Source: Hydrurus foetidus (Eukaryota). Taken from it: a stretch of 64,000 nucleotides of DNA. Shown here one piece after another: positions 1 through 64,000 of the stretch. The DNA lies in NCBI GenBank assembly GCA_900617105.1, contig UYFQ01000006.1, forward strand, positions 496,001 to 560,000, written 5' to 3'. Numbering within the stretch: the first letter of the stretch is position 1; every line of letters starts with the position of its first letter. The notes under the pieces are model-generated. The model had not been told where the DNA came from. It saw nothing but the letters and a program-made list of their open reading frames with translations, and ran no database searches. The translations under genes and the position numbers were made by a program.

Positions 1-2
1 TC

Positions 3-1001
3 GGTATGGGCATCGACAAGCCCGACGTGCGCTTTGTTGCTCACCTGGACATGCCCAAAAACATCGAAGGCTACTACCAAGAAACAGGCCGCGCAGGCCG
101 CGACGGCGCCGCCGCCCAAGCCTGGATGACCTACGGCCTGCAAGACGTGGTGAACCAGCGCCGCATGATTGACGAAAGTCCTGCGGGCGAAGAATTCAAG
201 CAGGTGATGCGTGGCAAACTGGACGCGCTGTTGGGCTTGGCTGAGGCCAGCGACTGCCGCCGGGTGCGTCTGCTGGGCTATTTTGGCGAAACCTCAACGC
301 CCTGCGGTAACTGTGACAACTGCCTGCAGCCGCCCAACGTGTGGGATGCGACAGAAACCGCCCGCAAACTGCTGTCCACCATCTACCGCGTGCAGCAAAT
401 GAGCAGCATCAGCTTTGGCGCAGGCCATTTGATGGACATCGTGCGCGGCAAACGCACCGAAAGAATGACCCAGTTCGGCCACACCGAGATCAGCACGTTT
501 GGCCTGTGCGCCCAGCACAGCGAAGCCGAGTTGCGCGGCGTCTTCCGCCAGCTCATCGCCATCGGGGCTGTCAACGTCAATGCCGAGGCGTACAACACGC
601 TGCAATTGACCGAAGCTTCACGCGCCGTGCTGAAGGGCGAGGTGCCGATCATGCTGCGCGAATCCACATCCAGCACCAACGCCGCTGACCGTAAAAGCAA
701 AGGCAGTACAAACAGCAAGCGCGACAAATCCAGCACCGCCAAACCCGTCGCAGCCGCCATCGCCGCCGCCTTGGATGCAGCAGGCCAAGCCCGCTTCGCC
801 GCCCTCAAAGCCTGGCGCGGCGAAGTCGCCCGCGAACACAACCTGCCCGCCTACGTGATCTTCCACGATGCGACCTTGGCCGCTATTGCCACTATCGCCC
901 CGCAAACCTTAAGCGACTTGCAGGGCGTGAGCGGGATTGGCGCGAAAAAACTGGAAGCGTATGGGGCGGAGGTCGTGCGGGTGTGCGAGGGCGTGAGTTA
1001 G
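3..1001 (+). CDS. recQ: ATP-dependent DNA helicase RecQ, C-terminal part (5' truncated by window edge)
   Basis: [12 protein letters not shown] and [12 protein letters not shown] helicase motifs, CRR...CGNCDNC Zn-binding RQC, HRDC ([12 protein letters not shown]). Confidence 0.97.
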
Positions 1002-1018
1002 CCGAAGTTAACTCACGC
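991..1018. terminator. Hairpin between convergent recQ and gyrB, overlapping the recQ stop codon
   Basis: GCGTGAGTTA (991-1000) pairs with TAACTCACGC (1009-1018); no clear U tract. Confidence 0.5.
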
Positions 1019-1024
1019 GAGCCA

Positions 1025-3742
<2,718 letters not shown>

Positions 3743-3777
3743 GTGTACGTATTTGCTCTAGATTCAGTAGCTAACGG

Positions 3778-4887
3778 TCAAATGCGCATCGGCATCACGA
3801 CGTATTTGAAGTGAACATCGTCGGGGATGGTGATGAGCGCGGAGCTGTTGGAATCCGATAGCTCAATGACCACCATATCTTGCGGCATGTTTTGCAACAC
3901 GTCGATCAGGTAGGTAACGTTGAAGCCGATTTCAATGCTGTCGCCGGCGTAATCAATGTCCAACTCGTCCACGGCTTCTTCTTGCTCGGCGTTGTTCGAC
4001 GCGACGCGCAGGGTGCCGGGGTCGATGTTGAGCTTGACACCCTTGAACTTGTCGCTGGTCAAAATGGCGGTGCGTTGCAGCGAAGCCAACAGCGCCACGC
4101 GGCCCAGCGTGATGTGGTTTTTGTGGTTGCGCGGAATCACACGGTTGTAGTCGGGGAACTTGCCCTCGACCAACTTGGTGACGAATTCCATGCCTTCAAA
4201 GCTGAATTTGGCCTGGTTGTTGGCGAACTGCATGCTGATGACACCATCAGCGTTGTCGCTCAGCAGACGCTGCATTTCCACCACGGTTTTGCGCGGCAAG
4301 ATCACTTCTTGCTTGGGCACTTCCACGTCGAGCGTGGCGCTGGAGAAGGCCAAACGGTGGCCGTCGGTGGCAACCAAGCTGAGTTGCTTGCCTTCGGCGA
4401 CGAACAAAATACCGTTCAGGTAGTAGCGTATGTCATGCACCGCCATCGCGAACGAGACTTGGGCCAGCAGCGCTTTCAACGTCTTTTGGGGCACACTGAA
4501 CACCGGGCCAAAGCTGGCGGACTCTTGCACCAACGGGAAGTCTTCAGCAGGCAGGCTTTGCAGGGTAAAACGGCTTTTACCGCCCTTCAAAATAAGCTTT
4601 CCAGCACTGGATTCCAGGCTGACGGTTTGGTCGGCGGGCATGGTGCGCAAAATGTCGATCACTTTGCGCGCACCCACGGTGGTACTGAAATCGCCGCTGT
4701 CGCCTTCCAGCTCCGCTGAGGTGCGGATTTGAATTTCCAGATCACTGGTCGTCACCTCAATGGAGGGGCCGGTCTTACGGATCAGCACATTGGCCAGAAT
4801 GGGCAGGGTGTGACGGCGCTCGACAATGCCTGCAACAGATTGCAGCACCGCGAGAACTTTGTCTTGTGTCGCCTTGAGAACGATCAT
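3778..4887 (-). CDS. dnaN: DNA polymerase III beta sliding clamp
   Basis: ATDGHRL, RYYLNG, C-terminal YVVMPMRI; lies between dnaA and gyrB. Confidence 0.99.
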   Translation of the reverse strand: MIVLKATQDKVLAVLQSVAGIVERRHTLPILANVLIRKTGPSIEVTTSDLEIQIRTSAELEGDSGDFSTTVGARKVIDILRTMPADQTVSLESSAGKLILKGGKSRFTLQSLPAEDFPLVQESASFGPVFSVPQKTLKALLAQVSFAMAVHDIRYYLNGILFVAEGKQLSLVATDGHRLAFSSATLDVEVPKQEVILPRKTVVEMQRLLSDNADGVISMQFANNQAKFSFEGMEFVTKLVEGKFPDYNRVIPRNHKNHITLGRVALLASLQRTAILTSDKFKGVKLNIDPGTLRVASNNAEQEEAVDELDIDYAGDSIEIGFNVTYLIDVLQNMPQDMVVIELSDSNSSALITIPDDVHFKYVVMPMRI

Positions 4888-5045
4888 GTCAACCTCTTCT
4901 TTACTTCTTTATAAACTTAACTTTTATCTGCGCCTGATCTCAACCAGTCCAGCGGGTTTCAGCGAGATGGCCCAGGCCAATGTGCTGCATTGGAACGTCG
5001 AATACTACGTCGGATACAGGTTAACGCAGCATTTTCCTCTTTTTA

Positions 5046-6485
5046 CTAACCTTTGAGGGTTTGCTCCAGCACATGCAGCTGCTGGTTCAATTCCGTCATT
5101 TGCTGGCGCTCAGCTGCCATCTTGCGTACCGCGTGCAGCACCGTGGTGTGGTCACGCCCGCCGAACAATTCTCCAATTTCTGGAAGGCTCTTTTGTGTCA
5201 ACTCTTTGGCCAAATACATCGCAATTTGGCGAGGCCGCGCAATGCTGGCGGGTCGCTTCTTGGAATACATGTCGGCGACCTTGATTTTGTAGTAATCGGC
5301 CACCGTTTTTTGAATATTCTCGACCGAGATTTGCCGGTTTTGAATGGACAGCAAGTCACGCAAGGCTTCCCGCGCCAATTGGATCGAGATTTCTTTGTGG
5401 TTGAACCGCGAGTACGCCAAAATTTTGCGCAGCGCACCTTCCAATTCCCGCACGTTGGAGCGCACGTTTTTGGCGACAAAGAAGGCAACTTCTTCGGGCA
5501 TCTCGGAGCCTTCAGAGCGCGATTTGCTGATGAGAATGGCCACGCGCATTTCCAACTCTGGCGGCTCGATAGCGACCGTCAGACCGGCATCAAAGCGGGA
5601 CACCAGACGCTCGTGGATGTCCGCCAAACCCTTAGGGTAGGTGTCGCTGGTCATCACGATGTGTGATTTTTTGGTCAGCAAAGCCTCAAAGGCATTGAAG
5701 AACTCTTCTTGCGTGCGGTCTTTGTTGGCAAAAAACTGCACATCGTCAATCAGCAGCAAATCCAGCGAGTGGTAGCGCTCTTTGAACTCGTCAAAAGTTT
5801 TACGCTGGTAAGCTTTAACCACATCCGATACAAACTGCTCAGCATGGATGTAGAGAACTTTCGCCGCAGGCTTGTCTTCCAGCAATTTGGCACCGATCGC
5901 GTGCATCAAATGCGTCTTGCCCAGACCCACACCGCCGTAAATGAACAAGGGGTTGTACATGTGACCAGGGATGGTCGCAACGTGCATGGCTGCGGCGCGT
6001 GCCATGCGGTTGGCGGTGCCCTCGACCAGGGTGTCAAACGTCAGGGAAGCGTTAAGGCGGTTTTTGTGAACGGGCACCAGCACCTCGTCAACAGCCGCAT
6101 TCGACGCACTGGCCGTGATGGGCTCTGGACTGTCAATGGCATCATTGAAAATAGGAAGACGACTAGGTTTGGCGGGCTGCTCACGAGGAGCGAGCGCCAA
6201 CTCCAGCACAACAGGCGAGCCATAAATCTTCTCCACCAGCTGGGCAATGCGGTTAGCGTACTGCGCACGAACCCAATCTAATTTGAAACGGTTGGCGACG
6301 AAGATGGTGAGCTTGGAAAAGTCGTCAGTAGCCTCTGCCACCAGTGGCTTGATCCAGGTGTTGAACTGCTGTTCTGGCAGCTCTTGTGCCAGCACATCAA
6401 CGCAGCTGAGCCATAAACTTTGCCCGGCGTTCGGGTGAGAAGCGGTGCCTCGGGCAGCGGTAGCGGATAAATTCCCCTCGATCAT
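5046..6485 (-). CDS. dnaA: Chromosomal replication initiator DnaA
   Basis: [34 protein letters not shown]...GGRDHTTV; start placed at the MIEGN ATG. Confidence 0.99.
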
Positions 6486-6499
6486 TGTGTTGCGTACTC

Positions 6500-6558
6500 T
6501 GTGGACAGTTGGGGGTTCTTGAGGGGCGCGATTGTAGCTTGCCAGCGACTTATCCACA
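6500..6558. promoter_or_regulatory. DnaA boxes upstream of dnaA (likely autoregulatory)
   Basis: Perfect TTATCCACA at 6550-6558; TGTGGACAG at 6500-6508 (2 mismatches, opposite orientation). Confidence 0.75.
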
Positions 6559-6633
6559 TGCTACTGACAGGGTATTTTGCAGTGCTTGAGCAGCGAGTGA
6601 ATTCAAAAAAATACCAAGTAACTGCGTAAGTTA

Positions 6634-6662
6634 TTGCCGGGCCAACCAAAGTTTGTGATAAT
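6634..6662 (+). promoter_or_regulatory. Sigma70-type promoter of the rpmH operon
   Basis: TTGCCG-N17-GATAAT with an extended -10 TG. Confidence 0.6.
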
Positions 6663-6722
6663 GCTAGGTTTTCCCGTTCTGATGCAGTTGTACAGAACGC
6701 CCTGTTTTCCTAGGATACGACA

Positions 6723-6857
6723 ATGAAACGCACTTACCAACCCTCCAAAATCCGCCGCGCCCGTACCCATGGGTTTCTGGTTCGCATGAAAACCCGTGGT
6801 GGCCGTGCCGTCATCAACGCTCGTCGCGCCAAGGGCCGCAAGCGTCTGGCTGTCTAA
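6723..6857 (+). CDS. rpmH: 50S ribosomal protein L34 (44 aa; absent from the ORF track)
   Basis: Hand translation [44 protein letters not shown]; divergent from dnaA. Confidence 0.99.
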
Positions 6858-6906
6858 TTTCTCTGGCTGCTTTTAGCTCGTAGACCGTCGCGCGGCTCTG
6901 TTTCAG

Positions 6907-7374
6907 GTGCAGCGCCTTCAGTCTCGTGTGCAGTTTCAAGCCGTTTTGGCGGGTCGAACCCTGGCAAAAACGGCACATTTCGCCTTGCATCACTTAGCTT
7001 TACCTGTGTCACCGCCGGTTTTGATAGGAGAGACCACGGTGGAGAACGCCTTGCCTAATCTGTTTCTCGGCCACAGTTTGTGGCTGGGGGCTATGGTGCC
7101 TAAACGCTGGGCCAAACGGGCGGTGACACGCAATGCCATCAAACGCCAGATTTACACCGTCACAGGTCAGTTTGACGCGGGTGCGTTTTCGGGCGCGCCC
7201 CCTGCTGCGTATGTGCTGAGGTTGCGTGCTAGCTTTGACAAAAAGCAGTTTGTCAGCGCCACATCGGAGCTGCTCAAACAAGCCGTCAGGGCGGAATTGC
7301 TCGTGCTCATGGCCCGGGCAGGAGCCAGCTATGCAGGGTTTGATGCCACACATCCAACCACACGCCCATGCTGA
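6907..7374 (+). CDS. rnpA: Ribonuclease P protein component
   Basis: RNR motif VPKRWAKRAVTRNAIKR; synteny. Confidence 0.93.
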   Translation: MQRLQSRVQFQAVLAGRTLAKTAHFALHHLALPVSPPVLIGETTVENALPNLFLGHSLWLGAMVPKRWAKRAVTRNAIKRQIYTVTGQFDAGAFSGAPPAAYVLRLRASFDKKQFVSATSELLKQAVRAELLVLMARAGASYAGFDATHPTTRPC

Positions 7375-7619
7375 AAAACCTGTTGATCGGTCTCGTCAAA
7401 GGCTACCGCTTGTTGCTCAGCCCAACGCTTGGCAACGCCTGTCGGTTTGAGCCCACCTGCTCGGTGTACGCTATTCAAGCATTGAATCAGCACGGTGCTG
7501 CCGCGGGCAGCTACCTCACGCTGCGGCGCATTGCGCGCTGCAACCCTTGGTGCAAGGGCGGCCACGATGCTGTGCCCACCACCCTTGCTCCTCTTTTCTC
7601 ACACAAGTCATCCTCATGA
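7368..7619 (+). CDS. yidD: Membrane protein insertion efficiency factor
   Basis: CRFEPTCSVYA and RCNPWCKGGHD. Confidence 0.95.
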   Translation: MLKNLLIGLVKGYRLLLSPTLGNACRFEPTCSVYAIQALNQHGAAAGSYLTLRRIARCNPWCKGGHDAVPTTLAPLFSHKSSS

Positions 7620-9367
7620 ACGATATTCGCCGCACCATTCTGTGGGTGATCTTTGGGTTTTCCATGGTTCTGTTATGGGATCAGTGGCAGGTTCACAACG
7701 GTCAAAAGCCGATGTTTGCCTTTTTACCGTCGCAACAAACGGCGCTGGTCAACAAATCTGCACCCACTGCGGGCGGCGCAGTGGCCCCAAGCGTCAGCGC
7801 ATCTGCCGTGCCTTCAGCCGTGCAAAGCAGCGCCACAGGCGCTGCTTTGCCGCCTAGCCCCTCGACAGCCGCACCCTCTACACCACGCGAAAAAATCGTG
7901 GTCAGCACCGACAAGTTGAAACTGACGTTCGACACCGAAGGCGGCACTCTGGTGAAAGCCGAGTTGCTGGGCCAAATCGACATGGAGGACAAAAACAAAA
8001 ACTTTGTATTGCTTGACGAAAGCACCAACCGTGTTTACACCGCACAAACGGGTTTGATCGGTGCCGCAGCAGGCACCCCAGCCTTCCCCACCCACAAAAC
8101 ATTGATGACAGTGTTGCCCGGTGAACGCACGCTCAAAGACGGCAGCAATGAACTGGTGGTGACGTTCGAGTCACCCAATGAAGGCGGCATCCAAGTAGTG
8201 AAGACCTGGACGCTCAAGCGTGGCGCGTATGACATCGCCGTCAAGCACGACGTGATTAACCACGGCAGTACCACCCAATCGCCCCAGTTGTATTTGCAAC
8301 TCGTGCGCGATGGCAACAAGCCTGTGGGCGAATCGTCGTTCTACTCCACATTCACCGGCCCTGCGGTGTACACCACCGAGAAGAAGTACCAAAAAGTCGA
8401 ATTCACGGACATTGAGAAGAACAAGATCGACATCGAAAAGACCGGCACCGACGGCTATGTCGCGATGGTGCAGCATTACTTTGCCAGCGCTTGGGTACTC
8501 AATGGTGCAGTGGACAAAGAGGGCAAAGCCCAGCCCCTCAAGCGTGACCTGTTCATGCGCAAGGTGGACACCAACCTGTACGCTGTGGGCATGATTACCG
8601 GGCTGGACAACATCGCTCCCGCCACCCGCAAGTCTGTAGATGCCATCTTTTATGTCGGCCCCCAAGAAGAGAAAAAGCTCGAAGCCCTCGCCCCTGGTCT
8701 GGACTTGGTGAAAGACTACGGCTGGCTGACCATCATGGCCAAGCCGCTGTACTGGTTGCTTGACCAGCTGCACACGCTGATTGGCAACTGGGGCTGGTCC
8801 ATCATGGCGCTGGTGCTGCTTATCAAAATTGCCTTCTACTGGCTGACCGCCAAAGGCTACGAGAGCATGGGCAAAATGAAAGCCATCAACCCCAAGATCA
8901 TGGAAATGCGTGAGCGCTTGAAAGACAAGCCGCAAGAAATGCAACAAGAGATGATGCGCATTTACCGCGAAGAGAAAGTCAACCCGATGGGTGGCTGCCT
9001 GCCGATGGTGGTGCAGATTCCTGTGTTTATCGCCTTGTACTGGGTGCTGCTTTCCACCGTTGAAATGCGCAACGCCCCTTGGGCGCTGTGGATTCATGAC
9101 TTGGCTTCACCTGATCCGTACTTTATTTTGCCTTTGGTGATGACCTTGACCACGCTGGTGCAAACCGCGCTGAACCCCGCACCACCCGACCCGATGCAAG
9201 CCAAAATGATGTGGATCATGCCGCTGGCGTTCTCGGTGATGTTCTTCTTTTTCCCGTCCGGCCTGGTGCTCTACTGGATCACGAACAATGTGCTGTCTAT
9301 AGCCCAGCAGTGGATTATCAATACGCGAATGGGCGTTCCTCCGCAGTTCAACATGCCGAAGTTCTGA
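7616..9367 (+). CDS. yidC: Membrane protein insertase YidC
   Basis: MNDIRRTILW start overlapping the yidD stop (ATGA); GNWGWSI, NPMGGCLP, GLVLYWITNN. Confidence 0.98.
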   Translation: MNDIRRTILWVIFGFSMVLLWDQWQVHNGQKPMFAFLPSQQTALVNKSAPTAGGAVAPSVSASAVPSAVQSSATGAALPPSPSTAAPSTPREKIVVSTDKLKLTFDTEGGTLVKAELLGQIDMEDKNKNFVLLDESTNRVYTAQTGLIGAAAGTPAFPTHKTLMTVLPGERTLKDGSNELVVTFESPNEGGIQVVKTWTLKRGAYDIAVKHDVINHGSTTQSPQLYLQLVRDGNKPVGESSFYSTFTGPAVYTTEKKYQKVEFTDIEKNKIDIEKTGTDGYVAMVQHYFASAWVLNGAVDKEGKAQPLKRDLFMRKVDTNLYAVGMITGLDNIAPATRKSVDAIFYVGPQEEKKLEALAPGLDLVKDYGWLTIMAKPLYWLLDQLHTLIGNWGWSIMALVLLIKIAFYWLTAKGYESMGKMKAINPKIMEMRERLKDKPQEMQQEMMRIYREEKVNPMGGCLPMVVQIPVFIALYWVLLSTVEMRNAPWALWIHDLASPDPYFILPLVMTLTTLVQTALNPAPPDPMQAKMMWIMPLAFSVMFFFFPSGLVLYWITNNVLSIAQQWIINTRMGVPPQFNMPKF

Positions 9368-9383
9368 ACTTTCTGAGCCTCTG

Positions 9384-9417
9384 ACAACAAAGCCGCTGAA
9401 AAGCGGCTTTGTTGTTT
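9384..9417. terminator. Bidirectional intrinsic terminator after yidC
   Basis: ACAACAAAGCCGCT-GAAA-AGCGGCTTTGTTGT, perfect 14-bp stem. Confidence 0.85.
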
Positions 9418-9436
9418 CAGGAAGGCTGCGGTGTAA

Positions 9437-10084
9437 TCAGAACGTGTAGTCGGCCCGAAAAAACACCAAGCCCACGGTGCCATTGCCGCCAAAGCGCATG
9501 ACTACAGTTCGGGAATCGCCTAAAAACCGCCCCAAACTGGCACCTGTGGCATACGACCAGCGATCGTACAGCGGCCCTGTCAGCATGAAGCCGCCGCGCA
9601 CGTCCCGCAGTCCGCTCGCAGGCAGCGCCAAGACATAAGCCCCTATCGAGCCCACGCCTTGTCCTGCCACTTGCCCCGCCATCTGACCGGTGATGTAGCC
9701 CATTTGCTCTTGGCCCGCGCTGCTGTTCAGCCAGCTGGTGGTCGCTGTCAGCCCCAGCTGGGTTTGGTCAGTCACGGCAAATTGCGAACGCAACTGCACA
9801 TCAACCTCCACCCCGCGTGCATTCCAGCCGGAGCCCAGGCGCACATGGCTGTGTAAGCCTAAGCGCTGTGGAATCAGGCTGTAGCTGATAAATGCGCTGG
9901 GTGCCAGCTCACTGCGGGTGTTGCTGATACTGCTGACAGTACGGGCCATGCCGTCATACCGGGCTGTGGCTTTAACGCCATAGGTCAACGCACTCTCGGG
10001 CGTGACGTGGATGGATTGCGACTGTGCGGCGCTGCTCAGCGCCAGAGTGACGATCCATAAAGACAGGTTTGGTGCGATTTTCAT
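9437..10084 (-). CDS. Putative outer-membrane beta-barrel protein, MipA/OmpV-like (215 aa)
   Basis: Signal peptide MKIAPNLSLWIVTLALSSAAQS, alternating beta-strand pattern, C-terminal ADYTF beta-signal. Confidence 0.55.
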   Translation of the reverse strand: MKIAPNLSLWIVTLALSSAAQSQSIHVTPESALTYGVKATARYDGMARTVSSISNTRSELAPSAFISYSLIPQRLGLHSHVRLGSGWNARGVEVDVQLRSQFAVTDQTQLGLTATTSWLNSSAGQEQMGYITGQMAGQVAGQGVGSIGAYVLALPASGLRDVRGGFMLTGPLYDRWSYATGASLGRFLGDSRTVVMRFGGNGTVGLVFFRADYTF

Positions 10085-10240
10085 ACAAATTCCTGGCTGT
10101 TTGAGCTCAGCATAAACCTGAAAATCAGTGCGTGCAATGTGAGTAATGGCCGAAACACCTTGTTGTAGGGGCTTTACGAGGGTGCATGGGTTTTGGCGGC
10201 ACATACCCCCGTTCTGGGCAATGCCCCGACAATCGCCCCC

Positions 10241-11620
10241 ATGTTGCGCACCTCCCTTGACCCCATCGTCGCTATCGCCACCGCCTCTGGGCGCGGAGCG
10301 GTTGGCATCATCCGCTTGTCTGGCCCCTCGTTGGGCGATCTCGTCCAGGTGCTTTGTGGCCGCGCACTGCGACCTCGTGAGGCCACTTACCTCAAGCTGC
10401 ACGCAGCCGATGGCAGTGTGATTGACCAGGGGCTGGCCCTCCACTTCCCCGCACCACACTCGTACACCGGTGAAGAAGTGCTGGAGCTGCAAGTCCACGG
10501 TGGTCCGGTCGTGCTGCAACTGCTGTTGGCCCGTTGCTTAGAGGCAGGTGCCACGCAGGGTCTGCGCTTGGCACGCCCTGGCGAGTTCACCGAGCGGGCT
10601 TTTTTGAACGACAAAATAGACCTCGCCCAAGCCGAGGCGATTGCCGATTTGATCGACGCCAGTACCGAGGCCGCCGCCCGCAGCGCCAGCCGCTCGCTCG
10701 CCGGTGAGTTCTCCAACGAAGTTCACCACTTGCGTGATGGCCTGATTCACCTGCGGATGCTGGTCGAGGCGACGCTGGATTTCCCAGAGGAAGAAATTGA
10801 CTTCCTGCGCAAGGCAGATGCGCACGGACAGCTATTGAATTTGCAGCAATCTCTGCGCCAATTGTTTGACCGTGCCCGCCAAGGTGCGTTGCTGCGCGAA
10901 GGCATCAAAGTAGTGATAGCCGGGCAACCGAACGCAGGCAAAAGCTCGCTGCTGAACGCCCTGGCTGGGGCCGAGCTGGCCATCGTCACCCCAGTAGCCG
11001 GCACCACCCGCGATGTGGTCACGCAGACGATTCAAATTGAAGGCATCCCTGTGCATGTGGTGGACACCGCCGGGCTGCGTAACAGCAGCGACGAGGTAGA
11101 GCAAATCGGCATTGCACGCGCTTGGGGACAGATTGAAAGCGCTGATGCCGTGCTTTTTTTGCATGATTTAACACGAAGAAATGCTATTGAATACATAGCT
11201 TCTGACGCTGATATAGCAAGCTCCATAGCCCAAAAACTTCCCCCTTCTGTGCCGGTGATCGACGTGTGGAACAAGCTCGACAGCGCAGGGGATGTATCGG
11301 ACCTGCCCGCCGGGCTTCATCTGTCCGCCAAAACAGGTGCAGGTCTGCAGACCTTGCGCCAACGCTTGCTGACCGTTGGCGGCTGGCAAACCCACCCCGA
11401 GGGCGTGTTCATCGCCCGCGAACGCCACCTGCATGCCTTGCGCCGCGCCCAAACCCATGTGGACGAAGCCATGGCACAGTTGAATGTAACCGTGCCTGCA
11501 TTAGATCTGCTGGCCGAGGAATTGCGCCTGTCTCAAAGCGCCTTGAACGACATTACCGGTGAATTCAGCGCTGATGATCTCTTGGGCGTGATTTTTTCTC
11601 AATTTTGCATTGGTAAATAG
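10241..11620 (+). CDS. mnmE: tRNA modification GTPase MnmE
   Basis: [35 protein letters not shown]-terminal FSQFCIGK. Confidence 0.98.
11183..11238 (+). repeat. Dispersed two-palindrome motif, copy inside mnmE
   Basis: GCTAT TGAATAC ATAGC TTCTGA CGCTGATATAGCAAGCTC; reads [13 protein letters not shown]. Confidence 0.75.
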
Positions 11621-11663
11621 ATGGCACATGTTTCACGGGTTAACACGAACCTCGAAGGTTAAA

Positions 11664-11686
11664 TGCACCGAATTGGTGTTTTTTTT
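11664..11686 (+). terminator. Possible intrinsic terminator after mnmE
   Basis: GCACCG-AAT-TGGTGT followed by a T run; also resembles an NtrC-type TGCACC-N5-GGTGCA site. Confidence 0.5.
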
Positions 11687-11855
11687 GGTAATTAATCACA
11701 AAATTTAATAGGCAAGGTCAGACATAATTTCAACGCTTACTGGGTGCATTGACGGCCAATTTTCAGGCTACAACCCGGCTTACTCGCGGCCAGTGTGCCT
11801 GCACGGTGTGATGCATTGAACCAGACGCTCAACCGTGCCCTACTTTGAGCATCCT

Positions 11856-12329
11856 ATGTCTTGGTTAGACCGCATCTTTGGCCGGCCCAACAGCTTGGAA
11901 TTGGATGAAGTGACGCGCTTGCAGATGCCAGAGCGCCGCCGAAAATCTACGCCCAGCACTGGCATTGCAGCAACCAAAATCCTCAATCCTGCGCACAGCC
12001 GCCGCCGCAGTGACCGTGCGGCAAGGCGTGATCTGCTGCAAGCCGTGGTACGCGAAGCATTGGCAGATTTAGGGGTGCTGTCGCTCCATTACAAGTTCAA
12101 GGTGATGTCGGTTGACCAAGAAGGCACCCAGTTTGTGGTACTGATTGACTTATCGCTGGCCTTCAGTGCCGATATTCCCTTGCTGAAGAAAATGGAAATG
12201 GCCATTATTCATCGCGCTCTCAGCCTGCATCATTTGACAATCAATGCCGTCTTTTGGCGCAGAACGAACACCATCGAACGCAAACCCACTAACGTGGCAG
12301 GTCATAGCCAATACGGAGATTTACGCTGA
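11856..12329 (+). CDS. Hypothetical protein
   Basis: Fills the gap between mnmE and the antiporter; LLQAVVREAL...YKFKVMSVD resembles Comamonadaceae hypotheticals (from memory); start uncertain (11835 GTG or 11856 ATG). Confidence 0.7.
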   Translation: MSWLDRIFGRPNSLELDEVTRLQMPERRRKSTPSTGIAATKILNPAHSRRRSDRAARRDLLQAVVREALADLGVLSLHYKFKVMSVDQEGTQFVVLIDLSLAFSADIPLLKKMEMAIIHRALSLHHLTINAVFWRRTNTIERKPTNVAGHSQYGDLR

Positions 12330-12348
12330 TGGAGATACTTCGTAGGCG

Positions 12349-14334
12349 TTAGCCGTTGAGCAGTTTTTGCGCAGCCAAAGCCAGCGCCTCCGGTTTGCCT
12401 GACAGCACCAAGGTGTCACCATCGCACAATACAGTGCTGTCATCGGGCACCAGAGCACTGCCACCATGACGACGCAGGCTGACAGTGCGGGCACCCAGCA
12501 AAGGCAAAGCCAACGCCCCTATCTCACGGCCTAACGATTTAGCTCCCGGTGGCAGCGTCAACGTTTCCAAGCGATCATGGCCAAATTCGCTGGGCGTATC
12601 GTCGTCCCCTCCGTGAAAATAGCCCCGCAGCAGGTTGTAACGGGCATCGCGCTGGTCTTGCACCACCCGAATCACGCGGCGCATCGGCACGCCCACCAGC
12701 GCCAGCGCATGGCTGGCCAGCATCAGCGAGCCTTCAATTGCTTCGGGCACCACTTCGGTGGCTCCAGCGGCTTGCAGTTGCTCTAAGTTCAAGTCGTCTT
12801 GGGTACGCACAATCACAGGCACCAACGGAGCATGCGAGCGGATATTGGCCAGCACCTTCAGGGCGCCCGGCACGTCGAGGTAGGTAATCACTACGGCACT
12901 GGCCCTTACCAGTCCAGCGGCCATGATGGCTTGCAAGCGGGAGGCATCGCCATACACCACCGAGTCCCCCGCCGCTGCGGCTTGCTGTACGCGGTCAGGG
13001 TCTAAGTCCAGCGCCATGTAGGGGATGTTTTCGCGCTCCAGAATGCGTGCCAAGTTTTGCCCGCAACGGCCATAGCCACAAATAATCACATGGCGGCTGC
13101 TGTTGATTGATTTGCGTGCAATGTGGGTCATTTGCAACGACTGTTGCAGCCATTCGCTGGCCACCAGCTTCATCACAATGCGGTTGCTGAACATGACGAT
13201 GACGGGCGTGGCCAGCATCGACAGCACCATGCTGGCCAAAATTGGGTTGAGCAGATGCGGCGGCACCAGCGCCGAGCTTTGCGCCAGCGTCAACAGCACA
13301 AAGCCAAATTCACCCGCTTGTGCCAAATACAGACCAGTGCGCAAGGACACGCCGGTGGTCGCGCCAAAGCCGCGTGCCAGCGCCGTCACCAGCAGCAGTT
13401 TGAACAGCACCGGCAGCGTCAGCAACAGCAGCACCAGGGGCCAGCGCTCCAGCACAATGTGCCAGTCCAGCAGCATCCCAATGGTGATGAAAAATAGCCC
13501 CAGCAGCACATCGTGAAACGGACGAATATCGGTTTCCACCTGGTGCTTGTATTCAGTTTCTGAAATCAACATACCGGCGATAAAAGCACCCAGCGCCAAA
13601 CTCAGACCCGCCAACTCGGTCAACCAGGCCAGCCCCAGGGTGATGAGCAGCAGGTTCAGCACAAACAGCTCTTCGCTCTTGCGCCGCACCACAATCGTCA
13701 GCCACCAGCGCATCACGCGCTGTCCACCCACCAGCAGCACGGTGATAAGCACTACCGCCTTCAGTGTCGCCAAGGCGAGGGCAACCAGCAAATTCTCGGC
13801 AGAAGCCCCCAGCGCAGGGATCAGCACCAGCAGCGGCACTACCGCCAAATCTTGGAACAGCAGCACGCCCATCACGCGCTTGCCGTGCTCGCTCTCCATC
13901 TCCAAGCGCTCGGCCATCAGTTTGACGATGATGGCCGTGCTGCTCATGGCCAGTGCCCCCGAGAGCGCCACCACGGTTTGCCAACGCATTTGCCACGAGG
14001 CAGGCAGCCAGCGTGATACCAGCAAGGCCCCCGCCGTGGCCAGCCCAATCGTCAGCACCACCTGCAGCAGCCCCAGCCCAAACACATGCTTGCGCATCGC
14101 CCGCAGCTTCGGCAGATTGAATTCCAAGCCAATCACGAACATCAGAAACACCACACCAAATTCGCCAAGATGCCGAATGCCTTCAGAGTTTTGCGCCAGC
14201 GCCAGTGCGTTTGGCCCAATCACCACGCCCACCACCAAGTAACCCAACATCGGCGGCAGCAGCAATTTGCGGCACGCTACCACCCCCAGCACAGCGGCCA
14301 GCAGGTACATGAGGGTGAGTTCGAGGGAGGACAT
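12349..14334 (-). CDS. Monovalent cation:proton antiporter-2 (KefB/KefC-like) with TrkA-N and TrkA-C domains
   Basis: Many TM helices, GVVFLMFVIGLEF, LLFQD, ICGYGRCG Rossmann motif. Confidence 0.92.
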   Translation of the reverse strand: MSSLELTLMYLLAAVLGVVACRKLLLPPMLGYLVVGVVIGPNALALAQNSEGIRHLGEFGVVFLMFVIGLEFNLPKLRAMRKHVFGLGLLQVVLTIGLATAGALLVSRWLPASWQMRWQTVVALSGALAMSSTAIIVKLMAERLEMESEHGKRVMGVLLFQDLAVVPLLVLIPALGASAENLLVALALATLKAVVLITVLLVGGQRVMRWWLTIVVRRKSEELFVLNLLLITLGLAWLTELAGLSLALGAFIAGMLISETEYKHQVETDIRPFHDVLLGLFFITIGMLLDWHIVLERWPLVLLLLTLPVLFKLLLVTALARGFGATTGVSLRTGLYLAQAGEFGFVLLTLAQSSALVPPHLLNPILASMVLSMLATPVIVMFSNRIVMKLVASEWLQQSLQMTHIARKSINSSRHVIICGYGRCGQNLARILERENIPYMALDLDPDRVQQAAAAGDSVVYGDASRLQAIMAAGLVRASAVVITYLDVPGALKVLANIRSHAPLVPVIVRTQDDLNLEQLQAAGATEVVPEAIEGSLMLASHALALVGVPMRRVIRVVQDQRDARYNLLRGYFHGGDDDTPSEFGHDRLETLTLPPGAKSLGREIGALALPLLGARTVSLRRHGGSALVPDDSTVLCDGDTLVLSGKPEALALAAQKLLNG

Positions 14335-14426
14335 GGTCGGTGAAGAGTGAAGCTTTGGATACTAGCAAGTTATGTGTCAACCTCACGCCGGAGGTGTACG
14401 GCTTTTGGCTACCCCGATAAAATCTA

Positions 14427-15440
14427 ATGATGATTGCATCCACGCTTAACCTTTCGCTAGACATCACCCGCGCCCTCCACCTGGCCCATGAGACTTTTGA
14501 CATCGAAGCCGCTGCCGTGCTGGGCCTCAAAACCCGCGTGGCCCAAGAGGGCGGGAAAAACTTCGCCCAAGCCCTGAGTCTGATGCTGAACGTGCGCGGC
14601 CGCGTGGTCGTGATGGGCATGGGCAAAAGCGGCCATGTGAGCCGCAAAATCGCAGCCACCTTGGCTTCCACCGGCACACCCGCCATGTTTGTCCATCCCG
14701 CCGAAGCCAGCCACGGCGATTTGGGCATGATTAAAAGTCTGGACGTGGTGCTGGCCGTGTCGAACAGCGGCGAAGTGGACGAGCTCACCGCCATCTTGCC
14801 CACGCTCAAGCGCCTGGGTGCGCCCATCATCGCGATGACGGGCCGCCCGCAGTCCACGCTGGCCTGCCATGCCGATGTGGTGCTCGACAGCGGTGTCGAA
14901 AAAGAAGCCTGCCCGCTCAACCTCGCCCCCACCGCCAGCACCACCGCGCAAATCGCCCTGGGAGATGCGCTGGCCGTGGCTTTGCTCGATGCGAGGGGCT
15001 TCAAAGCCGAAGACTTTGCCCGCTCGCACCCCGGCGGTTTGCTGGGCCGCAAGCTGTTGACCCATGTGGCCGATGTGATGCGCTCGGGTGAAGCGGTGCC
15101 CCGTGTCAGCCCGGACAGCAGCTTCAGCGCATTGATGCGCGAGATGAGTGGCAAAGGTTTTGGCGCATCAGCCGTTGTAGATGCCGAAGACCGCGTGCTA
15201 GGCATCTTCACCGATGGCGATTTGCGCCGCTTGGTGGAGAAAGGCCTCGATTTGCGCCACACCATCGCCCGCGAGGTGATGCACCCCCACCCCCGCACCG
15301 TGCGGGTCGATGCCCTGGCTGTGGACGCGGTGGACATGATGGAGTTGCACCGCATCACCAGCGTGTTGGTGGTGGACGCGCAGGGCCACTTGTGCGGTGC
15401 CGTCAACACCAACGATTTGATGCGGGCTAAAGTCATATGA
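14427..15440 (+). CDS. kdsD: Arabinose-5-phosphate isomerase (KpsF/GutQ; SIS plus CBS)
   Basis: GMGKSGH, HPAEASHGDLGM, LAPTASTT, SHPGG; adjacent to kdsC and lptC. Confidence 0.95.
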   Translation: MMIASTLNLSLDITRALHLAHETFDIEAAAVLGLKTRVAQEGGKNFAQALSLMLNVRGRVVVMGMGKSGHVSRKIAATLASTGTPAMFVHPAEASHGDLGMIKSLDVVLAVSNSGEVDELTAILPTLKRLGAPIIAMTGRPQSTLACHADVVLDSGVEKEACPLNLAPTASTTAQIALGDALAVALLDARGFKAEDFARSHPGGLLGRKLLTHVADVMRSGEAVPRVSPDSSFSALMREMSGKGFGASAVVDAEDRVLGIFTDGDLRRLVEKGLDLRHTIAREVMHPHPRTVRVDALAVDAVDMMELHRITSVLVVDAQGHLCGAVNTNDLMRAKVI

Positions 15441-15973
15441 GCGCTCTGAATTTCCCCCCCGAATTGCGCCAACGTGCGCAGCCCGTGAAAGTCGTTTTCT
15501 TCGACGTTGACGGTGTGCTGACCGATGGTGCGTTGTTTTTCTCAGAAACCGGTGAAAGCCTCAAGCGCTTCAACAGCCTAGACGGCCACGGTTTGAAGCT
15601 GTTGCAGCGGGCAGGCATCACCCCCGCCGTCATCACCGGGCGCGACTCCAAACCGCTACGCCTGCGTCTGCAAGCCTTAGGCATCACCCACGTTCACTAC
15701 GGCACCGAAGACAAACGCCCTGCCGCCGAGGCCACCCTTGAAGCACTGGGCTTGGACTGGTCACAGGCGGCTGCGATGGGTGACGATTGGCCTGACCTGC
15801 CCGTCTTGCGGCGCTGCGCCTTAGCCTGCGCACCTGCCAACGCCCACGCTGAAGTCAAAAACGTGGCCCACTACACCACCACCCTGCGTGGTGGCGAGGG
15901 GGCTGCCCGCGAGCTGTGCGATCTGCTGCTGCTAGCGAGTGGGCACTACGCAACCTTGCTGGCTGAGACCTGA
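15437..15973 (+). CDS. kdsC: KDO 8-phosphate phosphatase
   Basis: HAD motifs FDVDGVLTDG, MGDDWPD, GGEGAARE. Confidence 0.95.
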   Translation: MSALNFPPELRQRAQPVKVVFFDVDGVLTDGALFFSETGESLKRFNSLDGHGLKLLQRAGITPAVITGRDSKPLRLRLQALGITHVHYGTEDKRPAAEATLEALGLDWSQAAAMGDDWPDLPVLRRCALACAPANAHAEVKNVAHYTTTLRGGEGAARELCDLLLLASGHYATLLAET

Positions 15974-15976
15974 TTC

Positions 15977-16600
15977 ATGGCCACCGCTCCCCGGTTTTCC
16001 CGCACGGTAGATCGCCTGACGGTGTACCTGCCTGTCATCTTGATGGGCTTGTTGACGCTGGGCACCTACGGGTTGCTGCGCACCACACCACAACCCGGTG
16101 CACCCGAGCGCAATCCCACCGTCACGCACAACGCGGACTACTTCATGCGGAAGTTTTCGCTGAAAACCTTTGACGCGGTGGGCCGCCTGAAGACAGAGCT
16201 GCAAGGCCAGGAAATCCGCCATTTCCCCGATACCGATACGCTGGAGATAGACCAGGTTTACCTGCGCTCTTACGACGACGAAGGCCACCTCACCACCGCC
16301 ACCAGTGACCGGGGTTTGTCCAACGGCGACGGCTCAGAAGTGCAGCTGATGGGCCACGCCGTGGTGGTGCGCGATGCGTGGGTCAACAGCAGTGGCAAAC
16401 CGCAGCCTTCATTGGAAATCCGCAGTGATTTCCTGCACGCCATCACCGACACCGAGCGCCTCAAAACCCATCTGCCGGTGGTCATCACGCGCGGCCTCGA
16501 CACCTTCACCGCCGACAGCATGGACTACGACAACCTGAACCGGCTGATCGACCTGAAGGGCCGCGTGCATGGTGTCCTGACCCCCACCACCCAACCCTGA
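15977..16600 (+). CDS. lptC: LPS export periplasmic protein LptC
   Basis: Single N-terminal TM then beta-rich domain; follows kdsC. Confidence 0.88.
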   Translation: MATAPRFSRTVDRLTVYLPVILMGLLTLGTYGLLRTTPQPGAPERNPTVTHNADYFMRKFSLKTFDAVGRLKTELQGQEIRHFPDTDTLEIDQVYLRSYDDEGHLTTATSDRGLSNGDGSEVQLMGHAVVVRDAWVNSSGKPQPSLEIRSDFLHAITDTERLKTHLPVVITRGLDTFTADSMDYDNLNRLIDLKGRVHGVLTPTTQP

Positions 16601-16612
16601 GCGTATTCAACG

Positions 16613-17416
16613 ATGGTTCCTCTTGTTTTCATCACCGGTGCGTCCAGTGGCTTGGGCCAAGCCCTGGCGTGGCGGTTTTACCAAGCAGGCTACCGGCTGG
16701 CCTTGGTGGCCCGCCGCACCGCAGAGATAGAACGCTGGGCTACCGCTTGCCAGATAAGCACCGAACGCTATCAAATTTACAGCGCTGATGTCTCAGATAC
16801 CGATGCAATGGTGGCCGTGGGTGCCGCCTGCATCCAAGCCCAAGGCGTGCCCGATGTGGTGATTGCCAATGCGGGCATCAGCGTAGGCATCGACACTGCA
16901 TGCCGCGCCGACATCGACGTGATGGCCCGCGTGTTCGCCACCAACAACATCGGCATGATGGCGACATTTCACCCGTTTGTGGCTGCGATGACCGCGCGTG
17001 CTGCCGCCAGTGGGGCCGGTGGCACCTTGGTGGGCATTGGCAGCGTGGCCGGTATCCGTGGTTTGCCCGGCCACGGTGCCTACAGCGCCAGCAAGGCCGC
17101 TGCCATCACCTATTTGGAAAGCCTGCGTGGCGAGATGCAGCCCTTGGGCGTGCGGGTGGTGACAGTGTGCCCCGGTTATATCGACACACCGCTCACGCAA
17201 AAGAACCGCTACAGCATGCCGTTTTTAATGCAACCCGAAGATTTCGCTGACAAAGCGTTTGAAGCGATTGTGGCGGGGGCCAGCTACCGCGTGATCCCCT
17301 GGCAGATGGGGGTCATCGCCAAACTCTTGCGCTTGCTGCCCAACGCGCTGTACGACAAGCTGCTGGCAGGCCGACCACGCAAGCACCGAGACTCAGAAAA
17401 CCAAAGCCCACGCTGA
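16613..17416 (+). CDS. Short-chain dehydrogenase/reductase
   Basis: TGASSGLG, ANAG, YSASK. Confidence 0.93.
   Translation: MVPLVFITGASSGLGQALAWRFYQAGYRLALVARRTAEIERWATACQISTERYQIYSADVSDTDAMVAVGAACIQAQGVPDVVIANAGISVGIDTACRADIDVMARVFATNNIGMMATFHPFVAAMTARAAASGAGGTLVGIGSVAGIRGLPGHGAYSASKAAAITYLESLRGEMQPLGVRVVTVCPGYIDTPLTQKNRYSMPFLMQPEDFADKAFEAIVAGASYRVIPWQMGVIAKLLRLLPNALYDKLLAGRPRKHRDSENQSPR
16728..16783 (-). repeat. Dispersed two-palindrome motif, reverse copy inside the SDR gene
   Basis: CCGCTTGCCAGATAAGCA CCGAAC GCTAT CAAATTT ACAGC. Confidence 0.75.
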
Positions 17417-17464
17417 ATCAACAGGCGGAATTAAAAGGCTAAGACGAAAAGTCAAAGCCCCATG

Positions 17465-17492
17465 CAAAAAGGCTCCCAAAGGAGCCTTTTTG
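17465..17492. terminator. Bidirectional intrinsic terminator
   Basis: CAAAAAGGCTCC-CAAA-GGAGCCTTTTTG between convergent genes. Confidence 0.9.
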
Positions 17493-17563
17493 TCACCGCA
17501 CCGAAGTGCAATGGATCTTGGTGTTGGACTTTACAGCCCAACAGGACGATCGGGTGTCAGCGA

Positions 17564-18025
17564 TTAATAACCGCCGCCGCCGGAACGGCCACCGCCGCCA
17601 CCGCCGTAGCCACCACCGCCGCCGCCACCGGAACGGCCACCGCCGCCGCCAGCACCGCCGCCGCCGTACGGGCTACGGAAACCGCCACCGCCGCCGCCGC
17701 CTTCGCGACCACCGCCAGCACCGCCGCCGAAACCACCGCCGCCGCCGCCGAAGCCGCCGGTACGGGGAGGACGAGCCTCCATCGGACGTGCTTCGTTAAC
17801 GACAACGCTACGGCCACCCAAAGAAGCACCGTTCATGCCGCCGATGGCAGCTTGTGCTTCTGGATCGCTGGCCATTTCGACAAAGCCGAAGCCCTTCGAA
17901 CGACCGGTGTCACGTTCCATCATTACTTTTGCGCTGGTAACAGCACCAAATTGGCCAAAGGCCTGTTCCAAATCGCTATCGCGAACCGAGTACGGCAGAT
18001 TGCCGACATACAGCTTGTTGCCCAT
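17564..18025 (-). CDS. RRM RNA-binding protein with Gly-rich tail
   Basis: RNP2 LYVGNL, RNP1 KGFGFVEM, GGGGGGF/Y tail. Confidence 0.95.
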   Translation of the reverse strand: MGNKLYVGNLPYSVRDSDLEQAFGQFGAVTSAKVMMERDTGRSKGFGFVEMASDPEAQAAIGGMNGASLGGRSVVVNEARPMEARPPRTGGFGGGGGGFGGGAGGGREGGGGGGGFRSPYGGGGAGGGGGRSGGGGGGGYGGGGGGRSGGGGY

Positions 18026-18232
18026 GAAGGGACTCCTATAAACACATGAGAAAAGCGATGGAGTCCCGAAAACGCATTCAACTGGTAACCTGATAGACGC
18101 GAAACTGACCTTAACACCGCAAACTTTACCTGGGCGTTTAAACCCACGTTTCCGGATTATGCGTTACTTTTGAAGATTTGTCGTGAACACAAGCATTTGA
18201 GACGCAAAAAACCGCGTTACAGCCTTTTTTTA

Positions 18233-18424
18233 TCAGTCTTCGCGGTAATTTCGCCACTCGCGCATGGCATTGCGCATCGTCAGTACCTGACGCTCGAATA
18301 CCGGGCAAGCCTTGCACGCAAACATGTGCAGCCGCAGCGCCACCCGATCAGGCACGCGCAAGGGCTGGTCTTCTTGGGCGATCAGCAAGGCCGCAACCTC
18401 TCTGCAAGTTCTGCGCAAGATCAT
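18233..18424 (-). CDS. Zinc-finger (zf-HC2/ZAS) anti-sigma factor, 63 aa
   Basis: C...HMFACKAC (HxxxCxxC); ATGA-coupled to the ECF sigma gene. Confidence 0.88.
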   Translation of the reverse strand: MILRRTCREVAALLIAQEDQPLRVPDRVALRLHMFACKACPVFERQVLTMRNAMREWRNYRED

Positions 18425-19005
18425 GGTGTAACTCGGCTTCCAAACCAGTTGAGCTCCAGGCATTCGCGCAAACGCAAACGGGCCCGGTGCAATTGAACAT
18501 ACAGGTTCGTCGTGGTGAGGTTGGTTTCCTTACAAATTTCTTCGGTTGACAGCTCCAACCACTCCCGCATCAAAAAAACCCGGCCCAAACCTGCGGGCAG
18601 CGCGTCGGTGCAAGCTTCCAGTATTTTGAAAAACTGCTGCGTGCGCAAATCTTGCTCGGGATTGCCCCAGTCTGAAGGCGCACAGGTGAAGTGGCCATCG
18701 CCCTTGAACATCAGCGCGTCCAGCTCCTCTGCGCCATCGCCATCGTCGCAGGTATCAAGCTGCACCTCCCGCGCACGTGAGCGCAGTTGGTCAATCACCT
18801 TGTGCTTGAGGATGCCTACCAGCCAGGTTTTGAGCTGCGATTTGCTCTCAAACGCTTGTGGCTTGCTAAGGGCTGCCAGCGTGGTTTCAGACACAGCGTC
18901 TTCAGCCCAACTGTCGTTGCGCAACTGCATGCGGGCAAAGCGCAGCAAGTAGCTGTGGTGGCTGGCGAGTTGCGCTTCAAAATCGGTAGCGGGGGCGTGG
19001 GACAT
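18421..19005 (-). CDS. ECF RNA polymerase sigma factor (TIGR02943-like)
   Basis: WAEDAVSET, LKTWLVGILKHK, VQLHRARLRLRECL. Confidence 0.92.
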   Translation of the reverse strand: MSHAPATDFEAQLASHHSYLLRFARMQLRNDSWAEDAVSETTLAALSKPQAFESKSQLKTWLVGILKHKVIDQLRSRAREVQLDTCDDGDGAEELDALMFKGDGHFTCAPSDWGNPEQDLRTQQFFKILEACTDALPAGLGRVFLMREWLELSTEEICKETNLTTTNLYVQLHRARLRLRECLELNWFGSRVTP

Positions 19006-19111
19006 TTGTGTGAAACCGTAGTTTTCAGCGATCATCGCACAGCAGAATGACCGGTTATCCACAGCTGTCCAGTCTTGGCGCATCGCTCAATTTAAAAAAT
19101 TTTCACACGCA

Positions 19112-19140
19112 TGTAAGAAGTTGGCCCATAAACTGACCAA
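19112..19140 (+). promoter_or_regulatory. Candidate ECF promoter of the DUF2282 operon
   Basis: TGTAAG-N17-GACCAA after an AT-rich stretch; GTAA-type -35 elements are typical of ECFs linked to DUF692 loci. Confidence 0.45.
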
Positions 19141-19204
19141 CGCTTAACCAGTCATTTTGCTGGTGAAACGTGCCTCTTTTCCTTTAACCCTTCAGGAGTT
19201 TTCC

Positions 19205-19486
19205 ATGAACCAACGTGCCCTTATCGCTGCTGCTGCCGCCACCGTGTTGTCTTCCATGCTGGTCTCTATGCCCGCAGCCGCCCAAGAGAAAGAAAAATGT
19301 TTCGGCATCGCCAAAATGGGCCAAAACGACTGCGCCAACCTCTCAGGCTCACATTCATGCGCCGGTCAGTCCAAGATGGACATGGGTGCTGACGAGTGGA
19401 AATATGTCGCCAAAGGTACTTGCGTCAGCATGAAAGGCATGACTGCTGAGCAAGTCAAAATGAAGATGACGGACAAAAAGAGCTGA
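19205..19486 (+). CDS. DUF2282 / bufferin BufA1-type RiPP precursor (93 aa)
   Basis: SD CAGGAG; Sec signal ending PAAA; EKCFGIAKMGQNDC...HSCAGQS...EWKYVAKGTC (four Cys). Confidence 0.9.
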   Translation: MNQRALIAAAAATVLSSMLVSMPAAAQEKEKCFGIAKMGQNDCANLSGSHSCAGQSKMDMGADEWKYVAKGTCVSMKGMTAEQVKMKMTDKKS

Positions 19487-19494
19487 TCGCATTT

Positions 19495-19550
19495 GCTTTT
19501 AATTCAATAGCAACTAACGCATATAAAACGTGGGCTAAGCTCAATGAGAC
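19495..19550 (+). repeat. Dispersed two-palindrome motif, intergenic copy
   Basis: GCTTT TAATTCA ATAGC AACTAA CGCATATAAAACGTGGGC TAAG. Confidence 0.75.
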
Positions 19551-19565
19551 AACTGAATTAGCCCC

Positions 19566-20471
19566 ATGAGAACGATCCCCAAAAGCGCCGGCATAGGCTG
19601 GCGCCACCCCCATTACGCCGCCCTGATGGACACCCGCCCGCCGCTGGGGTTCATCGAGGTGCATTCTGAAAACTTCTTCGGCGCAGGCGGTGCCGCCTTG
19701 GCCGTGCTGCAACAAGCCCGTGCCCACTACCCGCTCAGCCTGCACGGTGTCGGTTTGGGACTGGGTTCTGCCATCGGTATCGACGGCTGGCATCTCGACC
19801 AACTGGCTCAACTGGTTGAGCGCACCGAGCCTTGGCTGGTCAGCGACCACGCCTGCTTTGCCCGCGGTCATTTGGAGCAGGGCCAGCCCATCCACGCTGC
19901 CGATTTACTCCCCATCCCCTTCAACCGCGAGGCACTGGACGTGCTGTGCGCCAACGTGCAGCGCGTGCAAGACCGCTTACAGCAAAGCATCGCCGTCGAA
20001 AACCTGTCCGCCTATATCCGCTGGAACAGTGACGAGCAGACCGAGCCTGAATTCTTGGCGGCGCTCGCCAAGCGCACCGGCTGCAAGCTGCTGATCGACG
20101 TGAACAACATCTACGTCAACGCCCTGAACGCAGCAAACGACTCGAACGACTCTAAAACCATAGCTGCTAACGCCCAGCAGTATTGTTGTAATTGGCTGAA
20201 CAACATCCCCGCCAGCGCCGTCGCCGAGCTGCACCTCGCCGGGCACACCGACTGCGGCGATATCGTCATCGACGACCACAGCCGCCGCGTTTGCGATGCC
20301 GTCTGGCAGCTCTACAGCCACGCCCTGCGGTGCTTCGGCCCCGTGCCCACGTTGATTGAGTGGGACACCGACATCCCGCCGCTGCACGTCTTGCTCGACG
20401 AAGCCGCCCAAGCTGACCTTCTGACCAACAGCCTTGTCAACCTCCTCGCCACCGAAGTGCAAGCCCCATGA
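19566..20471 (+). CDS. DUF692 multinuclear non-heme iron oxidative enzyme (MNIO, BufB-like)
   Basis: [56 protein letters not shown]. Confidence 0.95.
20148..20203 (+). repeat. Dispersed two-palindrome motif, copy inside the DUF692 gene
   Basis: GACTC TAAAACC ATAGC TGCTAA CGCCCAGCAGTATTGTTG; left half-arm degenerate. Confidence 0.65.
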
Positions 20472-21280
20472 GCCCGCTCGCCGCCAGCCAGCAAGCCCTG
20501 CTGACCACCCTGTTCGCCTCTGGCCGCCACAGCGCAAAGATTGCTACTGAATTCATAGCTACTCACGCCCATCAGACAAGCAGAAGAGGCTTAAATGCCT
20601 ACCAAAGCAACGCCCACAGCCTCGCTGAGCGCAGCTTGCAGGCCGTCTACCCCGTGCTGGCCCAGTTGCTGGGTAACGAGAGCTTTGCCGCCTTCGCCCG
20701 CGCCTTCTGGCACGCCCACCCGCCCCAGCGCGGCGACTTGGCGCACTGGGGTGACGCACTCGCCGACTTCACCGCCGCCAGCCCGCAATTGGCCGATGTG
20801 CCCTACCTCGCCGATGTCGCCCGCGTCGAATGGGCCTTGCACCAAGCCGCCACCGCCCCAGACGCTGATGCCGACTTGGCCACCCTGCACCACCTGATGG
20901 AACAAGACCCCGCCGTGCTGCACCTGCACCTCGCCCCCGGCGTCAAGCTGGTACACAGCGACTGGCCCGTGGTCAGCATCGTCCATGCCCATGCGGTGGC
21001 AGACGGCGCAGCGCCCAACCTCAGCCACGCGCACGAACGGCTGCACAGCGGCACCACAGAAACCGCCCTGGTCTGGCGCCAAGGCTTCAAGCCCCAAGTC
21101 CGCGAAGCCCTGCCGGGTGAACCCGCTTTCGTAGCCGCGCTGCACGCCGGGCGCACCTTGGACGAGGCTTTCAGCGCCACCGAATCCGCAACATCCGCCG
21201 CCACCTTCGATTTCACCGTCTGGCTGCCCCAAGCTGTGTCCACCGGCCTGCTGCTGGCCGTGAACTGCATCGCACCTTGA
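20468..21280 (+). CDS. DUF2063 MNIO partner protein (BufC-like)
   Basis: GLNAYQSN...[13 protein letters not shown]...[15 protein letters not shown]-coupled to DUF692. Confidence 0.9.
20543..20598 (+). repeat. Dispersed two-palindrome motif, copy inside the DUF2063 gene
   Basis: GCTAC TGAATTC ATAGC TACTCA CGCCCATCAGACAAGCAG AAGAGGCTTAAATG. Confidence 0.85.
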
Positions 21281-21296
21281 ATTTTTGGAAAACCGT

Positions 21297-21782
21297 ATGA
21301 ACCTGACCTTGCAACGCGCCGTCAACCTCTGGAACCTGCTCAGCCACGGCCTGCGCAGCCTGCAAGCCCCCCTCAGCTTGGCTGCTCGGCTCTACGTCGC
21401 CCATGCGTTTTGGCTCTCAGGCCTGACCAAACTCCAAGACTGGGGCACCACGCTGGCGCTGTTTGCGGACGAGTACCACGTCCCCTTCTTGCCCACCCCC
21501 GTGGCGGCAGTGATGGGCACCGCAGGCGAGCTGGTGCTGCCCGTGCTGTTGGTGCTGGGCGTGGGGGGCCGCTTCGCCGCTCTGGGCTTGTCCGTGGTGA
21601 ACGCCATCGCCGTCATCAGCCTCACGGACATTGCCCCGCTGGCGCTGCAACAGCATGTGCTGTGGGGGGTCTTGCTGGCCGGGCTCGCGGCGTTTGGCCC
21701 CGGTGCCTGGGCGGCAGAGCGTTGGGTGTGGCCGTGGTTGCAAGCGCGGCTGGGTCAAAGCAAGGGTCACTCCGGCGCATGA
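21297..21782 (+). CDS. DoxX family membrane protein (BufD-like)
   Basis: ARLYVAHAFWLSGLTK, ELVLPVLLVLG, GPGAWA. Confidence 0.9.
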   Translation: MNLTLQRAVNLWNLLSHGLRSLQAPLSLAARLYVAHAFWLSGLTKLQDWGTTLALFADEYHVPFLPTPVAAVMGTAGELVLPVLLVLGVGGRFAALGLSVVNAIAVISLTDIAPLALQQHVLWGVLLAGLAAFGPGAWAAERWVWPWLQARLGQSKGHSGA

Positions 21783-23035
21783 GCTGGTCTTCAGAGATGG
21801 TTTGCCCAGAGACCACATCCACCAACATCGCGTTACTGGCTGCGCGCTTCAGCGACGTTCGCCAGCACACCCTCGCGCTGGTCGAGGGCTTGAGCGCGGA
21901 AGACTGCATGGTGCAGTCCATGCCCGATGCCAGCCCGATCAAATGGCACCTCGCCCACACCACCTGGTTTTTTGAAACCTTTGTGCTCGAACCTGCCGAG
22001 TCGGCACAGGCGACGGGTTTTGTGCCTTTTGATGCAGCCTTTCGGGTGCTGTTCAACTCCTACTATGTCGGTGTTGGTGAGCGCCATCCCCGTGCGGCAC
22101 GCGGGGTGCTGTCGCGCCCCAGTTTTGCACAGGTGCTGGCCTATCGCCACGATGTGGAAGCCCGCATCCACAGTCTGCTCGCTGGCCCTGTGCTGGCAGT
22201 TGAGCTGCTGGCCTTGTTGACTTTGGGCATGCACCACGAGCAGCAGCACCAAGAGCTGATATTGACGGATGCCCTGCACCACTTCGCCAGCAATCCGCTG
22301 CTGCCCACTTACCGTTCCTCTCGCGCGCACGCCCCCCAGGCCGCAGCCTCAAGCAGCCCCGGTTTTGCGGCCTTCCAAGGCGGTGCGGTAGAGATCGGTC
22401 ACAGCGGCCAAGGCTTTGCTTTTGACAACGAATCCCCCCGCCATGCCGTGTGGCTGACCCCGTTCGCACTGGCCCGCCACTGCGTCACCCAAGGGGACTA
22501 CCTGCTGTTTGTCACCCATGGCGGCTATACGCGCCCCGAGTTGTGGTTGTCGGATGGCTGGGATACCGTGGTGAGCGAAGGCTGGCAGGGCCCGCTGTAT
22601 TGGCGCTTGACCGGTGCGGCATCTGCATCTTGCGCGTCTGCGTGGCAGGTCTTTGGTCTGGACGGCTTGCAAGCCCTCGACCCCGATTTACCTGTTTGCC
22701 ACCTCAGCTACTACGAAGCCGATGCCTATGCCCGCTGGGCTGGTGCCCGCCTGCCTACCGAGGCTGAATGGGAACATGCCGCACAAGCGCAGCTTTTCCC
22801 CTTGCCCTGCCCCGTCTGGCAATGGACGCAAAGTGCCTACCTGCCTTACCCCGGCTTTGCACCTGCACCCGGTGCTGTGGGTGAATACAACGGCAAGTTC
22901 ATGGTCAACCAAATGGTGTTGCGCGGTGGCTCTGTGGCCACCCCGGCAGGGCACATCCGCAGCAGCTACCGGAATTTCTTCCCTCCTTCCGCACGCTGGC
23001 AGTTTGCTGGTTTACGGCTGGCCCACAACCTGTAA
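21779..23035 (+). CDS. egtB: Ergothioneine biosynthesis sulfoxide synthase
   Basis: DinB_2 QSMPDASPIKWHLAHTTWFFE, FNSYY, HEQQHQE; FGE-sulfatase FDNE, EYNGKFM, YRNFF; ATGA overlap with doxX. Confidence 0.92.
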   Translation: MSWSSEMVCPETTSTNIALLAARFSDVRQHTLALVEGLSAEDCMVQSMPDASPIKWHLAHTTWFFETFVLEPAESAQATGFVPFDAAFRVLFNSYYVGVGERHPRAARGVLSRPSFAQVLAYRHDVEARIHSLLAGPVLAVELLALLTLGMHHEQQHQELILTDALHHFASNPLLPTYRSSRAHAPQAAASSSPGFAAFQGGAVEIGHSGQGFAFDNESPRHAVWLTPFALARHCVTQGDYLLFVTHGGYTRPELWLSDGWDTVVSEGWQGPLYWRLTGAASASCASAWQVFGLDGLQALDPDLPVCHLSYYEADAYARWAGARLPTEAEWEHAAQAQLFPLPCPVWQWTQSAYLPYPGFAPAPGAVGEYNGKFMVNQMVLRGGSVATPAGHIRSSYRNFFPPSARWQFAGLRLAHNL

Positions 23036-23059
23036 CCGTTGACCTAAAGCGAATCCACC

Positions 23060-24067
23060 ATGCCCTCTTTACGCCATAACCTGGCTTTGGTGACAGCGTC
23101 AACCAACCCGAACACAGCTGTCGCCACAACCGTTATCCCCCACAGTGAATTTGCCCGCGACCTGATCGCCGCCTTGTCCGCCCCGCCGCACAGCATCTCG
23201 CCCAAATACTTTTACGACGCAGCCGGCTCGCAACTGTTTGACCGCATTTGCGACTTGCCTGAGTACTACCCCACCCGCACCGAGCTGGGCATCCTCACCC
23301 GCCACGCCGCCGAGATGGCCGCGCTGATGGGGCCAGCAGCGGAGCTGGTGGAGTTTGGTGCCGGTTCGCTGCAAAAAGTACGTCTGCTGCTCGATGCGAT
23401 GGACGCACCGGCGGGCTACGTGCCTATCGACATTTCCGGCGACCATTTGGCGGATGCTGTCCGCACGCTAACGCACGACTACCCCCTGCTGCATGTACAG
23501 CCGCTGGTAGCCGACTACACCGCTGCACTCACCTTGCCCGCCAAGCGGCAGGGCGCAGGGCAGCGCATCGGCTTCTTTCCCGGCTCCACCATAGGCAACT
23601 TTGCGCCCGACGAGGCGCTGCGCTTTCTGCGCATGGCTGCTGGCGTGTTGCAAGGTGGTGCCCTGCTGCTGGGGGCTGACCTTATCAAAGACCCCGCCAT
23701 CCTTCACGCGGCCTACAGCGATGCGCAAGGTGTCACCGCAGCCTTCAACCTGAACGTGCTGGCCCGTGCCAACCGCGAATTGGGTGCCGACTTTGACCTC
23801 ACCCAGTTTGCCCACAGCGCTTTCTACAACCCACCCCTCCAGCGTATTGAGATGCACCTGATGGCACTGCAGCACCAGCTTGTGCGTGTCTGTGGCCGCA
23901 GCTTCTCGCTGCCTGAGGGCTTCTGCCTGCACACCGAAAATTCGCACAAATTCACTCTGGATGGCTTGCAGGCGCTGGCGGTGCAAGCGGGTTTCATCCC
24001 AGGCCCGGTGTGGACAGACCCGGCGCGCCTCTTCAGCGTGCATTGGCTGCAAGCGCCTGTGCGCTGA
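23060..24067 (+). CDS. egtD: L-histidine N-alpha-methyltransferase
   Basis: PKYFYD, LPEYYPTRTE, FFPGSTIGNF, AAFNLN, HTENSHKF. Confidence 0.95.
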   Translation: MPSLRHNLALVTASTNPNTAVATTVIPHSEFARDLIAALSAPPHSISPKYFYDAAGSQLFDRICDLPEYYPTRTELGILTRHAAEMAALMGPAAELVEFGAGSLQKVRLLLDAMDAPAGYVPIDISGDHLADAVRTLTHDYPLLHVQPLVADYTAALTLPAKRQGAGQRIGFFPGSTIGNFAPDEALRFLRMAAGVLQGGALLLGADLIKDPAILHAAYSDAQGVTAAFNLNVLARANRELGADFDLTQFAHSAFYNPPLQRIEMHLMALQHQLVRVCGRSFSLPEGFCLHTENSHKFTLDGLQALAVQAGFIPGPVWTDPARLFSVHWLQAPVR

Positions 24068-24144
24068 GCAAAAAGCAAAAAACGCTGGGTACACTGGGGG
24101 TTTTCCCTTGACCAGCGTGGTTCACATCCCGCTGCCCTACCTGC

Positions 24145-24705
24145 ATGGACGCTTTCCTTGTCTCCACCGGCATCGTTGCCCTCGCTGAAATAGGCGACAA
24201 AACCCAGCTCTTGGCCCTCGTCCTCGCGGCCCGTTTCCGCAAACCCTGGCCCATCGTTCTCGGTATTTTGGTAGCCACCCTCGCCAACCACGGCTTGGCC
24301 GGTGCGGTAGGCGCTTGGGTCACCACCCTCCTCGGCCCCACCACCCTGCGTTGGGTGGTGGGCCTCTCGTTCATCGCTATGGCGGGGTGGATGCTGATTC
24401 CTGACAAGCTCGACGACGTGGAAGACAACAAAACCGCCCGCTTTGGCGTCTTCGGCACCACCTTGGTGTTGTTTTTCCTGGCCGAAATGGGCGACAAAAC
24501 CCAAATCGCCACCGTCATGCTGGCGGCCAAATACCAGTCGTTTATAGCGGTGGTGGCGGGCACCACCCTGGGCATGATGATCGCCAACGCGCCCGTGGTG
24601 TGGCTGGGCGAAAAAGTGACCAAACTGATCCCCTTGCCTGTGGTTCACAAGCTCTCTGCTGCGGTGTTTTTGGTGCTGGGGGTGCTGGCTATCGCGTCGG
24701 CTTGA
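24145..24705 (+). CDS. TMEM165/GDT1 (UPF0016) Ca2+/Mn2+ transporter
   Basis: Two AE(I/M)GDKTQ motifs. Confidence 0.95.
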   Translation: MDAFLVSTGIVALAEIGDKTQLLALVLAARFRKPWPIVLGILVATLANHGLAGAVGAWVTTLLGPTTLRWVVGLSFIAMAGWMLIPDKLDDVEDNKTARFGVFGTTLVLFFLAEMGDKTQIATVMLAAKYQSFIAVVAGTTLGMMIANAPVVWLGEKVTKLIPLPVVHKLSAAVFLVLGVLAIASA

Positions 24706-24736
24706 GAGCCTGACAACAGGCAAGTAATTGTTGTTG

Positions 24737-24763
24737 TTAAGTATTTGGAAACCACGTCGATAT
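24737..24763 (+). promoter_or_regulatory. Candidate sigma28 (FliA) promoter
   Basis: TTAAG-N14-GTCGATAT versus consensus TAAAG/TCAAG-N14-GCCGATAA. Confidence 0.5.
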
Positions 24764-24819
24764 AGCAAGGAATGACAGGGGGCAGATTGCAGCCCCCCAT
24801 AAATCACGGAGGACATGTC

Positions 24820-24915
24820 ATGCGGAATTTGACGACAGAAACAGCAACAACAAACACACTGTTACTGGTAAAGGCCCTCATCAGCGCTGCCAAACAGGTC
24901 TGTGAGCGAGACTAA
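24820..24915 (+). CDS. Candidate 31-aa small protein
   Basis: GGAGG at 24808-24812, 7 nt before the ATG; MRNLTTETATTNTLLLVKALISAAKQVCERD. Confidence 0.3.
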   Translation: MRNLTTETATTNTLLLVKALISAAKQVCERD

Positions 24916-25054
24916 CGGCTCATCTGTCTACAAGGTCTGCTCCAAAACTTACCAAGGACAGCACAGTTGCGGCAGCAATTCGACCGACCCCTGGTGCCAG
25001 GCAAACACGCCTTGGCCACAGTTTTAAACGGACGGTCATCACGGGAGAAAAAGC

Positions 25055-26593
25055 ATGATCAACCCAATGAGTTTCAATCTGCAGCCGTCCGTGACATCAA
25101 CGATAAGGCCAGCTGCCAACGCTGGTTTGCAAACCAGCCCGAGCACTGACAGCAGCCCCTCTCCCTCCTTTGCACCATCCTCAACCCAGGTCAGCATCTC
25201 GACGCAAGGGATGGAAGCCAGTCTGCGGACAACGAACAACAGCTATACCGACCCAACCCTTGCACTGAGAAGTACTGATCCTGACTCCGTGGTGAACAAG
25301 GCCACCCAAGCTATTCCAGTGGACTACAAAAAAGGCGAGGCAGAGCGGCAAAGATTAAACGAAATCTACTTTGCTGCACCGGCACGGAAGGCCTCAAACG
25401 CGACCTTCACCCTGGCTAACCGAATTGCGGGGCTGCAAAAAGTCATTGATAAAACCCATCCTGAGTTGTCCGAAGCCTCCTGGGATTTTGTGCTGAAAGA
25501 CGGCAAACTTGAGGTAACGGGGAATGTCAGCGCCAGTGGCAAACAGTGGCTAGAAGGCAAACTCAATGCAGATCCGAAAATGGTGCAAGCGGCCAAAGAT
25601 GTGTACTCATCGACGGTCACAACCTACCAATACACGGCCGAGAACACGTCGCTTCAAGATATTGGCCATGGTGTTCGCGGGTACTTTGACAAAGTTGCAG
25701 ACCAGATCAATGGCAAGATCAACATGCGAAACCTCGTCAAAAACGAATTGGGGGTTGATGCCCTGCATGGGATTTTCAAATCAGGCACGTCGTCTAGCGT
25801 TGTGCTGGATCACATTGCCCGGCAGCACCTCTCGGTCAGCCGCACCCCGCCGGTATTACCCACGGCAGATGGCGCGGAAGTAAGCATCTCGGCGCAAGGG
25901 ATGGCGGCGAGTCTGGCGGATACCTCGCAAAGTCTTGCCAGCAGCGGGACTTCAACAAGCAGTGCTTCTGATTCGAGTGCATGGGTTAACACTCCATTAA
26001 AAATCATTGATATTGACTACAAAAAAGGCGAAGCTGAGCGGTTCAGAGTGGGTGAAACCTATGAAGCCGCTCCAATGCGAAAGGCTTCCAATGCGACATT
26101 CTCATTGGCCAACCGAATTTCCGCGCTGCAAAAAGTCATTGATAAAACCCATCCTGAGTTGTCCCAAGCCTCCTGGGATTTCGTGTTGAAAGACGGCAAG
26201 CTTGAGGTAACGGGGAATGTCAGCGCCAGTGGCAAGCAATGGTTGGAACACAAACTCAATGCAGATCCGAAAATGGTGCAGGCGGCCAAAGACTTGTATT
26301 CATCGGCGGTCACCGCCTACCAATACACGGCCGACAATACACGGCTGAAAGATGTTGGTGCAGGCATTCACGGGTACTTTGACAGAGTTGCCGACCATAT
26401 CAATGGCAAGATCAACATGCGAAACCTCGTCAAAAACGAATTGGGGGTTGATGCCCTGCATGGGGTTTTCAAATCAGGAACCTCGTCTAGCGTCGTGCTG
26501 GATCATATTGCCCGACAACACCTCTCGGTCAGCCGCAATCCACCGGTATTGGCCACGGCGGATAGCACAGCATCCACAGCGTCAGCTTTGTAG
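25055..26593 (+). CDS. Hypothetical protein built from two tandem ~230-aa units
   Basis: 512-aa ORF with SD GGGAG; Ser/Thr/Pro-rich N-terminus; duplicated DYKKGEAER...HLSVSR block. Confidence 0.85.
   Translation: MINPMSFNLQPSVTSTIRPAANAGLQTSPSTDSSPSPSFAPSSTQVSISTQGMEASLRTTNNSYTDPTLALRSTDPDSVVNKATQAIPVDYKKGEAERQRLNEIYFAAPARKASNATFTLANRIAGLQKVIDKTHPELSEASWDFVLKDGKLEVTGNVSASGKQWLEGKLNADPKMVQAAKDVYSSTVTTYQYTAENTSLQDIGHGVRGYFDKVADQINGKINMRNLVKNELGVDALHGIFKSGTSSSVVLDHIARQHLSVSRTPPVLPTADGAEVSISAQGMAASLADTSQSLASSGTSTSSASDSSAWVNTPLKIIDIDYKKGEAERFRVGETYEAAPMRKASNATFSLANRISALQKVIDKTHPELSQASWDFVLKDGKLEVTGNVSASGKQWLEHKLNADPKMVQAAKDLYSSAVTAYQYTADNTRLKDVGAGIHGYFDRVADHINGKINMRNLVKNELGVDALHGVFKSGTSSSVVLDHIARQHLSVSRNPPVLATADSTASTASAL
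25322..26563 (+). repeat. Intragenic direct repeat (25322-25870 versus 26015-26563, offset 693 bp)
   Basis: Long near-identical stretches, e.g. CTGCAAAAAGTCATTGATAAAACCCATCCTGAGTTGTCC in both units. Confidence 0.95.
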
Positions 26594-26643
26594 TGGGTGT
26601 TCTGCACCACGGTCGATACACCCGTCACCGCTATACTGACCCC

Positions 26644-26692
26644 AGCGCCGATTTGCCTTTGCTTGCGGGCGCTTGATAAATTCCGCTAAAGA
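26644..26692 (+). ncRNA. SAM-II riboswitch aptamer
   Basis: AGCGCC-GATTTG...GCTTGC-GGGCGCT-TGATAAAT..GCTAAAGA fits the SAM-II pattern; P1 26644-26649 pairs 26668-26673; -10 TATACT at 26632-26637; upstream of metX. Confidence 0.88.
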
Positions 26693-26715
26693 CCATACCG
26701 ATTCCCCTCTGCGAG

Positions 26716-26751
26716 AACCCGGCTTCGTTTTTAGCGATGCTGGGTTTTTTT
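26716..26751 (+). terminator. Intrinsic terminator in the metX leader (riboswitch expression platform)
   Basis: AACCCGGC-T-TCG...CGA-T-GCTGGGTT followed by a T run. Confidence 0.8.
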
Positions 26752-26799
26752 ATGCACGTTTCAAAACACGCCTCAAAACACGCTTTTGCACACGCTCCT

Positions 26800-28545
26800 A
26801 TGCTCGCCGTTCCACAGTTCATGTCCTTCGCCGCACCGCTTGCCCTGCAAAGCGGTGCCTCCATCCGCGCCTATACGCTGGCCTATGAGACCTACGGCAC
26901 GCTGAATGCCAACAAGTCCAACGCCGTGCTGGTTTGCCACGCGCTCAACGCCTCGCACCATGTGGCGGGCGTGTACGAAGGCCAGCCCAAGAGCGAAGGC
27001 TGGTGGGACAACATGATTGGCCCCGGCAAGCCGCTGGACACGGACAAATTTTTCGTCATCGGCATCAACAATCTGGGCTCGTGCTTTGGCTCCACCGGGC
27101 CGATGCACACCCACCCGGACACAGGCCGCATCTACGGTGCCGACTTCCCCGTGGTGACGGTGGAAGACTGGGTGAACGCCCAAGCTAATCTGCTCGATGA
27201 ACTTGGCATCCAAACCCTGGCCGCCGTGATGGGAGGCAGCCTGGGCGGCATGCAGGCGCTTAGCTGGACATTGCAATACCCTGACCGTGTGCGCCACGCC
27301 GTGGTGATCGCCAGCGCCCCCAACCTGACGGCAGAAAACATCGCCTTCAACGAAGTCGCCCGCCGAGCCATCGTCACCGACCCGGACTTCCACGGTGGAA
27401 ACTTTTACGAGCACAGCGTGATCCCCAAACGCGGCCTGCGCATCGCCCGCATGATCGGCCACATCACCTACCTGAGCGATGACGTGATGAACGAGAAGTT
27501 CGGACGACAGTTGCGGGACGGCGATGCGTACAAGTATTCAACCCAAGACGTTGAATTCCAGATCGAAAGCTACCTGCGCCATCAAGGCGACAAGTTCAGC
27601 GAAACCTTCGATGCCAACACCTACCTGCTTATCACCCGGGCGCTGGACTACTTCGATCCAGCACGCCAGCACAACGCCAGCCTGAGCGCCGCGTTGGCAA
27701 AAGCGAAGGCCAAGTTCCTGCTCGTCAGCTTCACTACCGATTGGCGCTTCTCCCCCAAACGCAGCCGCGAAATCGTCAAAGCCCTGCTCGACAACCGCCG
27801 CGACGTGAGCTACGCCGAGATTGATGCGCCGCACGGTCACGATGCCTTTTTACTCGATGATGCCCGCTACATGGCCTTGGTACGCTCTTATTTTGAGAGC
27901 ATTGATGCAACACTGAACCTGTCCACTACCGCAGCGTCCGCCCTCAAGGCGCATTCCAGCCCGGCCCCCACCCACCAGTCCATCGCCAACCTCGTCCCCT
28001 CGCAGTCCCGCGTGCTCGATTTAGGCTGCGGCGATGGCCGCTTGCTGGCCCACCTGCAAGCCCACCGCGCCTGCACCGGCTACGGCATCGAAATCAGCGA
28101 CGCCCATGTGCTGGCCTGCGTGCAAGCCGGGGTGAATGTCATCCAACTCAACTTGGAAGAAGGTCTTTCGCTGTTTGAAGACACCTCGTTCGACGTGGTG
28201 CTGCAAGTCGATACCCTGCCCCACCTGCGCAACGCCGAAACCATGCTGCAAGAAACCGCCCGCGTAGGCCGCACCGGCATCGTCGCCTTCCCTAATTTCG
28301 CCCACTGGCCCAACCGCCTGAGCGTGCTGCAAGGCCGCATGCCCGTTACCAAACGTCTGCCCTACCAGTGGTACGACACACCCAACATCCGCGTGGGCAC
28401 GTTCAAGGATTTTGAAGCGCTGGCGCAGAAGAACGGCTTGAAGCTGCTCGATGCTTTTGGTCTGCAAGACGGCGTGGAAGTGCGCTGGCTGCCGAACGCG
28501 CGGGCGGGGACGGCAGTGTTTCGGTTCACGCGGGTTGGCGCGTAA
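26800..28545 (+). CDS. metX: Fused homoserine O-acyltransferase MetX and methionine biosynthesis protein MetW
   Basis: Met[32 protein letters not shown]; in-frame Met[30 protein letters not shown]. Confidence 0.92.
27845..27900 (-). repeat. Dispersed two-palindrome motif, reverse copy at the end of the MetX domain
   Basis: ATGCCCGCTACATGGCCT TGGTAC GCTCT TATTTTG AGAGC. Confidence 0.7.
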
Positions 28546-28566
28546 TTCCCTGCTACCATCTACCCC

Positions 28567-28661
28567 TCGGGAACACAGCCTCCCGAATCCTTTACGGATA
28601 GACGGTGTCCCGTCCAAGTGCTGGCAACATCCCCTTGGGGGAATTTCGCCTATGGACACCG
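28567..28661 (+). ncRNA. Structured chrB leader, candidate chrB-a/chrB-b-type cis-regulatory RNA
   Basis: Hairpins TCGGGA/TCCCGA, ATCC/GGAT, GACGG/CCGTC, TCCCC/GGGGA; CGGTGTCC (28603-28610) complements GGACACCG (28654-28661) at the start codon. Confidence 0.5.
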
Positions 28662-29548
28662 CCATGAATGCTTCTGCTTCGTCAAGCCTCGCTGCTTCTG
28701 ATTTTTCTGATTTTTCTCTTTCCCCTGCGCAATTTGCCGCCCGTTTAGGCCGCTCTGATGCCCCACTGGTGCTCGATGTGCGCCGCCTTCCCCGTTTCAC
28801 GACCAGCCCGCAGTTGTTGCCTACCGCGCAGTACTGTGCGCCTGAAGACGTGCAGGCTTTCGCGGCCCGCCAGCCACCACGTGAGGTGCTGGTGTACTGC
28901 GTTTACGGCCACGAAGTCGGCCGTGAGGCTGCGGCCACTTTGCGTGCAGCAGGGTGGGATGCCCGCTATCTGGTGGGTGGGCTTGAAGGCGGTCAGCCGG
29001 AGGTGGATTCGGTTGAATTGTTGGCTGAATTGAAAGCCCAAAACCTGCCCCGTGTCACCAAACGTTTTGGCGTTGACGGCCTGAGCCCTTCGCGCTGGAT
29101 CACCCGCGAGCGGCCCAAGATTGACCGCATCGCTTGCCCTTGGCTGGTTCGCCGCTTCATCGACGCGCAGGCCGTGTTCTTTTACGTACCCAAGCCCGAG
29201 GTGTTTGACGAAGCCACCAAGCGCGGGGCCATTCCCTATGACATCCCCGGCGCACCGCTGGAGCACGACGGTGCGCTGTGCAGCTTCGACACCTTTTTGC
29301 GGGCGTTCGGGCTGCGCTTGCCCGCGCTCGACCTGCTGGCCTGCATCGTGCGCGGCGCGGACACCGATCAGCTGGACCTGGCCGCGCAGTCGGCTGGTTT
29401 GCTCGCGGTGTCACTGGGCTTTTCTCGCCTCTACCCCACCGACGATCACGCCATGCTGGACGCGATGATGCCGGTGTACGACGCGCTTTACGCTTGGTGC
29501 AGCGACCGCGTTGCCGCCACCGATGAGCGTCACAACTGGAAGCCCTGA
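28652..29548 (+). CDS. chrB: Chromate resistance protein ChrB type (rhodanese plus ChrB C-terminal domain)
   Basis: VLDVRR...VYCVYGHEVG rhodanese; WITRERPKIDRIACPWLVRRFID; IVRGADT. Confidence 0.88.
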   Translation: MDTAMNASASSSLAASDFSDFSLSPAQFAARLGRSDAPLVLDVRRLPRFTTSPQLLPTAQYCAPEDVQAFAARQPPREVLVYCVYGHEVGREAAATLRAAGWDARYLVGGLEGGQPEVDSVELLAELKAQNLPRVTKRFGVDGLSPSRWITRERPKIDRIACPWLVRRFIDAQAVFFYVPKPEVFDEATKRGAIPYDIPGAPLEHDGALCSFDTFLRAFGLRLPALDLLACIVRGADTDQLDLAAQSAGLLAVSLGFSRLYPTDDHAMLDAMMPVYDALYAWCSDRVAATDERHNWKP

Positions 29549-29551
29549 GCC

Positions 29552-30952
29552 ATGACCACCTCATCACCCATGTCCCCCACACCGTCCCTCGCCGCCCCCG
29601 TTTCGCTCACCTTCACCGAGGCGCTCCAATTCTGGTTCAAGCTCGGCCTTATCAGTTTTGGTGGCCCCGCCGGGCAAATCGCCATCATGCACCGTGAGCT
29701 GGTGGAGCAAAAGCGCTGGATCAGCGAAAAGCGCTTCCTCCATGCCCTGAACTACTGCATGTTGCTGCCTGGCCCCGAGGCGCAGCAGCTCGCCACCTAC
29801 ATCGGTTGGCTGCTGCACCGCACCTGGGGCGGCGTAGCGGCGGGTGCGCTGTTTGTGCTGCCCTCGTTGTTCATTTTGATCGCTTTGAGCTGGATTTATG
29901 TGGCCTTTGGCGCGGTGCCCTGGGTGGCGGGACTGCTGTACGGCATCAAACCAGCGGTGGCGGCACTGGTCGTGCAGGCGGTACACCGCATTGGCAGTAA
30001 AACCCTTAAAAAACCGACAAAAGCGCCCATCCTGTGGGCGATAGCAGCTATCAGTTTTGTAGCTATTTACGTGTTTGCCGTGCCCTTTCCCGCCATCGTG
30101 TTGGGCGCGGCGGTTGTCGGTTGGTTGGGATCTAAGTTCGCGCCTGCGCAGTTCACGGGTGGTGGGCATGGTGCGGTGAAAGCCAACCAAGATGCCCAAT
30201 TAAGCCCCGCGCTCATCGACGACGACACCCCCACACCAGAACATGCCCGCTTCAAACCCACCCGCTTGGCTGCGGTGGTGGGTGTAGGGGCTGCACTCTG
30301 GCTGCTGCCGATGGGCGCGTTGATCGCATGGCAGGGTTGGGACGCGACGCTGACGCAGATGGGCTGGTTCTTCACCAAGGCCGCGTTGCTGACCTTCGGT
30401 GGCGCGTATGCCGTGCTGCCCTACGTCTACCAGGGCGCGGTGGAACAGTTCAGCTGGCTCACCGGCACGCAGATGATCGACGGCCTCGCTTTGGGCGAAA
30501 CCACACCCGGCCCGCTCATCATGGTGGTGGCTTTTGTGGGCTTTTTGGGGGGCTGGAGCAAGGCGGTGCTGGGGCCAGACGCGCTGTTCCTGGGGGCCGC
30601 GTTGGCCGCCACGGTGGTGACGTGGTTCACCTTTTTGCCGTCGTTCATCTTCATCCTGGCCGGTGGGCCGCTGGTCGAGGCCACACATGGCAAGCTGCAA
30701 TTCACCGCCCCGCTCACAGCCATCACGGCAGCGGTGGTGGGGGTGATCGCCAGTTTAGCTCTGTTTTTCATAGCGCACATCGCTTTAAAAACGGGCGGTA
30801 ATGGCGCTTTTTATACCCAAATAGATTGGGTGGCCCTGGCGTTGGCCTTGGCGGCGGGGGTGGCGCTGATACGCTTCAAACGCGGCGTGATTCCGGTGAT
30901 TGCCGCCTGTGCGCTGGCCGGGCTGGTGCTGCGGCTGGTGGGGTGGGCGTGA
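29552..30952 (+). CDS. chrA: Chromate efflux transporter ChrA
   Basis: SFGGPAGQI, LLPGPEAQQ, TFGGAYAV, ETTPGP. Confidence 0.95.
   Translation: MTTSSPMSPTPSLAAPVSLTFTEALQFWFKLGLISFGGPAGQIAIMHRELVEQKRWISEKRFLHALNYCMLLPGPEAQQLATYIGWLLHRTWGGVAAGALFVLPSLFILIALSWIYVAFGAVPWVAGLLYGIKPAVAALVVQAVHRIGSKTLKKPTKAPILWAIAAISFVAIYVFAVPFPAIVLGAAVVGWLGSKFAPAQFTGGGHGAVKANQDAQLSPALIDDDTPTPEHARFKPTRLAAVVGVGAALWLLPMGALIAWQGWDATLTQMGWFFTKAALLTFGGAYAVLPYVYQGAVEQFSWLTGTQMIDGLALGETTPGPLIMVVAFVGFLGGWSKAVLGPDALFLGAALAATVVTWFTFLPSFIFILAGGPLVEATHGKLQFTAPLTAITAAVVGVIASLALFFIAHIALKTGGNGAFYTQIDWVALALALAAGVALIRFKRGVIPVIAACALAGLVLRLVGWA
30008..30063 (-). repeat. Dispersed two-palindrome motif, reverse copy inside chrA
   Basis: GCGCCCATCCTGTGGGCG ATAGCA GCTAT CAGTTTT GTAGC. 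Confidence 0.85.
30758..30813 (+). repeat. Dispersed two-palindrome motif, forward copy inside chrA
   Basis: GCTCT GTTTTTC ATAGC GCACAT CGCTTTAAAAACGGGCGG TAATGGCGCTTTTT. Confidence 0.8.
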
Positions 30953-30971
30953 AGTCCAACATGAAGCCGCG

Positions 30972-31424
30972 CTATTTTTGCGCCTCAAAATTCTGACGCA
31001 CCCGCTCCAACAAGGCCATCAGTTGCTGCTGTTCTGCCACGCTCAGCCCCGCCACGGCCAGCGTGGCCAGATGCTCGGATTGCTGCTGTAAAGCTCGCAA
31101 AACCGCTGAGCCATCCGCCGTCACCGACAAGCGCACGTTGCGTCGATCGGTAGCATCTTCTTCGCCCACCAGAAAGGCACGCTCCCGCAAACCTTTGATA
31201 AGGCGGGCGAGTTGCGCTTTGTCGCGCCCACTGTGCCGCGCCAGATCGCTCTGCGTCGCACCGGGGTGGTGGCCGATGTAACCCAGCACCTTGCTTTCCA
31301 TGTGCGTCACCTCATGACCACCGCTGCGCAGCACCTGAAACTGCTGTGAGCGGTAGTGGTGCATCACGGTGTGAATCAGCTCCAGTGGGTTGTTGTCCGC
31401 AGCGGTTTTTCCAATGGTTGACAT
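30972..31424 (-). CDS. MarR family regulator
   Basis: ATQSDLA...DKAQLARLIKGL...DRRNVRL; start placed at the MSTIG ATG. Confidence 0.9.
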   Translation of the reverse strand: MSTIGKTAADNNPLELIHTVMHHYRSQQFQVLRSGGHEVTHMESKVLGYIGHHPGATQSDLARHSGRDKAQLARLIKGLRERAFLVGEEDATDRRNVRLSVTADGSAVLRALQQQSEHLATLAVAGLSVAEQQQLMALLERVRQNFEAQK

Positions 31425-31468
31425 TATCAATTTATTTTGAGTATGATGAAGGACATTATCAACCATTG
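31412..31468. promoter_or_regulatory. Divergent MarR/SIP control region with twin operators and a sigma70 promoter
   Basis: GACATTATCAA at 31420-31430 and 31452-31462; outer inverted repeat CAATGGTTGA/TCAACCATTG; TTGACA-N18-TATGAT. Confidence 0.75.
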
Positions 31469-31479
31469 AGCCTGAACCC

Positions 31480-32238
31480 ATGACTTCGATCCCCGTCCCC
31501 ATCCCCACCCGCCCCACACAGCGCGTCCAGCGTGTGCGCCACGAGCTCAAACGCCGCGACTTACAGGTCGTGCGTGTGGAGGCCATCAGCCCCCACTTCC
31601 AGCGCATCACCTTCACCAGTGAATCCCTGGCCGATTTCGTCAGTGCGTCGTTTGACGACCACATCAAAGTGTTTTTCGACGCGGCGGCGGACGGTGAACC
31701 CGTGCGGCGTGACTACACCCCACGGCACTTCGACACCGCTGTGTGTGAACTGGCCATCGAGTTCGCCTTGCACGGCGACGGCCCTGCCGCGAACTGGGCG
31801 GCACAAGCCACACCCGGCCAAACGCTCAGCATCGGTGGCCCGCGTGGCTCGCTGGTGATTCCCACCGACTTTGACTGGCACTTGCTGGTGGGCGACGAAA
31901 CCGCCTTGCCCGCCATTGCGCGGCGCTTGGAAGAGCTGCCCAGCACCACCCGTGCCATCGCCGTGATTCATGTGGCCGATGCAGCAGACCAGCGCCCGCT
32001 GCCCAGCGCTGCCAACGTCAGCGTGCAATGGGTCGCGGATGCCGATGCGCTGGTCGATACGGTTCGCGCTTTGGAATTGCCCAGCGGCGAAGGCTATGCG
32101 TGGTGCGCTGGCGAGGCGAGCGTGATGGCCGCACTGCGCCGTGTGCTGGTGGAAGAGAAAGGCGTTGACCGCCATGCCGTGCGTGCTGCCGCCTACTGGA
32201 AGCGCGGCGCGATCGCTCACCACGAAAACCTAGAGTAA
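31480..32238 (+). CDS. Siderophore-interacting protein (ViuB/YqjH family)
   Basis: DDHIKVFF, RDYTPR, GPRGS, GDETALPAI, WCAGE, YWKRG. Confidence 0.95.
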   Translation: MTSIPVPIPTRPTQRVQRVRHELKRRDLQVVRVEAISPHFQRITFTSESLADFVSASFDDHIKVFFDAAADGEPVRRDYTPRHFDTAVCELAIEFALHGDGPAANWAAQATPGQTLSIGGPRGSLVIPTDFDWHLLVGDETALPAIARRLEELPSTTRAIAVIHVADAADQRPLPSAANVSVQWVADADALVDTVRALELPSGEGYAWCAGEASVMAALRRVLVEEKGVDRHAVRAAAYWKRGAIAHHENLE

Positions 32239-32274
32239 AGTTGTACGATAACTTTTGCTTTGAACAACCCCATC

Positions 32275-33048
32275 ATGCCCTCCGTTTTCACCGCCATCAC
32301 GCCCGGCCTGCACTTGTCAGAGCAGGTGGCGCAAGCCCTCGCGTCCGAGATCCGCAGTGGGCGCATCGCCGCTGGCGACAAGCTGCCCACCGAGGCGGCA
32401 CTGGTGGTGCAGTTCTCCGTCAGCCGCACCGTTGTGCGTGAAGCGGTGTCGCGGCTCAAATCACTGGGCTTGGTGGATTCGCGCCAAGGCAGCGGCGTTT
32501 ACGTGCGGGCTGCCGGGTTTTCGCCGCTGAATTTCGACGCCCGCTATGCGGTGTCCAAGCAGGCGGTGATCCAAATGGTGGAAGTGCGCCGTGCGCTCGA
32601 AGCCGAAGTCGCCGGGCTCGCCGCCCAGCGCCGCACCGATGCGGATGTGCAGCGCATCAGAGCGGCTATCGTCGCGCTCGATGCGGCCGTAGCGGCCGGT
32701 GGCGACGGTGTGGACGAAGACGTGAAGTACCACCGCGCCATCGCCGACGCAGCCCAAAACCCCTTCCTCATCGGCACACTGGAATACCTGGGCCAGTTCC
32801 TCATCGGTGCCACCCGCGTGACCCGCGCCAACGAGGCCCGGCGCACCGATTTCGCCCGCCAAGTCAGCCGCGAACACGACATGATCGCCCGCGCCATCGA
32901 AGCCGGCGACCCCGTGGCCGCCCGCAAAGCCGCCGCCCGCCACATGGACAACGCCATCCAGCGCATTGAGCGGGCCGACCCGGCGTTTTGGCAGCAACAG
33001 GGTGTTGCTCTGGCGGGGCCGCTGGTGGAAGGACTAGGAACCTCTTAA
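32275..33048 (+). CDS. FadR/GntR family regulator
   Basis: KLPTEAAL...VSRTVVREA HTH, FCD domain; palindrome AAAGTT-N7-AACTTT at 32237-32255. Confidence 0.93.
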   Translation: MPSVFTAITPGLHLSEQVAQALASEIRSGRIAAGDKLPTEAALVVQFSVSRTVVREAVSRLKSLGLVDSRQGSGVYVRAAGFSPLNFDARYAVSKQAVIQMVEVRRALEAEVAGLAAQRRTDADVQRIRAAIVALDAAVAAGGDGVDEDVKYHRAIADAAQNPFLIGTLEYLGQFLIGATRVTRANEARRTDFARQVSREHDMIARAIEAGDPVAARKAAARHMDNAIQRIERADPAFWQQQGVALAGPLVEGLGTS

Positions 33049-33093
33049 AACTGAGCTTTTTCAAGGGCTTGTGGCGGCGGGAAGGAGGGCGGA

Positions 33094-34635
33094 TTACTCC
33101 TCCAGCAGATTGCGCATACGCATCTGCGGTTTCAGCGTGTCTTGCCGCACCACCACTTTGAAATTCTCCATAATTTCATGGTGCTCATGCAGACTGGCGG
33201 CGTTTACCAAAGTGGCCAAGGTCAGTTGGCTTTTGGCATAGGCTAACGTCAAGGTGCTGCTAACTTCATCTTGAATTAGGTGTGTGGCGTAGTTGCCCGA
33301 ACTCACATCGAGCATATTACCGTGCAGTGAGGTTTTGAACTTCGAGGTCAAGCTGGCGTTTTGCGTTTGCGTCAGTAATCCGGCATCGGTGGTTTTGCCC
33401 GGTTCCAGCAGGGTTTGTTGGTCAATGCGGTAGTCAAAATGCCCGGCTTCAGTCGTGTAGTGGTGCATGGAGCCATTGTTAAAGTCACCGCCCATGTTGG
33501 CTTGAAAGTCGGCCAATCCGGTCAGTAAAGTGGTGGCCTGGGCGGGTATGTTCTTCGCACCCGTGACCGCCACCAAGGAACTGGAGGGATAGGCGGTGTG
33601 CAATTGTGCAAAGCTGTCGCTGAACTGGCTCAGCAGTTCTGGGTTGCCATGCCCTCGCCGGGTAGCGGCACCGAACTGATCTAAAAAACCCTTCACAGCG
33701 GTTTGCCGCTGCTGCGCACTCCCCCACAGTGCTGGCCGCGTCAAGTCAACCTTGACCGACAAGTCGCCTGCTTGGCTTTTCATGTGGACGCTTCTTTGGC
33801 TGGCGTTGGCATGGAAATCAAACGAACCGAAGCCGTTGTAGGGCACGGCGCTACGGAAAGTCAGATCAACCCCAGAAAGCACGCTGGTGTCGTAGTCTGC
33901 CAGCCCGGCAATGTTGACTTGCGGCGCACGGCTGCCCAAACCTTGCAGCGCAGCTTCAAAACCTTGGGCGAGTTTGGCAATGGCTTGCTGCTCTGCGGGT
34001 GTCAATGTCCCTTGGGTTTGCACCTCTACGCCCAAACCTTGCTCGATGCCAGGGACTCTGCTGCTCGTGCTGTCTTGTACCAAAATGCGGACTTCTGCAC
34101 CCGAACGGGTGTGGATTTTCAAACTGAAGGTGTCCGCCGTATCTTTGAATGCGCTCAACGCTTGCGCCCCGTTGAGCGTGCTGACCCCCATATCAGATGA
34201 CCATGTTGAGGTGTTGGTTTGGGGGTCGTACACCGGTATCGTCAACCGCGGTTGATAGTTCACAGCGCTGTACTGGTAGTTGCTTGCTGTGGTTTTGAAA
34301 CGCTCTAAAAGCGCACTTCCTAACCCACGAATACGCCCTGCTAAGCTGTACTGTCCGTCGGCATAACCCGCATTTTGGTTGCGCAACACCACCGCGCTGG
34401 CCGCATCGTCGCCAGACCCGCTGCGGATTTGCAGGGTGCCACTAAAAGCACTTAGAGGCCTGCTGTAGATCACCGATGGCTGAGGTTGGCCCGACAAGGT
34501 AAGCACCGCACTGGCCGCTGGCGGCGTAACGGTATCGACCAGCACGGGCACCTCGGGCTGAATGCTGAAATTCGCCCTCGTCCAGGAAGAAATACCCGTA
34601 CCCAGCATTACGCTCGGATTGAAAGATGTATTCAT
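33094..34635 (-). CDS. Hypothetical Ser/Thr/Gln-rich protein (513 aa)
   Basis: Long ORF with SD AAGGG; no signal peptide or catalytic motif recognised. Confidence 0.8.
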   Translation of the reverse strand: MNTSFNPSVMLGTGISSWTRANFSIQPEVPVLVDTVTPPAASAVLTLSGQPQPSVIYSRPLSAFSGTLQIRSGSGDDAASAVVLRNQNAGYADGQYSLAGRIRGLGSALLERFKTTASNYQYSAVNYQPRLTIPVYDPQTNTSTWSSDMGVSTLNGAQALSAFKDTADTFSLKIHTRSGAEVRILVQDSTSSRVPGIEQGLGVEVQTQGTLTPAEQQAIAKLAQGFEAALQGLGSRAPQVNIAGLADYDTSVLSGVDLTFRSAVPYNGFGSFDFHANASQRSVHMKSQAGDLSVKVDLTRPALWGSAQQRQTAVKGFLDQFGAATRRGHGNPELLSQFSDSFAQLHTAYPSSSLVAVTGAKNIPAQATTLLTGLADFQANMGGDFNNGSMHHYTTEAGHFDYRIDQQTLLEPGKTTDAGLLTQTQNASLTSKFKTSLHGNMLDVSSGNYATHLIQDEVSSTLTLAYAKSQLTLATLVNAASLHEHHEIMENFKVVVRQDTLKPQMRMRNLLEE

Positions 34636-34673
34636 GGTGATGCCGCCCTTCTTTTCTGCACTGTCCTGAAGGT

Positions 34674-34700
34674 ATATCGGCACTTTGGAAGACCCCATGA
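34674..34700 (-). promoter_or_regulatory. Candidate sigma28 (FliA) promoter
   Basis: Minus strand TCATG-N14-GCCGATAT, 38 nt before the ATG. Confidence 0.6.
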
Positions 34701-34896
34701 AGCGGTACTTTGTCTGATCTGTGAGCCATCATTCCTGTTAATCGAACACCAGACGAACGATTAGCGGGGATAAGTTACGAAGACTGGCCGCTCATTCAAC
34801 ACGGCAGCGGGAAAACCCGAGTTACAACAGGCGCTCAAATTTGTATGATGACCTGACTAATTTCGACCATCACCGCTTCTTTTCACCCTCATTCCC

Positions 34897-35877
34897 ATGA
34901 ACGAAACGCCCCCCGTCGCCAAGGCGATGAACGCAGCCATGACCCCTGGTGCTAACGTCGGCGCTTCTGTTGGCGTCATCGGCCTCGGTGCCATGGGCAG
35001 TGGCATGGCCGCATCGCTGCGCCGCCACGGCTGTAACGTCCATGTGTTCGATGTGCGCACCGAGGTGGCGCAGGCCTTTGCCCAAGAGGGCGGCGTGGCG
35101 TGCGCAACGCTGGCGGCGTTGGGGGCGCAGTGCCGGGTCATCGTCAGCGTCGTCGTCAACGCGGCGCAAACCGAGAGTGTGCTGTTTGGCACGTCCCTTG
35201 GCGCAGGCAACGATGGCACAGGTTGCGTGGCCACGATGGCACCGGGCAGTGTGTTTGTAATGTGTTCTACCGTAGACCCGACTTGGTCGGCGGCGCTCGA
35301 AGCCCGTCTGGCCAAGTTGGGCATTCTCTACATTGACGCGCCCATCTCGGGTGGGGCGGCCAAAGCGGCCAGCGGGCAGATGACGATGATGACGGCGGCC
35401 ACGCCTGCTGCCTATGCCGCCGTAGGGCCGCTGCTCGACGCGATGGCCGCCAAGGTCTACCGCTTGGGCGACTGCGCCGGGGCGGGCAGCAAGGTCAAAA
35501 TCATCAACCAGCTGCTGGCCGGTGTGCATATTGCCGCTGCTGCCGAGGCGATGGCGCTGGGCCTGCGCGAAGGTGTGGACGCGGCGGCGCTGTACGAGGT
35601 CATCACCCACAGTGCGGGCAACAGCTGGATGTTTGAGAACCGCATGGCGCATGTGCTGGCCGCAGATTACACGCCACTGTCGGCGGTGGATATTTTCGTC
35701 AAAGACCTGGGGCTGGTGCTCGACATGGCGCGTGCCAGCAAGTTCCCGTTGCCGCTGTCCAGCACCGCACACCAGATGTTCATGCAGGCGTCCACCGCAG
35801 GCTTTGCACGGGAAGACGACAGTGCAGTCATCAAGATTTTTCCAGGCATTGAGTTGCCGAAAAAGCCTGCACCGTAA
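34897..35877 (+). CDS. ltnD: L-threonate dehydrogenase (3-hydroxyisobutyrate dehydrogenase family)
   Basis: GLGAMG, DAPISGG, KIINQLLAGVH, SAGNSWMFENR; otnKCI context. Confidence 0.88.
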   Translation: MNETPPVAKAMNAAMTPGANVGASVGVIGLGAMGSGMAASLRRHGCNVHVFDVRTEVAQAFAQEGGVACATLAALGAQCRVIVSVVVNAAQTESVLFGTSLGAGNDGTGCVATMAPGSVFVMCSTVDPTWSAALEARLAKLGILYIDAPISGGAAKAASGQMTMMTAATPAAYAAVGPLLDAMAAKVYRLGDCAGAGSKVKIINQLLAGVHIAAAAEAMALGLREGVDAAALYEVITHSAGNSWMFENRMAHVLAADYTPLSAVDIFVKDLGLVLDMARASKFPLPLSSTAHQMFMQASTAGFAREDDSAVIKIFPGIELPKKPAP

Positions 35878-36009
35878 GCGGGTGCAATGCGCCCTAGAAA
35901 AGGAACAGGGGATGGCCCCAGCATCCCCATAAACCCTGCAACCCGTGTTCGGGCGTATGCTTCACGCCGCGTTAATAACCGTATGACCTATAACCTTTAG
36001 GAGACTGCT

Positions 36010-36987
36010 TTGAAACTGAAAACTCTGGCTTTGTTGATGGCGACCGTTGGTGTGTCTGCTTTGTCCGTGTCTGCCCAAGCGCAAACCGTGATCAAGATTG
36101 GTTACGCCGTAGCAGCAAACTCGCACTATGGCGTGGGAAGCACCGCGTTTTGTGATGAAGTTGAAAAGGGCACGCAAGGCCGCTACAAGTGCCAACAGTT
36201 CCCCAACAGCTCTCTGGGTGGCGAGCGCGAGATGATTGAATCCGTGCAGCTGGGCACGCTGGACGTGGTGAACACCTCCACCGGCCCAGTGGGTAACTTT
36301 GTGCCTGAAGTCAAAATTGTGGACATCCCCTTCCTGTTTCGGGACTACGACCATGCCCGCAAGGTGATGGACGGCCCCATTGGGCAAGACATCCTGACCA
36401 AATTCCCTGCCAAAGGTTTGATCGCGCTCTCGTGGGTTGAGAACGGCTTTCGCCACATGACGAACAGCAAACACCCCATCGTCAAGCCCACTGATGCCGC
36501 CGGTCTGAAGATGCGCACGATGGAAAACAAAGTCCACATGGACGGCTACCGTGCTTTCGGCATTTTGCCCACGCCTATGGCTTTCCCCGAGGTGTTTGGC
36601 GCGTTGCAGCAAGGCACAGTAGACGGTCAAGAAAACCCCATTCCCGTGATCTTGGCGTCCAAGTTTTCTCAGGTGCAAAAGTACCTGTCGCTGACGGGCC
36701 ATGTGTATTCGCCAGCTTTGCTCATCACCTCGCCACGCCTGATGAACAAGTTGACGGATGCGGACAAAAAGGTGTTCTACGAAGCAGCCAAAAAAGCCAC
36801 CGTGGCTCAGCGTAAAAAGGTGAATGATGACGAGGCCACCGGCATCGCCCAGCTGGAAAAAGACGGCATGAGCGTCGTCACCAAAGTGGACGGCCAAGCC
36901 TTCCGCGATGCGCTCAAGCCCGTGTACGCGAGCTACGCCAAAGACTTTGGTGCTGAGAACATCAAAAAAATCCAAGACGTGAAGTAA
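36010..36987 (+). CDS. TRAP transporter substrate-binding protein (DctP family)
   Basis: Signal peptide, LGGEREM, ENGFRH, VDGQENP; TTG start after AGGAG. Confidence 0.93.
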   Translation: MKLKTLALLMATVGVSALSVSAQAQTVIKIGYAVAANSHYGVGSTAFCDEVEKGTQGRYKCQQFPNSSLGGEREMIESVQLGTLDVVNTSTGPVGNFVPEVKIVDIPFLFRDYDHARKVMDGPIGQDILTKFPAKGLIALSWVENGFRHMTNSKHPIVKPTDAAGLKMRTMENKVHMDGYRAFGILPTPMAFPEVFGALQQGTVDGQENPIPVILASKFSQVQKYLSLTGHVYSPALLITSPRLMNKLTDADKKVFYEAAKKATVAQRKKVNDDEATGIAQLEKDGMSVVTKVDGQAFRDALKPVYASYAKDFGAENIKKIQDVK

Positions 36988-37057
36988 GCCTAGGCTGTCC
37001 TTTTTAACCCTTTCAGCAGCCTGAAGTTCAACCTGCCATTACCCGTCACGACCTGCC

Positions 37058-37570
37058 ATGCAAGCCTTTGAACATTACTTTATGGCCGTCAACCGATGGC
37101 TGCTAATTGGGATTTTGGCGGTCATGTCCGTCATCATCTTTGCCAATGTGGGGTTGCGTTACCTCACCAACGAGTCCATCGTCTGGGCCGAAGAGGTGGC
37201 CCGCCACCTGATGATCTGGCTGACCTTCATCGGCTGTGGCCCGGTGCTGCGCTACGGCGGGCACATTGCAGTTGAAAACCTGCAAGACGCGCTGCCCAAG
37301 GTGGCGGCGCAAGTGGTGCGGGGGGTGATTGCGCTGCTGCTGCTGGGGTTCTTTGCGTTCTTTGTGTGGTTTGGCATCGAGTACATGGACCGCACACAGT
37401 TCCAGCAAACGCCCACCACGCAAATCTCTATGGCCTACATCTACGCCTCTTTGCCAGTGGGTGCGGCCATGGCCATCGTGCATTTGCTGCTGGTGATGCG
37501 CAGCTACGTGGTAGACCGCACGTTCGCGTCGGATGCCCATTTTGATGCCACCGCGAGTGCTTCCCTATGA
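37058..37570 (+). CDS. TRAP transporter small permease (DctQ)
   Basis: Four TM helices, WAEEVAR, GGHIAV. Confidence 0.92.
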   Translation: MQAFEHYFMAVNRWLLIGILAVMSVIIFANVGLRYLTNESIVWAEEVARHLMIWLTFIGCGPVLRYGGHIAVENLQDALPKVAAQVVRGVIALLLLGFFAFFVWFGIEYMDRTQFQQTPTTQISMAYIYASLPVGAAMAIVHLLLVMRSYVVDRTFASDAHFDATASASL

Positions 37571-38859
37571 GCGCGAGTGCCATGCTCCTGATTTCGGCCT
37601 GTATTTACCTGGCCATCGGTGTCCCGGTGGCTTTTGCGCTGGGCTTGTCCACCATCACCGCTTTGCTGGTATCGGGCAACTTCCCCATGCTGGTGCTGCT
37701 GAAGGAAACCTTCACCGGCATCGACAGCTTTCCGCTGATGGCGGTGCCGTTTTTCATCTTGGCGGCTGAGCTGATGAGTGGCGGCTCGCTGACCGAGGTG
37801 CTGTTGAAATTCGCAGGCCAGTTCGTCGGCCACAAGCGCGGCGGTTTGGGCTACACCAACGTGGTGGCGCTGACGTTCTTTTCCGGCATCTCCGGCTCCG
37901 CCTTGGCAGACGCCGCTGGCCCTGGCGCGATGATGATCCGCATGATGGACAAGGCCGGTTACGGCAGGCCTTACGCGGCGGCGCTCACCGCATCTACCGC
38001 CATCGTCGGGCCCATCATTCCGCCGTCCATCATCATGATTATTTATGCACTGGCCGATGACAACGTCTCGGTGGGTGCGCTCTTTGTGGCCGGGCTGATT
38101 CCGGGCTTGCTGATCGCGGTGGCGATGTGCGGTGTGAACTGGTATGTGTCCAAGCAGCGCAACTACAAGGGCGACGGCCAAATGCCCTCATGGCCCGAGA
38201 TTGTTCGAACCACGTGGCGTGCCTTGCCAGCGGTGCTGTTGCCCGTGCTGATTTTGGGCGGGATGCGTGCCGGTTGGTTCACGCCCACAGAGGCTTCGGT
38301 GGTAGCCGTGTTCTACGCCCTTCTGTGTGGCAAATACGTTTACGGCACGCTGGAATGGAAGGCTGTGCCCGACATCCTCTCGCGCTCGGCTTTGCTGACG
38401 GCCTCGGTGCTCATCATCATCGGCATGTCCGCGTCGTTTGCCTGGGTGCTGACGATCGAGAACGTGCCGCAAAACGTGGCGAACTGGATCGTTTCCATGC
38501 ACCTGAATGCCTGGACGTTCCTGATCGTCATCAACGTGTTTTTGCTGTTGTTCGGCATTTTCATTGAGCCCTTGCCAGGCGTGATGGTGCTGGTGCCTAT
38601 CCTTGCGCCTGTGGCTGCCAAGCTGGGTGTAGACCCGATTCACTTTGCGATGGTGGTTATCTACAACCTCACACTGGGGATGATCACGCCGCCGGTGGGT
38701 GGGCTGCTGTTCGTTACGTCCAACGTGTCCAAGGTGCCACTGACCGAATTGACACGTGAACTCGTGCCCTTCCTGTGGGCGCACGGCGCGGTGTTGGTGC
38801 TGCTGACGTTCATGCCCGCCTTGAGCAACTGGTTGCCCCATGTGATGGGTTTCAAGTAA
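37567..38859 (+). CDS. TRAP transporter large permease (DctM)
   Basis: LMAVPFF, SGSALAD, IIPPS, TPTEA, ITPPVG. Confidence 0.95.
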   Translation: MSASAMLLISACIYLAIGVPVAFALGLSTITALLVSGNFPMLVLLKETFTGIDSFPLMAVPFFILAAELMSGGSLTEVLLKFAGQFVGHKRGGLGYTNVVALTFFSGISGSALADAAGPGAMMIRMMDKAGYGRPYAAALTASTAIVGPIIPPSIIMIIYALADDNVSVGALFVAGLIPGLLIAVAMCGVNWYVSKQRNYKGDGQMPSWPEIVRTTWRALPAVLLPVLILGGMRAGWFTPTEASVVAVFYALLCGKYVYGTLEWKAVPDILSRSALLTASVLIIIGMSASFAWVLTIENVPQNVANWIVSMHLNAWTFLIVINVFLLLFGIFIEPLPGVMVLVPILAPVAAKLGVDPIHFAMVVIYNLTLGMITPPVGGLLFVTSNVSKVPLTELTRELVPFLWAHGAVLVLLTFMPALSNWLPHVMGFK

Positions 38860-38895
38860 GCCACGCCAACACCTAAGCAAAAGAAAGAATTCAAC

Positions 38896-40191
38896 GTGCT
38901 CAAACTGGGTTGTATTGCGGACGATTTCACCGGGGCCACCGACCTCGCCAACAATTTGGTGCGTGCAGGGATGCGGGTGGTGCAGACCATCGGCGTACCT
39001 ACCACGCCGTGGGCTGCACCCCTGGGCGGGGAGGTCGATGCCGTGGTGGTGGCGCTCAAATCACGCACCATCGCACCTGCCGATGCGGTGCGCCAGTCAT
39101 TAGAGGCCGCTGCTTGGCTCAAAGCCGCTGGGGCCACGCAGATTTACTTCAAATACTGCTCCACCTTTGACAGCACCGCACAGGGCAATATCGGCCCGGT
39201 GACGGAAGCCTTGATGGAGGCGTTGGACACAGATTTCACCATCGCCACCCCCGCCTTCCCCGACAACAACCGTACCGTGTTCAAAGGCTACCTGTTCGCA
39301 GGCGATGGCCTGTTGAACGAAAGCGGGATGCAAAACCACCCGCTCACGCCCATGGCGGACGCCAACCTCGTGCGCGTGCTGCAAGCGCAGTGTGACCGCA
39401 TGGTCGGCTTGATCGACTACCGCACGGTGGCCCTTGGCCCCGAAGCCATCACCGAACGCATCACGCAACTGAAGGCGCAAGGCGTGGGCATGGCCATCGT
39501 GGACGCAATTGCCAACGATGACCTGATGCGCCTCGGCCCTGCGCTCAAAGCCCTGCCTTTGGTGACAGCGGGCTCCGGCGTGGCCATCGGTCTGCCGCAG
39601 AACTTTGGTATGGCTCCGACACCTCAATCCAGCCAACTGCCCGCTGCACGCGGCTGGCAGGCGGTGGTGTCGGGCAGCTGCTCGCTGGCGACCAACCGGC
39701 AGGTGCAGGCCTTTATGGACATGAAAGACGCAAGATGCACCGCGTGGGCGCTTGACCCCTTGCATCTGGCCGCGCAAGAAGCCGCTGGCGTGGACGTGGT
39801 GGCCAAGGTGTTGGCCTGGGCGACACCGCTCTTGCCACAGGGGCCAGTGCTGGTCTACGCCACCGCCGATGCCGCGTCCGTCAAGGCCGTGCAAGCACAA
39901 CTGGGCGTGGAAGAAGCCGGTGCCTTGATCGAGCGCACCTTGGCGGGCATAGCACGGGGTTTGGTGGCTGCAGGCGTGGGGCAATTGGTGGTGGCTGGCG
40001 GCGAAACCTCTGGCGCGTGCGTGCAGGCGCTGGGCATCACGCACATGCAGATTGGCCCGCAAATTGACCCCGGTGTGCCGTGGTGTCATGCGCACAGCGA
40101 GGCCGCAGGGCAAGGCATCCACCTCACGCTCAAATCGGGCAACTTTGGGGGTGATGACTTCTTCACCAAAGCGTTCAAGCAGCTGAATTAA
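38896..40191 (+). CDS. otnK: 3-oxo-tetronate kinase (DUF1537 family)
   Basis: IADDFTGATD, KYCSTFDS, AGGETSG, LKSGNFG. Confidence 0.92.
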   Translation: MLKLGCIADDFTGATDLANNLVRAGMRVVQTIGVPTTPWAAPLGGEVDAVVVALKSRTIAPADAVRQSLEAAAWLKAAGATQIYFKYCSTFDSTAQGNIGPVTEALMEALDTDFTIATPAFPDNNRTVFKGYLFAGDGLLNESGMQNHPLTPMADANLVRVLQAQCDRMVGLIDYRTVALGPEAITERITQLKAQGVGMAIVDAIANDDLMRLGPALKALPLVTAGSGVAIGLPQNFGMAPTPQSSQLPAARGWQAVVSGSCSLATNRQVQAFMDMKDARCTAWALDPLHLAAQEAAGVDVVAKVLAWATPLLPQGPVLVYATADAASVKAVQAQLGVEEAGALIERTLAGIARGLVAAGVGQLVVAGGETSGACVQALGITHMQIGPQIDPGVPWCHAHSEAAGQGIHLTLKSGNFGGDDFFTKAFKQLN

Positions 40192-40215
40192 CAAAGCGAA
40201 CACAGGGCCAACGCC

Positions 40216-40938
40216 ATGACGGAATCCCAAGCCCGCGATGACATTTGCCGCATCGGCCAAAGCCTGTTCCAGCGCGGCTACGTCCACGCCACCGCAGGCA
40301 ACATCAGCGTGCGTTTGGACGACGCGCAAGGTGGTGGCTTCCTCATCACACCCACCGATGCTTGTTTGGGCTTTTTAGACCCGGCCCGCTTGGCCCGCCT
40401 GGATGCAAAGCTGAACCCTGTCAGCGGTGACAAGGCAAGCAAAACCATAGCACTCCATACATACATATACAGCGCTGCAAGGCGATTTGATCCCCAAACC
40501 TGCTGCGTCATCCACACCCACAGCACCCATTGCGTGCAGCTCAGCCTGCAAGCAGAGCAGCCCGCTAACACGTCCGACAACACACCTGACGACGACACCG
40601 AGCTGCTGCCCGCCCTGACCCCCTACTTCGTCATGAAGGTAGGCCATGTCCCGCTAATACCCTACCACCGCCCTGGTGCGCCGCAAGCCGCCGAAGCCGT
40701 CGCCCAGGCCATCATCCGCTACGGCGAGCGCGGCACCCCGTTGCGGGCCGTGATGCTGGCCCGCCTGGGGCCCAACGTCTGGCACGACAGCCCTGCGGCA
40801 GCGATGGCCACCCTGGAAGAGCTGGAAGAAACGGCGCGGCTGGCCTGTCAACTTCGCGCGTCTGGCCGGCCCTTTCCGGCACCCTTAACCTCGCCCCAAA
40901 TTCACGAGCTGCGCGATACCTTTGGCGCACGCTGGTAA
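40216..40938 (+). CDS. otnC: 3-oxo-tetronate 4-phosphate decarboxylase (class II aldolase family)
   Basis: AGNISVR, ITPT, IHTHSTH, LEELEETA. Confidence 0.85.
   Translation: MTESQARDDICRIGQSLFQRGYVHATAGNISVRLDDAQGGGFLITPTDACLGFLDPARLARLDAKLNPVSGDKASKTIALHTYIYSAARRFDPQTCCVIHTHSTHCVQLSLQAEQPANTSDNTPDDDTELLPALTPYFVMKVGHVPLIPYHRPGAPQAAEAVAQAIIRYGERGTPLRAVMLARLGPNVWHDSPAAAMATLEELEETARLACQLRASGRPFPAPLTSPQIHELRDTFGARW
40435..40490 (+). repeat. Dispersed two-palindrome motif, copy inside otnC
   Basis: GCAAG CAAAACC ATAGC ACTCCA TACATACATATACAGCGC TGCAAGGCGATTTGA. Confidence 0.7.
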
Positions 40939-40985
40939 GGTCTGCGCGAACCCGTCCTTGCCCCCTTTTTTGAAGCCCCAACACC

Positions 40986-41831
40986 ATGCCTCAATTCGCC
41001 GCCAACCTGTCGATGATGTACACCGACTTGCCCTTTTTAGACCGCTTTGAAGCCGCTGCCAGGGACGGTTTCAAAGCCGTGGAATACCTGTTCCCCTACG
41101 CCTTCACCAAGGAAGAATTGGCGGCCCGGCTCCAGGCCCACGGCTTGCAACAGGTGCTGTTCAATGCCCCTCCTGGCGGCACCGATGCAGCGTCCATCGC
41201 CCATGCCTGGGAGGTCACAGGCAGCCGAGGAACAGCCTGCCTGCCCGGCCTGGAAGCAGAATTTCGCGCCGGTGTCACCCTGGCCCTGGACTACGCCCAA
41301 GCCCTGCACTGCCCCCGCATCCACCTGATGGCCGGTCTGATTCCGGAGGGCTTAGACCGCGAAGACGTACAACCCACCTACATCGCCAACCTGCGCTGGG
41401 CCGCTGCCGAGGCGGCAAAACAGGGCTTGGACGTGTTGATAGAGCCCATCAACACCCGCGACATCCCCCGCTTCTTCCTGAACCGCCAAGACCATGCACA
41501 CGAAATCATCGCGTTGGTGGGTGCGCCCAACCTGAAGGTGCAAATGGACCTGTACCACTGCCAAATCGTAGAAGGCGACGTGGCCATGAAAATCCGCCAG
41601 TACCTGCCCACAGGCCGTGTCGGGCATTTCCAAATTGCGGGTGTGCCTGAGCGCCACGAGCCGGATGTGGGCGAGATGAACTACCCGTACCTGTTCCAAG
41701 TCATCGACGAGGTGGCGAAAGAAACGGGTTGGGACGGTTGGGTGGGCTGTGAATACCGGCCACGGCTGGGCGCGCAGGCGGGGGGGACGACGGCGGGGTT
41801 GGGGTGGCTGCCGCGTCAGGTCAAGCTGTAA
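40986..41831 (+). CDS. otnI: 2-oxo-tetronate isomerase (Hyi family)
   Basis: [33 protein letters not shown]. Confidence 0.9.
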
Positions 41832-42513
41832 AGACTTTTCTGAGCCATCCCTGAAGTGCGCTGTAGAGGGGCGCATGGGGGTTCAAAAGTTGGGGATTGA
41901 CAGCGTTGTAAAGTCCGTGCCCAGGCTTTTCTTGCCACGCCAGCCAAGTGGCGACTTCGGCCTTGGTTCTGTGGAGTGGTTTGAATTTAGGGCTGCCAGG
42001 TATCTTGTCTATGGCGTCTATCGCTGTGCAGCCATGTTGGTACAACGCGGCTTCATCGGGGTGCAGGCACCGTCTGATCCAGTCTTCCAACATGCCTTCG
42101 TCTGCGTTGTTGGGCATCACCCACAAGCCCACATCAGCAAACCCATCGTTGTGCTCAAAAATCAACCCCTCAGCAGGGCTTGCGGTTGAGAGGATGTAGC
42201 CAGCGCTTTGCAAAGCCGCACTGACCCGTGCGCAAGCTGGCGAGAAACCGCCGCCGTTGATTTGACTGTCAGCATCCACCACGACAGCGAGCTTTTCAAT
42301 TCCCCCATCCTCCAGTTGCTTGAGCAAGGTGGGGAGCAGTTTGAAAACCCCTTCTTTCGAATTCTTGGTCGTGGCGGTTGAGGCCAAATCCTTCGGTGTG
42401 GCGACGCGAATGGCAACTTCAATGGCGGATTCACGGCAGAGGACTTCAAAGAATCCACGGTATGCCTCACCCTCCACCAGCAAAATATGCTTCTCGCTCT
42501 TTTTCTCGCTCAT
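41821..42513 (-). CDS. DUF3226 (TOPRIM-like) protein
   Basis: [40 protein letters not shown]; coupled to the AAA ATPase. Confidence 0.8.
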
Positions 42514-43664
42514 CGCACTTCCATCTCACTTTGGGTGATCGCGTACAGCGCTTCCTCTTCAAAGACCGTGGCGATGACCTTGCCCTTGTCGCTGGTACGC
42601 ACACTTTTGCCCATGCGGAAAAGCACCCCCTCAATGTCGGCGTGTGCCCGCGCCACTTGGGTGAAGCTCTCAATGCAATCCCAGCTGTGCGTGGTGGCAA
42701 AAACCTGTACATCGAGTTTCTCAGCCATCTCAAACAACATCGTCCATACTTTTTCTTGCACGCTGTAGTGGAGGCCATTTTCAAACTCGTCAATCAGCAG
42801 AAAGCCCCCTTTGGCGGAGAGCAATTTCAGCGTCAGTTGCAACACCCGCACCACGCCATCACCCAAGCTTTTCAAGGGTACGGGCCTCAGCGCGTTGGAC
42901 AGCCTGACTTTGCCACTGCGTTGAATGCGTCGCGGTGATGTGGAGTTGACTGAGTCATTACGGACAAATGCCAAGGCATCGAACTCCGGTGCAATGATGC
43001 GCATCGCTTCTTTGACAAGTTCTGCGTCGTCACTCAACGCAATCTTGTCCCACTCGTCAGCAAATTCATCTTGTGAGACAAACTGTGTCGGAACCACGCT
43101 GCATGGGATGGCGCTGGCGAAATCGAATTTTGGTGTTTTGAACCGTCCAGGCGCAACATCCAAAAAGCACAAGGGGAATTTTCGTTTCCCTTGGCTGATT
43201 TGCAGAGCCTGCATGATGTCGTCAGTTGTGCTGGCGGCACCCGATTTCAGAAGCTCTTTGTTATGCAGAAAAAAACTGCGGTTGCCATTGTCAGTTGGCT
43301 GGGTAGTCTCAGTCACCAGAACATGCTTAATCAACAAGGCGGCTGGGTGGTCAGAAGTGCTGCCAATGTGTATCGCCGTGTCGTCGTCAGCAGGAAACAT
43401 GCGCCCTGCGAAAAAATCTTGGAAAGGCAAAGTTGTATCCTGCTCCATACCCTCAGCATCTCCTGCGGTGTATTTCTCATCATGTTCAGCAGCGATGGCC
43501 TCCAAAAGCACATGCTGACCATTGCCTGCGTAGATCCGTAAAGCCTCAAGCACAGAGCTTTTCCCCGAGTTGTTTTTACCCACAATCAGGTTGATGCGGC
43601 CAAGCTTCTCCACTTGAAAGTCAGTCAATGACCTGAAGTTTTTGATGTGCAGTGAATCCAGCAT
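42510..43664 (-). CDS. AAA_15/AAA_21 ABC-type ATPase
   Basis: IKNFRS, GKNNSGKS, LGDG, LIDEFENGLH, FATTHS. Confidence 0.92.
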   Translation of the reverse strand: MLDSLHIKNFRSLTDFQVEKLGRINLIVGKNNSGKSSVLEALRIYAGNGQHVLLEAIAAEHDEKYTAGDAEGMEQDTTLPFQDFFAGRMFPADDDTAIHIGSTSDHPAALLIKHVLVTETTQPTDNGNRSFFLHNKELLKSGAASTTDDIMQALQISQGKRKFPLCFLDVAPGRFKTPKFDFASAIPCSVVPTQFVSQDEFADEWDKIALSDDAELVKEAMRIIAPEFDALAFVRNDSVNSTSPRRIQRSGKVRLSNALRPVPLKSLGDGVVRVLQLTLKLLSAKGGFLLIDEFENGLHYSVQEKVWTMLFEMAEKLDVQVFATTHSWDCIESFTQVARAHADIEGVLFRMGKSVRTSDKGKVIATVFEEEALYAITQSEMEVR

Positions 43665-43687
43665 GGTGCAATCGTTGGTGTGGTGTT

Positions 43688-43743
43688 TGAAATCGGTCTT
43701 CAGCGCTTGTCAATCAAGCAGAAGTAGCTATTGAATCAGAAGC
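43688..43743 (-). repeat. Dispersed two-palindrome motif, intergenic reverse copy
   Basis: TGAAATCGGTCTTCA GCGCTTGTCAATCAAGCA GAAGTA GCTAT TGAATCA GAAGC. Confidence 0.88.
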
Positions 43744-43790
43744 AACTAGACCACAAGCGTTCATGAAGAATGCATGGGATTATGTCTCCC

Positions 43791-44765
43791 TCACCCCCCA
43801 TGCAACAACCCCATAAACCGCTCCGTCACCGCATTCACCGGCCTGTCGCGGTGTACCAAACTTCCCCACGCCGTTAGCGTCTGCGTGATGGGGTAGCGCA
43901 GGATGCGCAGCAGCCCGTGGGCTTCGTAGCGGCTGGCGATGGACTGGGGGATGACGGCGATCATTTCGCTGCGGGCGATCAGGTTGGTGGTGGTCAATAT
44001 GGAGGCGGTTTCTATCAGCCCCAGGGGCAGGGCGGCGTGGTGGCTGCGGAATTCTTGCTCCATCACCTCGCGCATGGGGCTGCCGGGGGGCTGCAATATC
44101 CAGGGGTAGGCTAACAAGGCTTCAAAGGTCAATGCTTTCCCTCGGCGCTTGTTCAAAGGTGGGGCCAGGGGGTGCTCGCAGGCGGCAACCACGGACAAGG
44201 CTTCTTCGCCGATGGGGCGAAAAATGCAGTCTTGGCTTTGGGGATTGGCCGGGTTAGCGGGGTCGGCCACACGGCCAATCACCACGTCCAGGCTGCCGTC
44301 GCGCAGTTGCTCAATCAGGCGGTCGCTGGTGCCCACAAAAATCTCCACCGACAGCAGCGGATAGACTTTTTTCAGCCCGATCAGCGCATCGCTCAAGGTG
44401 GTGGGCGCTGCCGCCATGATGCTGCCCACAAACAGCTTGCCCGCACTGCCCAGGCGCAGCTCGTGCAGCTCACGCCCCAGCGCCGACATGCTGCCGCGCA
44501 AGCCACGAAACGTGTTCATCACCGCTTGCCCCGCAGGGTTCAGTCGCAGGCCGCGTCCCACGCGGTCAAACAGGGTTTGGCCTAACGCACTTTCCAGTTC
44601 GTGCAGCATTTTGGTGGCGGCGGGCTGAGACATGCCTAAGTCCAGCGCCGCCGCCCGCAAGGTGCCGTGCACGTCAATGGCCAGCAGCAAAGCGACTTGG
44701 CGCATCCGAAGGCGGTTTAAAAGCTGCGGGGTTGAGTTCGGTTTGAGACTCGGGTTTACCAGCAT
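43791..44765 (-). CDS. LysR family regulator
   Basis: GTLRAAA...MSQPAATKMLHELE...LFDR HTH. Confidence 0.95.
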   Translation of the reverse strand: MLVNPSLKPNSTPQLLNRLRMRQVALLLAIDVHGTLRAAALDLGMSQPAATKMLHELESALGQTLFDRVGRGLRLNPAGQAVMNTFRGLRGSMSALGRELHELRLGSAGKLFVGSIMAAAPTTLSDALIGLKKVYPLLSVEIFVGTSDRLIEQLRDGSLDVVIGRVADPANPANPQSQDCIFRPIGEEALSVVAACEHPLAPPLNKRRGKALTFEALLAYPWILQPPGSPMREVMEQEFRSHHAALPLGLIETASILTTTNLIARSEMIAVIPQSIASRYEAHGLLRILRYPITQTLTAWGSLVHRDRPVNAVTERFMGLLHGG

Positions 44766-44778
44766 AAAAAGCCCTTTT

Positions 44779-44801
44779 ATTGATAACCTGATGGAATCAA
44801 T
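44779..44801. promoter_or_regulatory. LysR T-N11-A recognition box
   Basis: ATTGAT-N11-ATCAAT between lysR and the pdxA-like gene. Confidence 0.75.
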
Positions 44802-44879
44802 GTATCAAATACTTTCAGTTTACGTGCATCAATAGCGTGCCTACTATCCACGCAACAACACCTTGATGAGAAATACACC

Positions 44880-45926
44880 ATGCCTGCTGATGTTCTTCCC
44901 GTTATTGCCCTGACCCTGGGCGACCCCGCAGGCATTGGCCCTGAGTTGATCGCTCGCTTGCTGGGTCAAACCGATGCCGCGCAGCATGCCAACATCGTGC
45001 TGGTGGGTGACCCGTGGCTGTGGGCGGAAGGACAACAAATCGCAGGCGTGCAGGTGGCGACCACGCCCGTGTACAGCTTTGCCGAGGTGCGTGCGCGTAC
45101 CCATAACAGCGACATGGCTGCCAAAACGGGCACAGTCGCGTGGTTGGGCATGGACACCGTCGCCGCCAGCCAGGTGCAACGCGGCCAAGCCCTTGCGCCC
45201 GGCGGTGCATCGGTCTTGCAGGTGCTGAATGCCTGCATGGATGCCGCCAAACTGCGCGAGGTCGATGCGATTTGCTTTGCCCCACTGAACAAGTTCGCCA
45301 TGAAGCTGGGCGGTTTGAAGCATGAAGACGAGTTACATCATTTCGCTGAATACCTGGGCGTGAAAAGCTACTTTTGCGAGTTCAACACGTTGGGGGATTT
45401 GTGGACTTCTCGCGTGTCGTCGCACATTCCGCTGAAAGATGCGGCCGGCTACTTGAGCCGCGACCGCATCAAAGATGCCACGCGCTTGATTTACCGCTCA
45501 CTCCAGGCGGCGGGCGTGGCGCAACCCAAAGTGGCGGTGGCTGCGTTCAACCCACACGGCGGTGACGGCGGCACTTGCGGGCGTGAGGAGCTGGACATCA
45601 TTGCCCCGGCAGTCAGTGAGTTGGCCGCTGAGGGCTTCCCTGTGGGCGGGCCGTTTCCGGCGGACACCATTTTTCTCAAGGCGCGGGACGGGGAATACCA
45701 AGCCATCGTCACGATGTACCACGACCAAGGCCAGATCGCCATCAAGCTGATGGGGTTCAGTCAAGGTGTCACCGTGCAAGGCGGCCTGCATGTGCCCATC
45801 ACCACGCCCGCCCACGGTACGGCGTATGACATTGCGGGACAAGGCAAAGCGGACGTGAATGCAACCTACAACGCTTTTCGCATTGCCTGCCGCATGGGCC
45901 AAGCCATCGTTCCATCCAAAATTTAA
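44880..45926 (+). CDS. PdxA-family dehydrogenase (catabolic paralog)
   Basis: [42 protein letters not shown]. Confidence 0.9.
45328..45383 (-). repeat. Dispersed two-palindrome motif, degenerate reverse copy inside the pdxA-like gene
   Basis: TCGCTGAATACCTGGGCG TGAAAA GCTAC TTTTGCG AGTTC. Confidence 0.55.
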
Positions 45927-45958
45927 TTAACCTCTATAGCTCTGAAGGAGTCCACACC

Positions 45959-47131
45959 ATGAAAATCAAATCTGTCCGCGCCCGCGTCTTCGAGTGGAAA
46001 GGCAAAACCGTGCCACCACAGGGCAATTTTTGCTCCAACGCGATGGACTTGGTGTATTCCAAGACCGAGAGCATGAGCACCTTCCGTTTCCACAGCTGGA
46101 CGGTGGTGGAGATTGAAACCGATGACGGTATTGTTGGCTTGGGCAACGTCGCTCTGGCCCCCAAAATCGCCAAAGCCATCATCGACGAGTACCTCACCCC
46201 GCTGGTGCTGGGCCAAGACCCTTGGGACTACGAATACCTGTTCCAGCGCATGTACCGTGCCACCCACGCCTGGGGCCGCAAGGGCGTGACGATGGCGGCC
46301 ATCTCAGCGATTGATTTGGCGATTTGGGACATCCTGGGCAAGTCGGTCAACAAGCCCGTGTTCAAGCTGCTCGGTGGCCGCACGAAAGAGAAAATCCCCT
46401 GCTACTACAGCAAGCTCTACCGCACCGACCTGAAAGCCATGCAGGACGAGGCTCAGACCTACAAAGACCAGGGCTTCACCGCCTTCAAAATGCGCTTCGG
46501 CTACGGCCCGGCCCATCTGCAAAAAGGTGTCGTTGAAAACCTGAAATCGGTAGCAGCCGTGCGCGAAGTCATTGGCTACGACACCGATTTGATGCTGGAA
46601 TGCTACATGGGCTGGAACCTGGAATACGCCAAGCGCATGCTGCCGAAATTGGCCAAATTCGAGCCGCGCTGGTTGGAAGAGCCGGTGATTGCCGACGACA
46701 TCGACGGCTATGCCGAATTGAACGCGATGAACATCATCCCGATCTCGGGCGGCGAGCATGAGTTCAGCCTCTACGGCGTGAAGCAGCTGCTGGACAAAAA
46801 AGCCGTCAGCGTGGTGCAGTACGACACCAACCGCGTCGGTGGCATCACCGCCGCCCACAAGATCAATGCGCTGTGCGAGGCCTACAGCGTGCCCGTCATC
46901 CCGCACGCTGGGCAGATGCACAACTACCACCTCACCATGAGCACCCTCGCCAGCCCCATGAGCGAGTACTTCCCGATGTTTGACGTGGAAGTGGGCAACG
47001 AGTTGTTCTATTACATCTTCGACGGCGAACCGGTGGCTGAGAACGGTTTTGTGCAACTGGACGACAACACCCCCGGCCTGGGCCTCACGCTCAAAACCGA
47101 GTTCCTTGACCAGTTCAACATCATTGGGTGA
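45959..47131 (+). CDS. Mandelate racemase-subgroup sugar-acid dehydratase, probably L-lyxonate dehydratase
   Basis: FKMRFG, MLECY, WLEEP, GGEHE, VIPH; N-terminus recalls P. aeruginosa PA2215 (from memory). Confidence 0.75.
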
Positions 47132-47136
47132 TGCAC

Positions 47137-48084
47137 ATGAGCGCCACCACGACCTCCACTGTGACCGCCAAAAAACCGTACCAGGGGGTCTTCCCTGTTG
47201 CGCCCACCATCTTTCACACCGATGGCACGCTCGACCTGGAAGGCCAAAAGCGCTGTATTGATTTCATGATCGACGCAGGCTCCAACGGCATCTGCATCCT
47301 CGCGAACTTCTCCGAGCAGTTTGTGGTGTCGGATGAGGAACGCGACGTGCTGACCCGAACCATTCTGGATCACGTCAACGGCCGCGTGCCCATCATCGTC
47401 ACCACCACCCATTTCAGCACCCGCATCTGCGCTGAGCGCAGCCGCCGCGCACAAGACATGGGGGCAGCAATGGTGATGGTGATGCCCCCCTACCACGGGG
47501 CTACCTTCCGGGTGCCCGAGGCCAAGATTTACGAGTTTTACGCAGGCGTTTCCGACGCACTGAGCATTCCCATCATGGTGCAAGACGCACCCGCCAGCGG
47601 CACGGTCTTGAGCGCTGAATTCCTCGCCCGCATGGCGAAAGAAATCCAAAATCTGGCGTACTTCAAAATCGAAACCGCAGGCGCTGCCAGCAAGCTGCGC
47701 GAGCTGATCCGCCTCGGTGGCGACGCCATTGAAGGCCCGTGGGACGGTGAAGAAGCCATCACCTTGTTGGCAGATTTGGACGCAGGTGCCACGGGCGCTA
47801 TGACAGGTGGCGCGTACCCCGACGGCATCCGCACCATCATTGACCCCTACTTGGCCGGGCGGCGCGAAGAGGCGGTAGCGGCCTATGCGAAGTGGCTGCC
47901 GCTCATCAATTATGAAAATCGCCAAGGCGGTATTTTGACGGCCAAAGCGCTGATGTGCGAGGGCGGCATCATCGCCTGCGAAGCGCCGCGCCACCCGTTT
48001 CCTGCCATGCACCCCGAGGTGCGCAAAGGCCTGATGGACGCGGCCCAGCGGCTTGATCCGATGGTGCTGCGCTGGGGCAAGTAA
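47137..48084 (+). CDS. DHDPS-family 2-keto-3-deoxy-L-pentonate (L-KDA) dehydratase
   Basis: GVFPVAPT, ILANFSEQF, YFKIE, GPWDGEE as in Azospirillum AraD-type enzymes. Confidence 0.85.
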   Translation: MSATTTSTVTAKKPYQGVFPVAPTIFHTDGTLDLEGQKRCIDFMIDAGSNGICILANFSEQFVVSDEERDVLTRTILDHVNGRVPIIVTTTHFSTRICAERSRRAQDMGAAMVMVMPPYHGATFRVPEAKIYEFYAGVSDALSIPIMVQDAPASGTVLSAEFLARMAKEIQNLAYFKIETAGAASKLRELIRLGGDAIEGPWDGEEAITLLADLDAGATGAMTGGAYPDGIRTIIDPYLAGRREEAVAAYAKWLPLINYENRQGGILTAKALMCEGGIIACEAPRHPFPAMHPEVRKGLMDAAQRLDPMVLRWGK

Positions 48085-48114
48085 AGCCTATAAGTCACTG
48101 CTGAAGCACACACC

Positions 48115-49038
48115 ATGATCGACATTTTTGATCCCCGTTTAACCCCTGTGGTGCAGGGTGCCCGCTTGGAGCGACTGTGTACCGGCGCAGTCTGGAGCGA
48201 AGGCCCGGTGTGGCTGCACGAGGACGATGCTGTGCTGTGGAGCGACATCCCCAACAACCGCATGCTGCGCTGGTCAACCACCGACGGCATGACGGTGTGG
48301 CGCGACAAGGTGGAATTCACCAACGGCCACACCCGCGACTTGAATGGCGACTTGCTGCATTGCTCGCACGGTCTGCGCAGCATCGTGCGAACACCCCTGC
48401 ACGCAGGGCGCATCCAAGCCAGCACCACCGACGTGTCCGTGGTCAGCCGCTACCAGGGCAAACGCCTCAACTCGCCCAATGACCTCGTGGTCAAACGTGA
48501 CGGCACGGTCTGGTTCACCGACCCACCGTATGGCATCTTGAGCGATACCGAGGGCCACAAGGCCGCATCTGAGCAAGCAGCCAACCATGTGTTTTGCTTC
48601 AACCCGCTGACGGGCAAACTGAGCGCTGCCACAGCCTGGGTGCAAGAACCCAACGGCCTCGCGTTTTCGCCTGATGAGGCGCTGCTGTACGTGTCCGACA
48701 CCTCCGCCGCGTTGGCACCAAATGGCGCAGGCTACCACCACATTGCGGTGTTCGATGTGGGTGCAGGCAACCAGCTTGCGAACCCCCGCATCTTCGCCGT
48801 CGTCAGCCCCGGCTTGCCCGATGGGTTTCGCGTGGACAGCCAAGGCTGGCTCTACACCAGCAGCCAAGACAGTGTGCAGGTCTACCACCCGGACGGCACG
48901 CGCTTGGGCAAGATCCACATCCCTGAAAAAGTGGGCAATGTCTGCTTTGGTGGTGAGGCGGGCAACCAGCTTTTCATCGCTGCCAGCACCTCGCTCTACC
49001 GCATCACCCTGAACACCCAAGGAAGCCCTACACCATGA
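48115..49038 (+). CDS. SMP-30/gluconolactonase family lactonase
   Basis: WSEGPVW, LNSPND, WFTDPPYG, PNGLAFSPDE, PDG. Confidence 0.93.
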   Translation: MIDIFDPRLTPVVQGARLERLCTGAVWSEGPVWLHEDDAVLWSDIPNNRMLRWSTTDGMTVWRDKVEFTNGHTRDLNGDLLHCSHGLRSIVRTPLHAGRIQASTTDVSVVSRYQGKRLNSPNDLVVKRDGTVWFTDPPYGILSDTEGHKAASEQAANHVFCFNPLTGKLSAATAWVQEPNGLAFSPDEALLYVSDTSAALAPNGAGYHHIAVFDVGAGNQLANPRIFAVVSPGLPDGFRVDSQGWLYTSSQDSVQVYHPDGTRLGKIHIPEKVGNVCFGGEAGNQLFIAASTSLYRITLNTQGSPTP

Positions 49039-50009
49039 GCATCAGCATGAGCCCCGCCACAACCACCACCCGCCAAGAAATTTTGCTGCTGGTTGAAAAA
49101 TGCAGCCACTGCTTCAGTTACTACAATATTGATAGCGGAAAACGCTTGTACAGCTTACAGCTACCAGACTTTCCGCATGAATTTGTGGTTGATGCGGCTC
49201 AACGCTACGCCTACATCGGCCACTACGGCGTGGAAACCTCGGGCCACCTGGGGGCAGGCGGCACCAGCATCTTCCAGATCGACATTGCCGAGCGCCGTCT
49301 GGCCCGCACCATCGACATCGCACCCTTCAACCGCCTGCACGGGATGCAAATCGACGACCAAGACCGCCTCTACGCGCTGAGCGAAGACCGTGCGCAACTG
49401 GTGGTACTCGATAAACCCGCCACCGACACAGCACCCCGCCGCGCCGTGCCCACGGGCGGCATCAAATCGCACCTGTTTGCGTTGACGCGCGACGGCCAGA
49501 CCGCCTATGCGATGAACCTGCTGAGCCACACCGTCACCCAAATCAAACCCTACGACGCAACCTTCACCCCGCTCGCCTGTTCGCCCGGCGAAAAGCCCGA
49601 AGGCTATGCGCTGAGCGCAGACGAAAAGACGCTCTACGTCACCTGCCGCTGGAGCAACACTCTGGTCGCCATCGACACCGCCACCATGCAGGTCATCCAT
49701 CGCGCCCCCAGCCGTGACGATGCCACGCGGCTTTACCTCTACAGCCGTGCAGGTCAAGCAGACCGTCTGGTGGTGACGAACTACGGCGAGCGCAGCATCA
49801 GCGTGGTGGAACCCGAGACGCTGAAAGAAATCGCCCACATCCCGATGGAAGCCCGCGCCATCGCGCTCAGCTACCACCCCACCCAGCCGCTGGCCTTTGT
49901 CAGCCAAGACAACGACAAACTGGGCTACTTCAACATGGACACGCTGCGGTTTGAGCGCTTCATCGCCACGCAGCGCGAGCCTGATGTGTCGCGGGTCATC
50001 CTGGTATGA
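49035..50009 (+). CDS. YncE/YVTN-like beta-propeller protein, no signal peptide
   Basis: Repeated PH/PEG...LYVT blades. Confidence 0.7.
   Translation: MSISMSPATTTTRQEILLLVEKCSHCFSYYNIDSGKRLYSLQLPDFPHEFVVDAAQRYAYIGHYGVETSGHLGAGGTSIFQIDIAERRLARTIDIAPFNRLHGMQIDDQDRLYALSEDRAQLVVLDKPATDTAPRRAVPTGGIKSHLFALTRDGQTAYAMNLLSHTVTQIKPYDATFTPLACSPGEKPEGYALSADEKTLYVTCRWSNTLVAIDTATMQVIHRAPSRDDATRLYLYSRAGQADRLVVTNYGERSISVVEPETLKEIAHIPMEARAIALSYHPTQPLAFVSQDNDKLGYFNMDTLRFERFIATQREPDVSRVILV
49120..49175 (+). repeat. Dispersed two-palindrome motif, copy inside the beta-propeller gene
   Basis: ACTAC AATATTG ATAGC GGAAAA CGCTTGTACAGCTTACAG. Confidence 0.65.
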
Positions 50010-51529
50010 ACGCGGTCAAACCCACCCCCGTTTTGCGCATCAAGGCGCTGAGCAAGCGCTTTGGAGGCACCCAGGCCGTGGATACGGTCACGTTGGATGT
50101 TTTTGCGGGCGAAGTGCTGGCGTTGCTTGGCGAAAACGGTGCAGGCAAGTCTTCGCTGATCAAAATCTTGGCGGATGTGTACCAGCAAGACAGTGGCAGC
50201 ATCAGCTTATTGGGCATGGACGAGCCGCAATGGCGGGCCTTGCCTAAAGCGCAATTGCCAATGGCCTTTATCCACCAAGATTTAGGCTTGGTAGAGTGGA
50301 TGACGGTGGCAGAGAACATCGCCCTGGGCATGGGGTTTCCCAAGCGTTTTGGCTTGATCGACTGGAAGGCCACTGAGACCATTGCTCGCCGCGTGCTGGC
50401 CCGCGTGGGCTGTGACATCGACCCACGCCGCCGCGTGTTCACCCTGACCCGTGCCGAAAAATCGCTGTTGGCCATTGGCCGCGCCTTGGACACCCAGGCC
50501 AAAGTGCTGGTGCTGGACGAACCTACCGCCAGCCTGCCGATGGCCGATGTGGAGCGCCTCTTCACACTGCTGCGCCGCCTGCGCAGTGAAGGCGTAGCGA
50601 TGGTCTATGTATCGCACCGCTTAGACGAAATCATGGCGATTTCTGACCGTGCAGCCGTGATGCGCGACGGCAAACTGGTGGGCGTGCGTGACACCGCAGC
50701 CACTACCACGGATGCGCTGGTGGAGCTGATCGTGGGCCGCAAATTTGAAGGCGTGTCGCACAAAGCCCGCACACCCACAGCCAGCGCCCCGGTGGTGCTG
50801 CAACTTGAAGGCGTGTACACCGCCAACGCAGGGCCAGTGACCATGACGGTGCGCCAGGGCGAAGTGCTGGGCTTGATCGGCCTGCGTGGCGCGGGCCACG
50901 AAGCCGTCAGCCGGGCACTGTTTGGCTTGTCTGACATGGAGCGCGGTCAGGTCACGCTCTTGGGCCAGCCGTTGCAGGTCAGCAGCCCCGCAGACGCTAT
51001 CGCCAAAGGCATTGGTTTGGTGGCGGCTGACCGGCTGGAAGAAAACCTGGGCGCGGCACTCTCGGTCAAAGAAAACCTGTTCCCCAACCCGGCGCTGATT
51101 TTGGGGAAATTGATGGCACGGCTGCGCCGCCAAACCGAGGACAGCCAAGCCGCCAGTTTGATTCAGCGTTTTGACGTGAACCCACCCGCCCCGCAGGCCG
51201 ATGTGCAAACCCTGAGCGGTGGCAACCAGCAAAAAGTGGTGCTGGCGCGGTGGATGAACCTGCAACTGCCCTTGCTGATTTTGGAAGAGCCTACCGCTGG
51301 GGTGGACGTGGGTGCCAAGCGGCAGATTTACGCCATCTTGCGCGAGCAAGCCGAGGCCGGAGCCTGCGTGCTGGTGGTGTCCACCGATTTTGAAGAAGTC
51401 GCCAACCTGTGTACACGTGCGCTGGTGTTCCGTGACGGGCAGGTGGCCCACGAGTTAACCGGCGATGCACTGACGGTGCCGCGCTTGCTGGTGGCCTCAT
51501 CAGGGCAAATAGAACCTGCCACAGCGTAA
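50006..51529 (+). CDS. CUT2 sugar ABC transporter ATP-binding protein
   Basis: GENGAGKS, LDEPT, LSGGNQQKV; two NBDs. Confidence 0.95.
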   Translation: MNAVKPTPVLRIKALSKRFGGTQAVDTVTLDVFAGEVLALLGENGAGKSSLIKILADVYQQDSGSISLLGMDEPQWRALPKAQLPMAFIHQDLGLVEWMTVAENIALGMGFPKRFGLIDWKATETIARRVLARVGCDIDPRRRVFTLTRAEKSLLAIGRALDTQAKVLVLDEPTASLPMADVERLFTLLRRLRSEGVAMVYVSHRLDEIMAISDRAAVMRDGKLVGVRDTAATTTDALVELIVGRKFEGVSHKARTPTASAPVVLQLEGVYTANAGPVTMTVRQGEVLGLIGLRGAGHEAVSRALFGLSDMERGQVTLLGQPLQVSSPADAIAKGIGLVAADRLEENLGAALSVKENLFPNPALILGKLMARLRRQTEDSQAASLIQRFDVNPPAPQADVQTLSGGNQQKVVLARWMNLQLPLLILEEPTAGVDVGAKRQIYAILREQAEAGACVLVVSTDFEEVANLCTRALVFRDGQVAHELTGDALTVPRLLVASSGQIEPATA

Positions 51530-51586
51530 GCCCTCATTGCCCGCAAGATATTCCCAGAACAAACACCCCATAACGAAGAGACAAAA

Positions 51587-52669
51587 ATGACCACATCCAT
51601 TGGCGCCACAGCCTTAGAGCCCGATCCCAGTTTCGACACCCAAAGCCGAGGCTTGCTGTCTGCCATCGGCCAGTATGTCCCGGTCTACGGCCTGCCTGCC
51701 TTGACGCTGGTGCTGATTGTTTTGTTCTCCGTCATGCTGCCCGATACCTTTCCCACGCTGTTCAATTTGCGCTCTATCTTGAGCGACAAATCCGTCATTG
51801 CCCTGTTGGCACTGGCCGCCACGATACCGATGATGACGGGCAAGATCGACCTGACAGTCGGCTACGGCATTGTGCTGTGGCATATCTTGGCGATCAGCCT
51901 GCAAACCAAGTTGGGTTTGTCTTGGCCTGTGGCCGTGCTGATCGTTTTGGCCTGCGGTGCGCTGTTTGGTTTGCTCAACGGTATCTTGGTGGAGCAAGCC
52001 CAAATTGACTCCTTCATCGCCACCTTGGGCACAGGCACCGTGCTGTATGCCGTGGCGCTGTGGCACAGCGGTGGCCGCCAAGTGCTCGGGGACTTGCCCA
52101 ACGGTTTTGTGGCGATTGCAGGTGGCGAGTTATTCGGCTTGCCGATCACCGCGTTTTATGTGCTGGCCATTGCCGTGGTGCTGTGGCTGGTCAGTGAGCA
52201 CACCCCCATTGGACGAGCACTCTACGTGATTGGCTCCAACCCCAAGGCCGCCGTGCTCAATGGCATTCCTTTGCAAAAGTGCGTGATGGGTGCCTTTGTG
52301 GCCTCCGGCACGCTGTCCGCCTTTGCGGGGGTGGTACTGGCTTCACGCTTGCAAATTGGGCAAGCAGGTGTGGGACTGGAGTTTTTACTGCCTGCGTTGG
52401 TAGGTGCTTTTTTGGGCTCCACCACCATCCGCCCAGGGCGTGTGAACGTGTGGGGCAGTTTGGTCGGTGTGGCTATTTTGGCCGTCGGCATCTCGGGCAT
52501 CCAACAGTTTGGCGGGGCCTTTTTTGTGGAGCCGTTGTTCAACGGTTTGACTCTGCTGGTCTCCATCGGTATTGCAGGTTACGCCCAACGCAAGCGTGGC
52601 CAGTCCATCAAACGTCGCATTGCTGAACAGCAGATGGCGACAGTCCATCACCAACCCGCCTCAGTTTGA
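51587..52669 (+). CDS. CUT2 sugar ABC transporter permease
   Basis: IDLTVG, FIATLG, GRALYVIGSN. Confidence 0.93.
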   Translation: MTTSIGATALEPDPSFDTQSRGLLSAIGQYVPVYGLPALTLVLIVLFSVMLPDTFPTLFNLRSILSDKSVIALLALAATIPMMTGKIDLTVGYGIVLWHILAISLQTKLGLSWPVAVLIVLACGALFGLLNGILVEQAQIDSFIATLGTGTVLYAVALWHSGGRQVLGDLPNGFVAIAGGELFGLPITAFYVLAIAVVLWLVSEHTPIGRALYVIGSNPKAAVLNGIPLQKCVMGAFVASGTLSAFAGVVLASRLQIGQAGVGLEFLLPALVGAFLGSTTIRPGRVNVWGSLVGVAILAVGISGIQQFGGAFFVEPLFNGLTLLVSIGIAGYAQRKRGQSIKRRIAEQQMATVHHQPASV

Positions 52670-52688
52670 GGTTTTTTCGGAGACAAGC

Positions 52689-53819
52689 ATGAACAACATG
52701 AGCAAAAAAATGACCCCTTCTCACTTCACTCACTTCACCCGCCACACCTTGGTGCTGGCATTGGCGTTGACAGGCGCATGCAGCAGCGTTTTAGCCGATG
52801 ACTTTTTGGACATGGCCAAAAAGAAAGTGGCTGCAGCCACGGGCGCTAAAACCACCTGGGATGGCCCCAGCACAGGCCCCAAGGCGGCTGCGGGTAAAAC
52901 CATTGTGTTTGTCGCCTCTGACATGCGCAACGGCGGCACTTTGGGGGTTTCCAAAGGCGTCGAAGAAGCCGCCGCCGCCATTGGCTGGAAAGTGCGCGTA
53001 TTGGACGGCCAAGGCACCGTGCAAGGCCGCACCGCCGCCTTCAACCAAGCCATTGCATTGAAGGCGGATGGCGTGCTGTTGGGTGGGTTTGATGCCAAAG
53101 AACAAGCCGCAGGCGTGCAAACCGCCACCAAAGCCAACATCCCCGTCGTGGGCTGGCATGCGGCCAAAGACGCTGGTGCGGTCGATGGCATGTTCTTCAA
53201 CGTGACAACCAGCGCCCAAGATGTGGCAGAAATCGCGGCCCTCCATGCGGTGGCCACCTCCAACGGCAAAGCGGGCGTGGTGGTGTTCACCGATTCGGCC
53301 TACGCTGTCGCCATTGCCAAATCGAACGCCATGGCCGAGGTCATCAAAAAATGCACGGGCTGCACCTTGCTGGGCATTGAAGACACGCCGCTGGCCGACA
53401 CGTCTAACCGCATGCCACAACTCACCACCTCGCTGGTGCAGCGGCATGGTGCCAAATGGACGCATTCACTGGGCATCAACGATTTGTACTTCGACTTCAT
53501 GGGGCCAACGCTGCAAGCCGCAGGCGGTGCAGCCAAAGACCTGAAAAACCTCTCGGGCGGTGATGGTTCGGAATCCGCCTACCAGCGCATTCGCAACAAC
53601 CGCTTCCAAGCGGGTACGGTGCCTGAGCCACTCAATATGCACGGCTGGCAAATGGTGGACGAGGTGAACCGGGCGCTGTCAGCGCAAAAGCCCAGTGGTT
53701 ATTCCACACCCGTGCATTTGGTCACGGCTGAAAACATCAAAGGCGATGGCGGCCCTAAGAACAGCTTTGACCCTGACAACGGCTACCGCGCCGCTTATAA
53801 AAAGATTTGGGCCAAGTAA
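52689..53819 (+). CDS. CUT2 sugar ABC transporter substrate-binding protein
   Basis: Signal peptide ending VLA; WDGPSTGP; periplasmic-binding-protein pattern. Confidence 0.9.
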   Translation: MNNMSKKMTPSHFTHFTRHTLVLALALTGACSSVLADDFLDMAKKKVAAATGAKTTWDGPSTGPKAAAGKTIVFVASDMRNGGTLGVSKGVEEAAAAIGWKVRVLDGQGTVQGRTAAFNQAIALKADGVLLGGFDAKEQAAGVQTATKANIPVVGWHAAKDAGAVDGMFFNVTTSAQDVAEIAALHAVATSNGKAGVVVFTDSAYAVAIAKSNAMAEVIKKCTGCTLLGIEDTPLADTSNRMPQLTTSLVQRHGAKWTHSLGINDLYFDFMGPTLQAAGGAAKDLKNLSGGDGSESAYQRIRNNRFQAGTVPEPLNMHGWQMVDEVNRALSAQKPSGYSTPVHLVTAENIKGDGGPKNSFDPDNGYRAAYKKIWAK

Positions 53820-53858
53820 GCACGAAGTTTGCAAATAGGCACACCAACAAGCGCCCCC

Positions 53859-54557
53859 ATGCTGACAGAAACACTTTCATGGTTGCTCTTGCCCTTGAGC
53901 GGCAGCAGCACGCACGAGGTATCGGCTTCGGTGTCATGGCATGGGCGTTTGATGGTGCTCAGCTGGGGGGTGCTGCTGCCGCTGGGCGTGCTGGTGGCGC
54001 GGTTTTTCAAAGTCATGCCGGGGCAAGACTGGCCGCGCGTGTTGGACAACCAACGCTGGTGGAAGGCGCACCTGCACGGGCAAAGCTGGGGCGTGGCGCT
54101 GGCTTTGGTGGGTGTGGCGCTGGTTTGGGGCCATGCGGCGGGGGCAACACCATCCGCGCAATGGCACGGGGTTTTGGGTTGGTCGGTGATGGCGCTGGCG
54201 CTGGCTCAGGTGCTGGCAGGCTTGGCCCGAGGCTCCAAAGGCGGGCCCACAGCGCCCACCTTGCGTGGCGACCACTACGATATGACCCCCTGGCGCAAAG
54301 CGTTTGAGCGGCTGCACAAAACAGGGGGCTATGTGGCGCTGCTGCTGGCAATGGTGGCCTTGGCACTCGGGCTGGTGGTGGCGGATGCACCCCGTGGGAT
54401 GGTGCTGGGTTTAGGGGCTTGGTGGGTGGTGCTGGTGGCGGTCTTTGTGTGGCTTCAAGCGCAAGGCCGCTGCATCGACACGTACCAAGCCATTTGGGGG
54501 CCAGATGAGCGTCACCCTGGTAATCAAATGAAGCAGATGAAGAAAGAGACAAGATGA
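53859..54557 (+). CDS. Cytochrome b561 domain membrane protein
   Basis: Four conserved His (WHGRLM, KAHLH, WHGVLG, LHKTGG) on TM helices. Confidence 0.85.
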   Translation: MLTETLSWLLLPLSGSSTHEVSASVSWHGRLMVLSWGVLLPLGVLVARFFKVMPGQDWPRVLDNQRWWKAHLHGQSWGVALALVGVALVWGHAAGATPSAQWHGVLGWSVMALALAQVLAGLARGSKGGPTAPTLRGDHYDMTPWRKAFERLHKTGGYVALLLAMVALALGLVVADAPRGMVLGLGAWWVVLVAVFVWLQAQGRCIDTYQAIWGPDERHPGNQMKQMKKETR

Positions 54558-54964
54558 AACAAGCGACTCCAGGTTTACAGCTCCAAGGTGTGGGCAAACG
54601 CTTTGGCGATGTGCGGGTGGTGCAAGCGCTGGATTTGACCGTGCAGCAGGGCGAATTCGTCGTGCTGCTGGGCGAATCAGGCTGCGGCAAATCCACCACC
54701 CTGCGCATGATCGCCGGGCTGGAAGAGGTTAGCGAAGGCCGCATTTTCATCGGCGGCAAAGACGTGACCCATGCCGCCCCGATGGCGCGTGACATTGCGA
54801 TGGTGTTCCAAAACTACGCGCTGTACCCGCACATGGATGTGGCGCAAAACATGAGCTTTGCGCTGGACTTGGCGGGCACGCCCAAGGCGGACATCGAGCG
54901 CCGCGTGGCCGATGCAGCCAAGATTTTGAACATCACCCATTTGCTGGCCCGCAAGCCCAAAGAA

Positions 54965-54996
<32 letters not shown>

Positions 54997-55615
54997 TGGC
55001 CGCTCTATCGTGCGTGAACCTGCGGTGTTTTTGTTCGACGAACCCCTCTCTAACCTCGATGCCAAACTGCGCGGCCACATGCGTACCGAGCTGGCCCTGC
55101 TGCACGAGCGCCTGGGCAAAACCACGGTGTACGTGACGCACGACCAGGTGGAAGCCATGACGCTGGCCTCGCGCATCGTGATTTTTGACAAAGGCCGCAT
55201 CCAGCAGGTGGGCGCACCGTCCGAGGTGTTCAACCAACCTGCGAACCTGTTCGTCGCCGCTTTCATTGGCATGCCCAGCATGAATTTGCTGGACGCGGCT
55301 TCCTTCTCTTTTGCGCTGCCGAATGACCGTGTCTTGCCTGCGCAATTGGTGGTGGGTGTGCGCCCGCAGTCACTGCGGTTGGCGGACAGTGCGGGCACAG
55401 GCGTGGGTGCTGGTGCCTTGCAGATGAAGGTGAGCTTCGTCGAGTACCTGGGGACGGAATCGGTGCTGGTGGGCCAGTTGGCAGGCAGTGCCGAGGCGCG
55501 TACCACCGCTGTGGTTCCTGGCCACCGCACCGATTTGCTGCACCAAACCGTGGGGCTGGAGGTTGACCCAGCGGCCCTGCATTGGTTCGACAAGGCCACA
55601 GGCTTACGCGTCTGA
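54554..55615 (+). CDS. CUT1 (MalK-like) ABC ATP-binding protein
   Basis: GESGCGKS, VFQNYALYPH, LSGGQRQR, DEPLSNLD. Confidence 0.96.
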
Positions 55616-55669
55616 GTGCGCGCGCAAATGCCCATGTGGATTTGATTTTTTAACCTGTTGGAGACAACC

Positions 55670-57010
55670 ATGAAGAGAAGAACATTGATCCAGTCTGCCG
55701 GGGGCACTGCCCTGGGTTTGATGGGCGCAGGCCTGCCCTTGGTCGGCATGGCGCAAGACCGTTTTGCCAAGTACAAAGGCCAAACCGTGGTGATGAGCAT
55801 CCCGGCCCATCCGCATTACGACGCGATGCTCAAGCTGCTGCCCGAGTTCACTAAGCAAACCGGCATCAAAGTTGAATTTGACAAACTGGCCGTGCCCCGC
55901 ATGAAGGACAAACAGGTGCTGGAAATGGCCAAGCCCCAAGGTGATTACGACCTGGTGTGCTACGTGGTGATGTGGAAGGGCGAGTACGTCAAAAAGAACC
56001 TGATCCGCGAACTCGACCCGTTCTTTAAAAATCCGGCGCTGGCCGACCCCGAGTACGACTTCAAAGACGTGGTTCCCCGCTATGTCGAAAACATCGGTCT
56101 GGTGGGTGGCCCCAAAGGCTATTTGGCGGGCCCCGGTGCCAAGCTGTACGGCATGCCCTACGGCGCGGAAACCTCCATCCTGGCCTACCGCCGCGATGTG
56201 TTTGCCAAGCTCAACCTGCAAGCGCCTGAGACCTACACCGATCTGGAAAAACTCTTGCCCGTGCTGAAAGACAAAGCCGGCATAGGGGCCATGACCTCGC
56301 GCGGCCAAGCCGGGCACCAGTGCGTGCATGCGTGGTTGCTGCACTTGAATCCCCTGGGCGGCAAAGTGTTTGATGCCAACTGGAAACCCGTCTTCAACAA
56401 TGACATCGGCGTGAAAGCCCTGAAGATGCTGAAGCTGATTTCCGACACCGGCCCGGTCGGTGTGCCCGGCTACGGCCAAGGCGAGATGATTACCTCGTTC
56501 TTGCAAGGCCAGTCGGCGATGTACCTGGATTCGTCCCTGATTTTTGGGCAGGTCAACGACCCGGCCAAATCGAAAATCGCAGGGCAGGTCAGCTACGTGG
56601 TACACCCGAAAGGCACGCGCTACTCGTCGCAATCGGGCGGCTTGGGGCTGGCGATTCCGAAGAACGCCAAGAACCCCGATGCCGCGTTTTTGCTGATGCA
56701 GTGGCTGACCAGCAAAGCGCAGGACAAAGCCGTCTGCCGCGCTGGCGGTGTGCCCACCCGCAATTCCACGCTGATGGACGCGGACATGGTGCGCCAGTAC
56801 CCCGAGTACATCACCTTGCGCCAGCAGCTGGAGTATTCCGACCCTGATTGGCGGCCCATCATTGCCGAGTGGGACGAAATCAACATCCAGGCGCTGGGTG
56901 TGGCGGTGTCCGAAGCCCTGACCGGCAAAAAGACCCCCGAGGAAGCCCTGAATGGCATCGTGCCCAAGGTGACGGACATCATGAAGCGCGGCGGCTACCT
57001 CAAGGGCTGA
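55670..57010 (+). CDS. CUT1 ABC substrate-binding protein with twin-arginine-like signal
   Basis: MKRRTLIQ; SD GGAG; LYGMPYGAET. Confidence 0.9.
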   Translation: MKRRTLIQSAGGTALGLMGAGLPLVGMAQDRFAKYKGQTVVMSIPAHPHYDAMLKLLPEFTKQTGIKVEFDKLAVPRMKDKQVLEMAKPQGDYDLVCYVVMWKGEYVKKNLIRELDPFFKNPALADPEYDFKDVVPRYVENIGLVGGPKGYLAGPGAKLYGMPYGAETSILAYRRDVFAKLNLQAPETYTDLEKLLPVLKDKAGIGAMTSRGQAGHQCVHAWLLHLNPLGGKVFDANWKPVFNNDIGVKALKMLKLISDTGPVGVPGYGQGEMITSFLQGQSAMYLDSSLIFGQVNDPAKSKIAGQVSYVVHPKGTRYSSQSGGLGLAIPKNAKNPDAAFLLMQWLTSKAQDKAVCRAGGVPTRNSTLMDADMVRQYPEYITLRQQLEYSDPDWRPIIAEWDEINIQALGVAVSEALTGKKTPEEALNGIVPKVTDIMKRGGYLKG

Positions 57011-57018
57011 TTCAGGCC

Positions 57019-57074
57019 ACTACAAAAACAATAGCTGCATGCGCATACAGAATAAGCGCAGGAAGCCTATTTGA
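57019..57074 (+). repeat. Dispersed two-palindrome motif, intergenic forward copy
   Basis: ACTAC AAAAACA ATAGC TGCATG CGCATACAGAATAAGCGC AGGAAGCCTATTTGA. Confidence 0.88.
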
Positions 57075-57085
57075 TCGGATTTTTC

Positions 57086-57967
57086 ATGCGAACACCTTCC
57101 TGGGTTCCCCTGGTCTACCTCGGGCCCGCAGTGGCCGTGATGGCCGTGGCCTGCCTTTACCCGCTGCTGTCAGCCTTGCAGCTGGGCTTTTACGACTGGA
57201 GCATGGGCACGCCCTGGGGCGAAGCCAAGTGGGTGGGGCTGGACGCCTTCACCACCGCGTTCAACGACGCGGCGGTGTGGCGATCTTTGGGCACCACGCT
57301 GCTGTTCGCCTTTGTCTGCGTGGTGGCGGAGATGAGCCTGGGCATTGCCCTGGCGCTGGGCCTGGAGGGCGACGTGCGCGGCATGGCTTTTTTCCGCACG
57401 CTGTTCATCTTGCCGATGATGATCGCGCCCATCGCCGTGGGCCTGACATGGCGCTACCTGTTTGATGCGCAGTTTGGCCTGCTCAACGCCATCCTCGCCG
57501 TCTTCGGTGCCGCCCCAGTGGGTTGGTTAGCGCAAGAAAGCACGGCCTTCATGGCGATCATCATTGCCGACATTTGGCAGTGGACGCCGTTCGTCTTCAT
57601 CATGATGATCGCCGCACTGGCGAACGTGGACGGTGCCGTGATCGAAGCCGCCCGCATTGACGGTGCCAACTGGTGGCAGACCACCTTCCGCGTCAAGCTG
57701 CCAATGGTGATGAACGTGATCGTCATCACCCTGCTGATGCGCCTGATTGACGCTTTCCGCGTGCTGGAGGTGATCTACATCCTGACCTTTGGTGGCCCTG
57801 GTGACAGCACCGAAATTTTGTCGCTGCACATTTACAAAACCGCCTTTGTCAGCCAGCGCCTGGGCAGCGCCGCCGCCATTTCGGTGCTGCTGTTGGTGGT
57901 GGTGGCCGCGTTGTCGTGGTTCGCCCTGCGGCTCTCTAACCCCCTGAAAGAAGAGGAGCGCAAGTAA
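57086..57967 (+). CDS. CUT1 ABC permease
   Basis: DIWQWTPF, EAARIDGA. Confidence 0.95.
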   Translation: MRTPSWVPLVYLGPAVAVMAVACLYPLLSALQLGFYDWSMGTPWGEAKWVGLDAFTTAFNDAAVWRSLGTTLLFAFVCVVAEMSLGIALALGLEGDVRGMAFFRTLFILPMMIAPIAVGLTWRYLFDAQFGLLNAILAVFGAAPVGWLAQESTAFMAIIIADIWQWTPFVFIMMIAALANVDGAVIEAARIDGANWWQTTFRVKLPMVMNVIVITLLMRLIDAFRVLEVIYILTFGGPGDSTEILSLHIYKTAFVSQRLGSAAAISVLLLVVVAALSWFALRLSNPLKEEERK

Positions 57968-58816
57968 ATGAGCACCAGCACAACCAACGGCATGAAACGC
58001 CACCCCGCCATCGTCGCCGCGCACTACTCGGCGCTGGTCTTTTTGGCCATCGCCTGCGTGGCCCCCATCATCGTGATGTTTGCGACTTCGCTGAAGCTGC
58101 AAACGCAGATTTTCACCAGCGGCATCAACTTCATCTTCACCCCCACGCTGGAAAACTACCGCGAGGTGCTGGGCGAAGGCAGCTTCACCCGCTACCTGAC
58201 CAACAGCCTGATCGTGGGCGTGGTCTCCACCGTCATCACCCTGGTGCTGGGCTGCATGGCGGCTTACGGGCTGGCGCGGTTTCGGTTCATGGGCAGAAAA
58301 ACCATCGCCTACACCACGCTGCTGCTGCGCACCGTGCCGCTGGCCGTGCTGGCGGTGCCCGTCTTCATGGTCTGGAGCCAAGCCGGGCTGATTAACTCGC
58401 TGTGGGGCTTGATCTTGCTCTACGTCGCGGTCAATTTGCCGTTCGCCATCTGGCTGCTTTACGGCTTTATCCAGCAAGTCCCCCAAGAGCTGGAAGAAGC
58501 CGCCGCCATCGACGGCTGCGGCCCCATCAAGGTGTTTTACAAAGTGGTGCTGCCGCTCATCAAACCCGGCATTGCCGCAGCGTCCATCTTCACCTTCCGC
58601 ATCGCCTGGAACGAATTCATCCTGGCCCTGGTGCTGACCGACCGCGCCACCCGCACCCTTCCCGTCGCCGCATCGCTCTACATCACCGACATCGGCGTGG
58701 ACTGGGGCAAGATCATGGCGCTGGGCAGTTTGATCGCCATCCCGCCGCTGATTTTCACGTTCATCGCCGCACGGCAGATCATCACGGGGCTGACGGCGGG
58801 GGCGGTGAAGGGCTAG
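57968..58816 (+). CDS. CUT1 ABC permease
   Basis: LEEAAAIDG, AWNEF, GLTAGAVKG. Confidence 0.95.
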   Translation: MSTSTTNGMKRHPAIVAAHYSALVFLAIACVAPIIVMFATSLKLQTQIFTSGINFIFTPTLENYREVLGEGSFTRYLTNSLIVGVVSTVITLVLGCMAAYGLARFRFMGRKTIAYTTLLLRTVPLAVLAVPVFMVWSQAGLINSLWGLILLYVAVNLPFAIWLLYGFIQQVPQELEEAAAIDGCGPIKVFYKVVLPLIKPGIAAASIFTFRIAWNEFILALVLTDRATRTLPVAASLYITDIGVDWGKIMALGSLIAIPPLIFTFIAARQIITGLTAGAVKG

Positions 58817-58818
58817 GC

Positions 58819-59427
58819 TCAGCGGCTGTCCAGCCCTTCCAGCGCGAACACCGGCACATCCGCCCGCCGACTCAGCCAGAGGCCGCCGCCCAACTCGGTG
58901 AAGCCGCTGGACAAGCCACTGCGGTACAGCGCCACGGGGTGCTGGAACAGCATGGGGTCGGTCAGCGTTTCGTCCACCCGGTCTTTGTCCCAATCCTCGC
59001 GGGCAATGGCTTCCACGTAGACCGCACCGGTGCACAGGCGGGCCAGATTACGCAGGGCGAGCTGGGCATCTTCGGCGCTCAGGTAGGGCAAAACGCCTTG
59101 GCAAATCACCAAGTCAAACGGTGCTTTCGCACGGTAGTCCACCACCGAGCCACGTTCCCAGCCGAAACGCTCGCACAGGTACGTGCTGTATTCCACGCCG
59201 TGAAAGCTCGCGTGCGGGTAGTGCCGGGCGATTTGGTCGCGCCACAGGCCGATGCCGCAGCCCACATCGAGCACCCGCGTGACGGGTACGCGCAGGAACT
59301 TCAAGTAGCTGCACACAAAGGCACCCAGCCGGTCAACGTGTGCCGGGTCGGCTACGCTGGTTTTCTTGTCGAAGTAGAAGCGCTGGTAGTACGCTTCGTC
59401 GAACACAGTCTGGCTTGCCGATGTCAT
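58819..59427 (-). CDS. Class I SAM-dependent methyltransferase
   Basis: VLDVGCGIG, FDLVICQGVL. Confidence 0.88.
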   Translation of the reverse strand: MTSASQTVFDEAYYQRFYFDKKTSVADPAHVDRLGAFVCSYLKFLRVPVTRVLDVGCGIGLWRDQIARHYPHASFHGVEYSTYLCERFGWERGSVVDYRAKAPFDLVICQGVLPYLSAEDAQLALRNLARLCTGAVYVEAIAREDWDKDRVDETLTDPMLFQHPVALYRSGLSSGFTELGGGLWLSRRADVPVFALEGLDSR

Positions 59428-59495
59428 GGGGTGGGGAGGGGAGGGGAGGGGTGGGGGCTGCTGCTGAACTGAGGATGGCGTGGTTAAGTGGTCGC

Positions 59496-59885
59496 TCAAG
59501 TCGCCACTTTGGCAGGCCGGTGCAAGGCGCAAAGCTTGTTGCCGTCCGGGTCGCGCAGGTACGCCAGATAGAGCTTGCCCACCGCGCCATCACGCAAGCC
59601 CGGTGGGCCTTCGCAGGTGGTGCCGCCGTTGGCCACACCCGCCGCGTGAAAGGCATCGCCTTGCTCGGGCGACACCACGGTAAACCCGATGGTGCTGCCA
59701 TTGCCGTGCGTGGCAGTTTCGCCATTGATGGGCGTGGTGATCGCGAACGTGCCCGTGGGGCTGCGGTAGAAATACCGGTTCAAATTGGCGACGCCAGGGC
59801 CAATGCCCAGCGTGCCGAGTACCGCGTCGTAAAACTTCTTGGAAACCTCAAGGTCGTTAACACCGAGCATGACGTGACTGAACAT
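59496..59885 (-). CDS. VOC/glyoxalase family protein
   Basis: MFSHVMLGVNDL...FYDAVL...YLRDPDGNKL; SD GGAG. Confidence 0.93.
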   Translation of the reverse strand: MFSHVMLGVNDLEVSKKFYDAVLGTLGIGPGVANLNRYFYRSPTGTFAITTPINGETATHGNGSTIGFTVVSPEQGDAFHAAGVANGGTTCEGPPGLRDGAVGKLYLAYLRDPDGNKLCALHRPAKVAT

Positions 59886-60005
59886 GGTTTTCTCCGTTAG
59901 GGGGTTGGGGTGAGATAAGGGGCTGGGTAGCGCCTCGCGCATGGTAAGCGGACACGGGGTAAGGGCAGGTGATTTTTCGGGTATTTTCGTGCGCTGGATA
60001 CTCTG

Positions 60006-60072
60006 TATTTTAAATTAGTCAGAATTTCAATTTTAATTAGTCAGAATTTAAGTTCTAATTAGTCAAGCTTTT
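60006..60072 (+). repeat. Three AT-rich 22-bp tandem repeats
   Basis: AATTAGTCA at 60013, 60035 and 60057. Confidence 0.9.
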
Positions 60073-60091
60073 AATCCCTCTCGCCCAAGAC

Positions 60092-61354
60092 ATGAGCACT
60101 GCTTTCCCTCCCCCTTCCAGTACCGGCATCGCCCGCTATGTACAGGGCAAAATCACCACTGCTTTGCAAGACACGCGGGTGGTACTGATCGTTGGGCCAC
60201 GGCAGGCGGGTAAGACCACGCTGGCCCGGCTCTATGCAAGCCGAGACCGCCCCTACCTCACGTTGGACGACCCAGCCACCTTGGCTGCAGCGCGATCAGA
60301 CCCCACCGGGTTCGTGCGGGGCTTGAAGCAAGCCGTCATCGACGAAGTGCAGCGCGTGCCAGACCTGTTGCTCGCCATCAAAGAAAGTGTGGACAAAGAC
60401 CAAACGCCGGGGCGCTTCTTGTTGACAGGGTCTACCAACCTGATGGCCATGCCTATCGTGGCCGACTCGTTGGCAGGCAGGCTCGAAGTCATCACCCTGC
60501 TGCCCTTCGCCCAAGCTGAGCTCGCGGGAACCCAGGGTGATCTGTTGGACCGGCTGTTTGACGGTGCCGGTTTGCCCAGCGTGGTCAGCCCCTTGGTGGG
60601 CGACGATTTGATGGACTGCGTGCTCAAGGGCGGCTACCCCGAAGCGCTGCGCCGCACCAACGTCGGCCGCCGCCAGACTTGGCTGCAAGATTATGTGGCC
60701 CTCATTTTGGACCGGGATGTGCGTGACCTCGCCAACATTGACCAGCTCGACCGCATGCCACGTCTGCTCGATGTGCTGGCCGCCCACGCCGGGCAGTTGG
60801 TCAACCACAGCAGCTATGGCGCGGCCCTCGGACTGACCGCACCCACGGCACAGAAATATGTCGGTCTCTTGGAACGCTTGTTTCTGACGCAGCATGTACC
60901 GCCTTGGTCGAGCAACGCCCTCAGCCGCCTCATGAAAACACCCAAACTCCATTTTGTAGACACCGGTTTGCTGGCAGCGTTGCAAGGCGTTACCGCCCCC
61001 CAACTGCACAAAGACCGCACCGCCTATGGCCCGCTGCTGGAGAACTTCGTCGTGTCCGAAGTCCTCAAACTCACCACTTGGTCGGAGAAGCGGCTGCGCA
61101 TTTCACACTTTCGAACCAAAGAGCAAGACGAGGTAGATTTGGTTTTAGAAGATCGGCGCGGGCGCGTCATCGGCATTGAGGTCAAAGCTTCAGCCACGGT
61201 GCGAGGGCAAGACCTGCGCGGCCTGCGCAAACTGCAAGAGGCTGTGGGCGACAAATTTGTGCAGGGCTTGGTGCTGCACGACCATGACCGCATCACACCG
61301 TTTGACGAAAAACTGCACGCGGCCCCGGTGTCGCTGCTGTGGCAAGCGGCGTAG
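60092..61354 (+). CDS. AAA_14 ATPase with DUF4143 and C-terminal PD-(D/E)xK-like domain
   Basis: GPRQAGKTT, IDEVQ, LTGS, GGYP, KLHFVDTG, EVDLV...IEVK. Confidence 0.92.
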   Translation: MSTAFPPPSSTGIARYVQGKITTALQDTRVVLIVGPRQAGKTTLARLYASRDRPYLTLDDPATLAAARSDPTGFVRGLKQAVIDEVQRVPDLLLAIKESVDKDQTPGRFLLTGSTNLMAMPIVADSLAGRLEVITLLPFAQAELAGTQGDLLDRLFDGAGLPSVVSPLVGDDLMDCVLKGGYPEALRRTNVGRRQTWLQDYVALILDRDVRDLANIDQLDRMPRLLDVLAAHAGQLVNHSSYGAALGLTAPTAQKYVGLLERLFLTQHVPPWSSNALSRLMKTPKLHFVDTGLLAALQGVTAPQLHKDRTAYGPLLENFVVSEVLKLTTWSEKRLRISHFRTKEQDEVDLVLEDRRGRVIGIEVKASATVRGQDLRGLRKLQEAVGDKFVQGLVLHDHDRITPFDEKLHAAPVSLLWQAA

Positions 61355-61520
61355 GCATTACAGCTTGGGCCAAGCGGCATGCTGCCAGACGTAGCGCGGT
61401 GTGGGTGGCGTGAATTGCTTGCGCGTGAGCCGCATTGCAGAGAATACGGCTCAAAAAGTGAAGCATATTATTGGGTATGCGCCTTAGTAGAAGGCTGTAT
61501 ATGGAAAGTTTGCTATTAAA

Positions 61521-61550
61521 TCAGTGGACGAATTCAAGTTCGCGGGGCAT
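61521..61550 (-). pseudogene. Possible 5' stub of a hipA-like toxin gene (MPRELEFVH*)
   Basis: ATG 1 nt after the antitoxin stop, with SD GGAGAGG; closes after 9 codons. Confidence 0.45.
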
Positions 61551-61551
61551 C

Positions 61552-61785
61552 TCAGCACACCTCTCCAGCCGTCAACCCCTCAACCGCCAACGTGCCGCCC
61601 AGTGCGTTCAGCACGCGGAGCATGGTGGCGAGGCGGATGGTGGGTTTTCCGGCTTCGAGTTCGACGATAAAGCGCACGCCGACACCGGAGGCCAGGGCGA
61701 GTTGGGGCTGGGTCAGGCCGAGTTGTTTGCGGGCGCTGCGGGCTGCTTGGCCGAGTGCGGTGGGGGTGTTGATGGGGGTGGTCAC
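61552..61785 (-). CDS. HipB-like (y4mF family) XRE HTH antitoxin
   Basis: RKQLGLTQPQLALASGVGVRFIVELEAGKPT. Confidence 0.88.
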   Translation of the reverse strand: MTTPINTPTALGQAARSARKQLGLTQPQLALASGVGVRFIVELEAGKPTIRLATMLRVLNALGGTLAVEGLTAGEVC

Positions 61786-61791
61786 GGGGAT

Positions 61792-61903
61792 TTCCTGTTC
61801 GGGAAATTATGCGTGGTTTGCTTGGGATTGGCAACGAAATTTCCCTTTCGGGAAATAACGGCTAAAAAACCGAGCTTTTGGGATGAAATTTTCCGAACGG
61901 GAT
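61792..61903. promoter_or_regulatory. Three palindromic operators spaced 49 bp apart, upstream of the hipB-like gene
   Basis: TTCCTGTTCGGGAA (61792), TTCCCTTTCGGGAA (61841), TTTCCGAACGGGAT (61890). Confidence 0.8.
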
Positions 61904-61908
61904 TGACC

Positions 61909-62253
61909 TCAAACCTTCTTCAAAAAGCAGGCTTTCAGCATGAAACTCCCCGCGTCCATCTTGCAGTCCACCTCGTGGTCGCCGCCGACCAAGCGGATGC
62001 TTTTGACTTTGGTGCCCATTTTCAGGACGGTGGACGAGCCTTTGACTTTCAGGTCTTTGATGAGGACGACGGCATCGCCATCGGCGAGCACTTGGCCGTT
62101 GGCGTCTTTGACCACCGCGTCGGCTTCGTCGTCGGTGTGGGCCGCTGCGGCTTGGGGCCATTCATGGCCGCAGTCGGCGCAGACAAAGTTGTCGGCATCG
62201 GGGTAGGTGTTGGCCAGGGTGCATTGGGGGCAGGGTGGGGATGGGTTTGTCAT
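61909..62253 (-). CDS. yjdM: Zinc-ribbon protein YjdM/PhnA family
   Basis: CPQC...CADCGHEW, KDANG.LADGD, IKDLKVKGSS. Confidence 0.92.
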   Translation of the reverse strand: MTNPSPPCPQCTLANTYPDADNFVCADCGHEWPQAAAAHTDDEADAVVKDANGQVLADGDAVVLIKDLKVKGSSTVLKMGTKVKSIRLVGGDHEVDCKMDAGSFMLKACFLKKV

Positions 62254-62292
62254 GGGGCGATTCTCTCTTGTCAATCGCCGCTCATTCGCCGG

Positions 62293-62970
62293 TCACGCCC
62301 CCAGTTCGATGACACCTGCGAGCGGCACGTCTGCCGGGGCTTCGTAGCCTGCGACCACCCAAGCCCGCGTGGGGTGCTGCGAAGCTTCTCTGAGCAGGGT
62401 CAACACGAACGCAATGGAGGCTTTGTCCAGCGCGGCAAACGGGTCGTCGAGCAGGGTCACGGGGGCACCGGATGCGAACGCGGCGGCCAGCCAGACTTTG
62501 CGCTTGGAGCCGGTGGAAAGCATGTACAGGGGTTTGTTCAGGTGCGGTGTCAGCCCCAGGCTAACGGCCAGTTCGGTGGCGCGTTGCGCGTCAAACTGGG
62601 AGTAGCGACGGGGCAGCGACTGAAAGTAGTCAGCGGCTGAGGTTTGCTCCCATGCCTCTGAGCGCGGGTCGGCCCAGAAGACTTGCTGCTGGTAGGTGCT
62701 GAGCGAGGGCTTCAGGGGCACGCCGTTGAGGTGGAAATCGCCTGACTGCGCACTTAGTTCGCCAGCCAACAAGCGCAGCAGCGTGGTTTTGCCTGTGGCC
62801 TCGTCACCCTGTACCGATGTGATGCCGGGTGGGATGTGGGTTGACCAATGGGCAAACAGGGTGCGCTGGGGGTAGGCCCAGCAAAGGCGGGCTACTTGCA
62901 GTACAGCGGGGTTTGCCGCAGGTGGTGCAGCGGAGCAGATTGTGGGGGTGAGAGTAGTGTCGTGGCGCAT
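62293..62970 (-). CDS. Stand-alone ABC-type ATP-binding protein
   Basis: GDEATGKTT, LSTGSKRK, LLDDPFAALD. Confidence 0.85.
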   Translation of the reverse strand: MRHDTTLTPTICSAAPPAANPAVLQVARLCWAYPQRTLFAHWSTHIPPGITSVQGDEATGKTTLLRLLAGELSAQSGDFHLNGVPLKPSLSTYQQQVFWADPRSEAWEQTSAADYFQSLPRRYSQFDAQRATELAVSLGLTPHLNKPLYMLSTGSKRKVWLAAAFASGAPVTLLDDPFAALDKASIAFVLTLLREASQHPTRAWVVAGYEAPADVPLAGVIELGA

Positions 62971-63059
62971 GGGGCTTCTAGTGTTTTCGCTATCATGGAT
63001 CGCTTGCTGGCGGCATCTTGTTCCGCCGCGTGCTTCACAGATCTCTTCACGGCCTTTCT

Positions 63060-63932
63060 ATGACACGCGTACTGTTCCAAAGTCCATTTTTTCGCAACCT
63101 GGCTGGGTCAGCGTTGCTGACGCTGTGCGCGGTGTCGCAAGCACAAGTGCCGGAGCAGATAACGTGGGGCTGGTTCAACGCTGCACCTTACATGATTCCC
63201 GAGGGTATGGATGCAGGGCTGGGCATTTTTGACCAAGCTCGCAAGGTGCTTAAAACGCAACTGCCGGACTACGTACACACCGACATTGTGGCCCCGTTTC
63301 CCCGTATTTTTGATGAAATTAAGAAGGGTCACGCTTGGTGCTTTGCGGGTGGCGTTAAAACACCTGAGCGCGAAGAGTTTGCTTATTTTTCTCTGCCCAT
63401 CGCTGTTTTTTTACCCTTCCACATCGTGCTGCACAAGGGCGGGAAAATCCAGTCAACCCACAAAACCCAGCCCACAGGCCCGCAATCGCTGGAGTCATTG
63501 TTGACCCAGCCTAGCTTGCAAACCAGTGTGCTGAGGGGGCGCTCTGTCTCACCCGCCATTGACGCGTTGCTGCAACAGCATCCCCCTGCGCAGACGCATT
63601 CGGACTTCAAAGCGGCGCTTCAAATGCTGTTGGCTGACCGACTGGATTACCTGATCGAGATGCCGGTCATCACCGCGTACCAAAGCCGACAAATGGGGCA
63701 GCCGGACAGTTTGGTGTACTTGCCGATCCAAGAGGGCGCCGAGGTGGTGCTGAACCGCGTGATGTGCCCGAAAACGCCCTGGGGACGCAAGCTGATCGAC
63801 GACATCAATGGGGTTTTAAAGCGTGAACGGGTGAAGCCGCATTACCGTCAGCTGGTGGAAAAGTGGTCAGACCCCAGCAGCGTAAAGCAGATTCGCGGCC
63901 TGTACGACACCTTGTTCCTCAATACCCCATAA
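63060..63932 (+). CDS. TIGR02285-like periplasmic substrate-binding protein
   Basis: Signal peptide ending SQA; APFPRI, KTPERE, LADRLDY, CPKTPWG. Confidence 0.8.
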   Translation: MTRVLFQSPFFRNLAGSALLTLCAVSQAQVPEQITWGWFNAAPYMIPEGMDAGLGIFDQARKVLKTQLPDYVHTDIVAPFPRIFDEIKKGHAWCFAGGVKTPEREEFAYFSLPIAVFLPFHIVLHKGGKIQSTHKTQPTGPQSLESLLTQPSLQTSVLRGRSVSPAIDALLQQHPPAQTHSDFKAALQMLLADRLDYLIEMPVITAYQSRQMGQPDSLVYLPIQEGAEVVLNRVMCPKTPWGRKLIDDINGVLKRERVKPHYRQLVEKWSDPSSVKQIRGLYDTLFLNTP

Positions 63933-64000
63933 TTTTGACCGACAAGATGGTCAACACGCCGCCACCCGCAGGGGAAAACCATGCGCTAAGAGACTTTGCC

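Follow-up and report, generated by a model that had tools for sequence, protein, structure and literature searches.

Palindromic DNA standing in frame within some genes is known from the RPE of Rickettsia, and specific uptake signals are established, to our knowledge, in just two bacterial families. The motif described here differs from RPE in that its coding copies substitute codons and do not add them. Like the uptake signals as described in the accessible part of PMC2817400, DUS of the Neisseriaceae and USS of the Pasteurellaceae, it is dispersed in hundreds of copies on both strands, is partly coding with a frame bias, originates by point changes, is rare in recent acquisitions and exists as lineage dialects. 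In contrast to their 9-11-bp cores (accessible part of PMC4212676), it is about 66 bp long and of several parts, and it is also sparser (1 per 6-7 kb), patchy within its family, the Comamonadaceae, and only putatively linked to uptake. With REP/REPIN elements and their RAYT (PMC3733652, as far as its available text goes) it shares palindromic parts, many copies and a position near gene ends, but not stem covariation, near-identical copies or a linked transposase. The Betaproteobacterial repeat element, BRE, is likewise found in Comamonadaceae, mainly between and sometimes within genes; in the available portion of its description (PMC3110155) it is 75-91 bp long with 69% G+C and occurs in 1-29 copies, in tandem, whereas the motif is A/T-rich and stands singly, in hundreds of copies, so that the two are set apart by their descriptions.

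Pieces of the motif have been published. The accessible text of Tong et al. 2017 (PMC5217627) reports unexplained spaced motif pairs and notes their enrichment in convergent spacers; GCTTAT(N)5AAGCG of A. ebreus corresponds to motif positions 25-40, ATAGCT(N)22CAAAAG of P. naphthalenivorans to positions 13-18 and 41-46, and GCTAT_ATAGC with d=7 to arm 1. These appear there as separate word pairs, with neither a 66-bp unit nor overprinting, dialects or mechanism in that part of the paper. A literature search, with most subscription papers outside it, returned no description of the whole motif. The motif is thus slightly less novel than the original prediction supposed, its fragments being known from 2017.

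The window is a 64,000-nucleotide stretch of contig UYFQ01000006.1 (positions 496,001 to 560,000), filed under Hydrurus foetidus. Its host is a freshwater bacterium, and many Comamonadaceae relatives share the motif. The window was scanned with a 67-column matrix trained solely with 116 copies from two other genomes (800 kb), the training copies being taken from unrelated stretches since orthologous mnmE sites bias a matrix. Eleven copies were found (Table 1). Thirteen had been predicted from the letters, which are indeed present at all 13 coordinates, and ten exceed 12 bits (57019, 43743, 11183, 20543, 19495, 30063, 30758, 49120, 16783 and 40435); the eleventh, in mnmE at 10847, is new. The other three, 20148 (-25.8 bits), 27900 (-3.0) and 45383 (-7.7), are half-sites or chance matches, a good arm 1 being present only at 27900. 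From the predicted partial copies, 3755 was retained as an arm 1, and 18950-18990 and 61488-61528 were not. Seven coding matches exceed 15 bits, whereas synonymous-codon shuffles (2 x 100) average 0.09-0.12 such matches and never have more than 1, and the reversed and complemented windows gave 0 matches. The AT-rich patches with rare ATA codons that had been described are real: ATA accounts for 10/17 Ile codons within copies and 42/900 outside, and GC3 is 0.43 within and 0.73 outside.

Table 1. Motif copies and arm-1 half-sites in the window
Feature	Position	Strand	Score and remarks
Arm-1 half-site, dnaN/gyrB spacer	3753..3777	+	arm 1 20.3 bits, whole 8.4
Full copy in mnmE	10783..10849	-	20.8 bits; antisense; absent from the original prediction
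Full copy in mnmE	11181..11247	+	41.3 bits; sense frame AIEYIA...
Copy in SDR gene	16719..16785	-	16.2 bits
Intergenic copy directly 5' of bufferin maturase (BufB/DUF692) gene	19493..19559	+	27.4 bits
Copy within gene 20468-21280 (DUF2063 in the original prediction)	20541..20607	+	41.0 bits
Arm-1 half-site in metX	27879..27902	-	arm 1 16.2 bits; whole copy unsupported
Copy in chrA	29999..30065	-	23.9 bits; antisense
Copy in chrA	30756..30822	+	23.5 bits; sense
Weak copy in otnC	40433..40499	+	14.0 bits
Intergenic copy, LysR-type regulator gene / AAA-family gene	43679..43745	-	42.5 bits
Copy in beta-propeller gene	49118..49184	+	17.3 bits, mostly from arm 1
Best copy, flanked by two ABC transporter genes	57017..57083	+	55.8 bits

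The motif is rigid, directional and of several parts, with about 50 bits of information and with edges that are sharp in the matrix from the two other genomes. The unit, put at about 56 bp in the original prediction, extends to about 66 bp, from position -1 to position 65. Common to all genomes examined are arm 1 (CTAY-N7-RTAG, A/T-rich at its centre) and then GC-N7-GC; within arm 1, T3 and A15 each stand at 0.98, giving a T-N11-A dyad around the A/T-rich centre. The arms may resemble those of Xer cer/dif sites. The spacing between parts is at offset 0 in 114/116 copies, a figure that is partly circular because the copies were collected with an ungapped matrix. Adjacent bases covary in the form of A/T tracts, a pattern known from shape readout, and a 10.5-bp helical phasing of the tracts was not distinct. 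Positions 27-41 shift in step inside each genome, and the resulting dialects cross genus borders and differ between close relatives, with small samples in some genomes. The idea of a dimer site with strict symmetry (AG..CT vs TT..AA) was considered and is weakened by a one-sided dialect, G39. Arm 2 had been described as self-complementary, but a selected hairpin it is not: compensatory pairing is absent across copies, and the stem is broken in the G39 dialect. The coding copies had also been thought to use only two reading frames, as the third would read TAG; that frame occurs with the TAG altered in 10/51 coding copies elsewhere and in the window at 10847, where G at position 4 avoids a stop in the gene. 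In such stop-frame copies GAG stands where TAG is expected, a compromise state.

That the motif is laid over the code, and is not an inserted REP/MITE, was the central claim of the original prediction, and it is upheld by ortholog alignments together with the shuffle excess and the lack of a RAYT or target-duplication signal. An insertion of about 19 codons is absent from every host gene in the window. In mnmE, the copy at 11181..11247 is without a motif-sized insertion relative to 80 MnmE relatives, and at 10783..10849, where a contig from an independent run shows zero differences, the alignment is gap-free in 80/80 relatives. The SDR site is gap-free in 34/34 ortholog rows and has the motif also in Acidovorax, Rhodoferax and Comamonas relatives; otnC equals its motif-less orthologs in length, and chrA at 29999..30065 has 4-5 residues more than motif-free paralog-like homologs. 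Gene 20468-21280, for which an NCBIfam search gave no match at 1e-10, has the motif at the same site in both homologs found. In other genomes 13/14 coding sites with motif-free comparators lack a motif-sized insertion, the exception being an insertion of 23 codons when set against distant relatives, and one spacer with the motif exceeds its motif-free counterparts by about 70 bp. Coding copies thus come by substitution, with a frame bias. One or other of the mnmE sites is positive in 10/13 motif-rich genomes vs 1/26 motif-free ones, a comparison that spans few independent tree pairs, and the scores of the two sites follow genome-wide abundance (Spearman 0.44 and 0.42).

Genome-wide counts come from relatives' genomes, in which the motif is strongly over-represented at hundreds of copies each, with the strands balanced, and coding copies make up 51/177. 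It is patchy in the family, with 193/251 genomes lacking a match. Copies are tolerated in either orientation after stop codons, in convergent spacers and in loose protein segments: convergent spacers are enriched (p=3e-5), divergent ones are depleted (p=1e-3), and 52/75 and 46/76 non-coding copies lie within 25 bp of a stop codon. The distance between copies is near-exponential, that is, random and not regular. KOPS, matS and SlmA sites are replichore or macrodomain signals, marked by a polarity that goes with replication or by enrichment in or exclusion from the terminus. On the two sides of the KOPS switch in one complete genome, 400 kb contain 60 and 62 copies, on both strands. The copies follow neither origin, terminus nor replichore, and their polarity does not flip at the terminus; an initial suspicion of terminus exclusion was not borne out, the density there being unchanged. 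Gaps of 44-65 kb (n=3) coincide with catabolic islands and a prophage.

The motif is likely a double-stranded signal with a putative host-protein reader. Protein binding, chromosome organisation and uptake had all been proposed, and the choice has been narrowed, not settled. Tentatively, we favour biased inheritance as the way in which the signal builds up, with a tag for the uptake of self-DNA in natural transformation as its most probable role. Substitution in place of insertion, site scores that follow abundance, the GAG compromise states, the lack of compensatory pairing, the strand balance, the random spacing and even density, the choice of spacers, the scarcity in islands and phage DNA, and the dialects all speak for this reading, being properties described for DUS and USS. 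Better-matching DNA would enter and recombine more often, so near-matches would be drawn to the consensus even at a cost to the protein, as in the molecular-drive account (available part of PMC2817400); an altered reader would move all copies jointly, giving dialects, and loss of the reader would leave copies decaying in place. Among relatives, the accessible text of PMC4212676 describes natural competence for Acidovorax temperans and A. facilis. One comEC site has an in-frame copy in 15/19 motif-bearing vs 0/11 motif-free loci, though this may be no more than a permissive site, since the copy occupies a loose loop that follows a pre-adapted peptide. A receptor screen found near-universal ComP_DUS pilins (48/50), FimT/GspH (13/15) and ComEC (62/65 genomes), none of which tracks the motif, and PilE alignment and charge gave no common signature. 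Verminephrobacter eiseniae is reportedly the sole relative with published selective-uptake evidence. None of the word pairs of the motif is listed for it in the accessible part of the 2017 screen (PMC5217627). The lack of a receptor candidate that tracks the motif, its length, V. eiseniae, the LysR-like arm 1, the one insertion and the one longer spacer are the evidence against uptake. If the uptake reading is true, models of gene flow in this family, which is abundant in freshwater, soil and wastewater, would change to include a long modular signal, and transformation of these hard-to-engineer bacteria could rise.

Close behind ranks the possibility, held with rather less confidence, that the motif is the site of a cytoplasmic oligomeric protein, such as a nucleoid organiser, topology factor or defence self-mark, selected at hundreds of sites. 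LysR-type sites have a T-N11-A dyad, and both this arm and a footprint near 60 bp would suit a LysR-type tetramer. The long multi-part form with rigid spacing, the covariation of A/T tracts and the avoidance of promoters accord with such a site, as do copies in core genes of temperate phages and in dedicated integron cassettes, and two plasmid copies that adjoin BREX genes. Yet the spacing is random and patternless along the chromosome, most of the family is match-free, and selection alone could hardly switch specificity at about 1000 sites, though the dialects of close relatives differ; for a LysR-type protein in particular, the copies are not at regulated promoters, being depleted in divergent spacers and favoured next to stops. 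Were the reader cytoplasmic, it would represent an undescribed chromosome-wide binding system. On either reading protein sequences are biased, and convergent AIEYIA-type peptides can mislead trees.

An old REP/MITE-like element, spread by insertion (RPE-like within genes) and later retained for function, is unlikely. It would account for the crowding of non-coding copies at stop codons, the 23-codon insertion, the longer spacer and the sharp edges, but the identity between any two copies is at most 79-82%, with neither near-identical pairs nor stem covariation, and conserved protein segments bear the motif without extra length. Target-site duplication reached at best 3/116 in 756 tests, i.e. 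none, and Y1_Tnp does not track the motif: motif-rich and motif-free genomes alike have it as one gene, and in two motif-rich ones (G317 and G258) it was not found. For coding copies an insertion origin is already largely refuted. Less probable again is another transfer route, with the motif a packaging signal (transduction or gene-transfer agent) or conjugative start signal favouring its own spread; it is directional, and the temperate-phage copies lie in or next to terminase and portal genes, but phage DNA is depleted, with 1 extra copy per 23 kb vs 1 per 6.7 kb in the hosts (ascertained phage set), and two conjugative plasmids (0.71 Mb, also an ascertained set) have 0 strict matches. An RNA-level element, a terminator or mRNA-stabilising hairpin, is very improbable, for despite the enrichment right 3' of stops and between convergent genes the orientations in tandem spacers are equal (36 vs 37), the stem shows no compensatory changes and is disrupted in the G39 dialect, and an Rfam covariance-model search gave no match.

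Returning to the uptake reading, its fullest form is possible, and is put forward with slightly more reserve than the tag itself: a third, independent system of sequence-specific self-DNA recognition, whose 66-bp tag has a constant and an exchangeable dialect part, rewrites conserved proteins convergently and travels as DUF1010/orfD cassettes to clinical class 1 integrons. DUF1010 (PF06231) is listed in Pfam as a protein family, unlike a DNA motif, and the start of its model matches translations of the motif; as stop codons are frequent in DUF1010 matches, the model likely reflects motif DNA in part. The DUF1010/orfD cassette on resistance plasmids thereby gains concrete content. The integron cassette orfD of plasmid R751 carries one full copy, at 52 bits, and the cassette is present on about 60 resistance-plasmid records.

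The matrix for the dispersed two-arm motif avoids circularity: its 116 training copies come from two other genomes, Rhodoferax ferrireducens BE313 (G003) and Acidovorax sp. M2 (G002), with 400 kb of each used. It holds about 50 bits across positions -1 to 65, beyond which the flanks are flat. In arm 1, GCTAY-N7-RTAGC, the center is A/T and T3, A15, G16 and C17 are conserved at 0.98-0.99; downstream follow, in order, TGCTN, GCGC, 11 looser bases, GCGC and TAGAGGC, with A/T tracts at positions 51-54 and, more weakly, 61-64. Within a species the strongest couplings are between neighboring positions (8-10 and 52-54, for example), no compensatory change between the arms is found, and identity between even the closest copies is no more than 79-82%. 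No target-site duplication was seen at copies, and no Rfam family was matched by the motif.

The window comes from a Comamonadaceae bacterium and spans its origin region (recQ, gyrB, dnaN, dnaA, yidC and mnmE, with accessory genes after). Its MnmE has relatives in, among others, Acidovorax, Rhodoferax and Ramlibacter (88% for the nearest, L001). Eleven copies score above 12 bits when the window is scanned with the matrix, eight of them genic and three intergenic; one of the genic copies, at 10847 in mnmE, was absent from the original prediction. The letters claimed are present at all 13 predicted stretches and ten have matrix support; the exceptions, as whole copies, are 20148, 27900 and 45383. 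Half-sites consisting of arm 1 lie at 27900 and at the predicted partial copy at 3755, and the other two partials are unsupported. Seven coding copies exceed 15 bits versus 0.09-0.12 in 200 synonymous shuffles, so the motif stands up to the codon-shuffled control. The proposed enrichment of rare codons also holds: ATA accounts for 10/17 isoleucine codons inside window copies versus 42/900 outside.

The prediction that copies are written over genes rather than inserted is borne out by ortholog alignments. The 10847 site is gap-free across 80/80 MnmE relatives and the SDR site in 34/34 rows, the otnC site equals two motif-free orthologs in length, chrA differs from homologs by 4-5 residues, and no motif-sized insertion is present at 11183 relative to MnmE relatives. 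Homologs were compared for 22 of the 51 coding copies of G002 and G003, and for 14 of these the comparison included one free of the motif; 13 of the 14 lack a motif-sized insertion, the exception coinciding with a 23-codon insertion versus distant relatives. Either mnmE site scores above zero in 10/13 motif-rich versus 1/26 motif-free genomes, with 6-7 tree changes per site and few independent pairs. In Acidovorax relatives, a first spacer copy persists in 8/11 and has decayed at similar length in the remainder; a second is present in 4/11, its absence going with a spacer about 70 bp shorter. Substitution with small indels therefore predominates, with occasional length gain. The motif is real, long and dispersed, is laid over genes by substitution, varies in dialect and is lost by decay.

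A set of 177 copies from 1.2 Mb (genes called by a simple in-house finder) divides into 51 coding, 47 overlapping a gene end and 79 intergenic. Convergent spacers are over-represented and divergent ones under-represented, and orientation relative to transcription is even. Many copies have their start no more than 25 bp from a stop codon, the offsets suggesting that the motif's TAG is often that stop. The idea that coding copies use only two reading frames falls, with five seen in this sample and the sixth at 10847. Spacing is near exponential save for one 44-65 kb gap per 400-kb sample, coinciding with catabolic islands or a prophage, and the G002 terminus is crossed with no change in density.

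Only 3/301 genomes of an order-wide sample exceeded the reversed control; of 251 genomes sampled from the family, 193 lacked any match, 25 had 1-5 and 33 at least 8. Match counts among 50 named genomes run from 76 to 544 in some Acidovorax, Rhodoferax, Polaromonas, Comamonas and Xylophilus and from 0 to 4 in Ramlibacter, two of three Limnohabitans-clade genomes, Hydrogenophaga, Paracidovorax citrulli and Giesbergeria. Motif-rich and motif-poor genomes interleave on the MnmE tree with 7 changes (a quick tree with many open forks). Dialects, the genome-specific letters at variable positions, include AG..CT at 27/28 and 36/37 in G003 where G002 has TT..AA, G39 in 11/11 copies of the relative G004, GG in 7/8 of G310 and TTGG in 4/5 of G340; the G39 form breaks the second dyad.

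The motif is probably read as double-stranded DNA by a protein. A binding site for a cytoplasmic protein is a possible, somewhat less favored identity, and would better account for motif length and dyad. An uptake-drive sequence, the model being that of PMC2817400, is tentatively favored because it best accounts for both the dialect shifts across whole genomes and the gains, at random sites, that change proteins; the motif resembles uptake sequences in every comparative test run and is a candidate for one. Lists in PMC5217627 place pieces of the motif among potential novel motifs of A. ebreus and P. naphthalenivorans; for R. ferrireducens T118 they give 140 pairs, and for V. eiseniae one unrelated pair. 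Passages of PMC4212676 describe A. temperans and A. facilis as competent and give indirect evidence for selective uptake by V. eiseniae, and name no uptake signal there. The repeat treated in sections of PMC3110155 is different, the main text of PMC3733652 does not mention these genera, and VeiPR1 is said, in part of PMC3975124, to be unique to V. eiseniae.

None of the families tested as reader (Y1_Tnp, ComP_DUS, ComEC, PilE, GspH/FimT) tracks motif presence. An in-frame copy lies at one site of comEC, a loose loop, in 15/19 motif-bearing versus 0/11 motif-free loci. Most Comamonadaceae and Sphaerotilaceae searched, motif-bearing or not, have a single RAYT-like Y1_Tnp gene of about 240 aa, possibly domesticated.

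Searching IMG/VR matched 64 loci versus 0 for a scrambled control; copies are located within or beside genes for terminase, portal, RecE/RecT, antirepressor and methylase (85/122 flanking ORFs scanned), at about one third of host density (55 non-redundant loci of the 64). Giant DarB-like phage genes there (L223, L260, L271) have 2-3 copies each, with an opposed pair 178 bp apart. Five Comamonadaceae plasmids, chosen by BLAST match, gave 0, 2, 0, 3 and 5 strict matches. BLAST with one copy matched 68 plasmid records, mostly within a 'DUF1010 protein'; this is the orfD cassette, located between dfrB3 and qacE in R751. Translations of the motif match the beginning of the Pfam DUF1010 model, often across stop codons, and part of what this family models may be DNA rather than protein. 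In Acidovorax chromosomal integrons, single copies form the core of cassettes of about 320 bp, and G002 has two such cassettes in tandem.

Locations of features in the window and in other sequences (L-numbers, individual sequence stretches)
Feature	Location	Remark
Bufferin-type cluster (BufB/MNIO, HvfX-like)	window 18421-21782	divergent from ECF sigma factor gene
metX + metW fusion	window 26737-28545	single 602-aa ORF
Rfam chrB-b RNA motif	window 28567-28624	upstream of rhodanese-chrA genes
AAA/ATPase-like gene	window 42510-43664	adjoins 43743 copy; weak matches to defence models (retron Eco8 effector, MADS3)
Copy at 23-codon insertion	L147:10344	
Y1_Tnp gene, example	G002:C1:1246680-1246967	
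Copy in ribD adjoining pilE	L424:2609, L425:2676, L433:693, L435:2569	one shared site; four genomes, at least three genera
Copy ending at BREX gene start (pglW, pglX)	L452:1002-1066, L454:1002-1066	two Polaromonas plasmids
R751 cassette copy	L451:2498-2564	full, 52 bits
Other DUF1010/orfD cassettes	L458:1380-2020, L457, L459	as in R751, mostly one copy plus partial repeats

Follow-up and report, generated by a model that had tools for sequence, protein, structure and literature searches.

A bufferin operon with appended ergothioneine genes behind a predicted ECF293-type promoter

Our analyses of the window, by which we mean the whole 64,000-nucleotide stretch of DNA, point to a Buf1 bufferin cluster with egtB-egtD behind doxX, transcribed divergently from genes for an ECF293-like sigma factor and a zinc-finger anti-sigma factor. 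We favor, with reasonable though not strong confidence, the reading that one promoter at 19112 serves the whole unit, that oxidative or metal stress would thus induce bufferin and ergothioneine jointly, and that the locus is a local case of a recurring recruitment. The features are as follows.

18233..18424, minus strand: soluble ZAS anti-sigma factor (NF052368, 56 against a cut-off of 50; C7-X25-H-X3-C-X2-C)
18421..19035, minus strand: ECF sigma factor, ECF293-like (TIGR02943, 225 against a cut-off of 162; PRK12520)
18505..18534, minus strand: predicted ECF promoter within the sigma gene, upstream of the anti-sigma gene (PWM, 18.9 bits)
19112..19141, plus strand: predicted ECF promoter of the buf-egt unit (PWM, 26.6 bits; TGTAAGAAGT-N12-TGACCAAC)
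19205..19486, plus strand: bufA, DUF2282 Buf1 precursor (PF10048, 82 bits)
19566..20471, plus strand: bufB, MNIO (DUF692) bufferin maturase (NF050167 BufB, 321 against a cut-off of 310)
20468..21280, plus strand: bufC, DUF2063 partner protein (PF09836)
21297..21782, plus strand: bufD, DoxX membrane protein (PF07681)
21779..23035, plus strand: egtB, type II sulfoxide synthase, intact (TIGR03440, 527 against a cut-off of 360)
23060..24067, plus strand: egtD, histidine N-alpha-methyltransferase, intact (TIGR03438, 391 against a cut-off of 291)
24058..24084, plus strand: junction that holds a second bufferin cluster (buf2) in sister genomes, absent in the window
24145..24705, plus strand: GDT1/TMEM165 gene, an older neighbor whose membership in the unit is unproven

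An earlier sequence-only reading had named a bufferin set, the ergothioneine core genes and a divergent ECF sigma factor with a small soluble ZAS anti-sigma. Profile matches and direct reading of the sequence bore out all of these genes and their positions, together with the ATGA at 21779-21782 that forms the doxX stop and egtB start and the 24-nt gap between egtB and egtD (23036-23059). Contigs of three of four other public sequencing runs analyzed span the doxX-egtB junction, and the junction is therefore not an assembly artefact. One joint in run X3 bypasses egtB (21745 to 23143, side of 28 letters) and coverage over egtB is low, signals too weak for use. The doxX-egtB overlap is itself weak evidence, since ATGA also joins bufB to bufC and sigma to anti-sigma in the window, and in the sister genome G007 the overlap is replaced by a 21-nt gap.

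By the matches of its DUF2282 precursor, BufB-type MNIO, DUF2063 partner and adjacent DoxX protein (NF050167, PF09836 and PF07681 for the last three), the core represents a standard Buf1 cluster. The precursor has four cysteines, at positions 32, 43, 52 and 73, and an N terminus that by eye looks signal-peptide-like, with a basic start, a hydrophobic core and an AxA site. Judged by sequence, EgtB is a type II enzyme: its best PDB match is the type II EgtB of Chloracidobacterium thermophilum (E 7e-125), and aligned to this protein (CthEgtB) it keeps S-P, WHLAH, NSYY, HPR..RG, HEQQH, YNGKF and RNFF, a motif read off the alignment, not residue by residue on the structure. The composite motif of type II EgtB, xSHHYYRRHQHxYNFFx, combines a YY loop, a His metal triad and NFF (PMC11030361). 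Assignment as SenA, the selenoneine synthase, was rejected, given a SenA HMM score of 371.5 against a cut-off of 420 and the presence of the NSYY loop, the SenA motif having no YY loop. The C-S lyase gene is not in the operon. The window egt genes are under purifying selection, with dN/dS values against G001 of 0.18 for egtB and 0.15 for egtD, and of 0.075 for egtD against G007; the egtB comparison with L086, which spans 34 codons, was excluded. Of the first two ATG codons of egtB, the window, G001 and G007 share the first but not the second (M7).

The sigma factor, which could start at either 19035 or 19005, has its sigma2 domain at residues 41-105 and its sigma4 domain at 154-205, with a long linker between them and three cysteines in the C-terminal part; a long sigma2-sigma4 linker and three cysteines in the sigma4 region are among the traits of ECF293 (supplement of PMC7826278). 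For the anti-sigma the most likely start is 18424, where its ATG overlaps the sigma stop in another ATGA, giving 63 aa; an upstream ATG at 18463 gives a 76-aa ORF, and its homologs are mostly 63-73 aa. Its C-X25-H-X3-C-X2-C arrangement agrees with the ECF293 ZAS motif, C/H-X23-26-H-X3-C-X2-C, at +1, and its highest 19-residue hydropathy is 0.73, with no hydrophobic segment. The pair thus fits ECF293 (formerly ECF13), with TIGR02943 and PRK12520 serving as proxies for the group. Regulation of the ECF16 SigF/NrsF type was rejected, as the 63-76-aa anti-sigma is zf-HC2-like and not a six-helix DUF1109 membrane protein.

Neither the promoter motif nor the finding that egtB recurs behind that promoter in other lineages figured in the sequence-only reading. 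The site at 19112 is the best in the window in the PWM scan, sites of at least 14 bits precede bufA in 59 of 76 loci against 0 of 228 shuffles, and the site resembles the Neisseria sigmaE consensus of PMC2893595. This PWM was trained on the upstream regions of bufA. Among genomes that carry the sigma, it places a site of at least 12 bits immediately ahead of egtB or DUF427-egtB in 6 of 45 loci; among those that do not, it does so in 0 of 77 (Fisher p=0.002, with zero hits for either group in the antisense control), a comparison in which the 260-nt search span and the 12-bit threshold were picked after the hits were seen, kinship was not corrected for and four of the six hits belong to one clade. 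The 227 other egtB loci, scanned on both strands (5.24 Mb), hold 12 sites of at least 14 bits; six of these fall on the sense strand in the 400 nt ahead of egtB, a position expected to capture 1.7%, and in one genome (G119) nothing other than the site before egtB matches the pattern exactly anywhere in the genome. A looser pattern gave 8/45 versus 1/77; it was not taken as the main test, because it was designed after the hits were seen and its matches include G016 and G253, genomes without the sigma.

The egtB genes that carry the predicted promoter directly fall into three other clades of the EgtB tree, and placement of the nine ECF-linked EgtBs in a single clade was rejected (AU p=3e-72), forcing at least four changes; the tree holds 34 of 149 rows, with L328 (a fragment on a long branch), L235 and L270 left out. 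Against recruitment, 39 of the 45 egtB loci in sigma-bearing genomes have no site. Co-occurrence of egtB and the sigma in 401 genomes is no more than chance (OR 0.73, p=0.16). In the sister genomes G001 and G007 and in G017, further predicted sites lie ahead of msrP, DUF1223, a redoxin gene and buf2. Taken as a whole, the predicted sites make it likely that ergothioneine synthesis has been repeatedly recruited into an ECF293 redox/metal regulon. To a broader proposal we give even odds: that Burkholderiales possess an undescribed ECF293 defense regulon of bufferins, MsrP and thioredoxin-like proteins, into which ergothioneine synthesis was independently recruited at least four times, once by insertion into a bufferin operon (the window) and three times by direct promoter gain, with ergothioneine acting as a cytoplasmic, stress-inducible copper/oxidant buffer paired with a periplasmic metallophore.

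The buf-egt layout itself is confined to one genus-level clade. Conservation of the adjacency in related genomes had been set in advance as a refutation test, by synteny survey, and the result went against the earlier reading: egt genes adjoin the bufferin cluster in 1 of 65 informative bufB loci and in 0 of 227 other egtB loci, and the layout occurs in two of the four genomes of the genus. Each sister genome with the layout carries one disrupted egt gene, egtB in G007 through deletions of 54 nt and 741 nt and egtD in G001 through a 2-nt deletion that could reflect an assembly error, and no second full egt copy was found in either; this counts against co-regulation. Decay in both genomes, the loss of the overlap in G007 and the changeable slot behind doxX, which holds amt in 24/65 loci and assorted other genes elsewhere, would suit neutral hitch-hiking, in which egtBD came to lie in an often-changing position and accidental read-through yields co-regulation of no selective value. 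However, egtB and egtD have stayed under purifying selection at this position across a dS of ~1, a promoter of their own was not found and the same predicted promoter recurs before egtB in the three other clades, and we regard hitch-hiking as unlikely. The nearby GDT1 (TMEM165) and chrBA genes, earlier cited as supporting metal context, lose that role, as the gene order that includes them is older (25 and 18 of 80 loci, respectively) and chrB has its own chrB-b RNA; no Mn riboswitch was found before GDT1 in the window, L001, L005 or L015.

Scans of 19480-24150, which covered sigma-70 and the ECF motif only, found neither kind of site (best ECF PWM score -5.1), and no terminator-like site was found on the plus strand in the intergenic gaps from bufA to egtD, the plus-strand hits of that stretch being intragenic. 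Given the conserved ECF site before bufA and none in 19480-24150, egtBD are likely read through from the bufA promoter, and the six genes bufA-egtD are likely transcribed from the one predicted ECF promoter, in keeping with the single operon proposed earlier. That doxX instead hides a promoter of another type, leaving egtBD adjacent and not co-regulated, seems to us improbable: the two-motif scope of the scans, the ~5 kb that a single transcript would need and the EcfG-type control of egtBD in Sphingopyxis (PMC7083833) leave room for it, but there is zero intergenic space before egtB in the window and in G001, the sigma-70 scan gave no site and egtB is not preceded by a terminator-like site. 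We find it highly improbable that the link is biochemical, with ergothioneine aiding the maturation of bufferin, redox cycling by DoxX or the hand-over of copper in one two-product pathway: ergothioneine has been seen in vitro to reduce Cu(II) and to bind Cu(I) stably (PMC13603105) and doxX and egtB overlap, but 64 of 65 informative bufB loci are without egt genes, buf1ABCD by itself shields E. coli from copper (bioRxiv 10.1101/2024.03.18.585515) and the sister genomes retain buf1 and buf2 despite their broken egt genes.

In the co-regulation reading, an egtB-egtD(-DUF427) module would have been inserted between buf1 and buf2 in the clade ancestor. Oxidation or metal displacement at the Cys/His zinc site of the anti-sigma would free the sigma factor, and the site internal to the sigma gene, which is also present in L001, L086 and L087 and within distant sigma genes, likely provides negative feedback by preceding the anti-sigma gene. 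BufB and BufC would putatively convert the two central cysteines of the precursor to thiooxazoles, the modified peptide would bind copper in the periplasm, and EgtD, EgtB and an unlinked C-S lyase may make ergothioneine in the cytoplasm, the two products being joined by co-regulation and not by shared chemistry. The inducing signal is uncertain, as control of gig by the neighboring sigma RpoQ could not be demonstrated in Cupriavidus metallidurans (PMC13492112), and meningococcal sigmaE gave no response to H2O2 or diamide (PMC2893595).

To our knowledge, the role of ergothioneine in Gram-negative producers and its inducer are poorly known. Among the matches listed in our search of openly readable literature, none was a paper joining bufferin/MNIO clusters with egtB; in PMC12452194, neither the main text nor two supplementary files mention egt or ergothioneine. 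Should an ECF293 sigma that senses oxidation or metal indeed induce egtB together with bufferins and MsrP in several lineages, this would supply a named regulator, a promoter and a directly testable signal, and would suggest that many bufferin clusters respond to thiol oxidation or hypochlorite and not to periplasmic copper sensing. The window operon alone is a local arrangement of lesser importance; the regulon-level result is the more interesting.

Among known systems, the type II EgtB of Chloracidobacterium thermophilum, taken with EgtD, shares with the window its conserved metal-site histidines, its NSYY loop and its NFF motif; the genomic position differs, being under a bufferin promoter with the lyase gene unlinked. 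The sole ergothioneine regulon found in the literature searched is that of Sphingopyxis granuli, whose EcfG general stress regulon includes egtB-egtD; in the passage of PMC7083833 concerned, an ECF sigma is tied to the two-gene ergothioneine core, as here, but the ECF group and signaling cascade are different and a bufferin link does not appear. Caulobacter vibrioides bufA1BCD and Cupriavidus metallidurans gigPABT share the gene order of DUF2282 precursor, BufB MNIO, DUF2063 and DoxX, and the four precursor cysteines are spaced 11/9/21 here and 11/8/21 in these known Buf1 systems; the buf2 cluster with its own predicted ECF site, at the window's 24058..24084 junction in the sister genomes, adds to the likeness. 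In contrast, their regulators, SigF/NrsF and RpoQ/RsqA, are ECF16 with a membrane anti-sigma, and egtBD are appended here. Closest in regulation are Neisseria sigmaE/MseR (NMB2140-2145) and Haemophilus RpoE2/HrsE. The regulator is accordingly no novelty, since PMC2893595 and PMC7907618 describe ECF13/ECF293 with a soluble ZAS anti-sigma over DoxX/DUF692/DUF2063 operons in both genera. As described there, these systems have a small soluble ZAS anti-sigma at +1, a GTAAG-type -35 with a related -10 and a 12-13-nt spacer, and control of the DoxX/DUF692/DUF2063 cluster and of a methionine sulfoxide reductase, msrAB in those systems and, by prediction, msrP here, and the sites in G001, G007 and G017 resemble their regulon. 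The precursor is DUF2282 here and COG3767 in Haemophilus, the passages covered report no ergothioneine genes in either regulon, and the divergent sigma gene with an internal predicted site before the anti-sigma sets the window apart from the arrangement described there.

All the genes named in the sequence-only reading lie at the positions it gave: a DUF2282 precursor with four cysteines, an MNIO protein, DUF2063, DoxX, EgtB and EgtD. In profile searches the MNIO protein is BufB-type, with a score exceeding the NCBIfam cut-off, and EgtB and EgtD both score over theirs. The ATGA overlap of doxX and egtB (21779-21782) and the 24-nt spacing between egtB and egtD were likewise confirmed, and contigs from three of four other public runs span the doxX–egtB junction. 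The best PDB match of EgtB is C. thermophilum EgtB (E 7e-125), and the protein carries the NSYY loop and NFF motif of type II enzymes, as defined in PMC11030361. Identity as SenA was rejected, the score being under the SenA cut-off. A short AT-rich imperfect palindrome, which we take to resemble a REP-type element, lies in frame within bufC (20543-20595; also at 11183); the bufC copy is present in L001, the locus of sister genome G001, and similar stretches occur at about 20150-20190 and 19495-19545.

The divergent σ factor is of the TIGR02943/PRK12520 type, with a long σ2–σ4 linker and three C-terminal cysteines, and its anti-σ factor is soluble, probably 63 residues long, and contains C-X25-H-X3-C-X2-C. 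Matched by group description, the pair shows the traits listed for ECF293 (formerly ECF13) in the supplement of PMC7826278. Each of the two genes flanks 49 of 63 informative bufB loci among the best 80 of 585 bufB relatives. In G119, G254, G168 and G212 (L342, L343, L344 and L347), the TIGR02943 σ gene is co-directional with the bufABCD cluster (buf1), an internal site would drive bufA, a second ECF σ gene lies just upstream, and tblastn detected no small ZAS anti-σ factor.

The motif TGTAAGAA-N-GAC(C/T)AA precedes bufA with a score of at least 14 bits in 59 of 76 loci (again among the best 80 of 585 relatives), scored with a matrix trained on the bufA upstream regions themselves, near relative L001 omitted; none of 228 shuffled controls reached 14 bits (maximum 7.1). 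It resembles the Neisseria consensus GTMAGBWTT-N12/13-CGTCTAAH (PMC2893595). Three sites in the 64-kb window score at least 10 bits:

19112, + strand, predicted ECF site before bufA (26.6 bits)
18534, - strand, predicted ECF site inside the σ gene, before the anti-σ gene (18.9 bits)
60889, - strand, weaker ECF-like site (13.4 bits)

Expression of egtBD would most simply occur by read-through from 19112.

A conserved two-product operon, as originally proposed, is unsupported. Among the best 80 of 585 bufB relatives, 65 loci with at least 1.5 kb downstream were counted as informative, and egt genes follow the bufB cluster in one, L001, which is 81–95% identical to the window across the cluster; amt is present in 24 of the 65. 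No buf gene or doxX lies near egtB in 227 other egtB loci (147 from GTDB regions and 80 from metagenome contigs, 162 of them extending 3.5 kb or more upstream). The synteny survey thus confines the adjacency to the window's close relatives. Two of four genomes in the genus of G001 share the layout, and in both the egt genes lie between buf1 and a second bufferin cluster, buf2, which has its own ECF site; the window has no buf2. In G017, a further relative, buf1 and buf2 are in tandem and egtBD is on a different contig, which suggests that the egt genes were inserted between them. These data support a lineage-specific capture of egtBD by the bufferin cluster. The neighboring metal genes, to which the sequence-only reading had attached meaning, are part of an older gene order (GDT1 in 25 and chrBA in 18 of the same best 80), and chrB is preceded by a chrB-b RNA of its own (Rfam, 28567-28624), with the true chrB start probably near 28670. 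Nearby, 25055-26593 (+) encodes a protein of 512 residues whose two halves are almost identical and which passes no family's cut-off, its slot in L001 holding a different gene (688 residues), and metX and metW are fused as a single ORF (26737-28545), as in many relatives.

The other 227 egtB loci (5.24 Mb in all, searched on both strands; threshold from a shuffle null) yielded 12 sites of at least 14 bits. Six of these lie on the sense strand no more than 400 nt ahead of egtB, a region comprising 1.7% of the space (binomial p=2e-8; 4e-4 after collapsing one clade). All five GTDB genomes with these sites encode a TIGR02943 σ factor and an MNIO protein, with egtD located elsewhere, and the motif recurs within the σ genes of each. 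Of 401 genomes sampled from the order, many of them incomplete, 128 carry egtB and 178 the σ factor. Here, sites of at least 12 bits within 260 nt upstream of egtB occur in 6 of 45 loci from genomes that have the σ factor versus 0 of 77 from genomes that do not (p=0.002, ignoring kinship, the distance and threshold having been picked after the hits were known). At 14 bits the counts are 5 versus 0, and the antisense control gave 0 and 0. The site is missing from 39 of the 45 loci, and egtB and the σ factor do not co-occur above chance in the 401 genomes (OR 0.73, p=0.16). The ECF-linked EgtBs fall into four groups: window/G001; G119/G168/G254/G212; G330; and the DUF427-egtBD loci L176/G302. 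A single clade for all of them was rejected (AU p=3e-72; tree of 34 of 149 rows). The site before egtB may also be old and many times lost.

Genome-wide, exact motif matches were few (4, 7, 1, 7 and 3 versus 1, 1, 1, 2 and 1 in controls). In the window's relatives, such matches lie in front of msrP, DUF1223, a redoxin, buf1 and buf2, with msrP and the DUF1223 gene as predicted regulon members; in G119, egtB is the sole gene so preceded. The msrP sites are in G001 and G007 and the DUF1223 sites in G001, G007 and G017 (L350, L351, L355, L361, L368). G302 has seven exact sites within 14 kb around its TIGR02943 σ gene (G302:C16:127234-141147; L349, L353, L358, L362, L365-L369), preceding arsS (TIGR04167, over cut-off), a DUF2282 precursor, an arsenite-methyltransferase-like gene (under cut-offs) and thioredoxin-, cytochrome c- and nucleoside phosphorylase-like genes (labeled by eye); its DUF427-egtBD genes lie 6–8 kb away. 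DUF427 accompanies egtB-egtD, before or after, in 6 of the 227 loci and in G007 (examples at L086:12388-12670, L093:9870-10151 and L176:7692-7982). A candidate gene for the lyase step, resembling a PLP-dependent C-S lyase (MetB-like or MalY/PatB-like), lies convergent and downstream of the egt genes in L271, L275 and L276 and in L176, L179 and L309.

We favor, with some reserve, a model in which a stress-freed σ factor co-expresses the bufferin and ergothioneine genes, msrP and the anti-σ gene. Oxidation or metal attack at the zinc site of the anti-σ factor would free σ, which would transcribe bufABCD-egtBD, msrP and the anti-σ gene. In the periplasm, bufferin would act as a copper binder, a role demonstrated in Caulobacter (bioRxiv 10.1101/2024.03.18.585515), and cytoplasmic ergothioneine, presuming an unlinked C-S lyase, would serve as a buffer for oxidants and Cu(I), chemistry known in vitro (PMC13603105). 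The inducing signal is uncertain: the Haemophilus system is induced by HOCl (PMC7907618), the meningococcal system was reported not to respond to peroxide or diamide (PMC2893595), and in C. metallidurans, as described in PMC13492112, attempts to show that the neighboring σ factor drives gig did not succeed.

Neutral read-through of egtBD is the leading alternative, albeit an unlikely one. In G007, egtB has lost stretches of 54 and 741 nt, short repeats marking the ends of these deletions, and a 21-nt gap stands where the window has the doxX/egtB overlap; in G001, egtD lacks 2 nt, which may reflect an assembly error. No second full copy of a broken egt gene was found in the sister genomes. These changes argue against a tightly selected unit; the low dN/dS values (window versus G001, egtB 0.18 and egtD 0.15; window versus G007, egtD 0.075) count in favor of selection. 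The bufferin cluster decays too: in L327 (G006:C1:22000-35372, same genus) only a diverged bufB (51%) is left, between rbp and amt, with bufA, bufC, doxX and σ all undetected. A hidden separate promoter for egtBD is more doubtful still; 19480-24150 contains no ECF site (top matrix score -5.1), no σ70 site by scan and no terminator-like site in its + strand gaps. Shared chemistry of ergothioneine and bufferin seems highly improbable.

The individual parts of the favored co-expression model are all known already. EcfG already provides an example of an ECF σ factor controlling egtBD (PMC7083833). Neisseria σE/MseR controls NMB2140-2145 and msrAB (PMC2893595), and in Haemophilus a DoxX/COG3220/DUF2063 cluster and msrAB respond to HOCl under the control of RpoE2/HrsE (PMC7907618). 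The contrast drawn earlier with Caulobacter, whose bufferin regulation uses SigF/NrsF (bioRxiv 10.1101/2024.03.18.585515), is real, but with the Neisseria and Haemophilus σ/ZAS wiring in print it is not new. A listing-level literature search found no publication in which egtB is linked to bufferin clusters or to ECF293, and a term search of the main text and two supplements of PMC12452194 returned no egt neighbors. Relative to these systems, the repeated placing of egtB under this predicted ECF promoter is a new, testable variant.
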